This document shows positions 1 to 64,000 of a stretch of DNA of 64,000 bases, piece after piece (within the stretch, counting starts at the first letter, position 1; the number at the start of each line of letters is the position of its first letter). Position numbers and translations under genes: made by a program. The notes below the pieces were generated by a model. The model was not told where the DNA came from, made no database searches, and worked only from the letters and a program-made list of their open reading frames with translations. The stretch is taken from IMG/VR virus record IMGVR_UViG_3300028840_005860, positions 1 through 64,000 of that record. The stretch is one strand, 5' to 3'.

Positions 1-50
1 CTCGCCATCCGAGCACGCACGCGGCGCTTGAACTTCTTCGCCTTCGTCAT
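1..50 (-). CDS. 5' end of hypothetical protein (runs off window)
   Basis: ATG at 50 after GAGGAG; MTKAKKFKRRVRARMA. Confidence 0.5.
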   Translation of the reverse strand, partial: MTKAKKFKRRVRARMA

Positions 51-395
51 CTCACGTCTCCTCGGCACCAGCCTCGCGGACCCCGTACGTCCGACTTTGA
101 GGTGCCGGTCGAAGTGAGGAGTTTTCCGGTGAGAGCAGCGAGGCCTGGTGACCCCTTCCCTAGTGCCGAGCCGGGTACGGGCCAGCTCGTGAAGGTTGGC
201 GAACGCTCCTTCGCCACCCACACCGTACCGGCCTGAACGACGACGCGACGACGACCGAGCCCGCTCGCGCGCCTATGCCACGCGCCCTGACGAGACCATT
301 CCGCGAATTTCCGGGCCCGACCCCATAGCCTCGCGACCGAAGAAGGGGGCGCGCCCCGACAGGCCACACGAGACCCGCCAACGGTAGCGTCGGGC

Positions 396-441
396 AACCC
401 GGCCCCGAACCCGAACCCGGCCCCGAACCCGAACCCGGCCC
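396..441. repeat. 18-bp tandem repeat, about 2.5 copies
   Basis: AACCCGGCCCCGAACCCG at 396-413 and 414-431, plus a partial copy. Confidence 0.9.
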
Positions 442-448
442 AGGCCCC

Positions 449-928
449 ATGACCAACCTCCCGGACAACTTCTCCGACGACCCCGTCACCGAGCGCCTCG
501 CCTGCTACTTCGAGGAGCTCTACGCCTACCTCATAGAGGAGGGCGTCCCCGAGGACTGCCTCCCCTCGCCGTGGCACGTCCTCCGCCGCGTCACCCAGGC
601 CATCGACCACGAGAGGCTCAGGGGATGGCTCGACGCCTACGTCGCCGTGGAGGCCCAGGCACAGGACGACGACGAGGGCGACGGCGAACGGGCAGACCCC
701 AGACACCCAGGCTCGGCACGCCCAGAGGTCAGACGCAGACCCTCCTACCTCCGAGCACTAGAAGCCGACGGCGTCCGCCCACCCCCCAAGACCGCCCAGG
801 AGGACGCCAGCGCCTCCGTGAAGGGCGACGCCAGCGCCTCCGTGAAGGGCGACGGCAGCTCGGAAGGGGCCAAGGTGCCCCAGAGCCGTCAGGCGCCCGA
901 CGACGCCCACACGGCCCCTGACGAGTAG
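449..928 (+). CDS. hypothetical protein with internal 24-bp duplication
   Basis: 159 aa ORF; GACGCCAGCGCCTCCGTGAAGGGC at 803-826 and 827-850. Confidence 0.5.
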   Translation: MTNLPDNFSDDPVTERLACYFEELYAYLIEEGVPEDCLPSPWHVLRRVTQAIDHERLRGWLDAYVAVEAQAQDDDEGDGERADPRHPGSARPEVRRRPSYLRALEADGVRPPPKTAQEDASASVKGDASASVKGDGSSEGAKVPQSRQAPDDAHTAPDE

Positions 929-1535
929 CCGGGACTCGGACCACGTCCGTCCCCTCCTCGCTCGCCTCGCTCGCGAGGGTCGAGGGGAATGACCGGACGG
1001 GCGTCGGCCAGGCTCCCTCGAACGAGCGACGACGGCACCGCGAGCACGTCGACCGTTCGCCGCCACCTGCCTCGACCCCGAGAGGGAGATCTCTCCCCCG
1101 TCGAGACGAAAAAAAGTGCGGCGCAGGTCAGACAACTCGACCCGCCTCGACCCCACGTCGCGGCACGTCATCCGTGAGGAGCGGGCGTCAATGGAGAGAC
1201 TATAACGAAGCGTTGCAACGTGCTTGAGGTGTCGTTGGGTCTCGGGCGAGTTGGGGGTTGACGGGGCGCTCTCTTCGGTTCCGCTCCGAGGTCGTCGGCG
1301 CACGTTCCGCTTGCGCCCGAACTTCGCGGTGTGCTAGAGGGAGGCTCGTGGTCGTTTCCGGGCGCGATCGAAACGGGGTTGAACGTGCGGGTCGGACCTA
1401 CCGAGCCCTCGCGCAGGAAGGAACGCGAAGTCGACGTGTGAACTTCGATCGCGGTCGCGTCGTTGGTTTCGGGGGTTGTTTTTCGACGTGGGAGTCGTTA
1501 AAGAGTGTGCGCGCGACGTCGCGAGGAGGGTGTTG

Positions 1536-2726
1536 ATGCTCTCGCAAGTGCACGAGGTGGATCGACGGTCGTGCGGGTTCGGTGGTGCTGGCCAGGTGCC
1601 CGAGTTGAACCTGTACACGCGGTACGAGCACGGAAACCTCCCGGTGAGGGTGCATCGCGACGACGCGGGGCAGACTCGCTACTCGGTGACGCACCCGTTC
1701 GGTCGCGTCGAGACGTACCCGAGCGCGCGGCGGCTGATCAGCTCGCTCTACGGACGGGACCTGCACGTGTCGTTCGACCGCTACTTCCGGCTGGGGCGCT
1801 ACCGGAGGGAGGGGCGGCCCTCGGGCGAGGCGAACCTGCTCACCCTGCTAGACTCGTCGAGCTCGCGCTCGAGGACCAGGTCGACTCCGATCACCGTGCA
1901 CGCGCGGAACGAGCCCGGGAGGGTGATGCGAGGTACTCGGATCGTACTCGCGCGGTCCGAACGGGCAGGCGGGGCGGGTCCGCGGGGAGGTTTGGACGAC
2001 CTGGACCCCGACGTTGAGGAGTTCGTGCGGGCGCTCGAGGGGGACTTGAGGCCCCTGGACGAGTTCGTGGTGCCGACGGAGGAGATGGTGGAGGAGTTCG
2101 ACCGGGCGTTCCGGCTCGAGCTCGACCGGGTGGAGGAGCTGGTGGGGATCGACCTGGGGGAGCAGTCGCTGCGGAGCGGGTCGAGGTACAAGGCGGACGA
2201 GGTGCGTCGGCTCTTGTGGAAGGGGTTCGCGGGGAGGATGCTGTCGCAGGGCTACGACCCGGAGGAGGTCTTGCAGGAGATCTACAAGGGGCTGCTGGTA
2301 CGGAACGGCGGCAGGTGTCCGTGGGACGCGCGCAAGTCGACGTTCGGGCACTACGTGCACATGGTGATCTCGTGCGTGCTGACGAACTACCACCGGAAGC
2401 AGGTGCGGAGGATCGACCGGGACGCGGTGCCGCTCGAGGTGGGGAGGGACGGCGAGGATCGGGACGTGGACGTGGGGCAGTGGGGTTCGTGCGACATCTG
2501 GCACGGGTCGGAGGTGACGGACCAGACGCTGCTGGTCGAGCTCGCGGGGCATCTCGACGAGGTGGCGGACGAGTGCCCCGAGGCGCAGCTCGGGCGCGAG
2601 ACGCGGACGGGACACAGGCCGTCCTTCGTGTCGAAGGCGCTCGCCTGGCTGCGGCGCCACACCGCGGCGTGGGCCCTGCAAGGTGACATGGCCGCCCTCG
2701 TTCCCGCGCGATTCCTCGCCAACTAG
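1536..2726 (+). CDS. ECF-like RNA polymerase sigma factor with long N-terminal extension
   Basis: AGGAGG before ATG 1536; region-2-like YDPEEVLQEIYKGLL...WDARKSTFGHYVHMVISCVLTNYHRK; short region-4-like TGHRPSFVSKALAWLRR. Confidence 0.6.
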   Translation: MLSQVHEVDRRSCGFGGAGQVPELNLYTRYEHGNLPVRVHRDDAGQTRYSVTHPFGRVETYPSARRLISSLYGRDLHVSFDRYFRLGRYRREGRPSGEANLLTLLDSSSSRSRTRSTPITVHARNEPGRVMRGTRIVLARSERAGGAGPRGGLDDLDPDVEEFVRALEGDLRPLDEFVVPTEEMVEEFDRAFRLELDRVEELVGIDLGEQSLRSGSRYKADEVRRLLWKGFAGRMLSQGYDPEEVLQEIYKGLLVRNGGRCPWDARKSTFGHYVHMVISCVLTNYHRKQVRRIDRDAVPLEVGRDGEDRDVDVGQWGSCDIWHGSEVTDQTLLVELAGHLDEVADECPEAQLGRETRTGHRPSFVSKALAWLRRHTAAWALQGDMAALVPARFLAN

Positions 2727-2972
2727 GGTCTGCAGGTCAGCTTAGGTGACCTGCAAACCGTCGTGGAGGCACCATCGCGATAGTCAGGGAGGGGAAACCG
2801 GCCATCGCGACGGTGCTAGGTCCGGTTTCCGTTCCTGAAGGAGTCCGGCGGTCGGGTTCTGGCGAGGTTCAGGGCGCTCGCGGAGCCCCCAGGCGAGCGG
2901 ATTGAGGTGTTGCAGGGCGCGTTCGGGGAGGTTCGGCGTTCTTGAGTTGGGGAGTTGGTCGGAGTCCGGTGG

Positions 2973-3137
2973 CTACCCGAAGTCCTGCAGCTCCTTCGCG
3001 TGGAGGAGCAGGCCCTGCTCGAGGAGCGTGGCGGTCTCGTCTAGCAGGGCCTCGCGGCGCTCGTGCTCCAGCTCGTCGAGGAGCTCCTCGACGAGATGGT
3101 CGAGGAGGTTCTCGGTGCTTGGTGGGAGGCGGTTCAT
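2973..3137 (-). CDS. small paralog D (54 aa)
   Basis: MNRLPPSTENLLDHLVEELLDEL..., read manually. Confidence 0.6.
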   Translation of the reverse strand: MNRLPPSTENLLDHLVEELLDELEHERREALLDETATLLEQGLLLHAKELQDFG

Positions 3138-3143
3138 CCGAGG

Positions 3144-3360
3144 TCACGGAGCCCGCGTCGAGACGGAGCGGAGGCTGATGCCGTAGTTCCGGGAGGCCGC
3201 GGTGATGGCCTCGGCCGCCTCGATCATGGTGGTGCCGTACCGACGGAAGGCGGCGCGGACGAGTCCTGAGCCCGTCCAGCAGCTCGTCCACGAGCTGGTC
3301 AACGACCCTCTGAACTCGTGGAGGAAGGTCGGCGCCGGTTTTTGGGGAGGTTTTGGGCAC
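3144..3360 (-). pseudogene. small paralog C, apparently frameshifted near 3265
   Basis: LPPRVQRVVDQLVDELLDGL, then continues as GLVRAAFRRYG... in another frame. Confidence 0.4.
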
Positions 3361-3533
3361 CTAGAAAGTCCGGTGGTGGGGTCTGCTGGGTTTTCAGGGC
3401 ACTGAGACGTACTTGAGGTGGTCTTGGAGACGCGCTCGGGGCGGGGGCTCGAAGTCCGGGTGCTCGAGGAGGTAAAGGAGCCTCTGAGTCCGCAGAGAGT
3501 CCGGTAGTGGCTTCTGGGGGACGTTTGAGCACC

Positions 3534-3773
3534 TTAGAGGTGGCGGCCGCCGGGTCCGGGAGGGTTTTCGGGGGCCGTATCCTTACTTAAGGCGCGCCGG
3601 ATGGAGATAGAGAGGAGGGTTGGGTACTTGGTGGAGGCTTCGGGATCGAGGAGGACGTAGTCGAGGGGGCGTTCGGGGACCTTGGACGCGGCCTCGAGGA
3701 TGAAGTCCTGCTGCAGCTCGAGGACGAGGCGGTCGAGGAGCTTCTCGGTGCGTGCTGGAAGGCGGGAAGTCAT
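3534..3773 (-). CDS. small paralog B (79 aa)
   Basis: MTSRLPARTEKLLDRLVLEL. Confidence 0.6.
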   Translation of the reverse strand: MTSRLPARTEKLLDRLVLELQQDFILEAASKVPERPLDYVLLDPEASTKYPTLLSISIRRALSKDTAPENPPGPGGRHL

Positions 3774-3782
3774 GGAGCTCGT

Positions 3783-3950
3783 TCAGAGCGGCAGGGTGCG
3801 GGCCGGGTTGTCGTTGGCCTTGCGGACCATGTCCTTCAGCAGGTAGAGGAATGCCTTGTAGAGGACGGAGTCCTGTACCTCGAGCTCGCCGATGAGCTCG
3901 TCCACGAGGGAGTCTAGCAGTCGTTGGGTGCGTGCCGGGAGCGGAGTCAT
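3783..3950 (-). CDS. small paralog A (55 aa)
   Basis: MTPLPARTQRLLDSLVDELIGEL..., read manually; same GAGCTCCATGACT start context as paralog B. Confidence 0.6.
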   Translation of the reverse strand: MTPLPARTQRLLDSLVDELIGELEVQDSVLYKAFLYLLKDMVRKANDNPARTLPL

Positions 3951-4152
3951 GGAGCTCTCGTGGGGTTCTACCCCTTCAGGGGTCGTGGTGGGCGAGGATC
4001 CGGGATTTCGTGACGCCCGAGCGCGAGGAGCCCGGGGTTTGCAGTGGGTGCTCGAGCGCGAGACGGCCTCGCAGGGCCCTTTCCTGGGCCTTTCAGGTCC
4101 GGAGGAGCCCGGAGTTTGCAGTGGGTGCCGTACAGAGGCGGTTCGAAGGGAG

Positions 4153-4239
4153 TAGAATGAGCAGTCGGCGTGGGTGTCGACTTCCTGCGTTCTTCATCAA
4201 GGGCTCCCGGGAATGGTCTCGGGGGCCCTCCTTCTTGTT
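4153..4239 (+). ncRNA. candidate sRNA 1 (TAGAAT -10, 5' hairpin, pyrimidine linker, terminator)
   Basis: TAGAAT 4153; GTCGGC-gtgggt-GTCGAC hairpin; 12-bp terminator stem with ATGG loop and U-rich tail. Confidence 0.5.
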
Positions 4240-4313
4240 CGTGGGGGGGTTCTTCGGCCCTCAGAGGTCCGGGAAGGGTGGAGAAGTGTCGAGTTGGGGG
4301 GTCCGGGAGGGTG

Positions 4314-4393
4314 TAGAATGGGAGCGGTCGACGTGGTTGTCGACTCTTCGGCATTTTCCAGGCCCCGGGAATGGTCTCGGGGCCTTCTTTTTT
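4314..4393 (+). ncRNA. candidate sRNA 2, paralog of sRNA 1
   Basis: TAGAAT 4314; GTCGAC-gtggtt-GTCGAC hairpin; GGCCCCGGGA-atgg-TCTCGGGGCC followed by TTCTTTTT. Confidence 0.5.
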
Positions 4394-4614
4394 CTCGTGT
4401 AAGTTCTTCGGGAGGTCCGTGCAGGTGGTGACCGACGATATGGTGCCTGGGGAGAGCCCAGGACAAGGCTTGACTGGGGCCGCACTGAAACAGCAGTCGG
4501 TCAACTCACGATCCCTGGAGGAATACGGGACCTCCAGGGGTCTTTTTTTGCCCTGGAAACCCGGTTCGGGGGTGAAAGGTGGCGTGCCGGGTCGCTTTTC
4601 GGTCCCTCGGGGCG

Positions 4615-4640
4615 TGTAAAAACGTCGGATACGTCGTGTA
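4615..4640 (+). promoter_or_regulatory. class I phage promoter TGTAAR-N14-CGTRCA (first of 15 copies)
   Basis: Copies on + at 4615, 9942, 10186, 11937, 14057, 15573, 17834, 21996, 24512, 33635; on - at 8332-8357, 30840-30865, 31538-31563, 39889-39914, 56174-56199; spacer counted as 14 nt in each. Confidence 0.8.
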
Positions 4641-4647
4641 GGGGGTC

Positions 4648-5139
4648 ATGAAGATCGGCATCAAGAGCTACCGAAGCTGTGCGGGCAACGAGGGAGACGC
4701 CTTCTCCTGCACGCTCTACCTGGACGGCAAGAAGGCCGCGCTCGTCAAGTACGACGGGTGGGGAGGCCAGTACGACTACGACTTCACGTTCGCGGACGGG
4801 AGGCCTTGGGGCGGTCCGACGTGTCTGAAGTTCAAGGAGCACGTGGAGTCGCTGCCGGAGCGGACGTGCTCTTTCGACGATCCGGGGACGGGGGAGCCCG
4901 CGAAGGTCGCGGTGAACATGGACATGCTGGTGGAGGACGCGATTCAGCTGATGCTGGAGAACCGGCAGCTCAGGAGGTGGTGTCGGAACGAGACGCTGTT
5001 CAGGGTGAAGGGCGACGACGAGGGTTCGTGGCGCCGACTGAACGTGAAGTTTCCGGGCAACGAGGGCCGCGTCAGGTACTACCTGTCGAGGGAGCACGGC
5101 GACGCGATAGAGGAGATCGCCAACGAGAGGTTCGCGTGA
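4648..5139 (+). CDS. phage hypothetical protein
   Basis: 163 aa ORF, typical GC3-rich codons, ATG 7 nt after class I promoter. Confidence 0.8.
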   Translation: MKIGIKSYRSCAGNEGDAFSCTLYLDGKKAALVKYDGWGGQYDYDFTFADGRPWGGPTCLKFKEHVESLPERTCSFDDPGTGEPAKVAVNMDMLVEDAIQLMLENRQLRRWCRNETLFRVKGDDEGSWRRLNVKFPGNEGRVRYYLSREHGDAIEEIANERFA

Positions 5140-5140
5140 G

Positions 5141-6241
5141 ATGAGACGAGCGAAGACCGAGGATCTAGACTACCTGGCCACCCAGGCGGCAGTCAGGATA
5201 CTGGCGCACAGGCCCGTGTCCGAGGGGTCGGAGGGGCCCGGACCGTGGAGCGACTCCAAGTTGATGGACGCGGTGGTCAGTCGGCGCGGCGACCTCGTGC
5301 AGATCGAGGTGTGGGACAGGAGCCAGAAGGTGGCGTTCCTGGAGATCCATCCCGGGACGTGGGAACGCGTGAAGTTCGTCGTGGGGGAGTGGCTCCTGGC
5401 CCTGTTTCGCCTCGACGAGATCCCCTCGTACCTGCACGAACGCGTGGGCGGGGCCGCGAGCCCGCGCCCCAGGGTCGGGTCTCGCGGCCTGTACTACGTT
5501 CTCTATCACCGGAGGGGGCGGGATCGTACGATCCTGCTGGTCGAGAGCGACATGGAGTTGGAGGACCTGAACGGGGCGTTGGGCCCGCTCGACCTGTACG
5601 CGCGCGAGGTTCCCGAGGAGATGGCGGCGTCGGTCTCGGAGGTGATGCCGCCGTGGACGTGGGCTCGGGAAGTCGGGATGTTCGTCAGGCCGGTGAGGGT
5701 GGGGAAGGAGGCGCGGCTGGACGTCCTGCGCACGCCGGATCCCGTCGAGGATCCTGCCGAGCCTCCCGTCGCGGGGTCGGAGAAGGAGCTGCTCGAGGAG
5801 GGGAGGCTGCTTCGCGAGGTGCTGCAGGAGGAGAGGAGGGCGATCCTCAAGCTCCGCGGAGGCGCCGAGCCGCCGGTCCTGTGGAAAGTGGCCTGCGAGT
5901 ACGACCTCGAAGACGAGGCGTGGAGGTGCCTGCGTGGGCTGGCGCTTCCTCCGGGCGTCGAGCTCGAGGACGTTCGTCGGATCGTCGACGCGCTCGCCGT
6001 GGCGTTTGACGATCGGGCGGTGCTCCTGGGCCGAGACGAGGACTCCGACGTGCTGGAGTGGTTTTACTGGCACTGGACCCGCGTCGTGCCCGCGGCGGTC
6101 CTGGATCGCGTCTGGACGGACCTGGGTCGGAGGTCCCAGCACGCGCTGTACGTGGACGGGTTGAGGAGCCTGGAGCCGCGAAACATCTCGCCCGCGTGGG
6201 TCGAGGCACGTCGACCCACGGTCGGGGAGCCGCAGGCATGA
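5141..6241 (+). CDS. hypothetical protein
   Basis: 366 aa ORF coupled to its neighbours. Confidence 0.75.
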   Translation: MRRAKTEDLDYLATQAAVRILAHRPVSEGSEGPGPWSDSKLMDAVVSRRGDLVQIEVWDRSQKVAFLEIHPGTWERVKFVVGEWLLALFRLDEIPSYLHERVGGAASPRPRVGSRGLYYVLYHRRGRDRTILLVESDMELEDLNGALGPLDLYAREVPEEMAASVSEVMPPWTWAREVGMFVRPVRVGKEARLDVLRTPDPVEDPAEPPVAGSEKELLEEGRLLREVLQEERRAILKLRGGAEPPVLWKVACEYDLEDEAWRCLRGLALPPGVELEDVRRIVDALAVAFDDRAVLLGRDEDSDVLEWFYWHWTRVVPAAVLDRVWTDLGRRSQHALYVDGLRSLEPRNISPAWVEARRPTVGEPQA

Positions 6242-6567
6242 GCTCGGAAAGCTGGTCGCGGCTCGACGGGCTGAGGCTGAGCTCGGGGCACGTGCTGAAG
6301 GTCAGCGCGTACCGAACGAACGACCGGCCGGCGTTGGTCGCCTACGACGAGGAGTGGGTTCCCGAGTGTCACGTGACGGTGAACCTGGTGGACGAGCTGC
6401 TCGGGGACGACGAGTTTCACGTTCGGTTCGAGGACCGGGAGCACGCCGGCGCCGTGTTCGACGCGCTGGTGGCCGACGGGCTCGCGGAGCCGACGGGGAG
6501 GGTCGTGGGAGCGGGGTACGTCCCGCGCTACGCCGAGGTCTGGAGGCTGCTCGAGGAGGAGGGGTGA
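6238..6567 (+). CDS. DUF4313-like hypothetical protein
   Basis: ATGA overlap; HVTVNL...LVADGLAEPTGRVVGAGY pattern. Confidence 0.55.
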   Translation: MSSESWSRLDGLRLSSGHVLKVSAYRTNDRPALVAYDEEWVPECHVTVNLVDELLGDDEFHVRFEDREHAGAVFDALVADGLAEPTGRVVGAGYVPRYAEVWRLLEEEG

Positions 6568-6838
6568 TGGGCGTCCAGCAGATCAAATTCGGGGAGTTCG
6601 CTGCACGGTGCCGCTACCGGGTGGGGGCGGCGAGCGACGAGAGGAGGCCGGCGAACGCCCTCTGCATCGAGCACTTCACGATGGCGCCCTGGCGCTGCAC
6701 GGAGCAGCGTCCCGAGCACTGGCCCGAGGGGTCGTCCTCGATCCGGTGGCTGGCGTCCGGGGGCGAGGCGACGGTGTTCGGCGCCTGCGGGCGATCGGGC
6801 TGCCCCCTGCTGCGAGCAGTCGAGGAGGAGGAGGAGAC

Positions 6839-7711
6839 ATGAGTTTCGACATGGACAGAGACGAACTGAAGGAGTGGATCCGCGAGGGCGAGCTCGACAC
6901 CATCTGGGCGGCCTACGAGACGGCCGTAACCGAGCGCGACGAGGCGATGAGGCGGACGGAGCAGGAACGTGAGGGCCACTACACCGATCTCGCGAGGCAG
7001 GTGGAGGCCCGCGAGCGGGCCGAGGCCGAGCGCGACGGCCTGAAGAAGGCGGTGCGCGACGCCAGGGCCATCCTCGACGAGATGCTGCCGGATGCGATTT
7101 TCATGTCGAACGCGCACGCAAGCACGGATTACGGCGACGTGTCCGACCGCGGCTGCGACCTCGTGTTCAACATCGAGCGGTGCCACAAGGCCCTCGCCGC
7201 CGTTCCCGCGCGCAGGCAGGTGGGCGCCCTCGAGCGCTTGGTCGCGGACCTGGAGACGGCCTGTGCCGATCACGACGGTGCCGGCGGCCCTCCTCTCGTG
7301 TCGACCGAACGGATCCGCAGCCTCGTCGCCGCCACCGTCGAAGCTCGAGCGGAGGAGGCGGAGGGGGAACTGAAACGGGCACTCGATGGCGAGGAAAGTT
7401 GGCGGCAACAGATGCTTCGAGAGCACGACCTCAAGGAGAGGTTTCGCGCCCAACGGGACCTGCTGGTCGCGGCGCTCCGGGAGCAGCTCGAGGCAGAGCA
7501 GCTTTGGGTGGACGATCCGACCGCGGCGTTCGAGCAGAGGGCGGCTGCGTTCCGGCGCGAGACGGGTTACGTGGCGCCGGGGAAGGACGTTTCCGCCGAT
7601 CTGAACCCCTCGGACGAGTACATGGAGCAGCGGCAGGTCAGGTGGCGCGAGTGGCACGACGCGAGGCGAGCCGAGCGCCACGAAAGGTGGCGCAGGCTCC
7701 TCGACGGCTAG
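6839..7711 (+). CDS. coiled-coil hypothetical protein
   Basis: GGAGG SD; MSFDMDRDELKEW; E/R-rich helices. Confidence 0.7.
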   Translation: MSFDMDRDELKEWIREGELDTIWAAYETAVTERDEAMRRTEQEREGHYTDLARQVEARERAEAERDGLKKAVRDARAILDEMLPDAIFMSNAHASTDYGDVSDRGCDLVFNIERCHKALAAVPARRQVGALERLVADLETACADHDGAGGPPLVSTERIRSLVAATVEARAEEAEGELKRALDGEESWRQQMLREHDLKERFRAQRDLLVAALREQLEAEQLWVDDPTAAFEQRAAAFRRETGYVAPGKDVSADLNPSDEYMEQRQVRWREWHDARRAERHERWRRLLDG

Positions 7712-8325
7712 GTCGTCGGGACGAACCCGAGTCCCGTGAGGCTCGTCGAGTCGTTCGAGGTGATGATGAGGTGGTCGAGCACCGGGATGCCGACGAGCTT
7801 GCCGACCTCGCAGAGTCGGTTGGTGAGGTGCAGGTCGGCGTCGCTGGGGTCCGCGTCGCCGCTCGGGTGGTTGTGGACGAGGATGGTCGAGTGGCACCTG
7901 GCTCGGACGAGCGGCGTGAACACCTCCCTCGGATGCACGTCCACGTGCGCGAGGCTTCCCCTGGCGACCTCGTAGACGCCCAGCACCCGCTGTCGGGCGT
8001 CGAGCCCGACGACGAGGAAGCGCTCCTGCTCGGAGGTGGCGAGGTCCGTGTGCTCGCGGACGTAGCGGACCACGTTCGCGGGAGAGCGCAGGGCCGTTCG
8101 GTAGCTCCCGTCGTAGAGGTACTGTTGCAGGCCGATGGCGGCGAGCAGTCGTCGGGCCTGGGCGGCCGAGCAGCCGAGGCCGTGGAGCTCGAGCTCGCTG
8201 GCGGCGGCGAGCCCCCTGCCGCTGGGGAACGCCTCGGTGATCTGGGCGACGGTCTCGTCGCGGGCCTGGCAGACGGCCGCGAGGACCGTCCGGTATCGAG
8301 TGGTCTTGGTTTGCTCCTCTGTCAT
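7708..8325 (-). CDS. radC: RadC family JAB/MPN protein
   Basis: EQERFLVVGLD, VHPREVF, HNHPSGDADPSDAD, VLDHLII motifs. Confidence 0.9.
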   Translation of the reverse strand: MTEEQTKTTRYRTVLAAVCQARDETVAQITEAFPSGRGLAAASELELHGLGCSAAQARRLLAAIGLQQYLYDGSYRTALRSPANVVRYVREHTDLATSEQERFLVVGLDARQRVLGVYEVARGSLAHVDVHPREVFTPLVRARCHSTILVHNHPSGDADPSDADLHLTNRLCEVGKLVGIPVLDHLIITSNDSTSLTGLGFVPTT

Positions 8326-8424
8326 GCCCTCTGCACGGACGTTTCGACGAATTTACAGGAGGAGCGCGGGTCGCGCAGAGCGCTTGATCTGCAGGGGAGC
8401 AAGCTGTCGTGCGATGCTCGAGTC

Positions 8425-8628
8425 ATGGACGGAAAGCAGCTCAGGGCAGCCCGCAGACGAATGGGCTGGACGCAGTACTGGCTGGCGGACAGGTTGGGGG
8501 TCACGAGGCCCTCCCTGGCGCACTGGGAGTGCGGGAGGGCGCGGGTGCCTCCTCGGGTCGCCGTGGCCGTCAGGCAGGCGCAGAAGCTCGTGGAGAAGGC
8601 GATCGAGCGCCTCGGCGGCCAGCTCTAG
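8425..8628 (+). CDS. XRE family HTH regulator, divergent from radC
   Basis: LRAARRRMGWTQYWLADRLGVTRPSLAHWECG. Confidence 0.85.
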   Translation: MDGKQLRAARRRMGWTQYWLADRLGVTRPSLAHWECGRARVPPRVAVAVRQAQKLVEKAIERLGGQL

Positions 8629-8687
8629 GCGTCTCATCTCCCTCAGACAAGGCGGTCGTGCTTCTTCGTCTCGGGTAGAACTCCTTG

Positions 8688-8972
8688 ATGGTGTACCTGC
8701 GCGGAGTCACGGGGTCGAAGGACGCGGCCCGGCAGGCCGAGCGCGACGCGGTCCGGGAGTACGTCGAGGAGCACCCGGGCTGCTCGACCAGGGAGGTCGC
8801 GAGGGACGTCATGCGGGCTCCCGAGGAGGGGGGCCTCGAGCTCCGGGCCCTGGCGCATCGACGGCTCCGCGAGCTCGAGGAGGCCGGCCTCGTACGTCAC
8901 GAGAAGTCCAGCAGGGGAAGAGGCCACGGCCATCCCCACAGGTGGTGGATCGTGAAAAGTCCAGGAGGGTAG
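8688..8972 (+). CDS. winged-helix-like protein
   Basis: VEEHPGCSTREVARDV...LRELEEAGLV. Confidence 0.55.
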   Translation: MVYLRGVTGSKDAARQAERDAVREYVEEHPGCSTREVARDVMRAPEEGGLELRALAHRRLRELEEAGLVRHEKSSRGRGHGHPHRWWIVKSPGG

Positions 8973-8980
8973 AAGGGGAA

Positions 8981-9412
8981 ATGGATTCAAGCACGATGAC
9001 CGACAAGGTACGCATCAACCTACTGCTCAGGAAGTGCAGGAGCATTCGCCGGGCCGCGGGAGTCAGCCAGGATCGTCTCGCGAAGGTCGTCGGCGTCTCT
9101 CGAGGCAAGATCAAGCGGCTCGAGGGCGGCGAGCTCAGGGAGATCGACCGTCAGGAGCAGCGCAAGATCTCGCGGGCGCTGGCGCAGCTGCACAAGGACG
9201 CCAGGAAGTCCGGGAGCCTGAAGAAGGAGGCGAGCCCGGCCTCGAGGAGGAAGTCCAGGAACGCGAATCTCAAGAAGAAGGTGGCGGAGAGGCGGGCACG
9301 TCGGGAGAAGGCACGAGAGGTCAGGAAGGTCCTGGAGAAGGCGGGGCTCCTCGACGTGACGCTCGGCGAGCTGCTGCCCACGAAGGTGCGCGTGCCAGCA
9401 CGGTCTTCTTGA
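8981..9412 (+). CDS. XRE family HTH protein with basic tail
   Basis: IRRAAGVSQDRLAKVVGVSRGKIKRLEGG. Confidence 0.75.
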   Translation: MDSSTMTDKVRINLLLRKCRSIRRAAGVSQDRLAKVVGVSRGKIKRLEGGELREIDRQEQRKISRALAQLHKDARKSGSLKKEASPASRRKSRNANLKKKVAERRARREKAREVRKVLEKAGLLDVTLGELLPTKVRVPARSS

Positions 9413-10016
9413 TCGAGGGTGTCTACGCCTCGAGCTGCGCGAGCGCCTCGCGCAGCTCGCTCTGGAGGGCCTCCACGGTCTCGTCCGCCGCCGAGGCGGC
9501 GCTCTCGAGGCTCTGGAAGTCCCAGCGTCCTTCCTCGTAGCCGATCTCGTCGTGGTGGAGGGTGGAGAAGCGGAGAACCTGGAGCTCCTAGCGAGGCGTA
9601 CAGGGCCTCAGGAGAGGTCCCGAGAGGCTGATCTCGTGGGCCACGACCTCGAGGGACCATCGGAAGGGACCCACGAGGGCGGTCCAGCCGTCCCCGTCGC
9701 GGGGAGCAGCGGCCTGGTCGTCGTCGAGCGGCCGCCAGGGGAGCCTGGAGGCGGCGAGGAGGGGTGGAAGGTGCTGGTGGTCCATTGGAGGTCCCGGGTT
9801 CTCGGAGCAGAGAGGTGGCGTGAGGCGGTTTCTTGCGATCTCATGCCGGTGGGGACCCCGTTCTCGGACACGGCGCCACGTGAGAAGGCTCACAGTCAGT
9901 GTCCGGTTCGCGGACACTCTCGCGCACCCTGCGCCTGTTTGTGTAAGATCGGTGGGTGGTGCGTGCAGGGGGACGAGGGCGACGTCCAGGGTGGACTACG
10001 CCTGGAGGAAGAGCAG

Positions 10017-11684
10017 ATGAGCGAACCAGACATGGACACGGCGAGAAGGTGGCTTGAGCTCGTGAGGAGCGACGGCGACTCCGAGTCGAAGGCGAAGTAC
10101 CTGCGCGAGAAGGGGTACACGGACGAGCAGGTGGAGGAGTTGATGGCGGAGGAGGAACCCGAGTGCGAGGACTGCTGACGGCGGATGTAAATCTGCCGGG
10201 TCTTCCGTGCAGGACGTCATGAGCGAGGCAACGAAGAGCGACACGCTCGAGCTAGTCGCGGAGTGCATCTGCAGGGCGGAGAGTTCGGCGGAGCCGAGGA
10301 AAGTCCTCGAAGAGGGGAAGATCCTCCTGGCCGAGGCCGTCCTTCGCGGCGAGCAGCTAGACAAGGTGCGCCTGGAGCTGTTCATGCTCCAGTGCGCCAA
10401 GAACTACCAGACGGACGGCAGCGACCGGGCCGTGCTGGCGTGGGCGCCCTTCCTCGGGGCCTGTGCGGACTACGTCCGGGAGGGGGTGGTGTGCATGGGA
10501 GACGGCCGGGTGGCGACCGCCGAGGGATGGGACTACTCCAACTGCGAGCCCGTGGAGATCATCGCGACGTCACCCGAGAGACGTACGAGCGGCATCGGCG
10601 GTTCGTGCTCGAGGGTGTCGGCCCCGAACCCGCTCCGAACTCCCCGACGGAGGAGGCCATGAGCGACGAGAAGTTCAAGCTGACCCCCGACATGGAACCC
10701 CTACCCATGAAGGCGCTGAAGGACGGGATCTGCATTCACTGCAAGGAGACCCTCAAGAAGGACACAAGGTGTGTGTGGATCGCAGGAGAGGGACTGCTCC
10801 ATGACAGCTGCCTGGGAGGGCCCAACCTCTTCCACGAGGAGGAATCCGAGCTCACTCGGGAGCGCAAGCAGGAGCTGCTCGAGGGCTGCACGGAGATGTG
10901 CATCAAGGTGCTCGTGCAGAAGGGAAGTCCGGCAGAGCGGCACGGTGGTGCCGTGATGACGGCGTCGATAGGCGCCCTGGAGGGGTACGTGATGGTCCAC
11001 GCCGCCTACGAGGACTCGCCCGACGGAGAGGAGATGGCGACCTTCCTCGAGGTCCTGGAGGACGACGACGTCGACTGGAGGAAACTCGGATGAAGGTGAA
11101 GAACGCGGTCGTGTACAAGGACGAGGGGAGCTGCGGCCCGGTGTGGGTGGTCAGGAACGGCAAGTGGTCCAACTACGAGGACTCGGAGTTCGAGGACCTG
11201 AACGGCAATCCCAGGCCCGAGTGGTTCACGCGCAGGCAGGCGGCCGCCATCGCCAGGCGCGAGGGCCTGCCGCTGGTGGACGGCTAGGAGAAGCCTGGTG
11301 GAACGCCTATGCTTCGCGAGTGATGGAGGTCGAGCAGTGGAGTACGCGGACAGGACGGAGAAGATCGAGGACCTGGTGATGCGCGCGGAGGAGGTCGAGG
11401 ATCCCCGGGACGTGATCGAGGAGGCTCTCGAGGAGATGGCCCAGGCCGTGATCGAGGACGAGGAGCTCGACGCGCCGCGTCTGAGGAAGCTGGCCATGCG
11501 CTTCGCCAGCGCCGCGCGAGGGGACCCCACGCACCTCGGTAAGGTGCTGGCGGGGCTCCGGTTCGTGAGCAACGTGGACTCCTACGAGCGAGAGCGCCAA
11601 GTCGTCCTGGGAGACGGCCGCACGGCGACCAGGGACGGCTGGCGGGAGTCCAGCCCGGAACCCAGACAGGAGCGTTCGTCTTGA
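10017..11684 (+). other. run of short hypothetical genes (10017-10178, 10219-10662, 10659-11093, 11090-11287, 11337-11684)
   Basis: ATGA-overlap coupling, SD motifs, class I promoters at 9942 and 10186. Confidence 0.7.
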
Positions 11685-11941
11685 TCGGAGTCGTGGAGAC
11701 CGTCACTCCCGAGCGGGCTCGGGAGCTTCTCGAGCACAACAGGTGCGGGCGCCCCCTCGACCCCGACATCGTGAAGATGATGGCTCGGGCCATGCGCAGA
11801 GGGCGCTGGTCCCCCGACATCCAGGGGATGTCTATCCGGTTCGACGCGGAGGGGTACGTGGTCCAGGGGCAGACGCTGCTGGCGGCGGTCGTGGAGGCGG
11901 ACGCGACCCTCGAGATGGTGATGGAGCCTCGGTTCGTGTAA
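11681..11941 (+). CDS. short ParB-N-like protein
   Basis: VETVTPERARELLEHN...RW...IRFDAEGYVVQGQTLLAAVV. Confidence 0.55.
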   Translation: MIGVVETVTPERARELLEHNRCGRPLDPDIVKMMARAMRRGRWSPDIQGMSIRFDAEGYVVQGQTLLAAVVEADATLEMVMEPRFV

Positions 11942-11968
11942 AAAAGTCAGGTGTCGCGTGCAGGGAGC

Positions 11969-12532
11969 ATGGCGACACTGAACCGCTTTCCGTTGTTCGG
12001 CCTGTGGAACCGCGTGGCCGCGGAGGTGCTCGAGTACGAGCCCGACGAGGCCCGTTGCATCGGCCACGGAGTAGCCGTCCTGTACGCGATCCGCGCGCAG
12101 GGTGGGGGCTACCGGAAGCCCAAGAAGGGCGGCGCCGACAAGGGTTCCATCCCGGTCGGCAAGGATGCCAAGGTGCTAGCGGCCGACGAGATCGCGTTCG
12201 GAGGGGACAGCCTTCCGTGCGAGCTCGACGCCGACGGTCGGGTACTCAGGTGCCTGGTGGGCTGCAGGAGTCCGAGGGACAAGGCCCAGACGCCGAGCTC
12301 CTACGAGCACGACGTGGAAGCCAAGATCAAGGGGGAGTACCTCGAACTGCTGACCAATGGGATGCGCGAGTTGTTGAGCTCGTACAAGCCGGCGGAGCTG
12401 GGAGGTCGTTTGATTTACCGGAGATACGATGACTTCAAACGCGCGTGTGCAGCTGGACGTCGGATTGATCTGGATGCTTTGGTAGAATGGTTGAAAGAGG
12501 AAACCCGGAAACGTGCCCGCACTGCCGCTTAG
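11969..12532 (+). CDS. conserved hypothetical protein
   Basis: MATLNRFPLFGLWNRVAAEVLEY; ATG 6 nt after class I promoter. Confidence 0.75.
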   Translation: MATLNRFPLFGLWNRVAAEVLEYEPDEARCIGHGVAVLYAIRAQGGGYRKPKKGGADKGSIPVGKDAKVLAADEIAFGGDSLPCELDADGRVLRCLVGCRSPRDKAQTPSSYEHDVEAKIKGEYLELLTNGMRELLSSYKPAELGGRLIYRRYDDFKRACAAGRRIDLDALVEWLKEETRKRARTAA

Positions 12533-13478
12533 TCAGGGTTACGAGGTGCAGCTAGACGATGCGGACCTGGCGTTTGCATCCCACTGGAAATGGTCCGCGG
12601 ACGTGCGCCCGCACGGAACTGTGTATGCGGTACGGATGGAGACGGTCCAACAGCATCCGCGCCGGCAACGGAAAGTGTACCTGCATCGGCAGATTCTGAG
12701 TCGTAAACTCGGTCGTCCGTTAGGAAAGCAAGAGATGACTGACCACGAAAACGGGGACGGTCTAGATTGTAGGCGTTACAACCTCCGTCTTGCCACCTCG
12801 GCGGTAAACAACCGCAACACGAGGAGCAAAGGAGGCACCTCTCAATTCAAAGGCGTTTCATGGTGCTCTCAGGAAAAAGCGTGGCAGGCAGTTCTTGACA
12901 TCGGACTTTTCGCATCGGAAGAAAACGCTGCGCGGGCACGAGACGAAATAACCCGCGGCATCCCGGGTTGTCGAGCCAATTTCGAGAATTCCGAACTGGA
13001 ACTGGGACCTTTCACCGAAATGGGCCTAAGCCAGGGGCAAGTAGCCAAGGTCAGCCCCGAGGATGAACACAGGTTTGTTCCGTTCCGGTGGTACGCCATC
13101 AGGCCCCGGAACGTGTGGTACGCGGTGCGTCATGAGAAGAGACGCACTATCTATCTGCACCGGGAGGTTTTAGCGGAGGCGTTGGGGCGACCACTGCTGG
13201 GACATGAAAAGGTGGACCATCGCAACGGAGACGGGTTGGATTGTCGCCGAACCAATTTGCGTGTGGCGAGTTTTGGAGTCAACGCCCACAACACACGGAG
13301 AGGATGGGGACGATCTAAATACCGAGGTGTGAGTTGGGTGCAGGCTCGGGGGCAATGGCTCGCGCGTATCCGGGTGGGGCTCTATCAAACCGAAGAAGCG
13401 GCAGCTGCGGCTTACGACAGCGCGGCACGGCTTCTGCCTGGGTGGCGTCCTAATTTCCCGAGCTGGCGCCCCTCATGA
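12513..13478 (+). mobile_element. HNH homing endonuclease with duplicated HNH-AP2 module
   Basis: Two copies of YLHR.IL...(T/V)DH.NGDGLDCRR.NLR followed by KGVSW/RGVSW...EE.AA.A.D; lower GC than flanks. Confidence 0.85.
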
Positions 13479-14029
13479 CGTTCCTGTTCCCGATGCGCCC
13501 GTCGACGCCTCGAGTGCTCCCCGAGAGTCCGGCAGAGTTCCTCGTCCAGGAGAAGGTCGACGGCTGGAACGTCGTGGTGAACGGGGGGCGCGTGTGGACG
13601 AGGCACGGGCACGACATCACGAGCTGGTGCTCGAACTGGCGGTTCGACCTGAACCCTCCCTGGCCGGTCAACGGCGAGCTCGTGGCGGTGGGAGGCCAGC
13701 GCAAGGACGTGCCGAGCATCAAGTCCGGCAAGTTCGAGCCGCGCCTCCACGCCTTCGACGTCATGCTCGAGGGCGTGCCTCTCGAGGAGCGCCTCGAGAT
13801 GGTCGACGAGTGGGCCGAAGGAGACGCGTGGCCGATACTGACCTGGGACCCACTGGAGGAGGGAGGAGGATGGGGCTGGGTGAACCTCGTCCTCGAGATA
13901 GTCAAGGCGAACGGCCTCGAGGGGCTCGTGCTGAAGCGGAAAGGTTCCCCGTACCACGTCAGTCAGGAGATCAGCGTGGTGAGTCCCGACTGGCTGCGGA
14001 TGCTCGTCCCTGCGCAGGTTACGCGGTGA
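13475..14029 (+). CDS. minimal ATP-dependent ligase (adenylation domain only)
   Basis: QEKVDG (motif I), VNGELV (III), AFDV (IIIa), EGLVLK (IV); no OB domain. Confidence 0.75.
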   Translation: MTFLFPMRPSTPRVLPESPAEFLVQEKVDGWNVVVNGGRVWTRHGHDITSWCSNWRFDLNPPWPVNGELVAVGGQRKDVPSIKSGKFEPRLHAFDVMLEGVPLEERLEMVDEWAEGDAWPILTWDPLEEGGGWGWVNLVLEIVKANGLEGLVLKRKGSPYHVSQEISVVSPDWLRMLVPAQVTR

Positions 14030-14283
14030 AAGTCCGGCAGCGCAGCCCGCGCGGGATGTAAGATCTTCGGGGGCGTCGTACAGGGGTCACGATGATCGTG
14101 AAGGCTTACGACGCCAGCGGGACCGAGCCCGAGAAGCTCGTGTGGGAAGGAGACCTCGAGGAGCTCCTCCGGGAGTACCAGGGCGACCTCACGGCGAGCG
14201 ACGTCGCGCAGCTGCGGTGGCTCCAGGTGGGGCAGTCGGCCACGGTCGGAGGCGGCTTTCGCGTGGAGCGCGTGGGATGACGT

Positions 14284-14344
14284 TTTTCGTGAAAATCGAC
14301 GGAACCGGGGAATGGGACTGATGGCCCGTTGGTAATGCACATGA
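14284..14344 (+). promoter_or_regulatory. class II motif TTTTC-n-GAAAA ... GGGAATG-N7/8-TGGCCCGTTGGTAATGCASATGA
   Basis: Copies at 14308, 22240, 33668 (+), 34929-34965 and 56385-56420 (-); partial copy near 39820-39875. Confidence 0.75.
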
Positions 14345-14357
14345 GACGGAGCAGACC

Positions 14358-15116
14358 ATGACCGACACTAGGTACCAGGAGACGAGAGAAGTCGTCCGGT
14401 TGATAGACGCGGTGCTCGAGCACGTCTTCACGCGATCGCCGAAGTCCTTGCCGTTACCGAGGAAACCAAACGGGTTCTGGGATTCTCAGCCGCTAGGAGA
14501 GCTACCCGACAAGGAACTCGCGGCAAGACTGGGAGTGACGCGCACTGCCGTGTCTTGTGCGAGGTGGGCGAGAAAGATCCCAGCCTACGGCTATCAGAAG
14601 CCGCACCCAGACATCGACTGGGACTCTCAGCCACTGGGAAGGATTCCCGACACGACGATCGCGGCCGAGTTGGGGGTCGCGGGCCCGACTGTCTGGGAGC
14701 AGAGGAGAAAGCGAGGCATCCCTCCAGCTCCTGAAAGCACCCGGAGATCGTCGGGACGGAAACAAGTCGACGTCGACTGGGACGAGCAACCCCTAGGCGA
14801 GTTATCGGACGTAGTCATCGCGGAGGTGTTGGGGGTTGCGTCCACGACCGTGAGGAACGCGCGGTGCTGTCGGGGAATCCCAGTCTCCCCACGGGGAGGC
14901 CGAGGGAAACTGCCTCCCAGGAGGGCCGCCCGATCAGGCAACAAACCCGTGGTCGACTGGGACTCTCAGCCCCTAGGAGAGGTTCCCGACACGGCGATAG
15001 CAGAAAGCCTCGGGGTTTCCTGCACGACCGTGGGACTCACGAGGAAGAAACGTGGCATCCCGGTGTTCAGGAGACGTCGCCTCCGGCAACCAGGAAGGGG
15101 CGGAGACTCGATATGA
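14358..15116 (+). CDS. four-repeat HTH-like protein
   Basis: Four repeats of WD(S/E)QPLG..(P/S)D...A..LGV....V...R..R.IP. Confidence 0.75.
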   Translation: MTDTRYQETREVVRLIDAVLEHVFTRSPKSLPLPRKPNGFWDSQPLGELPDKELAARLGVTRTAVSCARWARKIPAYGYQKPHPDIDWDSQPLGRIPDTTIAAELGVAGPTVWEQRRKRGIPPAPESTRRSSGRKQVDVDWDEQPLGELSDVVIAEVLGVASTTVRNARCCRGIPVSPRGGRGKLPPRRAARSGNKPVVDWDSQPLGEVPDTAIAESLGVSCTTVGLTRKKRGIPVFRRRRLRQPGRGGDSI

Positions 15117-18100
15117 TGAAGATCGACCCCAGGCCCGATCACTTCGAGTACGACATCCGGGCGATCCTCCGGTTCACCGCACGGGACCTGCGAGTGCTCC
15201 GCTACTACGCGGAGCGCCACTACGACCACACCTGCAAGACGTTCTTCGAGAGCGGCGGCAGGGGCAACGCGTGGCGCTGGAGCTTCCGGCGCGACGACGA
15301 GGACGTGGACCCGTTCGACAAGGCGTGCCCGCCCGACCTCGAGTGTGAGTTCCCGTCGACGGGCAGCATCCGCGAGCTCGACCTGTGCCTCAAGATCCTC
15401 GAGGGGGTGGAGTTCGAGCGTGAGGAGGATCTCATCGCGGAGGCGTGGCGCCTGCGGGGCGAGATCCTCAACCTCGTAGACCTCATTCACGCCGAGTACG
15501 CCCGTGTCCGCGGAACTCCGGCCGCGCCCGAGAGCGCGAAACGCGCGGCACCGTAGCACTCCACGATCCGAGTGTAAGAAGTTCCCGACCCCCGTGCAGA
15601 ACGCAGGAGCAAACCACATGGCGACCAAGAAGACCACCAAGTTCGACAGGCGGACCGTCCGCACCATCCTCGCGGAGGTAGAGGAGGCGCTCCGGCCGGT
15701 CGCGGAGAAGCACGGCATCCGGCTAGAGAGGAAGCACTGCACCTACCACGCCGACGAGCTGCCGGTCGCCTACAAGTTCCTCATCACGGAGCTCGACCAG
15801 GAAGGCAACGAGATGTCGAGCGACGCCAAGGAGTTCGTGCGACAGGCCGAGTTCCACGGGCTCAAGCCGAGCGACCTCAACAAGGGGGTCACCGTGCGGG
15901 GCGAGAAGTACCGGATCGTGGGCCTGCGTCCCAGGAGCCGCAAGTATCCCATCCTGATGGAGCAGGTGCGCACCGGCAAGATCTACAAGTTCTCGGCCAA
16001 GTCGGTCGCGTTCGGGCTGAAGGCCGCGAAGGCGGCGTAGGTGACGACGATGGCGACGATCAAGATTGCAGCCAGCGAGATCGAGGGCCCCTTCCTCGTG
16101 AAGGTGGGGACCTTCGACGGCGGCCAGAAGAACCTCACCGTCCCGACCCTGAAGGACGCCTCCTACGCCGTGAAGGGTTTCATCTGGGACGACCGCGTGC
16201 GCTCGAGCGACTGGCACGGCGGCGAGGTCGTCCGCGACGACGGCACCGGAGACGTGGTGGCCGTCGTGAGCTACAACGGCCGAGTGTGGGGCGCCAAGGC
16301 GCACCCGACCGACCCCTGGCACGTCCCCGACAAGGCTCTGGAGTTCGACCTGGATGCGTGACCTCACGAGCTTGACGGTGGAGGTCTGGCGAGGCCGCAA
16401 GATCGAGCCCGGCACCGTGGCGCGCTGCGTCTGGCACGGGAGGACCCGGTTCGGCTGGCGGGTGCTGCTCGAGATGAACGACGGCGTCGCCCACAGCCAG
16501 GTGTTCACGAGGGCCTCCAACGTGCGTCCCCTGGAGGGCCAACCCGTGCAGGAGAGCCTGTTCCGGGGAATGCCGCGCGAGGTGCGCTGAAGATTCTTCC
16601 GATCCCCCGTACAGGGGGTCGCGTAACAAACACAACCCCAACAGGAGCACAGCAACATGCCACAGACCGTTTTGTTTTTCACCAAGGGCGAGGTCGCGGA
16701 GCTCGTCCGCACGTTCCTTGAGCAGGAGGGGCGCGACGTCTTCAACGCCATCATTCAGTTCTCGTCCGAGGGCGTGCACGTGGGCAACTGCCCTGAGGCC
16801 GCGGCGCCCTGCAGCTGCGACGACGAACCCGAGGACTTCGACGACGCGGAGGCTCCCGAGGATTTCGTGGGACACATGCAGGGGGCGGACGTGCTGGCGG
16901 CCATCCGCATGAAGCCGCGCACGGCCTGGGAGATCGCGGAGGAGATCAGGAGCGACGCGTGCTCCGTGAACAGCACTCTAGGGCATCTCGGAGACAAGGT
17001 CGCCAAGGTGGCTCCCGCTCGAGAGGATGGCGAGACCGTCTCCCGCTGGATGGCGACGGGCTCCGACGAGTACGGCGCCTTCGTCGCGCAGGAGAAGGAG
17101 CGTGTCGAGGCCCAGGTCGAGAAGTGGAACGCGGACGTGCTCAAGCACGCGCCGGCGTTCTACGAGAGGTACGAAGATCGCATGACGATCCTCGAGAACC
17201 TCATCTCGGGGTACGTCGCGACGGACGAGGAGATCCGGCGCGACTGCAAGTCGATCTTCTACGCGATGGCCGAGAAGGGACTCCTCGAGCACCACGAGCA
17301 CGGCTGGCGGGCCGCCAAGACGGACGCCGACCGCGTGAGGGTGGCGGCCATCCAGGGAGGCATCCGGGAGGTCCTGCGGGGCAAGGAGGAGGGACTCACG
17401 ACCGACGAGATCCGCGACGCCCTGCCGGAGCAGCTCGACAAGAACCTCATCCGACACTGCCTCCGGCACATGGACGACGCGTACCGGGGCAGCGACGGTC
17501 GCAGGCGCCTCAAGGACTAGCACCGAGAACGAGCAGGGGCGCCCCCTCCTCGAGGGGAGGCGCCCCGCATGTTCCTCACCAGGTCCCTAGAAGTGCGGGA
17601 CGATCTGGAGGGTCGTCGTGCCACCGAGTCGCGCGGTGCTCACTCCGGCCGTGTTCTGCGGCCCCGAGGGATTGTTGGCGGTGACGCCGCGCGCTCGGGC
17701 GACGTTCGCGTAGACGCCGTGCTCGCGGAGGGCGATGTAGGCGGCGATGGGGGTGGTGCGACCGGCGGGAAGGATGGGATTCATGGCTGAGCTCCTCGAA
17801 GGAGGGTGCGCGATAGGCGTAAAAACGTGTCGATGTAAGATTTTCCGAAGCCGCGTGCAGAGAGTAATGACGAATCCAGACAACTTCCAGAAACTCGTGG
17901 CTCACCTGCAGGCATTCATCAAGAAGGCCCCCGAGGAGGACCCGTACGACTGCGACCCCATGGAGCTCTACTGCGGCAACGAGGACGACGCCCGCAGGCT
18001 GGGCGAGGAGGCGGCGGAGCATCGCGTGGCAACTCAGATGAAGGAGTGGCTCCTCGAGGTCGGCGAGCCTCCGGAGAAGGGTTGAGCGATGCCGAGAGTT

Positions 18101-19385
18101 CAGAAGGGCACGAAGTTCCGCTCCTCCTACGCCGACTCGAATCCCCTGTGGGTGGTCAGGCGGCGCATCAGGTCGGGCGTGTTCGAGTGCGAGATCCTCA
18201 ACGAGCCGATCGAGGTCGACGGCAAGACGTACGACTCCGACTGGGTCGGGACCGTCAGGACGTTCACGCGCGAGCACATCGAGACGGCGCTGGCCTTCGC
18301 CGAGTGGCAGCGCGGGCTCCGGACCGCGCACGAGTCGTTCTACGACGGCCTCGAGCTGGGCCGGGTGGTCCACTACCACAACGCCTTCGGAAAGTTCATC
18401 CGCTGCGAGGTCGTGGTGGCGCCGGCCGGCGAGCGAGGCCTCGAGGAGGGCGAGAAGTGCCTGAGGCGGCTGGCCCTGGTCGGCGAGTGGAACAAGTACG
18501 AGCTCGAGGAGGACGGCTACCACATCAAGACCATCAAGAAGGGGGCCCTGTTCAAGCCCAGCTCGGACTGCATCTACGAGAATCCCAAGGCGGTCAGCAC
18601 CCGGGGCCACGGGGACCCGGCGAAGAAGCCAGCGCTCAAACTCAAGGAAGGTGCCGCGTGAAGCCGCAGACCGCCATCTACTACCCCGACGGCCGGATCC
18701 TCGAGATGACCTGGAAGCCGGGAACCTTCCCCGCCTACGAGTGGCTTCGACGAGCCGTGGGAGGTCTCCTCCAACCCGTCGACAGGTTCATGGACGAGGC
18801 CGAGCAGGGGCGCGCCTACGCCGACGAGGAGGGACGCCTCAAGAAGCTGCCGGTGAACATCCCGGGGATGAAGGCCGTCTCGTGGCCCGAGCCCCCTCAG
18901 GGCTGGGACCTCTACGAGCACGACCTCGAGCTCGTCGGAGGCGTCGCCCCGCCGCCGCCGGGTCCGGTCGTCGTCCACGGCGGGATGACCGACGAGGAGC
19001 TTCGGAGGGCGCGGCGGCACCTGCAGCGCTGGAGTCCTCTCTGCGGTCCGGTGCTCGTGCTCCGAGGCTGGAGCGACGACGACGAAACCGGCTACGAGGA
19101 GCTGAACCCTGAGTCCCTGGGAGACGAGTTGCCATGAAGATTCGATGTCCACACTGCGGAAACGACGACCTCACGAAGATCCAGTGGCAGGAGTGGGTGC
19201 CTGCCGTGCGGCCCCTCCTGGCCGTGCGCGACGGCGAGCTTCTCGTGGACATGGAGGCGGAGCACCTCGACAGCGAGGGAGCCAGGGGCGAGAGCCTGTA
19301 CTGCCGGTGCTGCTACGAGGAGTTCCCCGTTCCCGAGGGCCTAGCCGTCGATCACGTGACGGCCGCGGAGGGAGCGGTCGGATGA
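15113..19385 (+). other. run of phage hypothetical genes (15113-15556, 15618-16040, 16041-16361, 16354-16590, 16657-17520, 17867-18085, 18089-18661, 18658-19137, 19134-19385)
   Basis: Co-oriented overlapping ORFs with biased codons; class I promoters at 15573 and 17834. Confidence 0.75.
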
Positions 19386-19900
19386 CGAGCTTCGCCGACA
19401 TTCCCAAGTTCCCGAACGCGAAGTACGAGGTCGACGTCCCGTGGAACCACGTCGAGAGCAACCTCGAGACGCTGGCCGGCGACGGCGAGCTCCGGCTCGA
19501 CCCCGATTACCAGCGGACTCACGTCTGGACCCCCGAACAGCAGATCGCGTTCGTCGAGTTCCAGCTGATGGGGGGCGAGGTCAGCCGCACGCTTGTGTTC
19601 AACGCCCCCCACTGGAACAGGTCCGGAGAGCAGTACGTCGAGCTGGTGGACGGCAAGCAGAGGCTCGAGGCCGTCAGGGCGTTCATGCGGGGCGACGTCC
19701 CGGCCTTCGGTCGGCGCCTCCACGAGTACGAGGGTCGGTTTCCCACGATGGACTACCAACTGCGTTTCCAGGTCTGCGCGCTCCCGACCAGGGAGGAGGT
19801 CCTGCAGCTGTACCTGAAGATCAACGCCGGCGGCACGCCTCACACGAAGGCGGAGATGGACCGAGTACGGGACCTGCTCAGGAAGGAACGATCCCGATGA
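19382..19900 (+). CDS. stand-alone DUF262 (ParB/Srx-fold, GmrS-like) protein
   Basis: LDPDYQRTHVWT..QQ..F, VELVDGKQRLEAVRAF, YLKINAGGTP. Confidence 0.8.
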   Translation: MTSFADIPKFPNAKYEVDVPWNHVESNLETLAGDGELRLDPDYQRTHVWTPEQQIAFVEFQLMGGEVSRTLVFNAPHWNRSGEQYVELVDGKQRLEAVRAFMRGDVPAFGRRLHEYEGRFPTMDYQLRFQVCALPTREEVLQLYLKINAGGTPHTKAEMDRVRDLLRKERSR

Positions 19901-21496
19901 AGCTCTCTCTCAAGGCGAAGGAGATGCTCGAGGGCATGGCGAAGGCCGTGGAGGGCCTCCTGGCACAGCTTCGGCGTCGAGGCGCCGTGCTGGAGGAGGA
20001 CGAGGTCGACCTGACGGCGTACAACGAGTACAGGCGCGAGTTCCCGAGGCAGGACGCATGACCATCCAGGACCAGATCGACGAGCTCCAGGACCAGATTC
20101 AGAGGCTCGAGGCCCAACAGCACCGGTGCCCCCACGTCTGGGAGGAGGTCAAGTACGAGCCCATCGTCCACGAGGCCCACCGGGCTCTCGACTACATGGG
20201 ACCCATCCGAGAGGGCCAACCCGTACGGGAGGTCGACGTGCCGAGAGAGGAGATCCCCAGGTGGTCGCGCAGGTGCTCCGCCTGCGGCCTCGTCGAGTAC
20301 ACCAAGCTGACCGAAGAGGTTCAGGTCCGAGGGAAGATCCCGGGCACCAAGGCCACCCAGCAACATCCGGTCTTCCCAGGCCGACGGTCCTGATGCCGAG
20401 GACGCCGCCGCTGCACTACGACTACCTTCGGCGGAAGGTGCCGACCGGCTGGCAGCTCTACGATCTCGTCCGCCAGGGACACGTCCAGATGTCGAACGAG
20501 GACCTCCTCGAGGGCTCCGTGATGGAGTTCCTCAACGAGCTCGACGAGACCACCAGGCACATGACCTACGCGATGCTGATGTACGAACGCCTGGGTCAGA
20601 ACACGTACGTGGTGGGTCCCAGGGTCCGGGAGCTCTTCAGGCGGACCGAGCTCGCTCGCGTCACCGAGGACCTGCTCGAGGCGCCGGTCGAGGCCTTCTA
20701 CGTCGCCCTTCCCGACTGCCCCTGGACGATCTGGGGAGGCGCTCGGACGCGACAGCACGAGGTCCGGGGGGTCTACGTCACGTTCTCGAAGTCGGTGACC
20801 GCGCCCGGACGCACGGACGCGGCGCCTAGGATCCACCTGATGGTCTGGGGGAGCCCGAATCAGAGGTCGCTGGGGCCGGGCGACGACGCCCTGCTCTGGT
20901 TCTCCATCGACCTCGGGCGCTGCTTCTCGAGCGGAGAGGACTTCGAGAGCTTCTTCCGTCGCACCTCCGTGATGACGACCGAGCCCGGAAGCGCAGAGGA
21001 GGCAGAGTGGGGCGGCGGCGACCCCTTCGACGCGCTGGGTGCCCCCCTCCTTCCCGAGGAGCGCGAGGTCCTCCTCGAGCAGCGAGAGACCCTCATCAAG
21101 CTCCTGCGGGTGGTCCTGAACGTCTGCCTCTACGTGAGCTCCGAGGAACCCGACCTCGAGGTGACCGACAACGAGGAGGTCGTCAGGGACCTCAGGCGCC
21201 AGGCCGCTCGCAAGAAGTCCCCCGGACGTCGCCGCAAGCTCGAGCGGCGCATCGCCAACCTGCCCCGAGTCAGGATCGTCTACGTCGGGCCCCTCTTCGA
21301 GGAGCTCGGGAAGTCCGGCAACGGAGGTGGTGCTCGAGGAACCCACGCGAGCCCGGTCGAGCACGAGGTGCCCCCGCACTACCAGCACTACTGGGTCGGG
21401 TCCGGAGACGACCGACGGCGGGTCCTGCGGTACAAGGGGATGTACGTCCGGGGCGCCGGCCGGCCCGACCGCACCGTCGTGAAGTTCAGGGAGTAG
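19897..21496 (+). other. hypothetical genes 19897-20061, 20058-20393, 20393-21496
   Basis: Overlapping start/stop codons. Confidence 0.7.
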
Positions 21497-30219: not shown

Positions 30220-30584
30220 TTCTGGCTCAGGTCGACCGAGAGCTGAACGTCGCGCTCGAGGAAGACGTGGTAGACGATGGTCTTGGGGACGATCTGGCCG
30301 TCGGGCATCTCCCTCGGCTCCATCGTCTGGAGGGTCTTGACGTGACCGAACTGCTCGACGAGCTCGACCGGCAACTCCTCGCCCGTGGCGACCAGGACTA
30401 CGCGGCGCTGAACCTTCGGGGCCTCGGGCATCACCAGGGCCCACATCACGAGACCCACGGAGTGCTCGGCGACGTTGGCCTGTATCTGAACGTCGAGCAC
30501 CCTGGCGCTCCGGGGCATCTCGATGACCTGCATCGGGGCCATCTCGATGGTGTACTTGAAGATCTTGAACTTCGTGTCGGACAT
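30216..30584 (-). CDS. DUF7352-like phage protein
   Basis: KIFKYTI...IEMP..ARVLDVQIQ...MWALV...VATG. Confidence 0.55.
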   Translation of the reverse strand: MSDTKFKIFKYTIEMAPMQVIEMPRSARVLDVQIQANVAEHSVGLVMWALVMPEAPKVQRRVVLVATGEELPVELVEQFGHVKTLQTMEPREMPDGQIVPKTIVYHVFLERDVQLSVDLSQN

Positions 30585-30860
30585 CTCTCACCTCTCCGTC
30601 ATGGGGAAAACCTCGTCGTCCTGCTCGGGCCAGACCGAGCTCAGCAACCCTCGCACCGCGTCGTCTAGTGACGAGTAGCCGTAGAGGATGAAGGTGCCGC
30701 CGAGATCGTCGGTCACCTCGTACTCCGTCGGCACCGCGGTGGCCCGCACGACCCAGCACTCGTCTCCGGCGGAGACGGTGTGCTCGTCCGGGCCCGTGGG
30801 CACGACCTCGATGTGGTCTGGCAGGACCATCTTGCCCCTTGAACGGAGCACCGGAGAAGT

Positions 30861-31490
30861 TTACATCCGCCTCGGCGCAATCAGCGCCTTGTCCTTCCAG
30901 TACAGCACGGAGACCCGCAGAGCGGCCTCAAACTCCTCAGGAGACATCCCCGTGGCCGTCCCACCGTCGAGCTCGAAGTGGTTGGCCATGAGGGTCCAGG
31001 GCTCTATCGGCGCCTCCTCGTCCGTCGTGCGGCCGTTGAGGCTGATGACGTCCCAGTCGCAGCCGGTGCAGTCCTCGCCGCCCTCCTCGAGCACGTCGCG
31101 CCGATAGAGCACGACGTCCACGTACCTGCACCTCTGCTTGCCCGCGCCGGGCTGGCACGCCTCCTCCGGGCGCGAGACCCAGACCTGCTTGCGCGGCTCC
31201 TCGAACTGGCGCCTAGCCTCGTAGCGCCCCACGAGAGTCTCGCCCTCTCTGAGCGTGACGAGCCCGGTGAAGAAGCTGTCGGGCGGCACGGGCACCAGCA
31301 CGACGCCGTCTCGGTAGCCGGGTTTGGCCTCGTGGAAGTGCTCCCTGACGAGCGCGAGGACCTTGTTCCAGTCGTCCTCGGGCGTGAGCGCCGTGGTGCC
31401 GTCCTCGAAGTGCGTGAACTCCGAGTCCCAGGTCTGGCGCCGGACGAAGTCGTTGATGCCGATGGTGGGAGTCTCGTTGGTGCTGGTCAT
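30861..31490 (-). CDS. conserved phage hypothetical protein
   Basis: GYRDGVVLVPV, YEARRQFEEPRK, VDVVLYRRDVL, TLMANHF..GGT. Confidence 0.7.
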   Translation of the reverse strand: MTSTNETPTIGINDFVRRQTWDSEFTHFEDGTTALTPEDDWNKVLALVREHFHEAKPGYRDGVVLVPVPPDSFFTGLVTLREGETLVGRYEARRQFEEPRKQVWVSRPEEACQPGAGKQRCRYVDVVLYRRDVLEEGGEDCTGCDWDVISLNGRTTDEEAPIEPWTLMANHFELDGGTATGMSPEEFEAALRVSVLYWKDKALIAPRRM

Positions 31491-32619
31491 CGTCGTCTCT
31501 GCCTCACACCTGTAGACGGAGCGAGGTCCCGACGTCTGACACGCCCTTCGTGAAATCTTTACAGCGCGGGTCGCGCGCTACTCCTCGTCCTCGTCCTCGA
31601 CGCGCTGCCACTCGCCCGAGGGCTTCCTCTTCCAGACCCCGGTGTCCTTGTCCTTCTCGGCCCACTCGGGATCCGGGTCGGGCTTCTCGAGCGCCTCCTT
31701 CACGGCCTTCGGATCGAGGTCGATGGTGGAGGCGTTCGGGTCGACCGTCGAGTCCCCGGTCTCGATCACGAGCTTGATGCCCTCGGAGCTCGCGATGCGG
31801 CCGACGACGAACGTGTCGAGGTGGAACATCTCGGCGAGCTCGTGCAGCGAGTACCTCCTCTCGCCCGGAGCCCACGAGCGCAGCTCGCGGAGCAGCGAGT
31901 TGATCCTGGCCTGAACTCCGACGCTCATGCACTTAAGCGTGGACGATGAACGAATCATCGTCGGGAACGAGCCGGGAAGGCCCGGAACGTCGCGGGGTCG
32001 AGGTCCCTCGATCGGCTCGAGCGCGAGAACCGCCCGGAACTCCCGCTCAGGGTGATGCGAGGTGGAGGCCGCCGATGGCCTTCTGGATCTTGGCCAGGTC
32101 ACCCTCCATCTTCCTGCAGCGCTCCTCGAGCTCGCGGTTCTTGGTCCCGGCCTCCTCGAGAAGCCTGTCCTGGGTTTCGATGAGGCCCCTGTCGCGTTCG
32201 GACGTCGCCTTGAACGTGTCCCTCGCCGACTCGACCTCGACCAAGAGTTTGCGGACCTCCTTGAGCTTGAGCCCGGCCTCCTCGAGCTCCTCGCTCCTCA
32301 GGGTTAGGGCGCCGTCCTCGTCGTACCCGACGAGGAACTTCCTGGTGGTGGTGACCAGATGTCGGGTCGTCGAGACTGCCCCGTCGTTGTAGCAGTTGCT
32401 CGGGTCGGGAACCTGGCGGGGCTCGGAGCCGAAGCAGGTCTCGACGTCCGTCTCCTCGAAGCTCTCGAGCAGGACCCAGCCACTCTCGGTCGCCAGCTGG
32501 AGCTCGTCGGCGTCGACCACCTTGCGAGGACCTCTGATGGAGAGCTCTTGGTCGGACATGGCCCCTCTTCTACCCCCTCCTCGAGAGCTTCGTGAAAAGT
32601 CCGGTAGGGTGCCCTCGAG

Positions 32620-33597
32620 ATGACAGAGCCTCTGCTGGGACCCGACCGAATCCAGAGCCCCCTCTTGACCGTGAGCGCCGTCTCCGAGGTGGTCGGCCGC
32701 AGCGAGAGGCCCTGGTTCGTCGACGTCGAGTCCGGGACGATGCTGGGACTTCGACGCGTCCGGAAGATCCTGCTCGAGGAGAGCAGCCCGTACCAACTCC
32801 TCCAGTACGTCGATCTCGAGGAGCTCGGCCGCACCCTGGTCCTCGACGGCCGCATCCAGCTGGCCGAGTCCGACGAGCACATCTACCACGAGATGTTCGT
32901 GCATCCGCCGATGATGTGGGGCCGCTCCTCGAGCGTGCTGGTGCTGGGAGGAGGGGACGGCTGCCTCCTTCGGGAGCTCGTCAAGTGGCCCTTCATCGAG
33001 CGCATCCTGATGGTCGAGCTCGACGAGGCCGTAGTCAGGTGCTTCCGCGACAGGTTCCCCGAGCTGAACGACGGCGCGTTCGAAGATCCTCGAGTCGAGG
33101 TCCGGTGCGAGGACGCGATGAAGGTCCTGCAGCTCGAGGAGAAGTTCGACCTCGTGCTGGCGGACCTGACGGAGCCCTACGACGACAGCGGGGTTGCCGG
33201 CGAGATCAGCTCGAGCCTGTTCGACCGAGACTTCTGGTCGGGGTTGCGGGAGCAGCTCAACGAGATGGGGATCTTCGCCGCGCAGACGGGCGGGCTCCGG
33301 CTCGGCAGGTCCACGCTGGATCCCCACCACGCCGACTTCGTCCGGACGCTCGAGGAGGTGTTCGGCCACGTCCGGGTGGCCTACGAGTTCGTCCCGAGCT
33401 TCGAGGCGTTCTGGACCATCACCTTCGCCGCGCCTGACGGCTTCAGGGGCTGCCCGACCAGGTCCGATCCCGAGCTCGTGGACACCATCGACGAGGTCCT
33501 GAACCGCGAGGGCGTCGAGACCCGATACTACGACGGCCTGACCCACTTCCGGCTCTTCGCGCCGCCCGTGGACCAGGGAACCCTGTACGGCTGGTAG
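32620..33597 (+). CDS. speE: spermidine synthase / polyamine aminopropyltransferase
   Basis: SPYQ, LVLDGRIQ...DEHIYHEM, VLVLGGGDG, MVELD, FDLVLADLTEP. Confidence 0.9.
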   Translation: MTEPLLGPDRIQSPLLTVSAVSEVVGRSERPWFVDVESGTMLGLRRVRKILLEESSPYQLLQYVDLEELGRTLVLDGRIQLAESDEHIYHEMFVHPPMMWGRSSSVLVLGGGDGCLLRELVKWPFIERILMVELDEAVVRCFRDRFPELNDGAFEDPRVEVRCEDAMKVLQLEEKFDLVLADLTEPYDDSGVAGEISSSLFDRDFWSGLREQLNEMGIFAAQTGGLRLGRSTLDPHHADFVRTLEEVFGHVRVAYEFVPSFEAFWTITFAAPDGFRGCPTRSDPELVDTIDEVLNREGVETRYYDGLTHFRLFAPPVDQGTLYGW

Positions 33598-33714
33598 GCG
33601 GCCGAATTCGGCCGAACTGGGTCCCCTACGCGAATGTAAAATTCTCGTCCTCATCGTGCATGGGTCAGGAATAGAAAGCATGGCCCGTTGGTAATGCAGA
33701 TGAGGAGCGAAGAG

Positions 33715-34261
33715 ATGGACGCGCAGATCCCGCAGAAACCGAAGAACCCGATGGTCGCCCTGAAGGAGCACCTGATCGACCTGGCCGACAACCTCTCCAT
33801 CAGGCTCGAGAGCCAGCTGAACGCCGAGCCGACGCTCGCTCTCGAGGGCGTCGAGCACAAGAAGGCTCAGCATCGCTTCGTCGCCCAGGCCAAGAAGATC
33901 GAGGCCGAGCTCACGCGGCTCACCTTCCTCGTGGAGAGGTTCCAGGTTCACAGCTTCTAGGACGATGGCGCGAGTACCCGACACCTGCGAAGTGAAGATC
34001 ACCTGGCACGCTCGCCAGCGCGCCGTCGAACGCTTCGGCACCGACGAGGCGGAGCGCCTTCCGCAGACGGCCCGCGAGGCCAGGCGCGTCAAGCGTACGA
34101 CCAGAGATGGGCTCCGCGTGTGGCACGCCCGCGGCGACGACGACCGGCTGCTCGTGCTCCTCGTGCTCGAGAAGACCGCGCACTCGCTCGGCGGTCTCTA
34201 CGAGGCCGAGGTCATCACGGTGATCACGCGCGACATGGCGCAGCGAAGTGGAATCCTGTGA
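33715..34261 (+). other. hypothetical genes 33715-33960 and 33965-34261
   Basis: Downstream of tandem class I and class II motifs. Confidence 0.65.
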
Positions 34262-34779
34262 CGATTTCTCGAAATAGTTTCACGATGCCGAGAGTTTCAC
34301 GAGACGAGACCAGATGATCGACCCCGGACTCATAGACCTCCTGCTCATCTACTGCCTGGTGGCAATCCTGGGCGGATTCGTCCTCTGGATCATCGGTGGC
34401 CTCATGGTCGCCCTCGCCGGGGAGGAGAGGGGGCGCAGGCGATGAGCAACCTGAGGGACCAGATCTGGGATCGACTTCGGGAAGCCGGGACGGCGGGGGT
34501 CACCGTCGCCCTCCTGGCCGCGAGCCTCGGGACTACTCCAGAGACGGTGCTCTCCACCGTGATGGACGACATGCTCGAGGGGGACGTTCCCGCGATCTAC
34601 TGCGCGCCGGGACCACGACTGGTCCCGAGGAGAATGCCCGAGCCCGTGGAAGGAACGAGATGAACAAGACCGCAGCCACCAAGATCAGCATCACCAGAGC
34701 CGAGGGGCCGCGGTCACCCAGCCACATGCCCCGGCTGCGGAGCCGAGAGCCAGCCCGGCGCCACTACCGTTAAACGACG

Positions 34780-34812
34780 AAGGCCCCGCTCCCGACGGGG
34801 CCCTTCGACTTG
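34780..34812. terminator. hairpin terminator between convergent genes
   Basis: GAAGGCCCCG...CGGGGCCCTTC stem. Confidence 0.55.
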
Positions 34813-34827
34813 TGGGGGTTGGGGGCT

Positions 34828-34908
34828 CTAGCGGCCAGCGAGCCAGTGGGCCAGGCAGACGGGGCCGACGTAGAGGGCGAAGATTGCGGTGATGGTGGTG
34901 AGTAGCAT
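34828..34908 (-). CDS. 26-aa hydrophobic peptide
   Basis: MLLTTITAIFALYVGPVCLAHWLAGR; GAAGGAG SD; follows a class II motif. Confidence 0.5.
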   Translation of the reverse strand: MLLTTITAIFALYVGPVCLAHWLAGR

Positions 34909-35014
34909 TTGGTCTCTCCTTCGTGCTTTCATCTGCATTACCAACGAGCCACAGGTTCCATTCCCGGTCCCGCCAACTTTTCTCGGAAAAGTTGGACCTC
35001 GGGCGCGGACGCCG

Positions 35015-35443
35015 CTACGTGTTGGCGGAGAGCCAGCGCCGACGGTGGCCAGTACCCAACCCCCTCAACGGCTCCTCTACCTCGAACTCGAGACCTTCGA
35101 GGAAGCTCGCGTAGCTCTTGCCCGCCATCAGCACGAGCTTGATCCGCCTGCCCTCGTACCTCTCGAGCAGAGCTCGACGCACCCTGGCGCCCCACTCCTC
35201 GCGGACGGTCTTCGGAGCCCCGCTCAGGTTCTCGTCGTAGGGCTCGAGGACCTCGTCTGGGTGAACCAGCCCGTGCCGCGCCGAGAGGACCCACCACTCG
35301 TCGCAGCGGCGCTCGAGGTACCGAACCGACCTGTCGAACACGTAGGACGGGCTGTAGAGCTCCCTAGCCGGCGCCGGGCGGCACAGCTTCCTCTTGCTGC
35401 AGGAGACGAGCCCGACGACCAGAGGCCGAGACATACTAGCCAT
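35015..35443 (-). CDS. DUF6884-like protein
   Basis: LVSCSKRK...PARELYS...WWVLSARHGLVHPDEVLEPYD. Confidence 0.7.
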   Translation of the reverse strand: MASMSRPLVVGLVSCSKRKLCRPAPARELYSPSYVFDRSVRYLERRCDEWWVLSARHGLVHPDEVLEPYDENLSGAPKTVREEWGARVRRALLERYEGRRIKLVLMAGKSYASFLEGLEFEVEEPLRGLGTGHRRRWLSANT

Positions 35444-35729
35444 CGTACTCGGTGTACTCGCCCGGAAGTCAGGCTGCTAGAACCTCTTGCGCAGCCGACG
35501 CCCCTGCGCCACGTCGAACATCAAGTTCCTCGAGGGGCCCGACAGGGAACGCCAGAAGGAGAAGGAGGTCCGGTACTCGAGGGGCACCTGGTCGAGCTCG
35601 AGATGCGCCACGCTCTGCTGGAGGTTCCGCGCCCCTCTCGAGCGCAGGTACTCGAGCAGCCGGGCGAATTCCCGCTCCACCCCGTTGAGGGACTGCTCTC
35701 GAGACGACATCAGACGGCTCCTTCATCGG

Positions 35730-35801
35730 CACCCCCGGCTGGACTCGAACCAGCGACCTCGGATTCCGGAGACCCGTGCTCTTCCGCTGAGCTACGAGGG
35801 T
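35730..35801 (-). tRNA. tRNA-Arg(CCG)
   Basis: Full cloverleaf, loop CTCCGGA; no complete encoded CCA. Confidence 0.9.
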
Positions 35802-35802
35802 G

Positions 35803-35879
35803 TGGTGACCGGACCTGGACTTGAACCAGGGACCTCCTGCGTGTCACACAGGCGCTCTAACCTGCTGAGCTACCCGGCC
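35803..35879 (-). tRNA. tRNA-Val(GAC)
   Basis: Cloverleaf, loop GTGACAC, encoded CCA. Confidence 0.9.
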
Positions 35880-35882
35880 ATC

Positions 35883-35958
35883 TGGCGTTCCCGGTAGGGC
35901 TCGAACCTACGACCTCCGGTTTAGGAAACCGGTGCTCTTCCTTCTGAGCTACGAGAAC
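35883..35958 (-). tRNA. tRNA-Arg(CCT)
   Basis: Cloverleaf, loop TTCCTAA, encoded CCA. Confidence 0.92.
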
Positions 35959-35963
35959 CTGCG

Positions 35964-36518
35964 TCATTCCTCTTCAAGGTCCAGTTGCGGCGGGACCCAC
36001 GACAACTCGCCTCCCTGAAAGGCCGAGTGGCAGGCGTCTACCAGGGAGCCCCCGTAGCCGAGGACGGCGTCGGCATCGGCGACCATGTTCGGGTTCGGCT
36101 TGATGGTCGGCTTGGCCCGCATCACCGCCTTGACGGCCCCGACGGCGCCAGCCGGTCCGCGCTCGAGCTTGCTGGCGACCACCACCAGCGCCGCCGCCGA
36201 GCTCCTCGAGATGCCGTGACCGCAGTGGACGAGGAGGTGGTGACCAGCCCGGATGTCGGAGGCGAACTCCACGATCTTGTCGACGTCGGTCCTGGAGGGA
36301 GCGACGAGACCGGTACCCCGCACGAGCTGGGGCGGGTCGATGACGTCGTGAAAGAAGAGGCACAGCTGCTTCCTCTTGTGCTTCTTCAGGGTCCCGGGAG
36401 GATCCTGGTCGGGATCGTTGATGCTGATCACGTGCGTGAAGCTCCAGCTCACGCTCGAGCTGAGCAGCTCGGTCGCCTCCTTGCGACCTGCGATGGTGAT
36501 GTCGGGAAGTTGGGGCAT
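35964..36518 (-). CDS. Cys-dependent (CX5R) phosphatase
   Basis: THVISINDP, LFFHDV, VHCGHGISRSSAAA, KPNPNMV. Confidence 0.85.
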   Translation of the reverse strand: MPQLPDITIAGRKEATELLSSSVSWSFTHVISINDPDQDPPGTLKKHKRKQLCLFFHDVIDPPQLVRGTGLVAPSRTDVDKIVEFASDIRAGHHLLVHCGHGISRSSAAALVVVASKLERGPAGAVGAVKAVMRAKPTIKPNPNMVADADAVLGYGGSLVDACHSAFQGGELSWVPPQLDLEEE

Positions 36519-36536
36519 CGTCCTCCTTTCTACGCC

Positions 36537-36613
36537 TGGTAGGCCCGGTGGGACTCGAACCCACGACCTCGACCTTATAAGGGTCGAGCTCTGACCAGCT
36601 GAGCTACGGGCCC
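36537..36613 (-). tRNA. tRNA-Ile(TAT)
   Basis: Cloverleaf, stem CGACC/GGTCG, loop CTTATAA, A73, encoded CCA. Confidence 0.92.
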
Positions 36614-37216
36614 TCGAGGCCCGCTTCGACGGTGCTGGCTAGGTCCGGGAGCTCACCGTCGCCTTCGCCGCGACTCCCGAACCCGGACGACGTCCGCACC
36701 GCTCGAGGCGGGGACTTCGATGGGACCGGGTATGAGGCGCTTCGGGGACATGGCTCTCCTTGCTGTGCGCTCAACATACGAGCCCGCCTTCCTCGAGTCA
36801 AGCACTTCTCGGGTTAGCGTTCTCCTCGAGCGTCGCGCCAGGCCCAGTACCGGGCATCCTCGCGCTCGGGAAAGGGACCCTCGCGCTTCCTCTCCCCGCG
36901 AACTCCTCCGGGCCAGCCGCGGACGAAGAACCAGCCCTCCTCGGCCTTGAAGAGGGCGTACCCCTCGGGCAGTCCGTCGGGCACCTCCGCGTCGACGGGC
37001 CTTCCGAACCACCACATCAGCTGGGCTTCTCGAGCCTGAGCTCGGCGGCACGCTCGGCGATCTCGTCCGCGGTGAGGGGTTTCTCGGCCTGCAACAGGAC
37101 CAAGAGCACGAGCTTCAGGTTCTTGAGAAACTCGGGAGACCGCCCCTCCTCGAGGCCGCGCGAGGCCAGCGTCTCGAACAGCTCCAAGTCGAGGTCGATC
37201 AGCCGGTCGTCCGCCA

Positions 37217-37687
37217 TCAAGACGTTCCCGTGGATCCGAAGCCCCCCTCGCCGCGCTCGGTCTCGTCGAGCTCTTCGTCGTCCTCGAGCACGGTCACCGA
37301 GACTCGAGGGACGGCCTGGAGGACCAGCTGGGCGACACGCTCCCCGTCGGCCACGATGAACGTCTGGTTCCCGTGGTTGACCAGGATGACCTTCACCTCG
37401 CCTCGGTAGTCGGCGTCGATAGTCCCGGGGCTGTTCAGCACGGTGACCATGTACTTGGCCGCCAGCCCGCTCCTCGGCCTGACGACGCCCTCGTAGCCCT
37501 GGTCGATCTGGACCGCGATTCCACAGGGGACCAGCCTCGCCCCGCCCGGGCTGATGCCGACGCTGCCCTCGGGCAGGTTGGCGTAGAGGTCCATTCCCGA
37601 GGCGTCCTCGCTCTGGAACTTGGGAACCTGGGCGTTCTCGTGGAGCTTCTTGATGCGGATGCTGCAGCTCAGGGGGTGTCGGGGCAT
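37217..37687 (-). CDS. dut: trimeric dUTPase
   Basis: SGMDL, RPRSGLA, NSPGTIDADYRGE, RVAQLV, RGEGGFGSTG. Confidence 0.95.
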   Translation of the reverse strand: MPRHPLSCSIRIKKLHENAQVPKFQSEDASGMDLYANLPEGSVGISPGGARLVPCGIAVQIDQGYEGVVRPRSGLAAKYMVTVLNSPGTIDADYRGEVKVILVNHGNQTFIVADGERVAQLVLQAVPRVSVTVLEDDEELDETERGEGGFGSTGTS

Positions 37688-37728
37688 GGCCTCCATTCTA
37701 CCCCCCTGGGCAGGACGATGAAGCGCAC

Positions 37729-38208
37729 TTACCGAGTGCCGTCGATGGCTGTGATGCGCCAGAAGCCTTCGGCCAAAGTCGGGGGCTCCCTTTCCAACTC
37801 CTCGAGCATCCTGAGCACCGTCGGTCTCGGAACCCGACGTCCTTCGGGGCGCTCGGCGTTTCGGAACATCGCCGTCACGAGCGGCACGTCGAACACTAGC
37901 GCCTCGACCTTCGCGCCTGCAGCCTCGGCGATCTCGAGAAGAGGACGTCGGGCCACCCTGGAGGTCAGCGTCGCGTCGAAGAAGACACACCCCTCCCACT
38001 CCGAGCTCTCGGCGCCGCGTTCGATCCAGGTGGTCTTTCCTGAGCCCGGAATGCCGACCACCAGCACGAGTCGGTGACGATGTCCGGCCAGGAGTTCCCG
38101 CAGCTCTCGGAGGGCCCGATCCCAGGCCGCCGTCGACCGCTCCGGAGTCCACTCGTACTCACCCTCCTCGTTGAGAAGGAAGGCGTCGGGAGACAGGACG
38201 AGGGCCAT
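37729..38208 (-). CDS. P-loop kinase (AAA_33 / polynucleotide kinase-like)
   Basis: LVVGIPGSGKTTW, FFDAT, RNAERPEGRRVP. Confidence 0.8.
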   Translation of the reverse strand: MALVLSPDAFLLNEEGEYEWTPERSTAAWDRALRELRELLAGHRHRLVLVVGIPGSGKTTWIERGAESSEWEGCVFFDATLTSRVARRPLLEIAEAAGAKVEALVFDVPLVTAMFRNAERPEGRRVPRPTVLRMLEELEREPPTLAEGFWRITAIDGTR

Positions 38209-39554
38209 CAGACGCCTTCCGACTTGCCCGCCAGCACGTCCTTGGCGAACTGAAGGAGGTACGCCTGGTCGTTGGTGACGTGGTCGAGCATGTCGACGAA
38301 GCCGATGACGGCGCCGGCAAGCTCGGCCGCGTCGGCCTTGTAGTCCCTGGTCTCGGGTTCGACGTTCTCGATCTGGACCAGGGCCCTCCCGGCCGCCGTC
38401 GGGATGCCGGGGCCCTCGTACTCGAACTCGATCAGGCCCATCCGGTCGAGGTCGTTGGTCTCCTCCACGATGTCGGTGCGGCGGAGATCGTCGTACGCGA
38501 CGATGGCCTCGAGCAGCGCCCGCTGCCGCTTCGTCAGCTTCGGCTGTCCGGGCTCTCGCTTCTTCGGTCTCGGCATCTCTATTCCTCGATCCCGAACGCC
38601 TTCTTCGTGGCTTGGTCGATGGCCTCGAAGGTCACGCCGTCGGCGTTCTCGTAGACGGTCTCTGGCGAGAGCATCTGGCCGTACGGCGACAGCGAGACGT
38701 CGTGGATCGTCGCCTCCTCGCCGTCCCAGGTCACCTCGAGCTCGAGGTCGACCGGGATGCACACGTTCACTCGGATCTTCTTCGTCTGGGGCATCGGAAA
38801 CTCCTCTAGCCGACGAACGTCTTCTTCGCGATCCAGCAGATGGCGATGAGGACGATGCCGAACACGATCTTGCTACAACAGGCACAGCACATGGTTCTCT
38901 CCTACTCGGGTGTCATTTGAGGTGGTTCCCCTTCCCAACTTTCGGACCGTACTCGGCCGTGACGTAGCTGCCGCCGCCGCCCTCGTGCTCTCGACCCGCG
39001 TCCTGGCTGTACTCGTCGTTGCCGAGGATCCTGCCGCCGCTTCCGCGGGTCCACTTGATGCGACGGAGCCTCTGGAACAGCTCCTTCGCGAACCAGTGGT
39101 TGCGAGCGTGCTCCCTGGCGTGGTTGTTCTCGGGCACGTCCCACGTGACCGTGCGCCTGTCGTTGTCGAAGATCACGGTCGCGTCCTCGAGCATGATCGT
39201 GGCGCCCTTCGACACGGGGAAGGTCTTGAGGTCCTTCTTCTTCGGGAGGCCCTTCAACGACCAGGTGCCGTGGCCGTCCTCGCGGGAGTAGGAGATCAGG
39301 AGGTTGAACATCAAGTCGGAGAGGTCGTCGTCGCGGTGGCCCACGTGGTCCTCGAACGCCCGCCTCAGCGCCTTCGACCTGGTCGCGCCTCGCTTGCCCT
39401 TGACTGTATTCCGCAACCGCGCGTGCAGCTTCCTGGCGCGCTCGAGCAGCCCGAGCTGCTTCGCGTTCCAGGCTTCCAGCAGGGCCTTGCGGAACCGGGC
39501 CCAGTCCTTCGCCGGGATGGTGATGGTTCCTCTCTCCCACTCGTAGCAGCTCAT
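38208..39554 (-). other. hypothetical genes 38208-38576, 38579-38794, 38913-39554
   Basis: ORFs with SD motifs. Confidence 0.65.
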
Positions 39555-39937
39555 CTCGCTCTCCTCGTGCGCAGGCACAGGGTGCGACCGCTCGGGAGGT
39601 TGGACGGCCACTCCGAAACGGAGAGCATCTCGAGTTCCTCGATCGTCAGACCCCTCCGCTCGGCCTCCGCGCACACGCGCTGCCGAGCGACGTAACCTTC
39701 TCCCGTAGCCGTCCACGTCGCCCCACTCAGGCGGCGTCTCTCGCCCGTCCTCGTGGTGGCCGTCCCGCGGACCCGGTAGATCGTCACTGCTTGGTTGGTG
39801 CGCTTCGCCATGTTGCTAGTGAAACCTTACTGGCCCGTTGGTCATTCCCATCATCGGCCACTTTTTTCGGGAAAATCAGCTCTGCCTCTGCACGGAGCAC
39901 CCGAAACCTCTACACCGCTCTGGGCGTAGAAACCGCG

Positions 39938-40390
39938 ATGAAGGTGATCTCAGGAGGCCAGACGGGCGTGGACCGCGGGGCCCTTGATGCGGCGATTGCG
40001 CAGGGCCTTCCCCATGGAGGCACCTGTCCGCGTGGGCGCCGCGCGGAGGACGGCCACATCCCCGAGACCTACGAGCTCAAGGAACACTCCTCGGAGAAGT
40101 ACCCGCCGCGCACGGTGAAGAACGTGTGCGACGCGGACGCGACGCTCGTCCTCGTTTCCCAACCCCGCGTTTCCGGCGGCACGAAGCTGACGGTGAAGAT
40201 CGCTCGCGACCGAGGCAAACCCTGGCTGCTCGTCCACATGCGTGACGAACATGTGGAGCGCGTGGCCCGCTGGATTTCCACGATCCAGCCCGGGGTGCTG
40301 AACGTGGCCGGTCCGCGCGAGTCGAAGCACCCCGGCATCCAGGTTCAGGCGAGGGACTTCCTGCGTAGGGTGTTCTCACGGATTTCGTGA
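39938..40390 (+). CDS. SLOG superfamily (molybdenum-carrier-like) protein
   Basis: KVISGGQTGVDRGALDAA, RT.KNV.DADATL, LNVAGPRES. Confidence 0.85.
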   Translation: MKVISGGQTGVDRGALDAAIAQGLPHGGTCPRGRRAEDGHIPETYELKEHSSEKYPPRTVKNVCDADATLVLVSQPRVSGGTKLTVKIARDRGKPWLLVHMRDEHVERVARWISTIQPGVLNVAGPRESKHPGIQVQARDFLRRVFSRIS

Positions 40391-40518
40391 AAATCGAACG
40401 CTTCCCCAACTGTCCGACGGCTCTCGCGGAGCGCGTACAAGCGACGCCTCTCGGGGGCCGTCCCGGAGGGACGCACACCGACCACAGCACACGGCGACAG
40501 CCGAGCACCGGAGAGAGA

Positions 40519-41130
40519 ATGACCGACGACAACCTGGACGCGGCGATCAACGACAGCTTCCGCCAGCACAAGCGCGGGCTCATCCTCGAGAACCTGGCCG
40601 ACCGCCTGCACCTCACACTCGAGCAGGTCACCAAGCTCACTGCGCACCCCGACCACGGCGCGCTGGTGAAGGAGATCACGCTGCGCGAGCTCGTCGACGA
40701 GGTCAACAAGAAGGGCGGCAAGAAGGGCGGCAAGAAGGGTTCCCAGAAGGCCAAGAACTCCGCCAAGGGTGGCAAGAAGATCGCCAAGAGCTCCTCGAAG
40801 AAGGCCGCCAAGCCGCCCAAGAAGAAGGCCGCCAAGAAGAAGGCCGCCAAGAAGAAGGCCGCCAAGAAGAAGGCCGCCAAGAAGACCGCCAAGAAGGGTC
40901 CAAAGGCAGACAAGGGCAGACCGAAGCCGCGCCTCGACTACGAGACCGGGATGCGGGAGGTCCTGAGCGCCCTGCAGGCGACGGGGCAACCCACGGGCCG
41001 CCAGGCCATCGAGAACGCCACCGGCTACACCGGCGTCCAGGTCAGGACGTTCTGCAAGAGGCTGGCGACCGAGGGCAAGGTCAAGATCCTCGGCGAGGGT
41101 GGTCGGTCGACTCGCTATCAGGCCGTCTAG
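40519..41130 (+). CDS. histone H1-like Lys/Ala-rich protein with C-terminal winged helix
   Basis: (KKAAK)n repeats; VLSALQATGQPTGRQAI...GKVKILGEGGRSTRY. Confidence 0.75.
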   Translation: MTDDNLDAAINDSFRQHKRGLILENLADRLHLTLEQVTKLTAHPDHGALVKEITLRELVDEVNKKGGKKGGKKGSQKAKNSAKGGKKIAKSSSKKAAKPPKKKAAKKKAAKKKAAKKKAAKKTAKKGPKADKGRPKPRLDYETGMREVLSALQATGQPTGRQAIENATGYTGVQVRTFCKRLATEGKVKILGEGGRSTRYQAV

Positions 41131-41133
41131 TCG

Positions 41134-41505
41134 ATGGCGGACCACGACTCGGTCGTCCTCGACCCCCCGCAGCAGGTTTACCTGTTCGACGAGGAGGGCC
41201 AACCCGTCCTCGAGCCGCTCCGACGTCTCGAGGACGTGGCGCCGGGGCTCGTCGTCTGCTTCAGGAATCCCTGGCGTCCGGACGAGTTCGCCCGGGCGCT
41301 GGTACGAGGGCAGCCCGACGCCGTGGTCCTCGAGGTGGGCAACTCGCTAGGTTCTCTCGAGCTAGACGACGAGCTCGGCTGGGTGTGCCGCGGGCTCGTC
41401 AAGAAGCACAGCGTGTTCTCGGGCCTGGCCGAGGAGATGGTGGAGAAGGCGACCGAGGCGGCCTACACCGACGAGCTCATGAAGAAGATGGCCGGCAAGA
41501 AGTGA
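41134..41505 (+). CDS. hypothetical protein
   Basis: 123 aa ORF. Confidence 0.65.
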   Translation: MADHDSVVLDPPQQVYLFDEEGQPVLEPLRRLEDVAPGLVVCFRNPWRPDEFARALVRGQPDAVVLEVGNSLGSLELDDELGWVCRGLVKKHSVFSGLAEEMVEKATEAAYTDELMKKMAGKK

Positions 41506-41623
41506 AACCCTCCTAGCCCCTCACCCACTTCCGCTGTCGGGTGGCAGCGCGAGGAGCCGCCACGTCCGGTCAGCCCACGGAATGTCGACCCTGCTCTAGG
41601 GAAGGGGTGGCCGGGCACCACCC

Positions 41624-42196
41624 CTACCGAGGTCCTCTCGAGAGGTCGAGGAACTCCGCTCTGGCCTCGGGCTTCGTCCTCAGCACCCCCCGGAGGTCGC
41701 TGGTGATCATCTCGTTCCTCGAGCGGATGCCTCGGTGCTCGCAACAGGAGTGGCGACCCCGCACCACCACCCCGACTCCCAGCGGCTCGAGCACCTTCTC
41801 GAGCGCGCCGGCGATCTGGTGTGTCATGCGCTCCTGAACCTGAAGTCGCCGGGCAAAGCAGTGGACGAGCCGGGGCAGCTTGGAGAGCCCGACGAGTTTC
41901 CCGCGGGGGATGTAGGCGACGTCGCAGGTGCCCGAGAACGGCATCAGGTGATGCTGGCACAGGGAGCTGTAGGGGATGTCGCGCACGACGACCATCTCGT
42001 CGTACTTCTCCTCGAAGACCGTGCCCAGGATCTCCTCGGGGTCCTGTCTGTAGCCCTCGGTCATCTCGCGCAGGGCTCGGGCCACCCGAGCTGGCGTCCT
42101 CTCCAGTCCAGGCCTGGTCGGGTCCTCGCCCACCCAGTGCAGCAGGGTCCGGACGGCCTCTTCGACGTGCTCGCGCAGCAGCTCCTCGTCTCTCAT
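41624..42196 (-). CDS. folE: GTP cyclohydrolase I
   Basis: GEDPTRPGLERTPARV, SLCQHHLMPF, GLSKLPR, RLQVQER, HSCCEHRG. Confidence 0.95.
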   Translation of the reverse strand: MRDEELLREHVEEAVRTLLHWVGEDPTRPGLERTPARVARALREMTEGYRQDPEEILGTVFEEKYDEMVVVRDIPYSSLCQHHLMPFSGTCDVAYIPRGKLVGLSKLPRLVHCFARRLQVQERMTHQIAGALEKVLEPLGVGVVVRGRHSCCEHRGIRSRNEMITSDLRGVLRTKPEARAEFLDLSRGPR

Positions 42197-42840
42197 CAGG
42201 GAACCTCCAGCCACTTGTGGATCTGCAGGGACAGCCGCCAGTCGGGATGCTTGAGGCAGAACGCCACCGCCCAGTCCAGCACCTCGCCGAAGGGCGGTCC
42301 CGAACTCGGTGCCTCGGGTTGGACGAATCGATGTCGGCACTCGACCTCCTCGTACTCGAGCGGGTCGTAGGCCGGGAAGACGACCTTGAGCTCGTCGGCC
42401 TTCCTGAGCCTCAGCTCCGAGAACGGGCGCTTGGGGCTGAGCGAGACCCAGTCGAACCCCCCGACGAACGGGAGCTCGAGCGTTCCGTTCGTCTCGAGCG
42501 CCAGCGTGGCGTCCGGGAGGCCGTCGTCCACGGCCTCGAGCAGCTCGGCGTCGAGTTGGAGGAGAGGCTCCCCGCCGGTGAAGACCACGTGCTGGATGCC
42601 GTCGGCGAGTTCGACTACCCGAGCTGCGACCTGCTCGGCCTCGAGGCGTTCGCCCTCGAGGAAGTCCGTGTCGCACCAGGCCGGACACCGAGCTCGAGAC
42701 TTCGCGACGTCCCTAGCCCGATGCCCTTCCCGTCCCGACCAGAGGTTGCAGCCCGCCAGCCTGACGAAGACCGCCGGCGTGCCAGTCCAGTACCCTTCGC
42801 CCTGGAGGGACCTGAAGACCTCTTTGATGCGGTAACTCAT
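42196..42840 (-). CDS. queE: 7-carboxy-7-deazaguanine synthase (radical SAM)
   Basis: KEVFRSLQGEG...PAVFVRLAGCNLW...WCDTDF, FTGGEP, ETNG, SLQIHKWL. Confidence 0.93.
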   Translation of the reverse strand: MSYRIKEVFRSLQGEGYWTGTPAVFVRLAGCNLWSGREGHRARDVAKSRARCPAWCDTDFLEGERLEAEQVAARVVELADGIQHVVFTGGEPLLQLDAELLEAVDDGLPDATLALETNGTLELPFVGGFDWVSLSPKRPFSELRLRKADELKVVFPAYDPLEYEEVECRHRFVQPEAPSSGPPFGEVLDWAVAFCLKHPDWRLSLQIHKWLEVP

Positions 42841-43415
42841 CGACCACCTGCCCCCTTCTGCATCTGTCGATGAACGGCCTCGAGGTCGTAGGGGCTGGGC
42901 GTGGTCCCCGAGATCGACAGTCGTCTCTTCTTGGGCCGGTGCCTCACGCTCGAGAACGTGGCCCTTGAGGTCGGGGTCTCCCAGACGACGACCTCCACCA
43001 TCTCGAACTCCTCGAGCTGCGGGCTGGAGTTGGCCAGCCAGTACAGGTGCCTAGCCAGGCACTCTGCCGTCGGGGGTTCCTCGAGCGCGAACCATCGGCG
43101 CCCCCCGTCGGCCACCTGCATCTCCGACATCTTCGCCATCAGCTCGTCCTGCTCCCAGTAGCAGACGTTGTGGTCCCAGTTGTCGTTGACCCAACCCCCG
43201 ACGATCCTCTTCAGCAGCCCGAAGTCGACCACGAAGCCTTCCTCGGTCAGCTTCTTCGCCCTGCAGGTCACCTCGGCCCGGTACCGGTGACCGTGGAGGT
43301 GGCGGCACTTGCCGTCGTGAAGCGGGATGCGATGCGCCATGTCCCACTCGATGGTGGCCGTCACCTCGTAGTCCCCGTCGGACCGGACGGCCGGAGCTTC
43401 TGCTGTGCTGGTCAT
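42837..43415 (-). CDS. queD: 6-carboxytetrahydropterin synthase domain, possible internal start
   Basis: AHRIPLHDGKCRHLHGHRY, GFVVDFG, WDH, PTAE, VWETPTS; GAGGAGG SD before ATG 43415. Confidence 0.9.
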   Translation of the reverse strand: MTSTAEAPAVRSDGDYEVTATIEWDMAHRIPLHDGKCRHLHGHRYRAEVTCRAKKLTEEGFVVDFGLLKRIVGGWVNDNWDHNVCYWEQDELMAKMSEMQVADGGRRWFALEEPPTAECLARHLYWLANSSPQLEEFEMVEVVVWETPTSRATFSSVRHRPKKRRLSISGTTPSPYDLEAVHRQMQKGAGGR

Positions 43416-44222
43416 GACCTCTTCCTCCTCCTGGACCGGGAAGTGCTCGAAGATCCCCTCGTAGGCGACGTACGTCTCGGTCTCGGCCACCATCTCAAGG
43501 ACCTTCCGTCGGTACTGCTCGGCGTAGGTCTGGCTGTGCCGGGCTCGAGGATCCTCCTCCCGCACGCGACCCTCCCAGCTCCATGCCATCGAGTCCGAGC
43601 TGGCCAGGTACGGCAGCGCCCGTCGCAGGCCGCTGATCTTGACGCCGAAGCCGTGAAGTCGAAGGCCGAGCGCGCTGAGCTCCCCCAGCATCTCGATCAC
43701 CTCGTCGTCGGACTGGCGCCGGGCGATGGAACCGACTCCCACTAGGGGCTGCTCGAGCAGGTCGATGCCGGCCTCGTCGTACATCTCGATGTGGCGGAAG
43801 TAGTCATCGAGCCCCCAGCCCTGGAGGGTTGGAAGCCAGGCCACCCCGGGCTCGAGCTGAACGAGCTCGAGCCAGCTGCGGACGGTGAGCTCCTGGTGCT
43901 CGAGCACGCTCTTGCCGGTCGCCTCGAGGACGTCCGGGCTGCACAGCCAGTCCTGCGTGGCCGCCCACTCCATCGTCCCGGTACCCTCCGCGATCTGCCT
44001 CACCCGCCTGGCGTACTCCTCCGCCGAGACCTTCCAGCGGCCGTTCCGAGCCAGGTGGGAGTACGCGCCCGAGTCCAGGGCGAAGGGCGCTCGGCCGGCG
44101 GGGAAGGGTCTTTTGCGGGGCGCCAGCACGTGGTAGGCGACGAAGAGGTGCTCCGAGCTCCCCCCGTTCCAGACCCAGTTGGTCCGGTCCGTACCCAGGT
44201 AGAACGTGAAGTCGAAGCTCAG
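42837..44222 (-). CDS. dpdA: DpdA-like (DUF7221-type) TGT-fold transglycosylase fused in frame to QueD
   Basis: FYLGT, FALDSG, AATQDWLC, PTLQGW, VGVGSIARRQ, LHGFGVK, SSDSMAWS; CTG start inferred from overlap with the queC stop. Confidence 0.75.
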   Translation of the reverse strand: MSFDFTFYLGTDRTNWVWNGGSSEHLFVAYHVLAPRKRPFPAGRAPFALDSGAYSHLARNGRWKVSAEEYARRVRQIAEGTGTMEWAATQDWLCSPDVLEATGKSVLEHQELTVRSWLELVQLEPGVAWLPTLQGWGLDDYFRHIEMYDEAGIDLLEQPLVGVGSIARRQSDDEVIEMLGELSALGLRLHGFGVKISGLRRALPYLASSDSMAWSWEGRVREEDPRARHSQTYAEQYRRKVLEMVAETETYVAYEGIFEHFPVQEEEEVMTSTAEAPAVRSDGDYEVTATIEWDMAHRIPLHDGKCRHLHGHRYRAEVTCRAKKLTEEGFVVDFGLLKRIVGGWVNDNWDHNVCYWEQDELMAKMSEMQVADGGRRWFALEEPPTAECLARHLYWLANSSPQLEEFEMVEVVVWETPTSRATFSSVRHRPKKRRLSISGTTPSPYDLEAVHRQMQKGAGGR

Positions 44223-45058
44223 GGCTCGTCCTTCCCTCGGGGGTCGTCGGCTCCGTTGCGCAGGGCCTCCTCGACCTCCTCCTTGGTGATGCGCCGAGCC
44301 TTCTTGAGGTCCTCGGGAGACAGCGGCCTGGCGGGGTCGGGCACCCCAAACTCGACCGGCACGTACGCCTGAGCCGGATCCTTCAGCCCGGCCTCCTCGA
44401 ACCCGCGAGCCCGAAGCTTGCAGGCCGGGCACTCGCCGCAGCCTGGCCTCTCGCCCCGGTAGCAGGTCACGCTTCTTTCCAGCGCCTTCCAGCAGTCGTC
44501 TCCGAGGAGTAGGGCGAAGAGAACTGTCTCCTTCTTGGTCTTCTTCAGGAGGGGAGCGTGGATGGTCCAGGGGAGCGTCGAGCTCGGCATCGCGGCCTCC
44601 AGCGCCATCACCATCTTCTCGATGAACACCTGGCGACAGTCCGGGTACCCGCTGAAGTCGGCTTCCGAGAACCCCACCACGAGGTCGCTAGAGCCCTTCT
44701 TCACGGCGTACGCGGCCGCCGCCCCGAGGAACAAGAGGTTGCGGCCCGGAACGAAGGAGGTCGGAAGCCCGCCAGCCACTTCGTCGTCGTCCAGCCCGCC
44801 CGAACTCTGCAGCTTCCTCGAGCTCGTCGCCAGCAGAGCCGAGTCCCCGAGCTGTGCCAGCACGCTCAGCTCGAGAATATCGTGGGGAACGCCGGCCTGC
44901 CTCGCGATGTCGCCAGCTGCCAGGAGCTCGTCCGCGTGGCGCTGGCCGTAGTCGAACGACAGCGCGAAGACGTCGTCGAACCCGTTCCTCGCCCAGAAGA
45001 GGCAGGTCGTGGAGTCCTGACCTCCACTGAAGAGAACCACGGCCGATGACCTGATCAT
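44219..45058 (-). CDS. queC: 7-cyano-7-deazaguanine synthase
   Basis: VVLFSGGQDSTT, FDYGQRH, FVPGRN, GYPDCR, CY...CGECPAC. Confidence 0.95.
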   Translation of the reverse strand: MIRSSAVVLFSGGQDSTTCLFWARNGFDDVFALSFDYGQRHADELLAAGDIARQAGVPHDILELSVLAQLGDSALLATSSRKLQSSGGLDDDEVAGGLPTSFVPGRNLLFLGAAAAYAVKKGSSDLVVGFSEADFSGYPDCRQVFIEKMVMALEAAMPSSTLPWTIHAPLLKKTKKETVLFALLLGDDCWKALERSVTCYRGERPGCGECPACKLRARGFEEAGLKDPAQAYVPVEFGVPDPARPLSPEDLKKARRITKEEVEEALRNGADDPRGKDEP

Positions 45059-45067
45059 GTCCCCACA

Positions 45068-45529
45068 CTACTCCCCTTTCGCGACGGGGTCGTCGGTGGG
45101 GATCTTCTCCACGTCGATGACGAAGATCCAGTTGGGGGCGATCTGGTGCCGCTCGGCCCAGCGGTTCATCGTCGAGAAGAGGTCACCGAGCAGCTCCTCC
45201 CACTCCTTCGCGCCGACGGGTTCCCTGAAGGGGGTGCCCGACACGCAGGCCCTGGGCGCCCCCTGATGGATCAGGAAATCCTCCATCCGCTCCTCGAAGA
45301 GCTGCATCGTCTCGTCGTTGAGGGCCGAGGCGACGAGCTCCTGCCGCATCACCGCCGGGTCGAAGGTACGTCCCAACAGGAACGCCCCCTTCGTCTCCTC
45401 TCGCGCCCCCTTGATGGTCAGATGACGCGACAGGGTCGGAGGACTCCAGTCCTTGCCATCCGAGGACCACGTCCAGTGGTCTCGCTCGTGCTCCTGGTCG
45501 AGGGGAATGAGTTCTTCTGAGGCAAACAT
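45068..45529 (-). CDS. hypothetical protein
   Basis: 153 aa ORF immediately upstream of queC, same strand. Confidence 0.6.
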   Translation of the reverse strand: MFASEELIPLDQEHERDHWTWSSDGKDWSPPTLSRHLTIKGAREETKGAFLLGRTFDPAVMRQELVASALNDETMQLFEERMEDFLIHQGAPRACVSGTPFREPVGAKEWEELLGDLFSTMNRWAERHQIAPNWIFVIDVEKIPTDDPVAKGE

Positions 45530-45580
45530 CTCTTCTTCTACTCCCCCCGGAGTTTCACGAAACCGGGAGTACAACGAGGG

Positions 45581-47195
45581 ATGGCGGAGTCCGAGTTCGA
45601 CGGCCACAGGCTGCTCGAGGCAGCCCGAGACCAGTTCGTCCGAGACATGGAGGCGTCCTTCGGCGAGCGCTGGGCGGAGTTCTCCGAGGAGCTGTGCGGC
45701 ATGCTGTTCGAGCTGTGGTCTCGAGCCAAGGTCGGGGAGCCGCTGCCCTGGTTGCAGGAGGAGCACGAGCAGTTGCTGGTCGACCGCCTCGTCCGGCTCT
45801 TCAAGGACCACCCCGGTCTCCGAGCGGCAGCCGTTCACGACACGCTGACCGCGGGTTCCGGGCTCCTGGTCTCCTGGTCTTCTCACGGCCAACACCTCGA
45901 CCTCGACCAGGTCAACGGTGGCGGCATTCCCAAGTACGCCACCGGCGAGCCCGTCGAGATACAGCAGAACCTGCGCGAGCGCCTCGAGCAGCTGGGTCTC
46001 GCACCTCACGGCTCGCTTCCCGGAGGGTACGACGGGTACCTGCCGGTCCTCCTCGATCAGGCGACCGGGGAGATCGGGGGCTACAGCTACGGCACGTTCT
46101 TCGTCCTCGAGACCGTCCACACATCCCTCGAGACCTCCGACGGCATCTACTGGGCCTTCCCGGACCCCAAGCCCGGGTACTCGTCCTACGCCCACCAGCC
46201 GCACGTCCACCTCCTCGTCGACGGCGAGCCCGAGTGGAACGAGCACTGCACCTGGAACATGCAGACGAACGTCGACGGTCGCGACGTCATCAGCTCGGTC
46301 GGACCCTCGACGGCCGTCTCCACGAGCACGGTCACGGCGGTGTACACTGCGATCAAGAGACGACCATGACCGACCAGTTCGACCGAGACCTCGAGGCCGT
46401 CTTCGACGAGCGCGCCGTCAGCTTCTCCGGCGATCTCCGCGACCGCCTCAGGCAGCTCTGGCGCCAGGGCGTCCTCGAGGGACGGGCTCTCGAGCGAAAG
46501 CAGCTGGCCCTCGACATCAGCAACAGCTGGTACGACCCCAAGCTGGGAAGCCTTGTCGTGCCGATGAAGGAGCCGCTGGTGAGGATCGAGAACGGCTTCT
46601 TCACGTGGACGCAGGCTGGCCGGACGAAGGGGGCCCGCGACGAGAACCGCTTCGCCTCCTGGACGGGCCCCTGGGAGGCCCTGACCGTCGGTCTCGAGGA
46701 GGAGCTCGCCAAACCCAAGCAGGCCCAACCCCTCGAGTTGGTGATCAACGACGACCTTGATGCCCGGCTCCGCGACGATCTCAAGCGAGGAATAGGGGAC
46801 TTCATCCAGGCCCTCTATAATCCCCGCACCTTGAGGGAGTTCAACAACGAATGGGTCCAGAAGCTAGAGCCGAACTCGCCGAGATCGACGGTGCCCTCCA
46901 AGAAGGGACCGTGAGGACCCTTCAGGTTCGTTTCCCGGGTCAGCGGCGCCACACCAAGCAGCCGCTCACGCGCTGGGGCGACTACACCTGGCTGTTCCCC
47001 TTCGGCATCCAGCCCGACCTGAAGGCCCCCGTGGAGGTCTACCGGAACGGCATCGCCCAGTGGATGGGCCAGGAGTGCGAGATCGTCGTGGTGGGCAGCC
47101 CCCGCTGGGTCACCGTCGCGGTGTTCGGCGCTCCGTCGAAGGAGGGCGACGTGGTCCAGGCCAGCTACGAGACGGATCCCGACCAGAGCGGGTAG
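45581..47195 (+). other. hypothetical genes 45581-46369, 46366-46914, 46911-47195
   Basis: Overlap-coupled ORFs. Confidence 0.7.
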
Positions 47196-47722
47196 CCAGC
47201 CCGCTCGAACTCGTGACCGAACCGCTGGTGGATGGCCTCGAGCGACCGGCGGTCCACGTACTCGTGCCAGGGACGCCGCCCCGTCGTCGGGTTCAGGTGC
47301 GGGAGCGGCACGCCCTCCCAGCCGAGTTTCGCCATCACCCTTCGGAAGTCGGCCTCGAGGGACTCGTAGCGCATCACCTCGTCGGCCACCTCGAGGTGGG
47401 CGAAGAGCTCCCTCTCCCCGGGTTGCACGTGCAGCTCGTCCCAGCACCGGACGTACTCGAGCAGCGACATCCTGGGTTCGACCGGTCCCTTGCGGCTCCA
47501 GGGCCCCTTTGTCCTCAGCCAGTCGATGACCACGATCTCGTAGGGGTTCCTCACCGTCGTGAACGCGAGCTCGCCTCCGGCGACCGGCAGGTCCTCGAGC
47601 AGCAGGTGGGGGGGCCGAACGTCCTCGGCGCCGCAGCGGTCTACGAGCGCCCTGACGACCGAGTGTGAGCCCGTCCTCGGCGTCGCCAGGAAGACGAACC
47701 GGCCTCGAAGGAGGGCCGCCAT
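47165..47722 (-). CDS. sulfotransferase family protein
   Basis: FVFLATPRTGSHSV (5'-PSB-like loop), FTTVRNPY, VMRYESLEADF. Confidence 0.75.
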   Translation of the reverse strand: MAALLRGRFVFLATPRTGSHSVVRALVDRCGAEDVRPPHLLLEDLPVAGGELAFTTVRNPYEIVVIDWLRTKGPWSRKGPVEPRMSLLEYVRCWDELHVQPGERELFAHLEVADEVMRYESLEADFRRVMAKLGWEGVPLPHLNPTTGRRPWHEYVDRRSLEAIHQRFGHEFERAGYPLWSGSVS

Positions 47723-48208
47723 CGTCACTCCGAGCGGCGTGCCTCGTATCCCATCAGCTTGTGAGGAACGAAGAGCGCCCCGGCACCGTGGCCGTGACTA
47801 GCCACGCTGGTGGGGGTGCCGACCCAGATCAGGGTGCCGGCCACGTGCTCTCGCATCTGGTCCTCGTCCCGGTAGACCCAGAGCCCCCAGGCCTTGTGAT
47901 GGCCGTGCTCGTCGGGTTCGTCCATGGGAAACCACTTGCTCATGCCGTGTCTCCTTGTCGCTTCATCTCAGCGCGATCTGTTTCCTGGGACAGCGAGCGG
48001 CGTGCCCCGTGGCCGGGTCGATCCCCCGCTCCCTGCAGGTCGCCCACCACTCGGGGGCCAGTCCCCCGAGCGCCGGCTTCCAGCTGGCGATGCGGTGCTC
48101 GCAGAAGGGGCACTTCCCGTTCATCACGAGGCACCTCTGTTCCTCCGTGAGCTCGCGCGCGTCGACTCCTTGGAGCTCGAACATCTCCCTCCTTATACCC
48201 GTCTCCGC

Positions 48209-48237
48209 TTGACAGGGACCGAGCCGGGCAGTACAAC
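48209..48237 (+). promoter_or_regulatory. sigma70-type promoter TTGACA-N17-TACAAC upstream of the tRNA-Gln pair
   Basis: Consensus -35 and 17-nt spacer. Confidence 0.6.
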
Positions 48238-48370
48238 AGGTTCATGGCTACCAGGCTGCAACAGGCCCAGACGTAGCCGGCTCGAGATCCTCGGGCCGGC
48301 GCCACATCCGTGCGCGAGCCCGAGGCCCATCAAGTGCCCCGACGTGCCCGCGCCGGGGTTTTCACGTTCC

Positions 48371-48446
48371 TGGGGCGTAGGTCAGTTGGCAGACCGCCGG
48401 GCTCTGAACCCGGAAGTCGAAGGTTCGAACCCTTCCGCCCCAGCCA
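48371..48446 (+). tRNA. tRNA-Gln(CTG)
   Basis: U1-A72, loop CTCTGAA, G73, CCA. Confidence 0.92.
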
Positions 48447-48447
48447 C

Positions 48448-48518
48448 TCGGGAGTCGTCTAGCGGTCGGACGCCTGACTTTGGATCAGGAAACCGGGGTT
48501 CGAGTCCCTGCTCCCGAG
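48448..48518 (+). tRNA. tRNA-Gln(TTG)
   Basis: U1-A72, loop CTTTGGA, G73. Confidence 0.92.
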
Positions 48519-48779
48519 CTGCCGTCAGCGTCGAAGGCTGTTCATCAGTTTGAGGAGCCTCTCGCCCCGGAGCGCGGCTTCCTTGCATTCTTCCAGGTCG
48601 CACAGGTCCTCGCAGAACGTCCCGTACTGGTTCGTCACGGTGATCGGCTTGCCCGAGCGTGTGCACAGGATCTCCACGCTGTCCGGGGCTGTCCAGTGAT
48701 GTCGCGAGTCACACATCATGCGTACCAGTCTCTGTCTCTGGGCCGTCTCGCCCCCGTCACGGTACCACCTCTCCATCTA

Positions 48780-49751
48780 CTACGGCATCTTCGCATACCG
48801 CTCGAGCCAGAACTCGTACACCTGGTCGATCTCCTCCTGCGGCTCCAGCCCGACCGGTTCCTCGAGCCTGCAGCCGTACAGCGCCCTGCGAACTCCCAGC
48901 GAGCTCGAGATGCGTCGCACCTGTGCTGGCGCGTGACCCGTGCGCCTGAGGGCCTCGTGGAAGAAGGTTCTGCGCCAGTTCTCGCGTCCGTGCTTGAGCC
49001 GGCTGTCCTGAACCGGATGTCGCGTCCCGACGCCCCCTAGCAGGCCCCGGACGGCCTGCATCAAGGTGTCCGACAGCACCGGGTACGTTCCCGACGTCAT
49101 CTGAACCCTCCGCCATCTGCGGCCCGACGGCACCCTCTTGCGCTCGTAGAGGGCAGAGACGCCGAAGGCCCCGGTGGTCTGCACGAGTTCGGGACGGTCG
49201 CCGTAGCGACGCTCCCACTCTCCGAGCACCGCGTCCGTCAGCCCGAGGAGGCCGACCAGGGATCCGCCCCTCCAGGCCGCGAACTCCGGACGGGCTCCCA
49301 CGGTCCGCAGGTCCACGCGGGCGTTCGGACTGCTCACGGGGCACCAGTCGTCTCGATCTCCCATCGACAGGGGCGCCGAGGCGAGCTCGAGCCACCCCAG
49401 CACGTCCCCGGTCTCCTTCGCCAGGACGTTCGTCTTGATGGACCTCCCCGGCCCCTCGGGCTTGGGCATCGACCAGACGTGCTCCACCTGCATGCGCCAC
49501 AGCGCCGAGGTCTCGGGTGCCCCCACCTCGACTCCCTCGGGCGGCAGCCGACATCGCAGGTCGTCCAGGGGCGTCACGGGCCCCTCGAGGAAGAACTCGT
49601 CGAACGGTCCCTTCTCCTCCGGCCTGCGGCAGCCCAAGCTCAGGGCCCGAGCCCGAGCCCCCTGGGCCGGCTCGCCGGTCAGCTGCCCGTCGATCTCGAC
49701 CAGCGCCAGCAGCCTCCGGAGCTCCTCGAGGAACCGGGCCTGCGCGTCCAT
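48780..49751 (-). CDS. DUF4338 / Druantia DruA-like protein
   Basis: ETGDVLGWLELAS, GGSLVGLLG...WERRYG, TTGAFG.SALYER, MTSG. Confidence 0.55.
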   Translation of the reverse strand: MDAQARFLEELRRLLALVEIDGQLTGEPAQGARARALSLGCRRPEEKGPFDEFFLEGPVTPLDDLRCRLPPEGVEVGAPETSALWRMQVEHVWSMPKPEGPGRSIKTNVLAKETGDVLGWLELASAPLSMGDRDDWCPVSSPNARVDLRTVGARPEFAAWRGGSLVGLLGLTDAVLGEWERRYGDRPELVQTTGAFGVSALYERKRVPSGRRWRRVQMTSGTYPVLSDTLMQAVRGLLGGVGTRHPVQDSRLKHGRENWRRTFFHEALRRTGHAPAQVRRISSSLGVRRALYGCRLEEPVGLEPQEEIDQVYEFWLERYAKMP

Positions 49752-49760
49752 CTCGAGGAG

Positions 49761-50365
49761 CTACGTCCGATACGGGTCTCGAGCGCCGGCGGCCAACGCC
49801 TCGAGCACCGGCGCGGGGATCCGGGGGAGTTCGCGGGTTCGAGGATGGATCACCACCGGCTCGTCGTGATCGAGGGCGACGACGTACGCCGCCTCGTCCC
49901 GGTACCACTCTGGGGTCTTCGGACGCAGGTCTCCCAGTCGCTGCGTGTAGGGTCTGAACGTCACGCGGTGCCAGCGGTGATCGACGAGGACGTAGTCCCC
50001 GATGGCGACGTCATGGATGCGGGCCCTATTGACGAGGCCGCTCATCACTGTCTCGTCCCGGCCTTGATGAATAGGGCCTTGGCCTTCTTCTCCTCGAGCG
50101 TCTCCTCCCGGCCCAGCACCTTCTCGTGTTTCTCTGCCTGCTCCCGCTGGCGCTTCACGGCGTTCGCGCTGGCCCTCTCCATCTCTGCCTTGACGCGTTG
50201 CATCTTGGTCTCGGCGAGCCCCTTTGAGGTGTTTGCGCTCTCGGAGCGATGGAGTCGTTCTGCTCGCGCCTCGCGGGCGTCCTCCATCGCCCAGACGCCG
50301 TTCATCTGGCGGATCTCGTCCTTCGTCGGCTCGTCATCCAGGTCGCGGGGTCGTCTTCGTGTCAT
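49761..50365 (-). other. hypothetical genes 49761-50048 and 50045-50365
   Basis: Coupled ORFs. Confidence 0.55.
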
Positions 50366-50947
50366 GGTCGTCGCCTGTCTCTCCTTGTACCCCTTCGGAC
50401 ATTTCCCTGCCCCAAGGGCATCACGCCTCGTCGTCCGCCCCCTCCTCGGCCCGGGTCGGGATCCTTCCCAACTCGCGGCCGTCGCGCAGGACGACGATGT
50501 CGCCGGTGGCGGCGTCGTACCGCGCCACTCGTCCATCACCGAACGGGAACATGACGTTCTCCTGCAGGAGGGGATGTCGCAACAGCCACCTCATGTGTTC
50601 AGGCAGCAGGGGCATCGGGCTCTCCCTCGAACAGACCGGTCCAGGTCGTCTCTAGCAGGCGCTCCATCGTGGCTCCTCCTCGGACCTTCTTCACAGTACC
50701 GAAGCTCGTCAGAACGCGCCGGTCCCCCTCGAGCCACGGCGACTCCTGGGCCTCCTCGAGGCTCGAGTACTTCGCCACTGGCACCGTCACCTGGCCCTCG
50801 TGCCTCACCATGAAGACGAAGCCGAGCCCGTAGCCGCCGACGCCGGGTTTCACGATCCAGAGCGTCTCGCCGTCCTTGAGGTACCAGCCCCGGTGAACCC
50901 CGCGACCCTCCTCGCGGTCGTAGCCCGTGAGCTCGGACCACCTATGC

Positions 50948-51628
50948 CTAGTCGTCCCCATCCTCCAGGCTTTCCACGACGACCGACCGGTCGCGCGCTT
51001 GAGCCAGCGCATCAAGCAGCTGGGGTGTTGGATCGAGTAGCTCCTCGGGTTGCGGGGCGTCCAGTCCCCAGTGGGCCGTCTCCCTCGTGCCGGTCACGTA
51101 CAGCTCCACGTGCAGCATGCTCGTCGGGCGCCCCTTGTCGTTACGCAGGACCCTCTTGACGTGGCCCAGGAACTCGCCTCGAGCGACGTCCGCCTCAAAC
51201 TCGACGACCGGGGTCATCTCGCCGTAGCAGACCACCCCGGACTCGCCCTCCACCAGCACGGCCTGAGTGTCGTGCCACCAGGGAGAGTCGGCCTTCGGCC
51301 CCGTGAAGTTCTCGACCAGCACCACGCGGCCAGCCTCCACCGCCACGACCTCGGTGCCGGGCTCGGCGTACAGGTCGACGCCCGTGTGCGTGTCGAACCG
51401 CCTGCGGACCCCGAACCGTCCCGGCTCGTCGGGCCACAGGCACGGGGCGTCCCGCAGAGGCCAGAGCCAGCGCGTCGCCTCGTTCAGCTCGTGGGCCCGA
51501 ACGACGGCCTCGTCTCGGCCGGCAGCTGGCGTCGACTCCTTCTTCAGCCGGTCGTGGACGAACCATCGCGTGGGTTCGTCGCCGTTCCCGGGCACGCTGA
51601 CGGGCAGGTAACGCCTCTCCCCGCGCAT
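50948..51628 (-). CDS. M23 family metallopeptidase
   Basis: HTGVDL (HxxxD), VVAVEAGRV, MLHVELY. Confidence 0.8.
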   Translation of the reverse strand: MRGERRYLPVSVPGNGDEPTRWFVHDRLKKESTPAAGRDEAVVRAHELNEATRWLWPLRDAPCLWPDEPGRFGVRRRFDTHTGVDLYAEPGTEVVAVEAGRVVLVENFTGPKADSPWWHDTQAVLVEGESGVVCYGEMTPVVEFEADVARGEFLGHVKRVLRNDKGRPTSMLHVELYVTGTRETAHWGLDAPQPEELLDPTPQLLDALAQARDRSVVVESLEDGDD

Positions 51629-51632
51629 CGCC

Positions 51633-52139
51633 TCAGTCCTCGTCCTCCACGACGACTCCCCCGTCGGCGGTGATCTTGATGACCTTGCTGACCTTCCTCT
51701 TGCCCACCTGGACCGTGACCGCGACCGCGGCCGGCAGCGGCATGCTCGAGCTCTGGCTCTGAACCTGTTTGTAGCCGCGCTTCGTGCCCACGTCACCCTC
51801 CACGCGGGTCTCGAGGGTGATGTGGCCGACGAGCCTCCCCCTCCTTCTCACGGTGAACAGGAGCTTCTCGATCCCGTGCATCCGGGCGTACCACCGTCCG
51901 TCGCGTGCGCCGTAGTAGGTCGCGCGTCGGCTGTTGGCTCGGGCTCCCGCCACGTCGTGCTCGTCCGCGAGGCGTACGTCGTCCCCGTCCTCGAACTTGG
52001 TCCCGCGGTACAGGCTGCTCTCCCTCATGGCCGCGAGGAGCTCCCGGGCCAGCCGGGGGGCGTCCGGAACCTCGGGTACCGCTATGAGCCCTCCGACCTC
52101 GTTGCAGCTTCCTTCTTCCCAAGTCTGAACTGCCTTCAT
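51633..52139 (-). CDS. hypothetical protein
   Basis: 168 aa ORF. Confidence 0.6.
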   Translation of the reverse strand: MKAVQTWEEGSCNEVGGLIAVPEVPDAPRLARELLAAMRESSLYRGTKFEDGDDVRLADEHDVAGARANSRRATYYGARDGRWYARMHGIEKLLFTVRRRGRLVGHITLETRVEGDVGTKRGYKQVQSQSSSMPLPAAVAVTVQVGKRKVSKVIKITADGGVVVEDED

Positions 52140-52341
52140 CGTCTTCTTCGTCTCGCTCTCAGGTGTGCGAACACGACGCCCAGAAGCCAACCGACAAGAC
52201 CGCCGTAGAAGATGGCGTCGATGGCCGACGGCGTCAGCTGCGGCCGCAGCCAGTCCGCGAACGCCATCCAGAGCAGGCAGAACGGCACGTAAAGCGCCAT
52301 CACGATCAGGACCACCATGCCGTCTCTCGTCAGGCCCGGCA

Positions 52342-53082
52342 TCAGTTCCTCACCGCCTCTGGCCCGATGGACTGCATCGCCAGGTCCTCGGTGTCGTACA
52401 CGCGACAGAACAGAAGGCGTTTGTTCCGAGTCCTGTTCTCCCTTTTCCCGGACGGCGTCGTGACCTTCTCAAGCCACCACTGCCGTCGCAGGTGCACGAA
52501 GACGTGCTTCCCGTTCTCCAGCACGCGTTTCTCGACAAAGTCACGCGTGACCTCGCGGACGCCCGGCGTCGTGAGGGCGATGTTCTGCACGAGTCGGTAC
52601 ACGATGGCCTTCCCGACCCCCTTTCCGGGAACCCTGACTAATTTCCCCTCGCACTCAAGGGTCTCGGGGAACTCCGAGGCATTCGCGGTCGCACAGGTCC
52701 TGCACGGAACGTACTCGTTCAGCAGCAGGACCCCTCGGGGGTCCCCCTTGCACTCGAGACACACCTCGGGACCACCAGAGGCGGCCGGGGGCTGGGGGAC
52801 GAAGTCGTCGAAGGACCCGCGCACCACCTGAAAATCAACCGCCACGTTTGCCTCGACGACCGCCAGAAGCCGGCGCCGCCCGTCCACCAGTCCCTTGTCC
52901 ACGTCGTGGTGAATGGGGCCGTCTCGTTCGGAGACCCAAAGACCCTTCTTCATCATGTCGGCGAACTCGCGAACATGCCTGGGGTTGGGCCTCCGGTACT
53001 TGGGAACCAACTTCTCCAAGAGCTTCCGGGCCTCATCAGGACCAATCCGTTCGACTGTTACGGTGTATGCGTTTCCAGACAT
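52342..53082 (-). CDS. ParB-N-like domain fused to an unknown C-terminal domain
   Basis: VERIGPDEARKLLE...FADMMKKGLW...LVDGRRRLLAVVEA. Confidence 0.6.
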   Translation of the reverse strand: MSGNAYTVTVERIGPDEARKLLEKLVPKYRRPNPRHVREFADMMKKGLWVSERDGPIHHDVDKGLVDGRRRLLAVVEANVAVDFQVVRGSFDDFVPQPPAASGGPEVCLECKGDPRGVLLLNEYVPCRTCATANASEFPETLECEGKLVRVPGKGVGKAIVYRLVQNIALTTPGVREVTRDFVEKRVLENGKHVFVHLRRQWWLEKVTTPSGKRENRTRNKRLLFCRVYDTEDLAMQSIGPEAVRN

Positions 53083-53083
53083 A

Positions 53084-56000
53084 TCAACCCTCCTCGGTCA
53101 CGGTCGCAGAGTCTTGAGGTTTGGGGTCCTTCCGAGAACGGGCCAACTGACCCTCCAGATCGACCACTCGTTTCTGGAGGTCCTCGATCTCGTTCGCGGA
53201 GCACGAAAGGTTGACCCTGAAAAGGTCGAGCAGGAAGAGGCTCTCGGCGTACCGCCTGCGAATCTCCTTGAGGGGCATGCGCCGAATCTCCCGTTCGTAC
53301 TCGGAGACCCTCTGTTGAACGTCGATCACGACGTCCTCACCCAGACGGACGTGTCCACGTCCTTCCCCGAGCCCTGCATGATGTCGTGGGCTCGGTTCTC
53401 GTCGCCCTCGACGAACGCCTCGACCGCCAGCAACGCCTTCTTGTAGGCGTCCGGGTCCGTGTACTGGTCCTGCATCGCTCGGATGCGACAGATGCGGATG
53501 AACTCGTGAATCTTCATGTTCGCGTCTCCTGCTGCTTGGCCTTGGCCGCGGCCTCGATCTCCCGGCGTTCTAGCCAGTAACACCGCCGCACTCGAGCTGA
53601 CTCGTCCTCGGTGAACTCGATGGTCACGGCCGGGCCTCCCAGGAGGACCTGCGCCGCCGGAACGGGGGCAGCAACCTCGGGAGTCGCCGGGTCGTACTGG
53701 GCACACGCCACCCCGGTGGGCCACAGGACACCGCCGCCGTAACTTCCCCACCAGACGGTCCTGAGAAGCCAGTGCCACAGCCGATCTCTCAGGGTCAGCG
53801 TGGCGCGCCACTCCTCGTCGCGGAATCCCCTGACGTACGGTCGCCTGCCCTCCCAGAGCATGTCGGCGATCTCCACGAGCCCCTCGACGAAGCACGCGTG
53901 GTCGAACTCGGGAAACTCGGGGTCGACCTCTCGGGCCGTCGCGACGAGCCGCCGGTAGAACTCCCACAGGTTCACGCCCTTCGCCTCCCCTCGGCAAGCG
54001 CGTGCCAGAGCTGCTCGTTGCACGCGATGCGTACTGCACGGGCCCCATGCCAACGCCCCAGAACGTAGGCCGCGAGGACGAGAAGCGCTCCGCCAACCCA
54101 TGCGAGCACCGGCACGTCACACCCCCCACATGGGCATCGGGATGAAGCCGAGCCGCACGAGCTTCCGGATCACAACCCGGTCGTTGATGTGCTGGCTCGT
54201 GCCGTAGACCGAGAAGACCACCCTCTCCCACGGCGTGAGCGCGAAGAACCGCTTCGCCGCCTTCGTCACAGCACCCTCCAGTCGTAGGTCGCCTCGCAGC
54301 GCCAGTACCGAAGCCTGCGGCCCTCCGCCTTCACCGTCTCCACCTTGGTCGAGAACGCCTTCAAATGCGCCCGGACCGTCACCTCGTACCCCCCGTACCC
54401 CCCGTCGTCCTCGCCGGCGTGTGCCGTGGTCTTGAACTCGACCGTGCCGAACTCGCCCAGGACCGGAGCCTCCTCCTGGCACCACTCGACCTTCTCCAAC
54501 CCGGAGTCCTCGCACTCGAAATCCATCTGCACGTGGCGTCCGCGAGAACCCCAGTACTCGTAGGAGCCGATCCCGTTGTCGACCATGCGGCCTTGTGGCC
54601 TCACGGCCTCCCGCAGCTCCTCCTCCGGGTGGGAGAGAGGCACGCCCGCTCTCGTTAGCAGTCCCTGCATCACCAGGTTCTCCATCACTTCAGCCTTGCT
54701 CGTCATGGTTCGCCTCTCTCTTGCCCGTTCCATCTTCTCCGCACGAACGACAGGCGGCCGAAAGGTCGCGCCCCTCGTTGAACACCCCGCAGTTGCCACA
54801 CTGCCAACGCGGGGTGCTAGTCGCCCGCAACTTCGCAGCGAGGTCCTTCTCGTTGATCGGCACCCGCCAGTAGCCGCCGCTCTCCTCGCTCATCCACTCG
54901 TACTCGGGATGCCTCTCGGCGTCGACCAGGTAGCCATACACCTTCTCGACCTCCTCGGCGGTCAAGCCCAGATCGTGTGCCAGGTCCTCGCGCCTGACCG
55001 CCCCCCGGTTCTTGCGGTACCACTCCATCACCGCACGGGCGACCTTGCGGGCGCGTGACCGTCGGGAGACCTTGCGCCTCTTCACGGCGCCTCCTTGAGT
55101 TTCTCGATCGCGAGGTCGACGATGGCCAACCCGACCTCGAGGTCGGCGGCACGGTGCTCGCTGTCGTCGTCGCTCTGGCTGTCCACCAGGGCCTTCCGCG
55201 TGCGCTGGAGCTCGGTCATCGTGTAGCCGTACTCCGCCCGCGCCGTCCCGGCGGTGTCGCCCGGATGCGTGGACCAGAGCTGCATCAGCGGATCGGTGGC
55301 CGCGTCGAGGTCGCCGTACGGATCGTCCGGGTCGCGGTGGGGGTCGCGCTCAGGCATCCCCCAGCTGAGGGCCCCGTAGACCTCCTCACGTTCGCCCGGT
55401 CCCACGCAGATGCGCCTCTCCGGGAGGGTGAACGCCTCAGGGTCGATCGTCGCGTGCCTAGTCATGCTCATGCCCTCTCTCCACGAAACAACGGCAGCCA
55501 GGGCGCCGGAACCCGACCCCTGCGGGCCTCCTCGCGCATCGCCTGACGACCGGCCTCGGTGATCACGTACTCGCCACGGTCGATGTCCATCACCACGAAA
55601 CCGCGGGTCCCCAACCGATGAAGCGAGTCCAACTCCTCGTTGCGCTTCACGTCGAGAAACGAGAATGTCCCCGCCGCGAGGTCGCGCATGATCCTCTGCT
55701 GCGTATGACCGAGCCGAGCCCTCACTCCCGATACCCCCTCACGCGCTCGCCCAACACCGTCAGCGCTCCGGGCACCGCAAGGCCCCGACGCCGTAACTCG
55801 TTCATCGCCTCGGAGTCGCGCACGACCGGCCACTCTTGCAGGGCCAATCGGGCCGGCGCCGAGAGGTACCTCCACACGCGTCCGATCTCCTGGTCGCACA
55901 GCGCCGCCTCGGCGTACGTCATCGGATCTCCTCCAGTCGGCCGCCCTCGTCGGTCAGCCAGACGCTCTCCATGCCCGCCGCCAGACCGAAGCCTCGTGCG

Positions 56001-56161
56001 TTGCACAGGAACATGAACTCGGGACGCTTGGCGTTCCGCATCGTGAAGTAACAGGCGCCCCGCTTCCCGTGAAGCTCGTACACCGTCCGGCCGTCCTTGC
56101 CCTCCCGACTCGTCACCGTGAAGGCTCGACCGTTGACTTTGATCTCGTTCGGGGTGCTCAT
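53084..56161 (-). other. run of short hypothetical genes (e.g. 53084-53329, 54266-54706, 54690-55085, 55082-55471, 55919-56161)
   Basis: Co-oriented coupled ORFs downstream of class I promoter 56174-56199. Confidence 0.65.
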
Positions 56162-56199
56162 CCTCTTGCCACCTGCACGGGACCCCTGACGTTTTTACA

Positions 56200-57350
56200 C
56201 CGACTCCGTGAAACCGCACGGCGCCCGCGTGCCGGCCACCGTCCTCGCTCCACTCCCATCGGCCCCTCAGACGCCCTCTCGCACCCCCCGGTTGCAGGGG
56301 TCCCGGTCACCACGGCCATCGCCAACACGGCGTGTGAGACGGCCGGGAGGAGGTGCAGGGTTCTGAGAATCTGTCCCACGGTCTGATGTGCATTACCAAC
56401 GGGCCATACGCCCCATTCCCGCCCCCAGACGCTTTTTTCAGAAAACCGACCCGAGAGCGTGAATTCGCCGCTCGAGGGCCATATACAAGTGGGGGAACGC
56501 CCTAAAACAGGCCCCCTGAGGCCCTCAGACGCCCCCACGCGCCTTTCCCCCTACAAAGGGCCCCACAGGGAGGCCCTCACAGGGGCCTCCCCAGGGCGGC
56601 CCTACGTCCAAGTTCGGCCCTCTGGCGCCGGATCCCGTTCTGGCCCTCGATTCTGAAACCCCCACGCCCCACAGGGGCCCTCCTGAGACGCCCTCCCTGG
56701 CGAGGCCCCATAACACCCCGGCCGCCACGGGCGGCCCTCCTGGCACCTCAGACGCCCCCACAGGCCCTATCTTGAGGTGATGGGCCACATGGGCCACCAC
56801 TGGCACCCTCATAACTTTGCGCTGTGTGCGCATTTCCCTAGGGTCTCCAGACGTGGCCCATGTGGCCCACCCTCATCTACATGCCCGACCCTGGGCACTC
56901 GCTCCTCTCACCCACCCGCCCCACCTCGAAGCACACGCCGAGGCTCCTCACCCGCCACGGGGCCCGGCTTCTCGGTGCACAACAGTTGTCCACCAAGCCG
57001 GCCCGAGTAGACAAACCTTGTGCACGGCCGCTCCGCACACGCCCGCGTTCCTTGAGGTTCGACAGCTCGAGTCGATCCTCGATCACCTCACACGCCCGAA
57101 CTTCACGATCGATGTGGTCCGCGATCTCGGAGGTCCGCGTTCACGGACCGCATGCTCGACTCGCTCTGGCTCTCGATCGATCTCGTCGGGCTCGTGCGTG
57201 TTCGAGAGAGGGACGCGATCTCACAGAACCGTATAGAAGAATTGTGGCACGTGGGGCCCCACCCGAATTCGCCATATCCGACCTGTCCGCGTCGGAAGGC
57301 CCGAAAAACGAACCCCTTTTCAGAAAGCGCTTGTAGACCTTTCCAGGGCC
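56200..57350. other. long non-coding, C-skewed repeat region (candidate origin or terminus)
   Basis: CTCAGACGCCC at 56266, 56524, 56747 (variant at 56683); perfect 17-bp inverted repeat 56781-56797 / 56853-56869. Confidence 0.5.
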
Positions 57351-57357
57351 TAGTATT

Positions 57358-57915
57358 GTGTTCAAACGGATGCCGCGTCCTCGCACCACCCGATGGCCGA
57401 CCAGAGACTCCCTGCGAAAGGACCTTTCACGGGGAAAGACCCTCAAGGAAATCGCGACCGACTACGGGCATTCCGTCGGATGGCTCAACAACGTCCGAAG
57501 ACGATACGGCCTTGGCCCCGAGCCTTGCGGTCCTCTGGTCCTGGAGGGAGACCTGCTCGCCCTGTTCCTGGGGTCCATGCTAGGGGACGGCAGCCTCGGC
57601 AAGAAGGACAACCGGATGTGGTTTTCCGAAGGTCATAGCGTGGCTCAGAAGGGTTACGTCGAGTGGAAGCGTCGACGGTGGGGTGTCTGGGCCGGAAACC
57701 TCCACAGGAGCGCCCCGCGCCTGACGATCGACGGAGATCGCGTCGTTCGAAAGCGCGAGCACTGGAGTTTCACGACACGCTCGTCGCCCACGTTCGTGCC
57801 TTGGGAGGAGGCATTCTACGGTTGGAAGCGGAAGGGGAGGCGCGCCAAGCGCTTTCCCGAGGAGGTACTTGGTCACGCGACTCCGCTGATGATCGCCGCG
57901 GGCGCGTGCCCGTGA
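57358..57915 (+). mobile_element. LAGLIDADG homing endonuclease, C-terminally truncated
   Basis: N-terminal HTH; LFLGSMLGDG, FSEGHS..QKGY, FTTRS.P.F, FY; ends at TPLMIAA where a second WxxDDG motif is expected. Confidence 0.75.
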
Positions 57916-57933
57916 GGATTACGAAACGGGGTT
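57900..57933. repeat. 34-bp dispersed repeat (also 58717-58750, 59783-59816, degenerate 61771-61802)
   Basis: Consensus GGGYGCGYGCCCGTGRGGRTTCTGAAWCGGGGTT. Confidence 0.8.
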
Positions 57934-58449
57934 GTCGTGCGGGACCGTGCGGAGGAACACGACGAGCCAGTGGGGTTTCTTGTAGTCTCGTGACCGAGAG
58001 GGACGCTTCGCCACCGGGAACTGGAGCGCCCCGCCGTCACAGAGGTAGGAGAGGGCCGAGCCCGAGTGGAGGAAGACTCTGCGTTCCTCGAGGAGGGTGC
58101 TCACCGCGTCGAGGAACGCCAGGCTCATCCCCGCCCAGATCACGGTGTTCGGCCTTTCCGGGATCGTGAGAGCCCAGTCTCCCACTCGCTCGGGGAGGGG
58201 GTCCTCCTCGGGTGCCCGGTACCGCCCGAGGGAGTTCTGCAGTTCGGCGAAGGATACCCAGTCGGAGCGTTCGACGTAGCTCAGGATCGCGGCCCGGAGG
58301 GCCTTCACGTCGTCCGGGGACGCCGGGGCCTGGTCGGTCTCCGGGGGTGCCGACGGGGAGGCCGCGTCCAGCTGCTGGTGGGTGCCCTGGTAGCTCATGC
58401 CGTGCTTCTCGGCGTGCTCGCGCACGCGCTTCTTGAACTTGTTCGTCAT
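57919..58449 (-). CDS. hypothetical protein resembling pathogenicity-island family proteins
   Basis: VSFAEL, NTVIWAGMS..F, LSYLCDG..L.FP, YKKPHWL. Confidence 0.55.
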   Translation of the reverse strand: MTNKFKKRVREHAEKHGMSYQGTHQQLDAASPSAPPETDQAPASPDDVKALRAAILSYVERSDWVSFAELQNSLGRYRAPEEDPLPERVGDWALTIPERPNTVIWAGMSLAFLDAVSTLLEERRVFLHSGSALSYLCDGGALQFPVAKRPSRSRDYKKPHWLVVFLRTVPHDNPVS

Positions 58450-59349
58450 CTCGAATCCCTGACCGAGCCGGCTTGGCTGACCCCGCGCGTCGGCCCCGTG
58501 CTCGACGAGGATTGGAGAGGACGTCACCCGAAGTCTGGGAGCCTCTTCGCCTCCTTCGCAGCCCGGGCGCGGGCGCGGGCTTCGGAGGTCGGGCACGGGC
58601 GGGTGCCCTCCGCAGATTCTACCCCATCAGGGCGTCCGTGGGGGAGTGGTCTTCGTTCGCAGGGGGGACGAGTTCAGCTACCGCGGTCCCTCGTGATCCT
58701 CCTCGGGGGCGCCCGGGGGCGCGCGCCCGTGGGGGTTCTGAATCGGGGTTACGGTCGCGAGGGTGGTCGTCGTGACCCTGTGGCAGTGGTCGTCCTCGAG
58801 GACGATCGACTTCAGGCGGTACTCGCCCCGTTCCAGGGCGCGGAGGAGCCATCGCAGCGTGTCCATGGGGGTTCCTATCTCTGCGGGGCCCAGGCTCGCG
58901 CGTTCGTGGTGGGGCGGCCGTGACGATGTCCTTGGGGATGCCGCAGGATTCGTAGAGCAGCTTGGCCGTGTTCCTGAAGCAGTCGTTCACGGTCGTTGTC
59001 TCCTGAGCCCAGCCGTCGGGTAGGATCCCGATCTTCCGGCGTTCGCGGGACTCCTCCATGGCCCACACCGAGTGCATCATGCGGGCCTCGTCGGGAGGTA
59101 CGTGGTCCCAGGTCATTCGTGCTCCGCGAGCCTTTTCACGGAAACTGGCTGAGCCAGCTCCCGCCCGCGCGGTACGCCTCCCAGGAGGCGCGATGTCCGC
59201 TCGGGTGGGTGTAGACCACCCTGAAGCGCTTGTTCTGGCCCGAGTCTCGGACGCCCTCGTGGATGGTGTCGAGGAGTCTCGGAACTCCTCGTGCGGCAGG
59301 CCTCTCCCGTCGAAGAGGACGAGCTCGCGGCCGTCGTGGTCTAGGGTCC

Positions 59350-60768
59350 TTATGGGCACGGGTCGGTTTCCCGCATTCGTTGGAAGTAGTCGGGGTCGTC
59401 CTTCCAGAGCACCTGCAGCTCCTGGACCTTCCACTCGGCGAGCCACGCGAGCATCCGTGCCTGGTTCTTGGGCAGGGTGACCTGCTCCGCGTCCTCGGTC
59501 TGGGCCCTGCGGCAGGCGTCCAGGATCTCGGGGACCTTCATGGTGGTTCTACCCCGGGCCCGGAGATCGCGTACAAGGGGTGAGGAGAGACGCCCATGTC
59601 CGTACACGTCGCCATCGAGAACGGGGTCCTGACCTTCCTGGTGCGTCACGGGGAGGAGCACGTGCTAGTTCACGTGTTCAAGGAGGGGGCAGGGCCAGGG
59701 TGGTTCTGAACGAGCACACCCTGTGCGACTGCGGGGAGACGGAGTACGAGGTGCCCGAGGCCGTGTGATCCCCTTCGGCGGCGGGTGCGCGCCCGTGGGG
59801 ATTCTGAATCGGGGTTTCAGGCGAGGTGGTCGTCCTGCTCGGCGTCCTGGCGGCTCTTGAGGACGGCGTCTCGGAGGTTGTCGCGGACCGTCTCCTGCAC
59901 GAGCTCGAGGAACTCCTCCTCGGTGGCCCCGGCCTCGGCGGCGGCGAGCAGCTCGGGTGCCAGGAGCGCGGCCAGGTGGGCCGGGTCTAGGACCAGGAGG
60001 ACTCGTTCCCGGAAGTCGGAGCCGTCGGTTTCGTGAAACTCCAGGCGCCTCGCGTGCTGGACTTCCCAGTCGGCGACGGCGTCGCCCGAGAGCCTGTGGA
60101 CGACGACGCCCACGCGGTGCTCGTGGCAGTCGGGGCAACCCGGATCGACCTGGATCGCGTAGAAGGTGCCGTCGGGGCCGGGGAGGGCGTAGAGGGGATC
60201 GAAGTCGCAGCAGCCGCACTGTCCCATGTCTCCTCCGCCACGGCACGAAGCCGGCGATGACGACCCGGAAGGGGCCGGCGAGGTCGACGACGGCGCTCGT
60301 GTCGATCTTGAACTTCACCCACGTCCCGGCCAGCTCGTCTTCCCCGTCCACGTAGTAGTCGGGGTTCTCGCAGATGGCGTCGTTGACCCGCAGCAGCAGG
60401 TCGGTGACTTCCCGGTCCTCCACCGCGTTGACGAAGGACTGGTGGCACCTCGTCAGCCAGTCGGGCGCGTCTTCGATCGCGTAGAGGCCGAGGTCCTTCT
60501 CGCCGAACGAGTCCCAGATCAGGAGCGTCTTCATCGTTTTTCCTCTCGTGGTTTCGTGGGGTGTCCGAGTCGGAGAAGGTGCTCGTCATGACCAGCGATC
60601 CTTGAGGACCGTGCCGTCCTTCAGGACGACCCGGTCGCACTCTCGCATCTGCACCGAGTCGCCGTCCCCCGCGGGGAGCCACGTACCGTCCTCGCTTCTG
60701 TAGAAGGTGAGGGTGATCTTCTTTCCGTTCGAGAGCCTTCCGGTGGCGGTCTGTTCTTCACGCTTCAT
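59350..60768 (-). other. hypothetical genes 59350-59541, 59817-60227, about 60240-60534, 60586-60768
   Basis: ORFs with SD or GGGGTAGAA upstream. Confidence 0.55.
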
Positions 60769-60804
60769 CGCCTGCCTCCCTGCTCGTCATGGTGTTCGTG
60801 CATC

Positions 60805-61029
60805 TCAGAATCTCCGGTTCGACTCGCGGGTCCGGCGGTCGCGGACGTCGTGTTTGAAGTCGTCGATCTCGAGGTCCGTGACGAAGAGCCCTTGCTTCTT
60901 CGCCTCGCGGCGGACGAGCAGGCTGACGAGACCGGCCCGGGACCCGCCGAGCCGGTCGTTGAGCTTCCTGAGGAGGAGGAAGTCCTCGACGGAGAGGGAG
61001 ACGGACCGGCGAAACTGGTGCGTGCCCAT
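60805..61029 (-). CDS. ribbon-helix-helix protein
   Basis: RRSVSLSVEDFLLLRKLNDRLGGSRAGLVSLLVRRE. Confidence 0.65.
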   Translation of the reverse strand: MGTHQFRRSVSLSVEDFLLLRKLNDRLGGSRAGLVSLLVRREAKKQGLFVTDLEIDDFKHDVRDRRTRESNRRF

Positions 61030-61034
61030 GTCTG

Positions 61035-61066
61035 TTCTACCCCGTCGGGGGCGCTTCGGGGTAGAA
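61035..61066. promoter_or_regulatory. perfect 10-bp inverted repeat in a divergent promoter
   Basis: TTCTACCCCG (61035-61044) / CGGGGTAGAA (61057-61066). Confidence 0.7.
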
Positions 61067-61071
61067 GGAGC

Positions 61072-64000: not shown

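What the first reader, a model, noticed from the sequence alone, without database searches (positions are those of the whole stretch)
1536..2726. Phage ECF-like sigma factor with a ~200-aa unknown N-terminal extension
Seen: sigma region-2-like motifs in the C-terminal half and a region-4-like end that looks about 15 aa too short near 2600. The N-terminal block (LNLYTRYEHG...FDRYFRLGRY) is unrecognised. Inference: it is the best candidate reader of the class I or class II promoter, and the extension may be a built-in regulatory or DNA-binding domain.
Basis: partly seen in the sequence, partly recalled or inferred. Interest (0 to 1): 0.6.

Follow-up and report, generated by a model that had tools for sequence, protein, structure and literature searches.

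The report
Jumbo-phage sigma factor, broken copy
This gene of a 230-kb phage encodes a divergent ECF-like RNA polymerase sigma factor that always carries an unknown N-terminal domain, and the copy in this window has lost 15 residues from its promoter-binding helix-turn-helix.

Summary
Window 1536-2726 (+) is a real gene of 396 aa in a 230,069-bp virus record. Its C-terminal half is a divergent sigma-70-family protein with sigma2 and sigma4 domains and no sigma3. This rests on sequence profiles (all below the curated cut-offs) and on an AlphaFold model whose best PDB matches are ECF sigma factors.

The "15 aa too short" remark is exact. A clean 45-nt in-frame deletion lies after base 2600. It removes residues 356-370 of the 411-aa form, the first half of the sigma4 helix-turn-helix. 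Three otherwise identical assemblies, Logan contigs of three runs, and all 19 relatives in a representative alignment carry the missing segment. The short form is in the deposited JGI record. Whether it is a variant or an assembly error cannot be decided without raw reads.

The N-terminal domain of about 75 aa is conserved and was found almost only fused to this sigma core (91 clusters among 1.84 billion proteins). It has no significant structural match, and its function is open.

The genome shows no RNA polymerase gene. A strong two-block motif, TGTAA-N15-CGTGCAG, occurs 14 times against 0.04 expected. Four relatives that carry sigma homologues have motifs of the same geometry. This motif is the best candidate for the cognate promoter; that link is inferred, not shown.

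The parts
1331..1341 (+). GTGCTAGAGGG box about 195 nt upstream of the start codon. It is a candidate early promoter of the host-sigma, extended -10 type for the sigma gene.
   Evidence: Similar boxes lie upstream of the sigma genes in L008 (four tandem copies), L006 and L007. TTGAC-N12-GTGCT recurs in L012. The sigma-70 consensus scan found nothing here, so this is weak inference.
1523..1529 (+). Shine-Dalgarno GAGGAGG, 6 nt before the ATG at 1536.
   Evidence: Read from the sequence. It supports 1536 as the start rather than the TTG at 1476.
1536..2726 (+). Sigma factor gene, short allele (396 aa plus stop).
   Evidence: This exact protein is on record on the 230,069-bp JGI contig.
1596..1820 (+). 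Conserved N-terminal domain, residues 21-95: four strands, then helices, then the Arg-rich FDRYFRLGRYR motif.
   Evidence: pLDDT above 90. Invariant residues are listed. A profile search finds it in 91 clusters; in the members checked it sits at the N-terminus of proteins with this sigma core. No significant fold match.
1821..2000 (+). Variable, low-confidence linker, residues 96-155, containing a short conserved T.I.VHG motif.
   Evidence: pLDDT is about 42-60 across most of this stretch, with segments below 50. Alignment gaps and length variation.
2007..2159 (+). Helical insert (residues 158-199) that only the ~400-aa subfamily has, followed by the invariant VGIDLG motif (203-208).
   Evidence: The ~300-aa subfamily lacks the helices but keeps GIDL.
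2190..2420 (+). Sigma2 domain, residues 219-295. It includes the conserved loop RN.G.CPWD..KS and the helix F..YV..VI.C...N..RK.
   Evidence: Sigma70_r2 and TIGR02937 matches. PDB profile hit to 3mzy. Foldseek and VIA matches to ECF sigmas over 204-403. Column conservation.
2421..2510 (+). Sigma2-sigma4 linker of about 30 aa, at low confidence. There is no sigma3 domain.
   Evidence: pLDDT below 50 at residues 299-302 and 307-324.
2511..2681 (+). Remnant of the sigma4 domain. The recognition helix (VS.AL.WLRR) is kept but the preceding part is missing.
   Evidence: In the intact form sigma4 matches 3mzy (Z 8.4), CnrH (Z 8.0, rmsd 2.5 over 66 residues) and SigD region 4. In the window protein the TIGR02937 match stops at model position 82, so sigma2 only.
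2600..2601 (+). Junction of the 45-nt in-frame deletion. The lost residues are 356-370 of the 411-aa form (ILPLVRSGWSRQEIA): the end of helix 348-361 and the first five residues of helix-turn-helix helix 366-373.
   Evidence: Only 1 nt of microhomology at the junction.
2727..2759 (+). GC-rich hairpin just after the stop codon, with no U-tract. Possible terminator.
   Evidence: -23 kcal/mol, z -2.8. The consensus terminator scan found none.
4398..4424 (+). First class A promoter candidate downstream of the sigma gene (TGTAA-N15-CGTGCAG).
8331..8357 (-). Class A promoter candidate. The ATG of the RadC-like gene (7708-8325) lies 5 nt after CGTGCAG, so the mRNA may be leaderless.
9942..22022 (+). 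Stretch holding six more class A sites, starting at 9942, 10186, 11937, 15573, 17834 and 21996.
33635..33661 (+). Class A site with a CGTGCAT variant.
56173..56199 (-). Class A site upstream of the small gene 55919-56161.

Best explanation
The gene encodes a phage sigma factor of the sigma-70 family with the two-domain (sigma2 plus sigma4) build of ECF sigmas. It is preceded by a family-specific N-terminal domain on a flexible tether.

The proposed mechanism has four steps:
1. Host RNA polymerase transcribes the gene early. The gene has no promoter of its own class upstream.
2. The protein binds host core RNA polymerase, since the phage appears to have no polymerase of its own.
3. It directs the polymerase to phage promoters of the form TGTAA(A/G)-T-rich-N-CGTGCAG, that is a 5-mer, 15 nt, then CGT. 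These lie in front of the small genes that begin just downstream of it.
4. Many of those start codons sit 5-8 nt after the -10 box, so the mRNAs would be leaderless or nearly so.

The N-terminal domain most likely docks the factor on a partner (host polymerase or another host or phage protein) or gates its activity. It probably does not read a conserved upstream DNA element.

The copy in this window has a 45-nt in-frame deletion that removes the first half of the sigma4 helix-turn-helix. As written it should be defective in -35 recognition. The functional form is the 411-aa protein found in the sister assemblies.

Shown: gene, family, domain build, deletion, motif statistics and motif conservation. 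Inferred: polymerase binding, promoter assignment, timing, leaderless starts and the role of the N-terminal domain.
For: Sigma identity:
- Sigma70_r2 hits 106 of 114 family members.
- TIGR02937 sigma70-ECF gives E 4e-5 to 4e-7 across both domains.
- The family profile hits PDB 3mzy (sigma-H) at E 1.5e-3 over profile positions 236-392.
- In the AlphaFold model the sigma2 and sigma4 helices have pLDDT of about 86-98.
- The top 12 Foldseek PDB hits are all ECF sigmas.
- Sigma4 reaches Z 8.4 and 8.0 with rmsd 2.5-3.7.

Family:
- At least 258 full-length relatives, all from metagenomes, on contigs up to 618 kb.
- None in 185,579 species genomes.
- The N-terminal domain was found in 91 clusters; nearly all are 270-450-aa proteins, and those checked carry this sigma core.

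Dependence on host polymerase:
- No match to PF00562, PF00623 or PF00940, and no DFDGD motif in any frame.
- Only one sigma-like gene.
- Terminase, ribonucleotide reductase and helicase genes confirm a phage.

Promoter:
- TGTAA-N16-GTGCA occurs 14 times against 0.04 expected in the 230-kb genome.
- The same motif occurs 10 times in 21 kb beside a sigma of about 52-54% identity in L006.
- TGTAGA-N-TGTTGA occurs 11 times beside a 36%-identical sigma in L008.
- GTTAAA-N15-CGTAAGT occurs 5 times in L029, and TTCCC-N15-CGTAA 8 times in L032.
- All five share the same 5-mer, 15 nt, YGT geometry.
- Known ECF promoters have a -35 AAC, a -10 CGT, spacers of 14-17 bp and a T-tract after the -35 (PMC5758882).
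- No such site lies upstream of the sigma gene in G000, L006 or L008; the sites begin just downstream of it.

Deletion.
Against: - All sequence-model scores lie below the curated cut-offs: 15 against 24 bits, and 23 against 42.9 bits.
- The Foldseek E-values for the whole model are weak (8e-3 and above).
- No experiment or RNA data links the protein to the motif. The three runs found are DNA contigs only.
- No strong two-block motif was found in most sigma-bearing loci examined: L007, L009-L012 and most of L017-L033.
- The TGTAA-to-CGT spacing lies at the short end of the ECF range.
- Very divergent phage polymerases could escape the Pfam and motif checks, and the record is only about 90% complete.
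- The N-terminal domain has no assigned function, and the complex test gave no verdict.
Confidence: 0.6

Rival explanations
1. The protein is a working sigma factor but reads a different promoter set, for example the CGTGAAA-N10-13-TAGAAG class or unknown late promoters. The TGTAA-N15-CGTGCAG sites would then be read by a host ECF sigma or an undetected phage factor.
For: A second, weaker motif class exists: 6 sites against about 0.7 in shuffles. Most sigma-bearing loci show no class A-like motif near the gene. No binding data exist.
Against: Class A-type motifs of the same geometry recur in five lineages that carry the sigma. They look like ECF promoters. They start right after the sigma gene. 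No other sigma-like gene was found.
Confidence: 0.2
2. The N-terminal domain is a built-in inhibitory or pro-sequence module. It would hold the sigma inactive until it is cleaved or displaced, as described for BldN (ECF121) or proposed for SigC (ECF36).
For: N-terminal extensions with these roles are the only ones described for ECF sigmas (PMC7826278). A long disordered tether separates the domain from the core. No anti-sigma gene is recognisable next door.
Against: The domain is as conserved as the sigma core, more than expected for a pro-peptide. The predicted model gives no confident packing against sigma2 or sigma4 (pTM 0.35). The complex test gave no verdict.
Confidence: 0.25
3. The N-terminal domain is a DNA-binding module, possibly of the small RAMA-like type. 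It would add a third DNA contact or sense phage DNA modification.
For: There are only weak structural resemblances. An ESM Atlas cluster of DUF2924/RAMA proteins aligns at TM 0.61 over 64 residues. The CcrM C-terminal domain gives Z 4.1 and MPND Z 4.2. A conserved Arg-rich motif follows the domain.
Against: All scores are within noise (best Z 4.7; Foldseek E at least 0.16). There is no Pfam RAMA hit even at E 10. No conserved bases lie within 40 nt upstream of the -35 box in the 14 sites.
Confidence: 0.15
4. The protein is not a promoter-specificity factor. It would be a sigma-like decoy that occupies host core polymerase, or the host sigma's partners, to shut off host transcription.
For: Sequence scores are below the cut-offs. 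The extra domain could bind host proteins. Phage takeover factors that target polymerase are common (PMC7824862).
Against: The DNA-contacting parts, the sigma2 helix F..YV..N..RK and the sigma4 recognition helix, are the most conserved parts of the family. Matching high-information promoters exist.
Confidence: 0.05
5. The 45-nt gap is an assembly or consensus error in the deposited contig, not a biological variant, and the phage in that sample carries the intact gene.
For: The rest of 12.7 kb differs from the sister contig L001 by a single mismatch. Logan contigs of all three runs flagged as possible sources carry the extra 45 nt. The loss should cripple an apparently essential regulator.
Against: The short protein is on record on the 230,069-bp JGI contig. 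The junction has no repeat that would explain a de Bruijn collapse, only 1 nt of microhomology. Contigs hide minority variants, so a real subpopulation is not excluded.
Confidence: 0.5

Closest known systems
ECF (group 4) sigma factors, such as M. tuberculosis SigH and SigL, E. coli sigma-E, C. metallidurans CnrH and F. nucleatum sigma-H (PDB 3mzy)
   Same: Both have a two-domain sigma2 plus sigma4 build with a short linker and no sigma3. The region 2.3/2.4 signature is in register. The sigma4 helix-turn-helix superposes at Z about 8. The candidate promoters have a CGT -10 box, an A-rich -35 box, a T-tract and a short spacer.
   Different: This protein scores below every curated model cut-off. 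It has about 200 extra N-terminal residues, including a conserved folded domain. It has no recognisable anti-sigma neighbour and no autoregulatory promoter. It is encoded only on large phage contigs and is absent from 185,579 species genomes.
ECF sigmas with N-terminal extensions (ECF121 BldN pro-sigma; ECF36 SigC; ECF12 sigma-R prime), as reviewed in PMC7826278
   Same: An ECF-type core is preceded by an extra N-terminal segment that is thought to control activity.
   Different: The published extensions are described as generally short and belong to cellular sigmas. Here the extension is a conserved, autonomous domain of about 75 aa plus a tether, seen almost only as a fusion in a phage family. 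No sequence relation to those extensions was tested.
Sigma factors of jumbo phages that lack their own polymerase (group 2 of PMC7824862), T4 gp55, SPO1 gp28
   Same: Same strategy: a phage without a polymerase encodes a sigma to redirect host core polymerase to phage promoters.
   Different: The described jumbo-phage sigmas are either minimal single-HTH proteins or RpoD-like. This one is ECF-like with an added N-terminal domain. PHROGs has no family for it, and the phage collection gave one partial hit, 36% identity over 24% of the protein.

Membership tests
Sigma-70 family, ECF type (group 4) | Sequence match to the family models above their curated cut-offs (Pfam Sigma70_r2 and Sigma70_r4_2; TIGR02937) | tested here: not met
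   Sigma70_r2 gives 15 bits against 24. TIGR02937 gives 23-30 bits against 42.9. Sigma70_r4_2 hits only 3 of 114 members, weakly. The matches are nonetheless consistent across the family and cover both domains.
Sigma-70 family, ECF type (group 4) | Sigma2 and sigma4 folds are present | tested here: met
   AlphaFold model with pLDDT of about 86-98 in both domains. Top Foldseek hits are all ECF sigmas. VIA gives Z 8.4 and 8.0 for sigma4 and Z about 7 for sigma2 plus sigma4. The PDB profile hits 3mzy at E 1.5e-3. The window's own allele lacks part of sigma4.
Sigma-70 family, ECF type (group 4) | No sigma1.1 and no sigma3 domain | tested here: met
   Only about 30 low-confidence residues lie between sigma2 and sigma4. 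The N-terminal part has no match to any sigma region.
Sigma-70 family, ECF type (group 4) | Cognate promoters with an AAC-type -35 box and a CGT-type -10 box | tested here: inconclusive
   Motifs of this type are strongly enriched in this genome and next to four homologues. No binding or transcription data exist.
Sigma-70 family, ECF type (group 4) | Autoregulation from its own promoter type and an adjacent anti-sigma gene | tested here: not met
   No class A site lies upstream of the sigma gene in G000, L006 or L008. The neighbours have no anti-sigma Pfam hit. Small neighbours of unknown function remain possible partners.
Sigma-70 family, ECF type (group 4) | Binds core RNA polymerase and confers promoter-specific initiation | not testable with these tools
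   Needs biochemistry. The host is unknown.
RAMA / DUF2924-like DNA-binding domains (considered for the N-terminal domain) | Sequence or fold match to PF18755 or PF11149 | tested here: not met
   No Pfam hit at E up to 10. Only TM 0.61 over 64 residues to an Atlas cluster and Z 4.1-4.2 to CcrM-C and MPND, all within noise.
Minimal phage sigmas (T4 gp55 type) | A single sigma2-like or single HTH module only | tested here: not met
   The intact protein has both sigma2 and sigma4.

The most novel reading that the evidence does not exclude
This may be a distinct, undescribed branch of the sigma-70 family confined to large phages. In it an ECF-like core is permanently fused to a new N-terminal domain that takes over the control or docking role that anti-sigmas or sigma1.1 play in cells. 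Each phage lineage would have co-evolved its own promoter within a fixed frame of 5-mer, 15 nt, YGT. In some lineages the promoter abuts the start codon, so that whole blocks of genes are expressed as leaderless mRNAs.
Probability: 0.35. Interest if true: 0.7.

Novelty: new variant of a known kind. Interest (0 to 1): 0.55.

Why it matters
Phage sigma factors were left out of the current ECF classification because they are too divergent (PMC7826278). Jumbo-phage surveys describe only minimal or RpoD-like sigmas (PMC7824862).

Here a large, metagenome-only family offers a compact system for experiment:
- one gene;
- one short, high-information promoter per lineage;
- several natural sigma and promoter pairs with the same geometry but different boxes.

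Such pairs would be useful for studying how ECF-type sigmas set specificity, and as orthogonal transcription parts. The conserved N-terminal domain is a new module whose partner could reveal how these phages take over host polymerase.

For annotation, the practical point is that the gene in this record is a truncated allele and should not be used as the family reference.

Tried and rejected
- Megablast of window 1-6000 against the phage collection found nothing. tblastn gave one partial hit to an uncultured 485-kb phage.
- PHROGs gave nothing useful for the protein.
- The scan of 185,579 species genomes found no relative.
- The N-terminal domain alone found a single 105-aa protein by word search, probably a fragment.
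- Fold searches with the N-terminal model gave nothing significant: PDB by VIA wide (best Z 4.7), PDB by Foldseek (best E 0.16) and the ESM Atlas. Atlas feature search gave scores of 0.78, below the useful level.
- Complex prediction of the N-terminal domain against sigma2-sigma4 gave no verdict (score 0.00). It counts neither for nor against binding.
- Consensus sigma-70 promoter and intrinsic terminator scans of 900-3000 found none.
- De novo two-block motif searches found nothing convincing in L007, L009, L010, L011, L012 and most of L017-L033. The L019 signal is a coding tandem repeat, not a promoter.
- The first intergenic k-mer enrichments were tRNA signatures. The AAGAA periodic signal lies in coding repeats.
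- A frameshift was considered for the short region 4 and rejected. The other two frames carry no sigma4-like sequence, and the difference is a clean multiple of three.
- A planted or tool-made deletion was considered and rejected. The exact short protein is on record with the 230,069-bp JGI contig.
- No raw reads were available. The three runs are kept as contigs only, so variant frequency could not be measured.
Full report
**Setting**

The window is the first 64 kb of a 230,069-bp IMG/VR virus record. The record is classed linear and estimated about 90% complete. GC is about 66%.

The genome is a phage. It has a large terminase subunit (199558-201459), ribonucleotide reductase and a RecD/Dda-like helicase. 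The window holds seven tRNA genes, and most of its small ORFs have no family. Relatives carry baseplate and T4 rIIB-like genes.

**The gene**

Window 1536-2726 (+) is an open frame of 396 codons with GC3 of 0.91. A GAGGAGG box lies 6 nt before the ATG. A GC-rich hairpin follows the stop at 2727-2759 (-23 kcal/mol, z -2.8).

**Is it a sigma factor?**

The single-sequence evidence is weak. Sigma70_r2 gives E 0.021 and 15 bits against a cut-off of 24.

The family evidence is much stronger:
- A word-based search found at least 258 full-length relatives of about 400 aa. All come from metagenomes, and JGI names many of them sigma-24 family.
- Of 114 aligned members, 106 hit Sigma70_r2.
- TIGR02937 (sigma70-ECF) matches the intact form over model positions 15-157 of 165. 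E is 4e-5, and 4e-7 for a relative. The scores stay below the curated 42.9 bits.
- A profile of the family hits one solved structure, sigma-H of Fusobacterium nucleatum (3mzy). E is 1.5e-3, across both domains.

An AlphaFold model built on the 114-sequence alignment gives the following layout:

| Residues | Feature |
|---|---|
| 20-90 | small folded domain |
| 95-155 | low-confidence stretch |
| 158-199 | helices |
| 219-291 | three-helix sigma2 |
| 292-325 | linker of about 30 residues, largely low confidence |
| 326-397 | four-helix sigma4 |

The twelve best Foldseek matches in the PDB are all ECF sigmas: SigH, SigL, RpoE and SigK. The second-look aligner gives Z 8.4 (3mzy), Z 8.0 (CnrH, rmsd 2.5 over 66 residues) and Z 7.7-7.8 (SigD region 4) for sigma4. 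It gives Z about 7 for sigma2 plus sigma4 together.

The sigma2 helix reads F..YV..VI.C...N..RK. From my own knowledge of ECF region 2.3/2.4 (not a tool result), it is in register with that signature. F270, Y273 and N284 are invariant in 293 sequences.

That test fails to refute.

**The short region 4**

In a representative alignment, all 19 homologues carry 15 residues, ILPLVRSGWSRQEIA, between window residues E355 and T356. One of them, P0002, is otherwise identical to the window protein.

At the DNA level, three independent contigs are base-for-base identical to the window across the gene, apart from 45 extra nt after base 2600. Two are ENA assemblies and one is a JGI contig from another sample. 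Across 12.7 kb the only other difference from L001 is a single mismatch.

The junction has just 1 nt of microhomology. The other two reading frames hold nothing sigma-like, so this is not a frameshift.

Logan contigs of three public runs cross the site, and all carry the extra letters. The runs are sediment and seawater metagenomes from three studies, each flagged as a possible source of this DNA.

The short protein is nevertheless on record with the 230,069-bp JGI contig. The deletion therefore belongs to the deposited record. Contigs cannot show minority variants, so I cannot tell whether it is a real subpopulation or an assembly error.

The functional effect is clear:
- The lost residues are 356-370 of the 411-aa form.
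- They make up the end of helix 348-361, the turn, and the first five residues of helix 366-373, the first helix of the helix-turn-helix.
- They include nearly invariant positions I356, L357, V360, G363, R366, E368 and I369.
- With the deletion, the TIGR02937 match falls to 14 bits and stops at model position 82, so it covers sigma2 only.

The window allele should be defective in -35 recognition.

**The N-terminal extension**

The extension is not one block. Residues 21-95 form a confident small domain (pLDDT above 90). It has four strands, then helices, and ends in the Arg-rich FDRYFRLGRYR motif.

A variable tether follows. After it comes a helical insert found only in the ~400-aa subfamily. 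The invariant VGIDLG motif lies just before sigma2.

A second subfamily of about 300 aa sits on contigs of 258-517 kb. It keeps the N-terminal domain and GIDL but lacks the insert.

A profile of the domain was searched against 1.84 billion cluster representatives:
- It found 91 clusters with E up to 1e-3.
- Nearly all are proteins of 270-450 aa with the domain at or near the N-terminus. The few short ones look like fragments.
- Those I inspected all carry the sigma core.

As a free-standing protein the domain was found once, in a 105-aa product on a 2.5-kb contig. The fusion therefore appears to be the rule.

The domain's fold has no significant match. The best VIA Z is 4.7, the best Foldseek E is 0.16, and there is no Pfam hit. 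The only recurring lead is a faint likeness to RAMA-type DNA-binding domains, which lies within noise. The complex test of the domain against sigma2-sigma4 gave no verdict.

**What would it read?**

The genome shows no multisubunit or T7-type polymerase by Pfam. No DFDGD motif occurs in any frame. No second sigma-like gene was found. This fits dependence on host core polymerase.

An unbiased two-block search of the 230-kb genome gave one outstanding signal. TGTAA-N16-GTGCA occurs 14 times against 0.04 expected.

The aligned sites read TGTAA(A/G), a T-rich stretch, then cCGTGCAGgg. Exactly 15 nt separate TGTAA from CGT, and nothing is conserved further upstream.

Ten of the 14 sites lie in the window. 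The first is at 4398, just downstream of the sigma gene, and none lies upstream of it.

In five sites a start codon follows CGTGCAG by 5-6 nt. One example is the RadC-like gene at 8325. This would put the transcription start on the start codon itself.

Comparison with relatives:

| Locus | Sigma identity to window | Motif | Copies |
|---|---|---|---|
| G000 (this genome) | - | TGTAA-N15-CGTGCA | 14 in 230 kb |
| L006 | about 52-54% | TGTAA-N15-CGTGC | 10 in 21 kb |
| L008 | 36% | TGTAGA-N-TGTTGA | 11 in 21 kb |
| L029 | about 34% | GTTAAA-N15-CGTAAGT | 5 |
| L032 | about 34% | TTCCC-N15-CGTAA | 8 |

All five share the frame of a 5-mer, 15 nt, then YGT.

Published ECF promoters have an AAC-type -35 box, a CGT -10 box, spacers of 14-17 bp and, for some sigmas, a T-tract after the -35 (PMC5758882). 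The shape, the conserved geometry with lineage-specific boxes, and the position of the sites relative to the sigma gene support the assignment.

There are counterpoints. Most other loci examined show no such motif within 10 kb of the gene. No transcription data exist.

A second, weaker class, CGTGAAA-N10-13-TAGAAG, has 6 sites against about 0.7 in shuffles. It may belong to host sigma or to another factor.

A GTGCTAGAGGG box lies about 195 nt upstream of the gene. Similar boxes lie upstream of relatives' sigma genes. This hints at an early, host-type promoter, but the inference is weak.

**Comparison with what is known**

The protein works like an ECF sigma and shares the fold. It fails the curated sequence cut-offs, has no recognisable anti-sigma neighbour and no autoregulatory promoter, and adds a conserved N-terminal domain.

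The ECF reclassification states that phage ECF sigmas were not captured. It also describes N-terminal extensions as rare, generally short, and either inhibitory or processed (PMC7826278).

The jumbo-phage survey describes phage sigmas as either minimal or RpoD-like (PMC7824862).

I found no paper on this family in three literature searches. That does not prove none exists. One relative is named in NCBI as a sigma-70 family protein of a Gemmatimonadales MAG. This is a faint hint to the host, nothing more.

**Verdict**

The protein is a phage ECF-like sigma and the best candidate reader of one promoter class.
- The role of the N-terminal domain is unresolved.
- The allele in this window is probably non-functional or mis-assembled.
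- I rate it a new variant of a known kind, of moderate interest.

Noticed in passing
window 2973-3137 (-), 3534-3773 (-), 3783-3950 (-): Three small paralogous ORFs (54, 79 and 55 aa) lie just downstream of the sigma gene on the opposite strand. They share an N-terminal motif LP.RT..LLD.LV.EL. Small minus-strand genes also follow the sigma gene in L006. Function unknown; they could be partners of the sigma.
   Followed up: no
window 7708-8357 (-): A RadC-like gene (Pfam RadC in the sister contig) has its ATG only 5 nt after the CGTGCAG box of a class A site. Several other class A sites in G000, L006 and L008 have start codons 5-8 nt after the box. This suggests leaderless mRNAs.
   Followed up: partly
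window 2313-2396 (sigma2 residues 260-287): C261, H272, H275, C280 and H286 are conserved in 94, 90, 74, 89 and 88% of 293 family members. This could be a metal or redox site in and next to the sigma2 specificity loop, which is unusual for ECF sigmas.
   Followed up: partly
window 29103-48519: Seven tRNA genes (Leu, Arg x2, Val, Ile-tat, Gln x2). tRNA signature k-mers dominate the intergenic enrichment genome-wide, so the phage carries many tRNAs.
   Followed up: no
window 8951, 45559; G000 66171, 78886, 80797: A second promoter-like class, (TT)CGTGAAA(A)-N10-13-(G)TAGAAG(G), has 6 strict sites against about 0.7 in shuffles. Some lie 20-40 nt before start codons.
   Followed up: partly
L008 about 9750-9950: Four tandem GAAGTGCTA(G/A)AAGTG-like boxes lie upstream of the sigma homologue. 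A single related box, GTGCTAGAGGG, sits at window 1331-1341. They may be early promoters or operator repeats.
   Followed up: no
G000 1536; L001 4682; L002 511; L012 2551; P0092 contig 1051: In several independent assemblies the sigma gene lies within 0.5-5 kb of a contig end. This may mark a genome terminus or a recurrent assembly break nearby.
   Followed up: no
G000 224362-227505 (L016:6363-9503): A 1047-aa ORF combines a LAGLIDADG homing-endonuclease match with weak methyltransferase and D5-like matches. It may be an intein or a homing-endonuclease insertion.
   Followed up: no
L019 9044-9386 (-): A tandem 18-nt repeat (GTAGACC-type) inside a coding region mimicked a two-block motif in the promoter search.
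   Followed up: yes

What the first reader, a model, noticed from the sequence alone, without database searches (positions are those of the whole stretch)
4153..4393. Family of three paralogous small RNAs (4153-4239, 4314-4393, 24427-24500)
Seen: each unit has a 6-bp 5' hairpin with a GTG..T loop, a pyrimidine-rich linker (TTCCTGCGTTCTTC, TCTTCGGCATTTTCC, TTTGCTCCTCTCC) and near-identical terminators sharing GGGA-ATGG-TC. The stems differ in sequence but still pair. The first two units begin 5-7 nt after TAGAAT. There is no credible ORF. Inference: trans-acting sRNAs whose CU-rich seeds resemble anti-Shine-Dalgarno sequences. They could repress leadered host mRNAs while the phage's leaderless mRNAs escape.
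Basis: partly seen in the sequence, partly recalled or inferred. Interest (0 to 1): 0.7.

Follow-up and report, generated by a model that had tools for sequence, protein, structure and literature searches.

The report
Sibling small-RNA cassettes in a jumbo phage
Two tandem promoter-to-terminator cassettes in a 230-kb uncultured phage look like genes for ~70-nt non-coding RNAs, with a promoter-less copy at a gene's 3' end, but the idea that they block ribosome-binding sites is not supported.

Summary
Three + strand units (4163-4240, 4326-4395, 24427-24501) share a 5' hairpin, a 14-18-nt unpaired linker and a strong terminator. The terminator core GGGAATGGTC occurs exactly three times in the 230-kb genome. 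A covariance model finds only these three.

Units 1 and 2 are an old tandem duplication. Each starts about 5-7 nt after TAGAAT, the phage's host-type -10 box, and lies in a stretch with no coding signal on either strand. They are therefore plausible stand-alone early small-RNA genes. Unit 3 has no promoter and is the 3' end of a DUF4265 gene's mRNA.

Between units 1 and 2 the hairpins are conserved (88% and 19/19) but the linker is not (29%). The linkers pair with a Shine-Dalgarno sequence no better than random intergenic 16-mers. Most phage genes carry Shine-Dalgarno motifs. The anti-Shine-Dalgarno mechanism is therefore disfavoured, and function more likely lies in the two UGG-loop hairpins.

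There is no RNA data, no Rfam match and no copy in relatives, in 185,579 species' genomes or in metagenomes beyond this phage. The main rival is a LoaP-like hairpin-plus-terminator control module, because the phage encodes a NusG-like protein.

The parts
4139..4158 (+). Promoter P1: G-rich block followed by the -10 box TAGAAT (4153-4158)
   Evidence: TAGAAT occurs 14 times in the genome, about 11 of them intergenic, with the shared context gggnGTAGAATgg. Two genes start 7 nt after it. The block GGTYCGRRGGGWG before the box is shared by P1 and P2.
4163..4182 (+). u1 5' hairpin: 7 bp including one G-U pair, loop GUGGGU. Predicted transcript start at its base.
   Evidence: RNA folds. This segment is 88% identical to u2 across the start and hairpin.
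4183..4199 (+). u1 unpaired pyrimidine-rich linker, 17 nt
   Evidence: Unpaired in the minimum-energy and centroid folds. 29% identity to the u2 linker.
4200..4240 (+). u1 intrinsic terminator T1: 13-bp stem, AUGG loop, interrupted U tail
   Evidence: The 19-nt apex is identical to that of u2.
4300..4319 (+). Promoter P2: G-rich block followed by TAGAAT (4314-4319)
4326..4345 (+). u2 5' hairpin: 8 bp, loop UGGU
4346..4359 (+). u2 unpaired linker, 14 nt
4360..4395 (+). u2 intrinsic terminator T2: 11-bp stem, AUGG loop, good U tail
4398..4549 (+). Possible third, divergent short unit. It has a class-2 promoter (TGTAAG 4398-4403, GTGCAG 4419-4424), a hairpin at 4446-4462 and a strong terminator T3 at 4511-4549.
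   Evidence: Promoter class. Fold. The hairpin has a 25-nt, 96%-identical paralogue at genome 68689-68713 on the minus strand. The ORF through it has third-position GC of 0.65.
4615..4641 (+). Class-2 promoter directly before the leaderless-type start of gene 4648-5139, so that gene need not depend on P1 or P2
   Evidence: The same 17-mer lies 19 nt before gene 144283.
24427..24448 (+). u3 5' hairpin: 6 bp with a 10-nt loop, or alternatively 10-12 bp with loop UGGUC. It begins 24 nt after the stop of gene 24071-24403.
   Evidence: Five of six stem pairs differ on both sides from u1 while the loop keeps CGUG..UUGGU (read).
24449..24466 (+). u3 linker, 18 nt
24467..24501 (+). u3 terminator: 14-bp stem, AUGG loop, five U
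24512..24538 (+). Class-2 promoter immediately after the u3 terminator, serving gene 24561-24743

Best explanation
u1 and u2 are two tandemly duplicated, self-contained transcription units of a 230-kb, 66% GC uncultured phage. The host is bacterial and probably actinobacterium-like.

Host RNA polymerase would start at the TAGAAT promoters. It would transcribe a hairpin that begins at or next to the 5' end, then 14-17 unpaired nucleotides, and stop at a strong intrinsic terminator. This would give stable RNAs of about 68-75 nt early in infection. A third, divergent short unit (4398-4549) follows. The first rightward gene (4648) has its own promoter, so the cassettes look insulated from it.

u3 is a promoter-less copy of the same hairpin-spacer-terminator module. 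It forms the 3' end of the DUF4265 gene's mRNA.

What is shown: the anatomy, the paralogy, the lack of coding signal and the promoter-class context. What is inferred: that the units are transcribed, and how they act.

Selection has kept the sequence of the two hairpins, all of whose loops display UGG, while the linker has drifted to random. I therefore think the RNAs act through the hairpins as structured ligands for a protein, as a decoy or a recruitment site, and that the linker is a spacer rather than an antisense seed. I put about 0.3 on that mechanism.
For: - Exact anatomy and folds.
- Only three copies in the genome.
- TAGAAT context shared with about 11 intergenic sites and with leaderless gene starts.
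- No coding signal on either strand.
- Segmental conservation after an old duplication: hairpin 88%, terminator apex 19/19, linker 29%, spacer after the terminator 43%.
- G-U pairs make the structure specific to the + strand.
- Class-2 promoters directly after T2, T3 and the u3 terminator show that downstream genes have their own promoters.
- Precedent: abundant, stable small non-coding RNAs come from a ~500-bp non-coding stretch behind the early promoter of Cluster A mycobacteriophages (PMC5712189). Similar RNAs are reported in Rhodococcus phage WC1 (PMC10986025).
Against: - No expression data; no RNA run was listed.
- All copies of the phage in three DNA runs and four contigs are identical, and no relative carries the units. 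There is therefore no independent covariation.
- The T1 tail is interrupted, so read-through is possible.
- A hairpin followed by this very terminator apex also occurs at ordinary gene 3' ends in unrelated contigs. u3 alone needs no special explanation.
- No binding partner is identified. The one protein-RNA fold attempt was not run.
Confidence: 0.5

Rival explanations
1. Conditional terminators. The small hairpin plus intrinsic terminator is a cis-acting control module. A phage factor, for example its NusG-like protein, recognises the hairpin on nascent RNA and lets polymerase read through T1-T3 and the u3 terminator. The short RNAs are the 'off' products, as in the LoaP dfn leader or lambda pR'-tR' 6S RNA (the lambda case is from my own knowledge).
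For: - The order promoter, small hairpin, intrinsic terminator is the LoaP leader layout (PMC12691694).
- The phage encodes a NusG/UpxY/LoaP-like protein at genome 189344-189901 (NF033644 E 3e-5, Pfam NusG E 0.013, both below cut-off; language-model neighbours are NusG clusters).
- The hairpin and terminator are conserved while the linker is free.
- u3 sits between two co-directional genes.
- Three terminators stand in a row before the rightward genes.
Against: - Every terminator is followed at once by another promoter, and gene 4648 and gene 24561 have their own class-2 promoters. Read-through is therefore not needed.
- The loops are UGG-type, not the UNCG type that LoaP binds.
- The NusG-like gene lies 185 kb away and its match is sub-threshold.
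- No alternative antiterminator fold exists.
Confidence: 0.2
2. Plain punctuation. The units are duplicated terminator-promoter cassettes that insulate neighbouring transcription units in the early region. Any short RNAs are by-products with no function of their own.
For: - Terminators are followed directly by promoters at three places.
- The region is a patchwork of repeated modules, including dead promoter copies at 4264-4286 and 4412-4431.
- The same terminator apex arises in many unrelated genomes.
Against: If the RNA did not matter, the -10 box and the 5' hairpin sequence should have decayed like the linker and the spacers, which are at 29-43% identity. Instead both copies keep TAGAAT with its context, and the hairpin stays at 88%.
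Confidence: 0.15
3. The units are trans-acting small RNAs whose CU-rich linkers mimic the anti-Shine-Dalgarno sequence and repress leadered host mRNAs, while leaderless phage mRNAs escape.
For: - The linkers are 67-71% pyrimidine and unpaired.
- The u3 linker contains CUCCU. The 3' arm and tail of u1 contain CCUCCUU.
- The phage has a leaderless-type promoter class.
- C-rich small RNAs that pair with G-rich ribosome-binding regions are known in Gram-positive bacteria (own knowledge; B11/6C, PMC10470900 listed but not read).
Against: - The linker sequence is not conserved.
- Pairing with a Shine-Dalgarno sequence is within the intergenic background.
- At least 56% of phage genes have Shine-Dalgarno cores.
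- The best pairings with phage start regions are no better than those of shuffled linkers.
- The best anti-Shine-Dalgarno-like strings lie inside the terminator stem or beyond the termination point.
Confidence: 0.07
4. DNA-level sites. The inverted repeats GTCGRC-N6-GTCGAC just downstream of the -10 boxes are operators for a phage repressor, and CCGGGAATGG is a protein-binding DNA motif.
For: - The position at +5 to +22 is typical for operators (own knowledge).
- CCGGG(G)AATGG also occurs in 3 of 5 copies of another conserved promoter-like block.
Against: - G-U pairs break the DNA symmetry, and two different C-to-T changes keep RNA pairing in the terminator apex.
- The u3 stem has a different sequence but still pairs.
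- No other TAGAAT promoter carries the GTCGAC repeat.
Confidence: 0.05

Closest known systems
Abundant small non-coding RNAs made from the early promoter Pleft region of Cluster A mycobacteriophages (L5, D29, StarStuff), and the non-coding RNAs of Rhodococcus phage WC1
   Same: They are early, host-polymerase-driven, stable, non-coding transcripts. They come from a non-coding stretch of several hundred bp between an early promoter and the first gene, in phages of high-GC Gram-positive hosts. Their function is unknown (PMC5712189; PMC10986025).
   Different: Those RNAs are 100-500 nt, are processed from one transcript and have no evident canonical terminator. Here there are separate ~70-nt cassettes, each with its own promoter and strong terminator. 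There is no sequence similarity to any deposited phage.
LoaP-type antitermination leader (dfn operon of Bacillus velezensis)
   Same: A promoter is followed by a small RNA hairpin and then an intrinsic terminator. A NusG paralogue is the trans factor, and this phage encodes a NusG-like protein.
   Different: LoaP binds a UNCG hairpin, whereas here the loops are UGG-type. Here each terminator is followed by a new promoter rather than by a long operon. The phage protein's match to LoaP and UpxY is below cut-off.
Short terminated phage transcripts such as lambda oop RNA and the pR'-tR' 6S RNA (own knowledge, not tested here)
   Same: They are ~77-194-nt RNAs defined by a constitutive promoter and a nearby intrinsic terminator in a phage regulatory region.
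   Different: oop is antisense to cII, and 6S RNA is the unextended late transcript. No antisense target or downstream dependence is seen here.
Sibling small RNAs and protein-sponge RNAs such as CsrB/RsmZ-type (own knowledge, not tested here)
   Same: Several paralogous copies carry the same short motif in every hairpin loop (here UGG), separated by variable spacers.
   Different: No partner protein is known, there are only two loops per RNA, and CsrA-type proteins are not known in Actinomycetota.

Membership tests
Any described RNA family (Rfam 15) | Score at or above the family's gathering threshold | tested here: not met
   Only tRNAs pass in the 64-kb window. Permissive scans of 3950-4650 and 24380-24570 give nothing above 19.4 bits against thresholds of 38 or more.
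Intrinsic (Rho-independent) terminator | GC-rich hairpin directly followed by a U-rich run on the transcribed strand | tested here: met
   Stems are 11-14 bp with tails CCUUCUUGUU, UCUUUUUUCU and UUUUU. The T1 tail is interrupted.
Stand-alone small-RNA gene | Own promoter | tested here: inconclusive
   u1 and u2 have TAGAAT with the phage's consensus context, but this is a consensus match only. u3 has none.
Stand-alone small-RNA gene | No protein-coding potential | tested here: met
   Third-position GC is 0.48-0.70 against 0.87-0.92 in neighbouring genes. There is no codon periodicity on either strand.
Stand-alone small-RNA gene | Discrete transcript of the predicted size | not testable with these tools
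   No RNA run was listed for the locus. The three runs that hold it are DNA.
Small RNAs that pair with the Shine-Dalgarno sequence (anti-Shine-Dalgarno-like seed) | A conserved, unpaired C/U-rich motif complementary to GGAGG | tested here: not met
   Linkers are 29% identical. Duplex energies are -5.6 to -8.7 kcal/mol against a background of -5.5 +/- 2.7.
LoaP-type antitermination leader | Small hairpin upstream of an intrinsic terminator in the same transcript | tested here: met
LoaP-type antitermination leader | UNCG-type hairpin loop bound by LoaP | tested here: not met
   The loops are GUGGGU, UGGU and UGGUC. The requirement is described in PMC12691694.
LoaP-type antitermination leader | Cognate NusG paralogue encoded | tested here: inconclusive
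   A 185-aa protein at genome 189344-189901 matches UpxY (E 3e-5), NusG (E 0.003) and LoaP (E 0.017), all below cut-off. Its Atlas neighbours are NusG clusters.
Type III toxin-antitoxin (ToxI-like RNA repeats, terminator, toxin gene) | Tandem 34-45-nt RNA repeats before a terminator, and a ToxN/AbiQ-like gene downstream | tested here: not met
   The repeat period is about 160 bp and each copy has its own promoter. The 163-aa downstream protein has no Pfam hit and belongs to viral families of unknown function.
CRISPR mini-array or solitary repeat unit (RNA anti-CRISPR) | CRISPR-type repeats, or identity to a host repeat | tested here: not met
   There is no array-like repeat in the genome. The two-hairpin pattern is absent from 185,579 species' genomes except for chance coding hits.

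The most novel reading that the evidence does not exclude
The units are early phage RNAs that tilt translation towards the phage's leaderless messages. Their pyrimidine-rich unpaired stretches and anti-Shine-Dalgarno-like 3' ends would titrate ribosome-binding sites of leadered host mRNAs. The evidence weakens this reading but cannot exclude it, because the host and its transcripts are unknown.
Probability: 0.05. Interest if true: 0.85.

Novelty: new member of a known kind. Interest (0 to 1): 0.33.

Why it matters
Phage-encoded small RNAs are known. Few are understood, and almost none in phages of high-GC hosts, where abundant early non-coding RNAs of unknown function have been seen repeatedly.

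This locus offers a compact, testable case. It has two sibling ~70-nt cassettes in which selection marks the hairpins rather than the single-stranded part. It also has a promoter-less copy at an mRNA end, and the phage encodes a NusG-like factor.

If the hairpins prove to be a protein-recognition or termination-control module, that would add an RNA-based switch to jumbo-phage gene timing. If they are only punctuation, the locus is ordinary.

Tried and rejected
- **Similarity to deposited phages:** none for 3900-4700.
- **Relatives through flanking genes:** genes 4648-5139 and 5141-6241 have no relatives in IMG/VR. Gene 5141-6241 also has none among 5.8 billion proteins, apart from the same phage.
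- **Other contigs and runs of the phage:** 100% identical, so they give no variation.
- **Relatives through the large terminase:** nine related viral records with 53-76% identity were found. They have no pattern match, no covariance-model match, and no homologue of the tested neighbour genes 23101-23940 and 6839-7711.
- **Metagenome scan for the 19-nt terminator apex:** it returned the same phage plus unrelated terminators and coding hits. L084 looked promising (gene stop, hairpin, same terminator) but is unrelated by translated comparison.
- **Scan of species genomes for the two-hairpin pattern:** 29 chance hits.
- **Targets in the phage:** linker duplexes with 309 start regions are no better than those of shuffled linkers.
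- **Small-protein reading:** ORFs starting at the AUG in each terminator loop lack coding signal.
- **CRISPR-like arrays:** none.
- **Replication-origin signal:** GC skew only follows gene direction.
- **DNA-operator reading:** the GTCGAC repeat is absent from other TAGAAT promoters.
- **Protein-RNA complex prediction:** not run by the tool, so it is no evidence either way.
- **Structural alignment of hairpin 1:** MAFFT did not put the u3 stem in register. The compensatory pairs were therefore read by hand and not scored.

Full report
**Source.** The window is the first 64 kb of a single 230,069-bp contig with 65.7% GC. It is a metagenomic virus record with a CheckV completeness estimate of 90%. 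The same phage is present, letter for letter over 3700-4700, in a 237-kb ENA contig, in two short contigs and in three DNA runs from sediment and seawater samples. There is therefore no population variation to exploit. No RNA run was listed for the locus.

Read from the sequence and folded as RNA, each unit has three parts.
- A 5' hairpin. u1 is 4163-4182, 7 bp, loop GUGGGU. u2 is 4326-4345, 8 bp, loop UGGU. u3 is 24427-24448, 6 bp, or alternatively 10-12 bp with loop UGGUC.
- An unpaired, 67-71% pyrimidine linker of 17, 14 and 18 nt.
- A strong terminator with an 11-14-bp stem, an AUGG loop and a U-rich tail.

The 10-mer GGGAATGGTC occurs exactly three times on both strands of the genome. About 0.5 copies are expected from composition. 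All three lie at the apex of these terminators on the + strand. The u1 and u3 terminators are 90% identical over 30 nt. A covariance model built from the three scores them at 90, 81 and 75 bits, and nothing else in the genome scores above 22 bits.

The folds are strand-specific. G-U pairs on the + strand become mismatches on the minus strand. Two different C-to-T changes in the terminator apex each keep a wobble pair.

The u3 stem differs from the u1 stem on both sides at five of six pairs and still pairs, while its loop keeps CGUG..UUGGU. I read this by hand. With three sequences this is suggestive only.

**The region is non-coding.** ORFs through the units, including those that start at the AUG in each terminator loop, have third-position GC of 0.48-0.70. 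Real neighbours have 0.87-0.92. Positions 3871-4695 show no codon periodicity on either strand.

**Promoter context.**
- TAGAAT precedes u1 and u2 by 4 and 6 nt. Genome-wide it occurs 14 times, about 11 of them intergenic, with the shared context gggnGTAGAATgg. Two genes start 7 nt after it.
- Twelve more genes start 5-9 nt after a TAG(A/G)(A/G)T-type box.
- From my own knowledge, this is the usual -10 box of high-GC Gram-positive housekeeping promoters. I therefore infer host-polymerase, early transcription.
- The closest cultured relatives by large terminase are mostly phages of Gordonia, Streptomyces and Rhodococcus, though at only 22-26% identity.
- A second, very clear promoter class, TGTAAR-N15-GTRCAG, has 17 copies against 0.5 in shuffles. 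In most copies a start codon follows 5-8 nt after CAG.
- Copies of this second class lie directly after T2 (4398-4424), 6 nt before the ATG of gene 4648 (4615-4641), and directly after the u3 terminator (24512-24538).

So every terminator here is followed by a fresh promoter, and the downstream genes do not need P1 or P2. The 700-bp gap thus reads as P1-u1-T1, P2-u2-T2, a third divergent short unit ending at T3 (4511-4549), and then the promoter of the first rightward gene.

**u3 is different.** It has no promoter. It begins 24 nt after the stop of a DUF4265 gene. A hairpin followed by this same terminator apex is found at ordinary gene 3' ends in unrelated contigs. u3 is best read as a duplicated terminator module at an mRNA end.

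**What selection has kept.** u1 and u2 are an old tandem duplication of about 160 bp. Identity by segment:

| Segment | Identity, u1 vs u2 |
|---|---|
| Start plus 5' hairpin | 88% |
| Terminator apex | 19 of 19 |
| Linker | 29% |
| Spacer after the terminator | 43% |

The promoter boxes are intact in both copies, while two further promoter-like copies nearby have decayed. This argues that making the RNA matters. It also argues that the hairpins, in sequence and not only in shape, are the functional part. All six hairpin loops contain UGG.

**The anti-Shine-Dalgarno idea.**
- A shared seed should be the most conserved segment, yet here the linker is the least conserved.
- The linkers pair with a generic Shine-Dalgarno sequence at -7.2, -5.6 and -8.7 kcal/mol. 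Random intergenic 16-mers of this genome give -5.5 +/- 2.7.
- At least 56% of 309 crude gene calls have a Shine-Dalgarno core, against 26% in the background.
- The best linker pairings with phage start regions are no better than those of shuffled linkers.
- The host is unknown, so host targets could not be examined.

**Main rival.** The phage encodes a sigma region-4 protein (63 bits, above cut-off). Just upstream lies a 185-aa protein with weak but consistent NusG, UpxY and LoaP matches, and its language-model neighbours are NusG clusters. LoaP-type antitermination uses exactly a small hairpin followed by an intrinsic terminator in the leader (PMC12691694). The units could therefore be conditional terminators. 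Three points count against this: promoters follow each terminator, the loops are not UNCG, and the protein matches are below threshold.

**Comparison and novelty.** There is no Rfam family. There is no similar DNA in 50,697 phage records. Nine related viral records hold no copy. The 185,579 species genomes hold none. Metagenomes hold none beyond this phage. The nearest known phenomenon is the abundant, stable, early non-coding RNAs of Cluster A mycobacteriophages and of phage WC1, whose function is also unknown.

**Verdict.** This is a real, new small family of probable phage small-RNA cassettes.

Noticed in passing
window 4398, 4615, 9942, 10186, 11937, 14057, 15573, 17834, 21996, 24512 (+); 8357, 30865, 56199 (-); genome 144250 (+); 106010, 127197, 168756 (-): There is a strongly over-represented bipartite motif, TGTAAR-N15-GTRCAG: 17 copies against 0.5 in shuffles. 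In most copies a start codon follows 5-8 nt later. It is probably a phage-specific promoter class that gives leaderless messages.
   Followed up: partly
window 14283-14345 (+), 22215-22277 (+), 33642-33704 (+), 56383-56445 (-), 34928-34990 (-): Five copies of a conserved block, GGAAT(G/A)-N13-TGGCYCGTTGGTAATGCA(G/C)AT, lie just upstream of genes. Three of them contain CCGGG(G)AATGG, the same string as the apex of the u1-u3 terminators. This may be a third promoter class. The shared string is unexplained.
   Followed up: partly
window 4025-4051 and 4102-4128: Two 27-nt direct repeats (96% identical, 77 nt apart) lie between the leftward genes and P1. They share GTGGGTG with the u1 hairpin loop. 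Their function is unknown.
   Followed up: no
window 4440-4464 and genome 68689-68713 (-): A 25-nt block, AUGGUGCCUGGGGAGA(G/C)CCCAGGAC, forms a hairpin and occurs twice. One copy is in the third short unit and one is in the leader of a minus-strand gene. One change lengthens the stem.
   Followed up: partly
genome 189344-189901 and 189906-190517 (L128:804-1361 and 1366-1977); window 1476-2726: A NusG-like gene lies next to a sigma region-4 gene. The 416-aa ORF left of the locus has a weak sigma region-2 match (E 6e-4 and 0.02). This may be a split or multi-part phage sigma system.
   Followed up: partly
window 3534-3773 (-) and 3783-3950 (-): Two small leftward genes have clearly similar N-termini (MTSRLPARTEKLLDRLV / MTPLPARTQRLLDSLV). 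They are paralogues with no family match.
   Followed up: no
genome 169351-173001 (L024:5351-9001): A RecD2-like helicase is interrupted by an intein with a LAGLIDADG domain.
   Followed up: no
L084:3942-4012 and loci L005, L042, L067, L079, L087, L096: The palindromic terminator CCCGGGAAUGGUCCCGGG plus a U run recurs at gene ends in many unrelated metagenomic contigs. One of them is another high-GC contig from the same sampling project, just before a thymidylate-synthase-like gene.
   Followed up: partly
window 56041-57570 (-): This is another long stretch without codon periodicity. It holds a TAGAAT box at 57818 and very strong terminators (for example -36.7 kcal/mol at 56557). It may carry further non-coding transcripts.
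   Followed up: no
window 29103-29174, 35728-35958, 36537-36613, 48371-48519: There are seven tRNA genes in the window (Leu, Arg x2, Val, Ile, Gln x2). Further non-periodic stretches elsewhere in the genome may be tRNA clusters, but this was not checked.
   Followed up: no

What the first reader, a model, noticed from the sequence alone, without database searches (positions are those of the whole stretch)
4615..56199. Genome-wide promoter TGTAAR-N14-CGTRCA, 15 copies, apparently making leaderless mRNAs
Seen: 15 intergenic copies, always oriented with the downstream gene and with a spacer counted as exactly 14 nt. At 4648, 8325, 10219, 11969 and 17867 the ATG lies 6-7 nt after the -10 box with little room for an SD. 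Established: ECF sigma promoters often have CGT-type -10 boxes, and a start codon at +1 defines a leaderless mRNA. Inference: this is a regulon of a phage-encoded sigma factor with an unusually short spacer.
Basis: partly seen in the sequence, partly recalled or inferred. Interest (0 to 1): 0.65.

Follow-up and report, generated by a model that had tools for sequence, protein, structure and literature searches.

The report
Jumbo-phage sigma-type promoter, leaderless genes
A two-box DNA signal repeated 24 times in an uncultivated 230-kb phage is almost certainly a promoter read by a phage-encoded sigma factor, and half of its copies sit so close to the start codon that the mRNAs must have no leader or almost none.

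Summary
TGTAAR-N14-CGTRCA occurs 12 times exactly in the window (0.01 expected). It finds 24 in the 230,069-bp virus genome. With up to one mismatch there are 22 sites at spacer 14 and 0-1 at any other spacer. Sites are intergenic or at gene boundaries, co-oriented with the next gene where one is clear, and absent from the structural arm. Twelve of 24 have the start codon 4-12 nt downstream (null 2.7%).

The motif recurs in related huge phages. A 618-kb relative uses CATGCA in place of CGTGCA throughout, at orthologous positions. One orthologous pair keeps the 7-nt gap to the start codon although every intervening base differs.

The 1536-2726 protein belongs to a virus-specific, ECF-like sigma family (sigma-2 plus sigma-4). 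However, the window's copy lacks 15 residues of sigma-4, and the genome holds a second sigma-like gene. The sigma-promoter link and the transcription starts are therefore inferred, not shown; no RNA data exist.

Verdict: a real feature, a new member of a known kind (phage sigma regulon) with a short spacer and a largely leaderless output.

The parts
1536..2726 (+). gpA: ECF-like sigma-family gene with an N-terminal extension of about 220 aa. It is the candidate reader of the motif. The window's copy has a 45-nt in-frame deletion at 2601 inside sigma-4.
   Evidence: Sigma70_r2 weak hit. More than 258 homologues, several named sigma24 by JGI. Profile hit to sigma-H 3mzy over sigma-2 plus sigma-4, E 0.0036. 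Top VIA rows are mostly ECF sigma domains, Z 4.2-6.0. Deletion.
1300..1535 (+). Host-type promoter (TTGCnn, 17-18 nt, TGTGnTAGAnn) and a conserved leader of about 200 nt upstream of the sigma gene.
   Evidence: Conserved across six diverged phage contigs in alignment A2.
4398..4423 (+). Motif site, exact. No ORF follows; it is the likely promoter of a small RNA.
4424..4550 (+). Candidate non-coding RNA of about 120 nt, ending in a hairpin plus U-run at 4510-4548.
   Evidence: No ORF. Fold z-score -3.2 with a terminator hairpin. Terminator-like hairpins flank the unit: 4360-4385 lies upstream and 4527-4544 is part of its 3' hairpin.
4615..4640 (+). Motif site (second box CGTGTA); ATG at 4648, 7 nt downstream.
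8332..8357 (-). Motif site; ATG at 8325, 6 nt downstream; RadC-like JAB gene.
9942..9967 (+). Motif site; downstream start uncertain (ATG 49 nt on).
10186..10211 (+). Motif site; ATG at 10219, 7 nt downstream.
11937..11962 (+). Motif site; ATG at 11969, 6 nt downstream. The TAA inside the first box is the stop codon of the upstream gene.
14057..14082 (+). Motif site; ATG at 14092, 9 nt downstream.
15573..15598 (+). Motif site; ATG 19 nt downstream with GGAG. An orthologous site exists in the 618-kb relative.
16588..16613 (+). Motif site (first box TGAAGA); ATG 43 nt downstream with GGAG.
17834..17859 (+). Best-scoring motif site; ATG at 17867, 7 nt downstream.
21996..22021 (+). Motif site; ATG 22 nt downstream with GAGG.
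24512..24537 (+). Motif site just after a terminator; ATG 23 nt downstream with GAGGAG.
30840..30865 (-). Motif site (second box CGTTCA); ATG at 30830, 9 nt downstream.
33635..33660 (+). Motif site; ATG 33 nt downstream.
39889..39914 (-). Motif site (first box TGTAGA); downstream gene unclear.
56174..56199 (-). Motif site; ATG at 56161, 12 nt downstream.
31538..31563 (-). Weak candidate site (14 bits, second box CGTGTC); not counted among the 24.

Best explanation
The motif is the promoter of an early or middle gene class of an uncultivated jumbo phage. Host RNA polymerase is redirected to it by a phage-encoded, ECF-like sigma factor. The most likely reader is the gpA family encoded at 1536-2726, which is itself transcribed from a conserved host-type promoter. 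TGTAAR acts as the -35 box and CGTRCA as the -10 box, held 14 nt apart. Transcription should begin 6-9 nt after the second box. At the 7 sites with a 6-7-nt gap, the first transcribed base is then the start codon or the base before it (a leaderless mRNA). At the sites with gaps of 9-12 nt, the leader is only a few bases. The remaining sites drive ordinary leaders with a Shine-Dalgarno, and one drives a small RNA. Shown: the motif, its statistics, its conservation and concerted variation in relatives, the start-codon geometry, and the sigma fold of gpA. Inferred: promoter function, which sigma reads it, the start point, and leaderless translation.
For: Statistics: 12 exact sites against 0.01 expected; 24 sites clearly separated from background; spacer 14 only. 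Context: sites are intergenic or at gene boundaries, and three follow hairpin plus T-run terminators; one stand-alone unit lies between terminators with no ORF. Geometry: 12 of 24 starts lie 4-12 nt downstream against a null of 2.7%, P about 4e-13; the genome's own GGAG-to-start spacing peaks at 5-10 nt, so the G-run 1-3 nt from the ATG cannot serve as a Shine-Dalgarno; in relatives the gap holds no purine run at all, for example caaagt or tgtgtt before the ATG. Conservation: the same motif has bimodal scores in four related contigs and beside gpA homologues in L134 (8-10 sites), L136 and L183; the 618-kb relative G005 shares 150 proteins with this genome and has about 10 sites, all with CATGCA and none with CGTRCA; a 36%-identical homologue sits among 9-10 sites of TGTAGA-N14-TGTTGA; orthologous promoters keep their place, and one pair keeps a 7-nt gap to the start (GTG in one, ATG in the other) with all seven bases different. 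The sigma: searches support a sigma-70-family protein; the family is virus-specific; a host-type promoter upstream of it is conserved in six phages. Precedent: the sigma gp47 of phage 7-11 reads GTAAtg-N16-aCTA and starts 6-9 bp downstream (PMC8948821).
Against: No transcription start is mapped; no RNA run holds the phage. The window's gpA lacks 15 residues of the sigma-4 helix-turn-helix. A second sigma-like gene (153086-154915, minus strand, preceded by TTGACA-N17-TACTTT) and a region-4-only protein (189906-190517) are also shared with G005, so co-occurrence does not separate them. gpA homologues of 60-62% identity (L181, L182) show only one or two weak variant sites in the flanks available, and homologues of 26-45% identity show no such motif. 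In L138 the second box is followed by GGAG and 5 nt before the ATG; that reads like a working Shine-Dalgarno and would put the start earlier. Fold matches to sigma domains are modest (Z up to 6), and the Pfam hit is below its cut-off. The -35 box lacks the C of the ECF AAC triplet, and the spacer is 2-3 nt shorter than in ECF promoters.
Confidence: 0.55

Rival explanations
1. The promoter is real, but it is read by the other phage sigma-like protein (153086-154915, minus strand, 609 aa) and not by gpA.
For: The protein has a sigma-70 region 4 hit at the cut-off and a weak ECF-family hit over residues 435-591. Homologues are about 375 aa, and some are named sigma24. The gene has a host-type TTGACA-N17-TACTTT promoter upstream. 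It is shared with G005 at 45% identity, diverged enough to fit the CGTGCA to CATGCA shift.
Against: It lies 100 kb from the main cluster of sites, whereas gpA sits at the head of that cluster in this genome and in L134. No region 2 was detected by Pfam. The genome has other promoter-like classes (TATAAGG) that also need a reader.
Confidence: 0.2
2. A host alternative (ECF-type) sigma factor reads the motif, and the phage sigma-like genes serve other promoters.
For: The boxes resemble bacterial ECF promoters: TGTAAC-type -35, CGT -10, and a T-rich start of the spacer (and my own knowledge of B. subtilis SigX and SigW). The -10 difference between G000 and G005 could reflect different hosts.
Against: All motif-bearing contigs found belong to one phage clade. 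That clade carries gpA wherever the region is sampled; G001-G004 are colinear with parts of G005 that lie far from its sigma gene. The closest cultured or deposited relatives by terminase have no site. Relying on a normally sequestered host ECF sigma for early genes would be unusual (my own knowledge). The host genome could not be searched because the host is unknown.
Confidence: 0.12
3. Transcription starts at or right after the second box (CA then G). The mRNAs then carry 6-12-nt purine-rich leaders rather than none.
For: A G-rich run follows the second box at most G000 sites whatever the distance to the ATG. In L138 the second box is followed by GGAG plus 5 nt plus ATG at six of nine sites.
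Against: A bacterial holoenzyme starts 6-9 nt after its -10 element. No phage RNA polymerase was found: the Rpb1 catalytic-domain search was negative with working controls, but the T7-like search lacked a working control. Relatives have no purine run in the gap. A Shine-Dalgarno 1-3 nt from the ATG is outside the genome's own working range, so translation would still depend on the 5' end.
Confidence: 0.15
4. The motif is a binding site for a regulator (an operator) or an RNA-level signal, not a promoter.
For: The two boxes are a partial inverted repeat (TGTA ... TRCA). Their centres lie about two helical turns apart.
Against: The motif is strictly co-oriented with the downstream gene and has asymmetric flanks. 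No other promoter-like element lies nearby, and there is no room for one between motif and ATG. One stand-alone unit lies between two terminators.
Confidence: 0.05

Closest known systems
Late promoters of Salmonella phage 7-11, read by its own sigma gp47 (and phiEco32 gp36)
   Same: A phage-encoded, highly diverged ECF-like sigma redirects host core polymerase. The consensus is bipartite with a GTAA-type upstream box (GTAAtg-N16-aCTA), and starts were mapped 6-9 bp downstream (PMC8948821).
   Different: Here the spacer is 14 rather than 16 and the second box is CGTGCA. The class is not late: there are no sites in the structural arm. The sigma has an N-terminal extension of about 220 aa. Many start codons sit at the predicted start point. 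No sequence relation between the sigmas was tested. Nothing here is experimentally mapped.
Bacterial ECF sigma promoters (EcfG GGAAC-N16-CGTT; B. subtilis SigX, SigW)
   Same: Two short boxes, a CGT-type -10, an AA-containing -35, a T-rich start of the spacer, and rigid spacing (PMC7083833; the SigX and SigW consensus is from my own knowledge).
   Different: The nearly invariant C of AAC is a purine here. The spacer is 2-3 nt shorter. The sigma family is found only in viral contigs.
Leaderless mRNAs of phages and high-GC bacteria (lambda cI from PRM; Thermus phage P23-45 middle and late genes; about a quarter of mycobacterial genes), from my own knowledge
   Same: The start codon sits 6-7 nt after the -10 element, AUG dominates, and there is no Shine-Dalgarno.
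   Different: Here the arrangement is tied to one dedicated promoter class, and the distance is conserved between diverged orthologues. It is unverified.
Phage sigma cascades (SPO1 gp28 and gp33/34, T4 gp55), from my own knowledge
   Same: A host-transcribed early gene encodes a sigma that switches polymerase to the next gene class.
   Different: The sigma lineages and promoter sequences differ. T4 gp55 uses a single -10-like element.

Membership tests
Sigma-70 family, group 4 (ECF-like) sigma factor (for the 1536-2726 protein) | Sigma-2 domain (regions 2.1-2.4) | tested here: met
   Pfam Sigma70_r2 scores 15-17.8 bits, below the 24-bit cut-off. The family profile aligns to sigma-H 3mzy from region 2 onward, E 0.0036. 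Model residues 205-300 match sigma-2 of SigK, SigH, RpoE, SigW, SigR and SigE at Z 5-6. Atlas neighbours are sigma-70 clusters, 0.94. Each line is weak alone; together they agree.
Sigma-70 family, group 4 (ECF-like) sigma factor (for the 1536-2726 protein) | Sigma-4 helix-turn-helix that reads the -35 box | tested here: inconclusive
   It is present in the family. Profile positions 347-391 align to region 4 of 3mzy, and model residues 324-387 match sigma-4 of SigE and SigD. The window's copy lacks 15 of these residues, which three other assemblies of the same phage retain.
Sigma-70 family, group 4 (ECF-like) sigma factor (for the 1536-2726 protein) | Binds core RNA polymerase and confers promoter specificity | not testable with these tools
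   Needs in vitro transcription.
ECF-type promoter | -35 box with the AAC triplet | tested here: not met
   Positions 4-6 are A, A, then a purine in 22 of 24 sites and C in 2. AAC is nearly invariant in ECF promoters.
ECF-type promoter | -10 box beginning CGT | tested here: met
   CGT is invariant in all 24 sites. The relative G005 uses CAT.
ECF-type promoter | Spacer of 16-17 nt between the boxes | tested here: not met
   The spacer is 14 nt in all sites, with none at other lengths.
Leaderless mRNA | Transcription start at the start codon, or within a few nt of it | not testable with these tools
   Only DNA runs hold the phage. The geometry fits at 7 sites (gap 6-7 nt) and nearly fits at 4 more (9-12 nt).
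Leaderless mRNA | No Shine-Dalgarno at a working distance | tested here: met
   The purine run ends 1-3 nt from the ATG, whereas GGAG spacing in this genome peaks at 5-10 nt. Relatives have no purine run.
Leaderless mRNA | AUG strongly preferred as start | tested here: inconclusive
   Ten of 12 close starts are ATG against 64% genome-wide, which is not significant alone. All close starts read by eye in relatives are ATG, but that choice was biased towards ATG.

The most novel reading that the evidence does not exclude
A widespread, virus-only family of ECF-like sigma factors with an N-terminal extension of about 220 aa has co-evolved with a rigid 14-nt-spacer promoter that places the transcription start on the start codon. 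A whole takeover gene class of huge phages would then be made as leaderless mRNA. This could let the phage keep translating its own genes while Shine-Dalgarno-dependent host translation is shut down or remodelled. The concerted one-base switch of the -10 box between sister phages would be a natural specificity swap, usable to map sigma-DNA recognition.
Probability: 0.3. Interest if true: 0.75.

Novelty: new member of a known kind. Interest (0 to 1): 0.55.

Why it matters
How huge phages from metagenomes programme their gene expression is almost unknown, because they have no cultured hosts. This finding gives a sequence-level handle on it. It supplies a promoter class that can be scanned for, a candidate sigma family with hundreds of members, and natural promoter variants (CGTGCA, CATGCA, TGTTGA) that track sigma divergence. 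It also shows a conserved coupling of promoter and start codon, which predicts leaderless translation as a designed feature of a phage gene class. All of this can be tested in vitro with purified core polymerase, without the host. Orthogonal sigma-promoter pairs of this kind are also useful parts for synthetic circuits.

Tried and rejected
- Nucleotide searches of the window against deposited phages found nothing.
- No RNA polymerase catalytic domain was found in the genome. The T7-like search had no positive control, so it says little; the Rpb1 domain 2 search was negative with working controls.
- An archaeal (TATA/BRE) reading of the first box was considered and dropped. The genome has hairpin plus U-run terminators, GGAG at bacterial spacing, TTGACA-N17-TAnnnT sites and sigma genes.
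- I first took G001-G004 for unrelated phages that share the motif without any sigma gene, which would have favoured a host sigma. tblastx showed they are colinear fragments of G005-like genomes that do not reach the sigma region. Their weak helix-turn-helix hits are homing-endonuclease-like ORFs.
- The closest terminase relative (LR745208.1, 54% identity), Tunturiibacter phage Tunturi_5 and one of two other huge phages have no site; the other has a single match, likely chance.
- Ten IMG/VR genomes with gpA homologues (26-54% identity), among them G005, have no exact site. De novo dyad counts in the flanks of the more distant ones gave other motifs: GGTTCC-N15-CCGTA in L146, and a sigma-70-like extended -10 motif in L144.
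- Literature searches for the motif itself found nothing relevant.
- Host identity could not be established.
- Foldseek on the whole sigma model gave no significant match.
- Read laying was not used, because only DNA contigs hold the phage.


Full report
**Source.** The window is the first 64 kb of a single 230,069-bp IMG/VR virus contig. It has 65.7% G+C, CheckV completeness about 90%, 36 tRNA genes, and a terminase, portal and long tail gene in a one-strand right arm. It matches no deposited phage at the DNA level. DNA runs from sediment and seawater metagenomes hold it; no RNA run does.

**The observation.**
- The exact pattern occurs 12 times in the window against 0.01 expected and 16 times in the genome.
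- It occurs only with a 14-nt spacer. With one mismatch allowed there are 22 sites at N14 and 0-1 at any other spacer from 10 to 20.
- A weight matrix iterated from these sites separates 24 sites (over 25 bits) from everything else (14 bits or less).
- Sixteen sites are in the window.
- The conserved signal is wider than two hexamers. A purine precedes TGTAAR, a T-rich ATyTTC follows it, and a G-rich run follows CGTGCA.
- Sites are intergenic or touch gene ends. At 11937 and 16588 the first box supplies the stop codon of the upstream gene.
- Three sites follow hairpin plus T-run terminators.
- Sixteen sites lie in the left 57 kb of small unknown genes, eight between 87 and 169 kb, and none in the structural arm. 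This is an early or middle class, not a genome-wide one.

**Start-codon geometry.**
- The gap between the second box and the start codon is 6-7 nt at 4648, 8325(-), 10219, 11969 and 17867, and outside the window at 144283 and 168725 (both GTG).
- The gap is 9 nt at 14092 and 30830(-), and 12 nt at 56161(-).
- It is 19-54 nt elsewhere, where a GGAG-type box sits at normal distance.
- Twelve of 24 sites have a start 4-12 nt downstream, against 2.7% for random intergenic positions (P about 4e-13).
- Across all called genes, GGAG ends 5-10 nt before the start. The G-run that ends 1-3 nt before these ATGs is therefore outside the working range of this genome's own ribosome-binding sites.

**Relatives.**
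- A scan of viral contigs with the motif found four contigs with several copies. Matrix scores there are again bimodal, with 7, 4, 3-4 and 1 sites. The gap to the ATG is mostly 6-10 nt and holds no purine run.
- These contigs share few proteins with the query genome and no sigma gene. However, tblastx shows they are colinear fragments of a 618,736-bp relative, G005, covering parts far from its sigma gene.
- G005 itself shares 150 of about 333 proteins with the query in conserved order. It has no exact site but about ten sites with the same first box and spacing and with CATGCA as second box.
- Orthologous genes keep their promoters: 15573 here matches 466738 there, and 144151(-) here matches 321378 there.
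- The divergent partner at 144250 has a counterpart in G005 in which the 7-nt gap to the start codon is kept. Yet all seven bases differ, and the start is ATG instead of GTG.
- Boxes and spacing are conserved, spacers diverge freely, and one box base has switched in concert across a whole regulon. This is what a promoter class read by a diverging trans-acting factor should look like.

**The candidate sigma (1536-2726).**
- Pfam gives only a sub-threshold region-2 hit.
- The protein has more than 258 metagenomic homologues at 36-73% identity, several labelled sigma24 by JGI.
- Its family profile aligns with sigma-H 3mzy over both sigma-2 and sigma-4 (E 0.0036).
- An AlphaFold model (pLDDT 71) puts residues 205-300 on sigma-2 domains and 324-387 on sigma-4 domains of many ECF sigmas, at modest Z of 4-6.
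- Atlas neighbours are sigma-70 clusters.
- Residues 20-90 form a confident small beta-rich domain of unknown role.
- The family is essentially viral. Among 185,579 species genomes only four small MAG contigs hold a relative.
- In six diverged contigs the gene is preceded by 500-700 nt holding a conserved host-type promoter and a conserved leader of about 200 nt. This fits early expression by the host holoenzyme.
- Contigs with close homologues carry the motif next to the gene: L134 has 8-10 sites within 6 kb, L136 and L183 have two each, and G005 has the CATGCA form.
- A 36%-identical homologue sits among 9-10 copies of TGTAGA-N14-TGTTGA.

**Limits of that link.**
- The window's own gene lacks 45 nt that encode 15 residues of the sigma-4 helix-turn-helix. 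Three other assemblies, otherwise 99.8-100% identical in DNA over the shared region, have them.
- The genome encodes a second sigma-like protein (153086-154915, minus strand, 609 aa). Its homologues are about 375 aa, and it has a textbook TTGACA-N17-TACTTT upstream. There is also a region-4-only protein (189906-190517).
- Both are shared with G005, so co-occurrence cannot separate the candidates.
- Homologues of 60-62% identity show only weak variant sites in the short flanks available. More distant ones show other motifs.

**Where transcription starts.** For a bacterial holoenzyme the start lies 6-9 nt after the -10 element, as mapped for the phage sigmas of phiEco32 and 7-11. That puts the start on or next to the ATG at the 6-7-nt sites. 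A second promoter-like class in this genome, gGTATAAGg, also has ATGs 4-8 nt downstream. Short or absent leaders therefore seem usual for this phage. Against this, L138 has GGAG plus 5 nt between its second box and the ATG, which looks like a working ribosome site and would need an earlier start. Only 5'-end mapping can settle it.

**Comparison.** The closest described system is the bipartite GTAAtg-N16-aCTA late promoter of phage 7-11 and its own sigma. Bacterial ECF promoters share the CGT -10 box, the AA of the -35 box and the T-rich start of the spacer. They differ by the nearly invariant AAC triplet and a 16-17-nt spacer. I file the finding as a new member of a known kind, a phage sigma regulon. 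It has two features worth testing: the rigid short spacer and the conserved promoter-to-start-codon distance.

Noticed in passing
window 2601 (inside gene 1536-2726): A 45-nt in-frame deletion removes 15 residues (ILPLVRSGWSRQEIA) of the sigma-4 helix-turn-helix. Three other assemblies of the same phage (L178, L179, L180) have them. It is either a natural variant or an assembly difference, and it may inactivate -35 recognition.
   Followed up: yes
window 4424-4550 (+): The promoter copy at 4398 is followed by no ORF. Instead there is a 127-nt stretch that folds well (z -3.2) and ends in a strong hairpin plus U-run, with another terminator just upstream (4360-4385). It is a candidate small RNA.
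   Followed up: partly
window about 1083-1535 (+): The region upstream of the sigma gene is 500-700 nt long in six diverged phages. It holds a palindrome (GGGAGATCTCTCCC), a host-type promoter with an extended -10, and a conserved leader of about 200 nt. No Rfam family matches. It is a possible regulatory leader.
   Followed up: partly
window 48197(-); G000 69339(-), 91409, 144214(-), 164178, 227511, 229986: A second promoter-like class, gGTATAAGg, is 16-fold enriched in intergenic DNA. ATGs often lie 4-8 nt downstream. It is conserved next to the main motif in G005 (321328).
   Followed up: partly
window 29322(-), 48209(+); G000 122080, 155053(-), 162766: Canonical TTGACA-N17-TAnnnT sites are enriched in intergenic DNA. 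One lies upstream of the 609-aa sigma-like gene. They are the likely host-holoenzyme promoters.
   Followed up: partly
window 14288, 32591, 45559(-); G000 66171(-), 78886, 80797: A recurring box TTCGTGAAAA(T)C is often followed at variable distance by GTAGAA. Its reverse complement forms the spacer of the promoter copies at 21996 and 31538. Function unknown.
   Followed up: no
window 11939-11941 and 16588-16590: The first promoter box doubles as the stop codon (TAA, TGA) of the upstream gene.
   Followed up: yes
window 42837-44432 (-): A DpdA-QueD fusion protein (DpdA 1.6e-52, PTPS 1.8e-28) points to 7-deazaguanine modification of the phage DNA. The best cultured relatives are in mycobacteriophages at about 40% identity.
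   Followed up: partly
G000 153086-154915 (-) and 189906-190517 (+): Two further sigma-related genes. One is a 609-aa protein whose homologues are mostly about 375 aa, so it has an extra N-terminal part. The other is a 203-aa protein with region 4 only, possibly twice.
   Followed up: partly
G000 against G005 (IMGVR_UViG_3300022719_000283): The 230-kb genome is a syntenic relative of a 618-kb phage: 150 shared proteins, one structural-arm protein at 97% identity and the terminase at 68%. This clade therefore spans a nearly threefold range of genome size.
   Followed up: partly
G000 169354-173001 (+): A RecD2-like helicase is interrupted by an intein with a LAGLIDADG domain.
   Followed up: no
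window 29103-29174, 35728-35958, 36537-36613 (-), 48371-48519 (+): Seven tRNA genes lie in the window, out of 36 in the genome. Two tRNA-Gln genes sit in tandem.
   Followed up: no
L182 3303, 4707, 5261, 8528, 8971: A related phage with a 60%-identical sigma homologue has five copies of GGGAATAA-N10-(C/G)ATACC, another ECF-like bipartite motif.
   Followed up: no

What the first reader, a model, noticed from the sequence alone, without database searches (positions are those of the whole stretch)
41624..45058. Complete 7-deazaguanine DNA-modification operon
Seen: queC, dpdA-queD, queE and folE form one translationally coupled minus-strand unit. Established: FolE, QueD, QueE and QueC make preQ0 from GTP, and phage DpdA transglycosylases insert it into DNA to block restriction. 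Inference: with no QueF, ArcS or GAT-QueC in the window, dPreQ0 is the expected base. Such a system in a putatively myxobacterial large phage would widen the known host range.
Basis: partly seen in the sequence, partly recalled or inferred. Interest (0 to 1): 0.7.

Follow-up and report, generated by a model that had tools for sequence, protein, structure and literature searches.

The report
Phage 7-deazaguanine DNA-modification gene cassette
An uncultured 230-kb sediment phage carries a complete, tightly packed gene set for making the modified base preQ0 and swapping it into its own DNA; this is a known anti-restriction strategy, here with an unusual fused enzyme and a non-standard start codon.

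Summary
On the minus strand, 45058..41624 encodes QueC, a single DpdA-QueD open reading frame, QueE and FolE, joined by overlapping stop and start codons.

The window is the first 64 kb of a 230,069-bp viral contig estimated about 90% complete. That contig has terminase, portal and ribonucleotide reductase genes. It has no QueF, ArcS, Gat-QueC amidotransferase domain, second QueC or QueD, formyltransferase, tRNA-type TGT or DpdB. dPreQ0 is therefore the most likely DNA base, as in phages Rosebush and CAjan, but it was not measured.

New details:
- DpdA and QueD are fused in frame. The closest uncultured relatives keep the same gene order with two separate genes.
- The DpdA start codon is CTG where relatives have ATG or GTG. 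It overlaps the QueC stop codon.
- This DpdA clade has lost the Cys zinc motif and resembles the "singleton" DpdAs of mycobacteriophages, not Rosebush DpdA.
- QueE has a C-x20-C-x3-C cluster motif.

The myxobacterial host is not supported. The nearest terminase belongs to an uncultured 485-kb phage that lacks DpdA.

Verdict: a new member of a known kind, of modest interest.

The parts
45068..45529 (-). Unknown 153-aa gene directly upstream of queC. It lies on the same strand with a 9-nt gap and may be the first gene of the transcription unit.
   Evidence: Gene call in the identical locus L004. No Pfam, PHROG or PADLOC match. It is not conserved upstream of queC in relatives L091 and L093, so it is probably not part of the functional cassette.
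44219..45058 (-). QueC (7-cyano-7-deazaguanine synthase), 279 aa. It has a poorly conserved C-terminal extension of about 55 aa.
   Evidence: PF06508 E=2e-65 and TIGR00364 above its cut-off. E=2.8e-48 to B. subtilis QueC 3BL5, with the SGGQDS loop and the C...CxxCxxC zinc ligands aligned. The extension codes in the QueC frame, GC3 0.88. It aligns poorly with relatives.
44220..44222 (-). CTG codon at the position of the DpdA start codon. It overlaps the QueC TGA stop (CTGA) and is preceded by a purine-rich Shine-Dalgarno-like GGGAAGGA.
   Evidence: Relatives have ATG (L095, L093/L094) or, a few codons upstream, GTG (L091) before the conserved (D)FTFYLGT/FDFTFF block. The junction is identical in three other assemblies. 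Coding periodicity switches frame exactly here.
43458..44222 (-). DpdA domain (7-deazaguanine DNA transglycosylase, TGT-fold TIM barrel), residues 1-255 of the 461-aa protein.
   Evidence: PF23859 E=1.6e-52 and phrog_1279 E=1e-57. AlphaFold pLDDT is 92-99 over residues 1-250, with residues 6-11 forming a strand. Foldseek top hits are tRNA-guanine transglycosylases, probability 1.00. D50, D91, H190 and D210 are invariant or nearly invariant in the alignments. The Cys zinc motif is absent.
43374..43457 (-). Acidic linker joining DpdA and QueD in frame. It contains a strong internal Shine-Dalgarno sequence (GGAGGAGGAAGAGG) and ATG 43415-43413, which could also start a free-standing QueD.
   Evidence: There is no stop codon. 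pLDDT is below 50 for residues 256-281. Relatives end DpdA with a stop here and start queD separately. The 80%-identical P0002 is fused in the same way.
42837..43373 (-). QueD domain (6-carboxytetrahydropterin synthase) plus a basic C-terminal tail. The stop TGA is at 42839-42837.
   Evidence: PF01242 E=1.8e-28 and phrog_2389 E=6e-33. E=3e-14 to CPH4 synthase 7V0F. The C-x3-HGH motif (CRHLHGH) is visible in the translation.
42196..42840 (-). QueE (7-carboxy-7-deazaguanine synthase, radical SAM), 214 aa. Its ATG overlaps the DpdA-QueD stop (ATGA).
   Evidence: TIGR04508 E=5.5e-51, below that model's cut-off. E=9e-39 over the full length to Burkholderia QueE 4NJG. The cluster motif is C31-x20-C52-x3-C56 and is conserved in three relatives.
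41624..42196 (-). FolE (GTP cyclohydrolase I), 190 aa. The A of its ATG is the last base of the QueE stop (TGATG).
   Evidence: PF01227 E=7e-68; TIGR00063 198 bits against a cut-off of 181.6; phrog_2197. The gene call in L004 gives 190 aa.
41600..41628 (-). G+C-rich 9-bp hairpin straight after the FolE stop. It is a possible terminator but has no U-tract.
   Evidence: Fold of 41575-41640: the stem is present, but the z-score is only -0.6. The consensus terminator scan finds nothing in 41000-48500. This is weak evidence.

Best explanation
This is a phage anti-restriction cassette that replaces part of the guanines in the phage's own DNA with a 7-deazaguanine, most likely 2'-deoxy-preQ0.

**Proposed pathway.** FolE converts GTP to dihydroneopterin triphosphate. 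The QueD domain makes CPH4. QueE makes 7-carboxy-7-deazaguanine. QueC converts that, through the amide, to preQ0. The DpdA domain then exchanges guanine in double-stranded phage DNA for free preQ0 after replication. It would use the two-aspartate base-exchange mechanism of the TGT superfamily, without a DpdB partner.

**Expression.** The genes are read as one unit by ribosomes passing from gene to gene. DpdA is probably started by re-initiation at a CUG codon that overlaps the QueC stop. QueD is made both as the C-terminal half of a DpdA-QueD fusion and possibly on its own from an internal start.

**What is shown and what is inferred.** Shown: gene identities, gene order, junctions, the fold, conservation, and the absence of downstream tailoring genes. 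Inferred: the DNA substrate, the base installed, the fraction of G replaced, the use of CUG, and the anti-restriction role.
For: - All five activities are identified by curated HMMs and by matches to solved homologues.
- The DpdA domain matches PF23859, not PF01702. It folds confidently as a TGT-type barrel and keeps D50, D91, H190 and D210.
- The 230-kb contig (about 90% complete) has no QueF, ArcS, GATase_7 amidotransferase domain (as in Gat-QueC), second QueC, second PTPS, formyltransferase, YaaA/DpdC-family or DndB/DpdB-family match.
- Phages with exactly this gene complement (Rosebush, CAjan) carry dPreQ0 on 28-32% of G, and deleting dpdA abolishes it (PMC6884629).
- The cassette order queC-dpdA-queD-queE-folE recurs in independent uncultured contigs.
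- Between the window and its 80% relative, the DpdA core is 89% identical against 76% for the QueD core. DpdA is therefore under purifying selection despite lacking an ATG.
- Codons 2-31 keep GC3 0.97, invariant residues and dN/dS of 0.4-0.7.
Against: - No chemistry was measured.
- No member of this DpdA subgroup has shown activity. Its nearest cultured relatives are singleton DpdAs of mycobacteriophages at about 41% identity. Orion, described as a singleton-DpdA mycobacteriophage, carried no modification (PMC6884629). I assume from recalled cluster membership that Orion's DpdA is of this kind; I did not compare it.
- Rosebush DpdA is only 23% identical over 111 residues, so the analogy rests on the pathway, not on the transglycosylase.
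- The zinc-binding cysteines conserved in TGT and in most DpdAs are gone.
- CUG is a poor initiator in model bacteria, so DpdA levels may be low.
- The contig is about 90% complete, so a tailoring gene could lie in the missing part.
Confidence: 0.7

Rival explanations
1. The system is the same, but the base that ends up in DNA is not dPreQ0. It could be dADG, made either by hydration of inserted preQ0 by a DpdC-like enzyme or by release of the amide intermediate from QueC. It could also be dPreQ1 if the host's QueF reduces the phage-made preQ0.
For: - DpdC belongs to the DUF328/YaaA family (PMC5699537), and DUF6884 is distantly related to YaaA (PMC11701544).
- The phage encodes a DUF6884 protein with the CxxxK and LSAxxG motifs at 35015-35443 on the same strand.
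- In the 80% relative, a DUF6884 gene lies directly downstream of folE.
- Some DpdAs are promiscuous, and host enzymes can contribute (PMC10516641).
Against: - The DUF6884 protein matches neither the PADLOC DpdC model nor PF03883.
- Its homologues are common in phages listed without any DpdA match, such as the 17-kb Microbacterium phages, Mx4 and Caulobacter phages.
- It is absent beside the cassette in L091, L093 and L095.
- QueC is canonical, with a strong match to B. subtilis QueC and all motifs present.
- dADG was only a trace in Rosebush (PMC6884629).
Confidence: 0.15
2. DpdA is barely or not made, because its start codon is lost and its stop codon has fused it to QueD. The cassette would then mainly supply preQ0 (or GTP-derived pterins) to the cell, for example to feed host tRNA queuosine, and would not modify DNA.
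For: - Both ends of dpdA are altered relative to all close relatives: ATG to CTG, and loss of the stop.
- QueD keeps its own Shine-Dalgarno sequence and ATG, so the pathway does not depend on DpdA translation.
Against: - The DpdA core is more conserved than the QueD core between the window and P0002 (89% against 76%), with no stops or frameshifts.
- All residues invariant in the family are retained, including four within the first 31 codons.
- GC3 is 0.91-0.97.
- A Shine-Dalgarno-like motif sits 6 nt upstream of the CTG, and the QueC stop overlaps it.
Confidence: 0.08
3. The TGT-fold protein is a tRNA-modifying enzyme, and the operon reprogrammes translation through queuosine or archaeosine-like tRNA modification.
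For: The fold is shared with tRNA-guanine transglycosylases, which are the top Foldseek hits. The phage carries its own tRNAs.
Against: - There is no match to PF01702 even at E<=0.1, and a strong match to the DpdA family.
- The domain is only about 255 residues. It has no further C-terminal RNA-binding domain (the model shows only the linker and QueD after residue 255) and lacks the zinc motif.
- No QueA, QueG, QueH or QueF genes were looked for or seen beyond QueF.
- Per PMC10516641, DpdA is a signature of DNA modification in all phages tested.
Confidence: 0.04

Closest known systems
[quoted passage not shown] 2019, PMC6884629)
   Same: - The gene complement is the same: DpdA, FolE, QueD, QueE and QueC, with no amidotransferase or QueF.
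- The genes are contiguous and co-oriented. Rosebush genes 2-6 overlap one another in the same way.
- The expected product is dPreQ0, giving partial protection from restriction enzymes.
   Different: - The gene order differs: queC-dpdA-queD-queE-folE here, dpdA-queC-queD-queE-folE in Rosebush.
- Rosebush DpdA is 385 aa and only 23% identical over 111 residues. QueC is 32% and QueE 31% identical.
- Rosebush has a ParB-like gene next to dpdA. This phage has no DndB-family match.
- Here DpdA is fused to QueD and starts at CTG.
Uncultured cassette relatives (contigs behind L091, L093/L094, L095, and P0002)
   Same: - The five-gene order is the same.
- DpdA is 53-62% identical and lacks the zinc motif in the same way.
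- QueE has the same C-x20-C-x3-C motif, and QueC has a C-terminal extension.
- P0002 (80% identity) shares the DpdA-QueD fusion.
   Different: L091, L093 and L095 have separate dpdA and queD genes and an ATG or GTG start for dpdA. The fusion and the CTG are derived traits of the window's lineage.
Singleton DpdAs of mycobacteriophages (for example Beezoo, Findley, and the roughly 68-kb phages with the gene near 16 kb)
   Same: They are the closest DpdAs among cultured phages, 39-42% identical over more than 80% of the domain. They share the conserved DSG, QDW, LHGFG and SxDSMAWS motifs.
   Different: - They stand alone with no que genes nearby.
- They keep the C-x-H...C-x2-C zinc motif.
- A singleton-DpdA mycobacteriophage, Orion, showed no DNA modification (PMC6884629). 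I assign Orion to this subgroup from recalled cluster membership, not from a comparison made here.
Bacterial Dpd restriction-modification system (Salmonella Montevideo DpdA/B/C; PMC10164549)
   Same: The superfamily and the proposed chemistry are the same: exchange of guanine in DNA for preQ0 through a covalent aspartate intermediate.
   Different: - There is no DpdB ATPase partner, no DpdC-family match and no match to PADLOC Dpd models.
- The phage protein lacks the large zinc-containing insertion.
- In bacteria only about 0.1% of G is modified, and the system serves self/non-self discrimination.

Membership tests
Phage 7-deazaguanine DNA-modification cluster, preQ0 type (Hutinet group 2) | A DpdA-family transglycosylase is encoded | tested here: met
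   PF23859, 178.7 bits against a cut-off of 27. It is the only such match in the 230-kb contig.
Phage 7-deazaguanine DNA-modification cluster, preQ0 type (Hutinet group 2) | [quoted passage not shown] | tested here: met
   QueE and QueD score below the strict NCBIfam equivalog cut-offs but match solved QueE and QueD structures over their full length or core.
Phage 7-deazaguanine DNA-modification cluster, preQ0 type (Hutinet group 2) | No QueF, ArcS, Gat-QueC or other tailoring enzyme (DpdL as a second PTPS, DpdN formyltransferase) | tested here: met
   Whole-contig HMM searches are negative. The only QueF signal is the FolE T-fold cross-hit. The contig is about 90% complete. DpdM was not searched, but it is irrelevant without preQ1.
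Phage 7-deazaguanine DNA-modification cluster, preQ0 type (Hutinet group 2) | dPreQ0 is present in virion DNA | not testable with these tools
   No isolate is available, and no long-read run was listed.
DpdA (PF23859) within the TGT superfamily | TIM-barrel TGT fold | tested here: met
   AlphaFold pLDDT is 92-99 for residues 1-250. Foldseek hits bacterial, archaeal and murine TGTs at probability 1.00.
DpdA (PF23859) within the TGT superfamily | Catalytic and substrate-binding Asp/Asp/His/Asp set (Asp95, Asp130, His181, Asp256 in S. Montevideo DpdA) | tested here: inconclusive
   D50 (ALDSG), D91 (QDW), H190 (LHGFG) and D210 (SSDSMAWS) are invariant or at least 90% conserved across 22-40 homologues. 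Their equivalence to the Salmonella residues is inferred from motif context. No residue-level superposition was made, and sequence searches against the PDB found no DpdA.
DpdA (PF23859) within the TGT superfamily | Structural zinc site (Cys/His cluster after the last barrel strand) | tested here: not met
   The window, P0003 and P0009 have no cysteines where Beezoo DpdA, P0084 and P0029 have C-x-H-x2..C-x2-C. This is lost in the whole cassette clade.
DpdA (PF23859) within the TGT superfamily | Acts on DNA, not tRNA | not testable with these tools
   Only indirect evidence: family membership and no PF01702 match.
tRNA-guanine transglycosylase (PF01702) | Match to the TGT family model | tested here: not met
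   No match in the whole contig at E<=0.1, while all 14 control genomes match.
Bacterial Dpd restriction-modification system | A DpdB (DndB/ParB-like ATPase) partner and a DpdC (DUF328/YaaA family) are present | tested here: not met
   PF14072 and PF03883 are absent from the contig. The PADLOC scan of the operon proteins gives only QueC.
QueE, Cx14CxxC subclass (TIGR04508) | C-x14-C-x2-C iron-sulfur motif and a score above the equivalog cut-off | tested here: not met
   173 bits against a cut-off of 240. The motif here is C-x20-C-x3-C, conserved in four clade members. The rest of the protein aligns end to end with 4NJG.

The most novel reading that the evidence does not exclude
The phage does not stop at dPreQ0. 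Its DUF6884 protein (35015-35443) is a distant relative of the YaaA/DUF328 family to which bacterial DpdC belongs, and in the nearest relative the gene sits directly after folE. It would act as a phage-type DpdC analogue that flips out inserted preQ0 and hydrates it to dADG. That would assign a first function to a widespread family of unknown function.
Probability: 0.08. Interest if true: 0.6.

Novelty: new member of a known kind. Interest (0 to 1): 0.3.

Why it matters
Cassettes that put 7-deazaguanine into DNA are an established phage counter-defence, so this one mainly adds an instance from an uncultured, high-G+C, 230-kb sediment phage.

Three points are of some value to specialists.
- It links the large DpdA subgroup that has no demonstrated activity, typified by mycobacteriophage singletons, to a full preQ0 pathway. 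This supports the idea that the subgroup really handles 7-deazaguanines.
- It shows that a DpdA can do without the zinc cysteines conserved elsewhere in the superfamily.
- It gives a natural case of an essential-looking enzyme whose only plausible start is a CUG that overlaps the upstream stop. That is a clean test bed for termination-reinitiation at non-AUG codons.

It is also a warning for annotation. The automatic call P0001 removes the first 31 residues, which include the first barrel strands.

Tried and rejected
1. **GTG 44432 as the DpdA start.** Rejected. The 70 upstream codons have GC3 0.49 in that frame and 0.88 in the QueC frame.
2. **GTG 44129, the start used in the database protein P0001.** Rejected. 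It deletes residues 1-31, including the confidently modelled strands 6-11 and 26-29 and four invariant residues.
3. **Programmed -1 frameshift fusing QueC to DpdA.** I read the last 60 nt of queC by eye and saw no X-XXY-YYZ slippery site. It is not excluded experimentally.
4. **DpdA as a pseudogene.** Rejected on conservation.
5. **preQ1 riboswitch or other RNA element.** Rfam finds only tRNAs in the window.
6. **Sigma-70 promoters and intrinsic terminators in 41000-48500.** None found. The post-folE hairpin folds no better than shuffled sequence.
7. **Related loci in IMG/VR viral contigs.** None returned.
8. **Sequence search of the PDB with DpdA, alone and as a profile.** No relevant hit.
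9. **Contigs of more distant relatives in wetland and marine-sediment runs, laid on the locus to see their start codon.** Only 150-230-nt fragments were recovered, none informative at 44220-44222.
10. **DNA of the P0002 contig.** It could not be fetched.
11. **Long-read runs for modification signals.** None was listed.
12. **Specific linkage of DUF6884 to DpdA.** Not supported. Homologues occur in many phages that gave no DpdA match.
13. **Host assignment.** Terminase, DpdA and DUF6884 homologues point in different directions. The nearest huge-phage relative, LR745208.1, has no DpdA.
14. **Other long DpdA proteins.** None carries QueD. Some carry DndB or RepSA domains.

Full report
**Setting.** The window is bases 1-64000 of a single 230,069-bp viral contig. 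The contig is linear, and CheckV estimates it to be about 90% complete. It has 66% G+C. The contig encodes a large terminase (199558-201459), a portal protein, a class I ribonucleotide reductase, helicases and a sigma-like factor. The window holds six or seven tRNA genes. It is therefore a large tailed phage. The same locus occurs at 99.93-99.99% identity in three other assemblies: an ENA assembly, a Logan run and a JGI metagenome. Runs that hold it are labelled sediment, seawater, marine sediment and wetland metagenomes.

**The observation.** Four minus-strand ORFs fill 45058..41624.
- QueC (279 aa): PF06508 E=2e-65, TIGR00364 above its cut-off, and E=2.8e-48 to B. subtilis QueC. The PP-loop and the four zinc cysteines are aligned.
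- The next ORF carries a DpdA domain (PF23859 E=1.6e-52, phrog_1279) and a QueD/PTPS domain (PF01242 E=1.8e-28, phrog_2389). The QueD part matches CPH4 synthase 7V0F and has the C-x3-HGH motif. No stop separates the two domains.
- QueE (214 aa) aligns end to end with Burkholderia QueE 4NJG at E=9e-39.
- FolE (190 aa) passes the TIGR00063 equivalog cut-off.

The junctions read from the sequence are CTGA (QueC stop and DpdA first codon), an in-frame fusion (DpdA-QueD), ATGA (QueD/QueE) and TGATG (QueE/FolE). A 153-aa gene of unknown function lies 9 nt upstream on the same strand. It is not conserved next to the cassette in relatives. A G+C-rich hairpin follows folE but is not a convincing terminator. 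No riboswitch was found.

**Where DpdA starts.**
- The mechanical ORF begins at GTG 44432. The 210 nt between 44432 and 44222 show the codon-position G+C pattern of the QueC frame (0.79/0.45/0.88) and not that of the DpdA frame (0.87/0.77/0.49). From 44222 onward the DpdA frame has GC3 0.91.
- The database protein P0001 starts at GTG 44129. That start removes 31 residues. These residues contain family-invariant positions L9, G10, W16 and F27. They also form two confidently modelled strands of the barrel.
- In the closest relatives the gene begins M-K/T-Y-D-F/Y-T/D-F-Y-L-G-T with ATG, or a few codons further upstream with GTG. The window has CTG-AGC-TTC-GAC... at exactly the ATG position.
- A purine-rich GGGAAGGA lies 6 nt upstream, and the QueC stop overlaps the CTG.
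- The junction is identical in all three other assemblies.
- In the 80%-identical relative P0002, the called QueC end and the called DpdA start are 90 nt apart, the same spacing as here. This suggests the same arrangement, but its DNA could not be fetched.
- I saw no slippery heptamer for a -1 frameshift in the last 60 nt of queC.
- The DpdA core is 89% identical between the window and P0002, against 76% for the QueD core and 65% for the linker. The domain is therefore under purifying selection and must be made.

The best reading is initiation or re-initiation at CUG, coupled to QueC termination. This is an inference.

**The fusion.** Relatives L091, L093/L094 and L095 carry queC-dpdA-queD-queE-folE with separate dpdA and queD genes, and the dpdA stop lies at or just before the queD ATG. 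In the window and in P0002 that stop is gone. The two domains are joined by an acidic linker of low confidence, pLDDT below 50 for residues 256-281. The queD ATG (43415-43413) and a strong Shine-Dalgarno sequence survive inside the linker, so free QueD may also be made. An exhaustive HMMER search of 1.84 billion representatives listed, among the best 150, only the P0002 cluster as matching across both domains. Ten other long DpdAs carry no PTPS domain; two carry DndB or RepSA. QueD and DpdA catalyse non-adjacent steps, so I see no channelling logic. The fusion looks like a tolerated stop-codon loss at an overlapping junction.

**What kind of DpdA.**
- The domain folds as a TGT-type TIM barrel. 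Its best solved matches are bacterial, archaeal and mammalian tRNA-guanine transglycosylases.
- It does not match the TGT Pfam model. No further domain follows it other than the linker and QueD.
- D50, D91, H190 and D210 sit in the DSG, QDW, LHGFG and SxDSMAWS motifs and are invariant or nearly so. I infer that they correspond to the acid/base Asp, the base-recognising Asp and His, and the nucleophile Asp defined in Salmonella DpdA (PMC10164549). I did not superpose the structures.
- The retained His argues against the DpdA2 subfamily, which lacks it (PMC6884629).
- The cassette clade (window, P0003-P0013) has lost the Cys/His zinc motif that Beezoo DpdA and more distant homologues keep.
- Among cultured phages the nearest DpdAs are the singleton genes of about 400 mycobacteriophages, at 39-42% identity. 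Rosebush DpdA, from a phage with proven dPreQ0, is only 23% identical over 111 residues.
- Eighty related genes in bacterial genomes are all singletons without que genes within 6 kb. They come from Thermoanaerobaculia at 47-49% identity, many actinomycetes, Sorangium and Myxococcales at 44-48%, and Planctomycetota.

**Which base.** Whole-contig searches were negative for:
- QueF, apart from the expected T-fold cross-hit on FolE;
- the ArcS core DUF5591;
- a class-II amidotransferase domain;
- a second QueC or a second PTPS;
- a formyltransferase;
- a YaaA/DpdC-family protein;
- DndB/DpdB.

QueC is a canonical preQ0 synthase by sequence. This is the gene pattern of Hutinet's second group. Its tested members, Rosebush and CAjan, carry dPreQ0 on 28-32% of G, and deletion of dpdA removes the modification and the restriction resistance (PMC6884629). 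dPreQ0 is therefore the default prediction.

One loose end remains. The phage has a DUF6884 gene 6 kb downstream on the same strand, and P0002's contig has one directly after folE. DUF6884 is distantly related to YaaA (PMC11701544), the family of DpdC (PMC5699537). However, DUF6884 homologues are frequent in phages that gave no DpdA match, so I give the dADG variant a low probability.

**Other details.** QueE of the whole clade has C-x20-C-x3-C where Burkholderia QueE has C-x14-C-x2-C.

**Host and the cassette's mobility.**
- The terminase's best match is an uncultured 485-kb phage, LR745208.1, at 54% identity. The next is an Acidobacteriota phage at 26%.
- DpdA and DUF6884 homologues point to several high-G+C phyla.
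- LR745208.1 has no DpdA of this family, so the cassette is an accessory module and not a lineage trait.

**Verdict.** This is a real, complete and almost certainly functional 7-deazaguanine DNA-modification cassette. It is a new member of a well-known kind, with some unusual implementation details: a CUG start, a DpdA-QueD fusion, a zinc-motif-less DpdA and a variant QueE motif. Its chemistry is unmeasured and its host is unknown.

Noticed in passing
window 35015-35443 (-): A DUF6884 (YaaA-like) protein of 142 aa with the CxxxK and LSAxxG motifs. It matches the PADLOC defence candidate PDC-M57A (E=5e-30). In the 80% relative's contig, a DUF6884 gene sits directly after folE. Homologues occur in Microbacterium, Myxococcus Mx4, Caulobacter and halophilic phages.
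   Followed up: partly
window 42196-42840 (-), residues 31-56 of QueE: The radical-SAM cluster motif is C-x20-C-x3-C, not the C-x14-C-x2-C of Burkholderia QueE. It is conserved in three relatives that are 49-58% identical.
   Followed up: partly
window 39938-40390 (+): A circularly permuted YpsA SLOG-family protein (PF12694, E=4e-52) lies about 1.2 kb beyond the end of the operon, on the opposite strand. Its function in phages is unknown.
   Followed up: no
window 40519-41130 (+): A lysine/alanine-rich, histone-H1-like repeat protein (KKAAKK runs) with a weak C-terminal winged-helix-like match. It is probably a DNA-binding protein.
   Followed up: no
window 47165-47722 (-): A 185-aa protein with a weak match to a phage sulfotransferase family (phrog_3347, E=6e-4) and a PRTGS-type loop near its N-terminus.
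   Followed up: no
window 35728-36613 (-) and 48371-48519 (+): tRNA genes: Arg-CCG, Val-GAC, Arg-CCT and Ile-TAT in one cluster, and a tandem Gln-CTG/Gln-TTG pair. A Leu-AAG call at 29103-29174 is made by ARAGORN only and is not confirmed by Rfam.
   Followed up: partly
L005 7285-9293, compared with the window below about 40847: A strain from another run is 99.93% identical through the operon and then diverges. It carries a dCTP deaminase/dUTPase gene where the window has other genes. This is mosaic variation just downstream of the cassette.
   Followed up: no
window 50948-51796 (-): A 282-aa protein with weak endolysin and metallo-endopeptidase PHROG matches (E=1e-6).
   Followed up: no
P0173 and P0185 (database proteins, not in the window): Other natural DpdA fusions exist: DpdA-DndB (a single-chain DpdA-DpdB analogue) and DpdA joined to a pSAM2-type replication initiator domain.
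   Followed up: no
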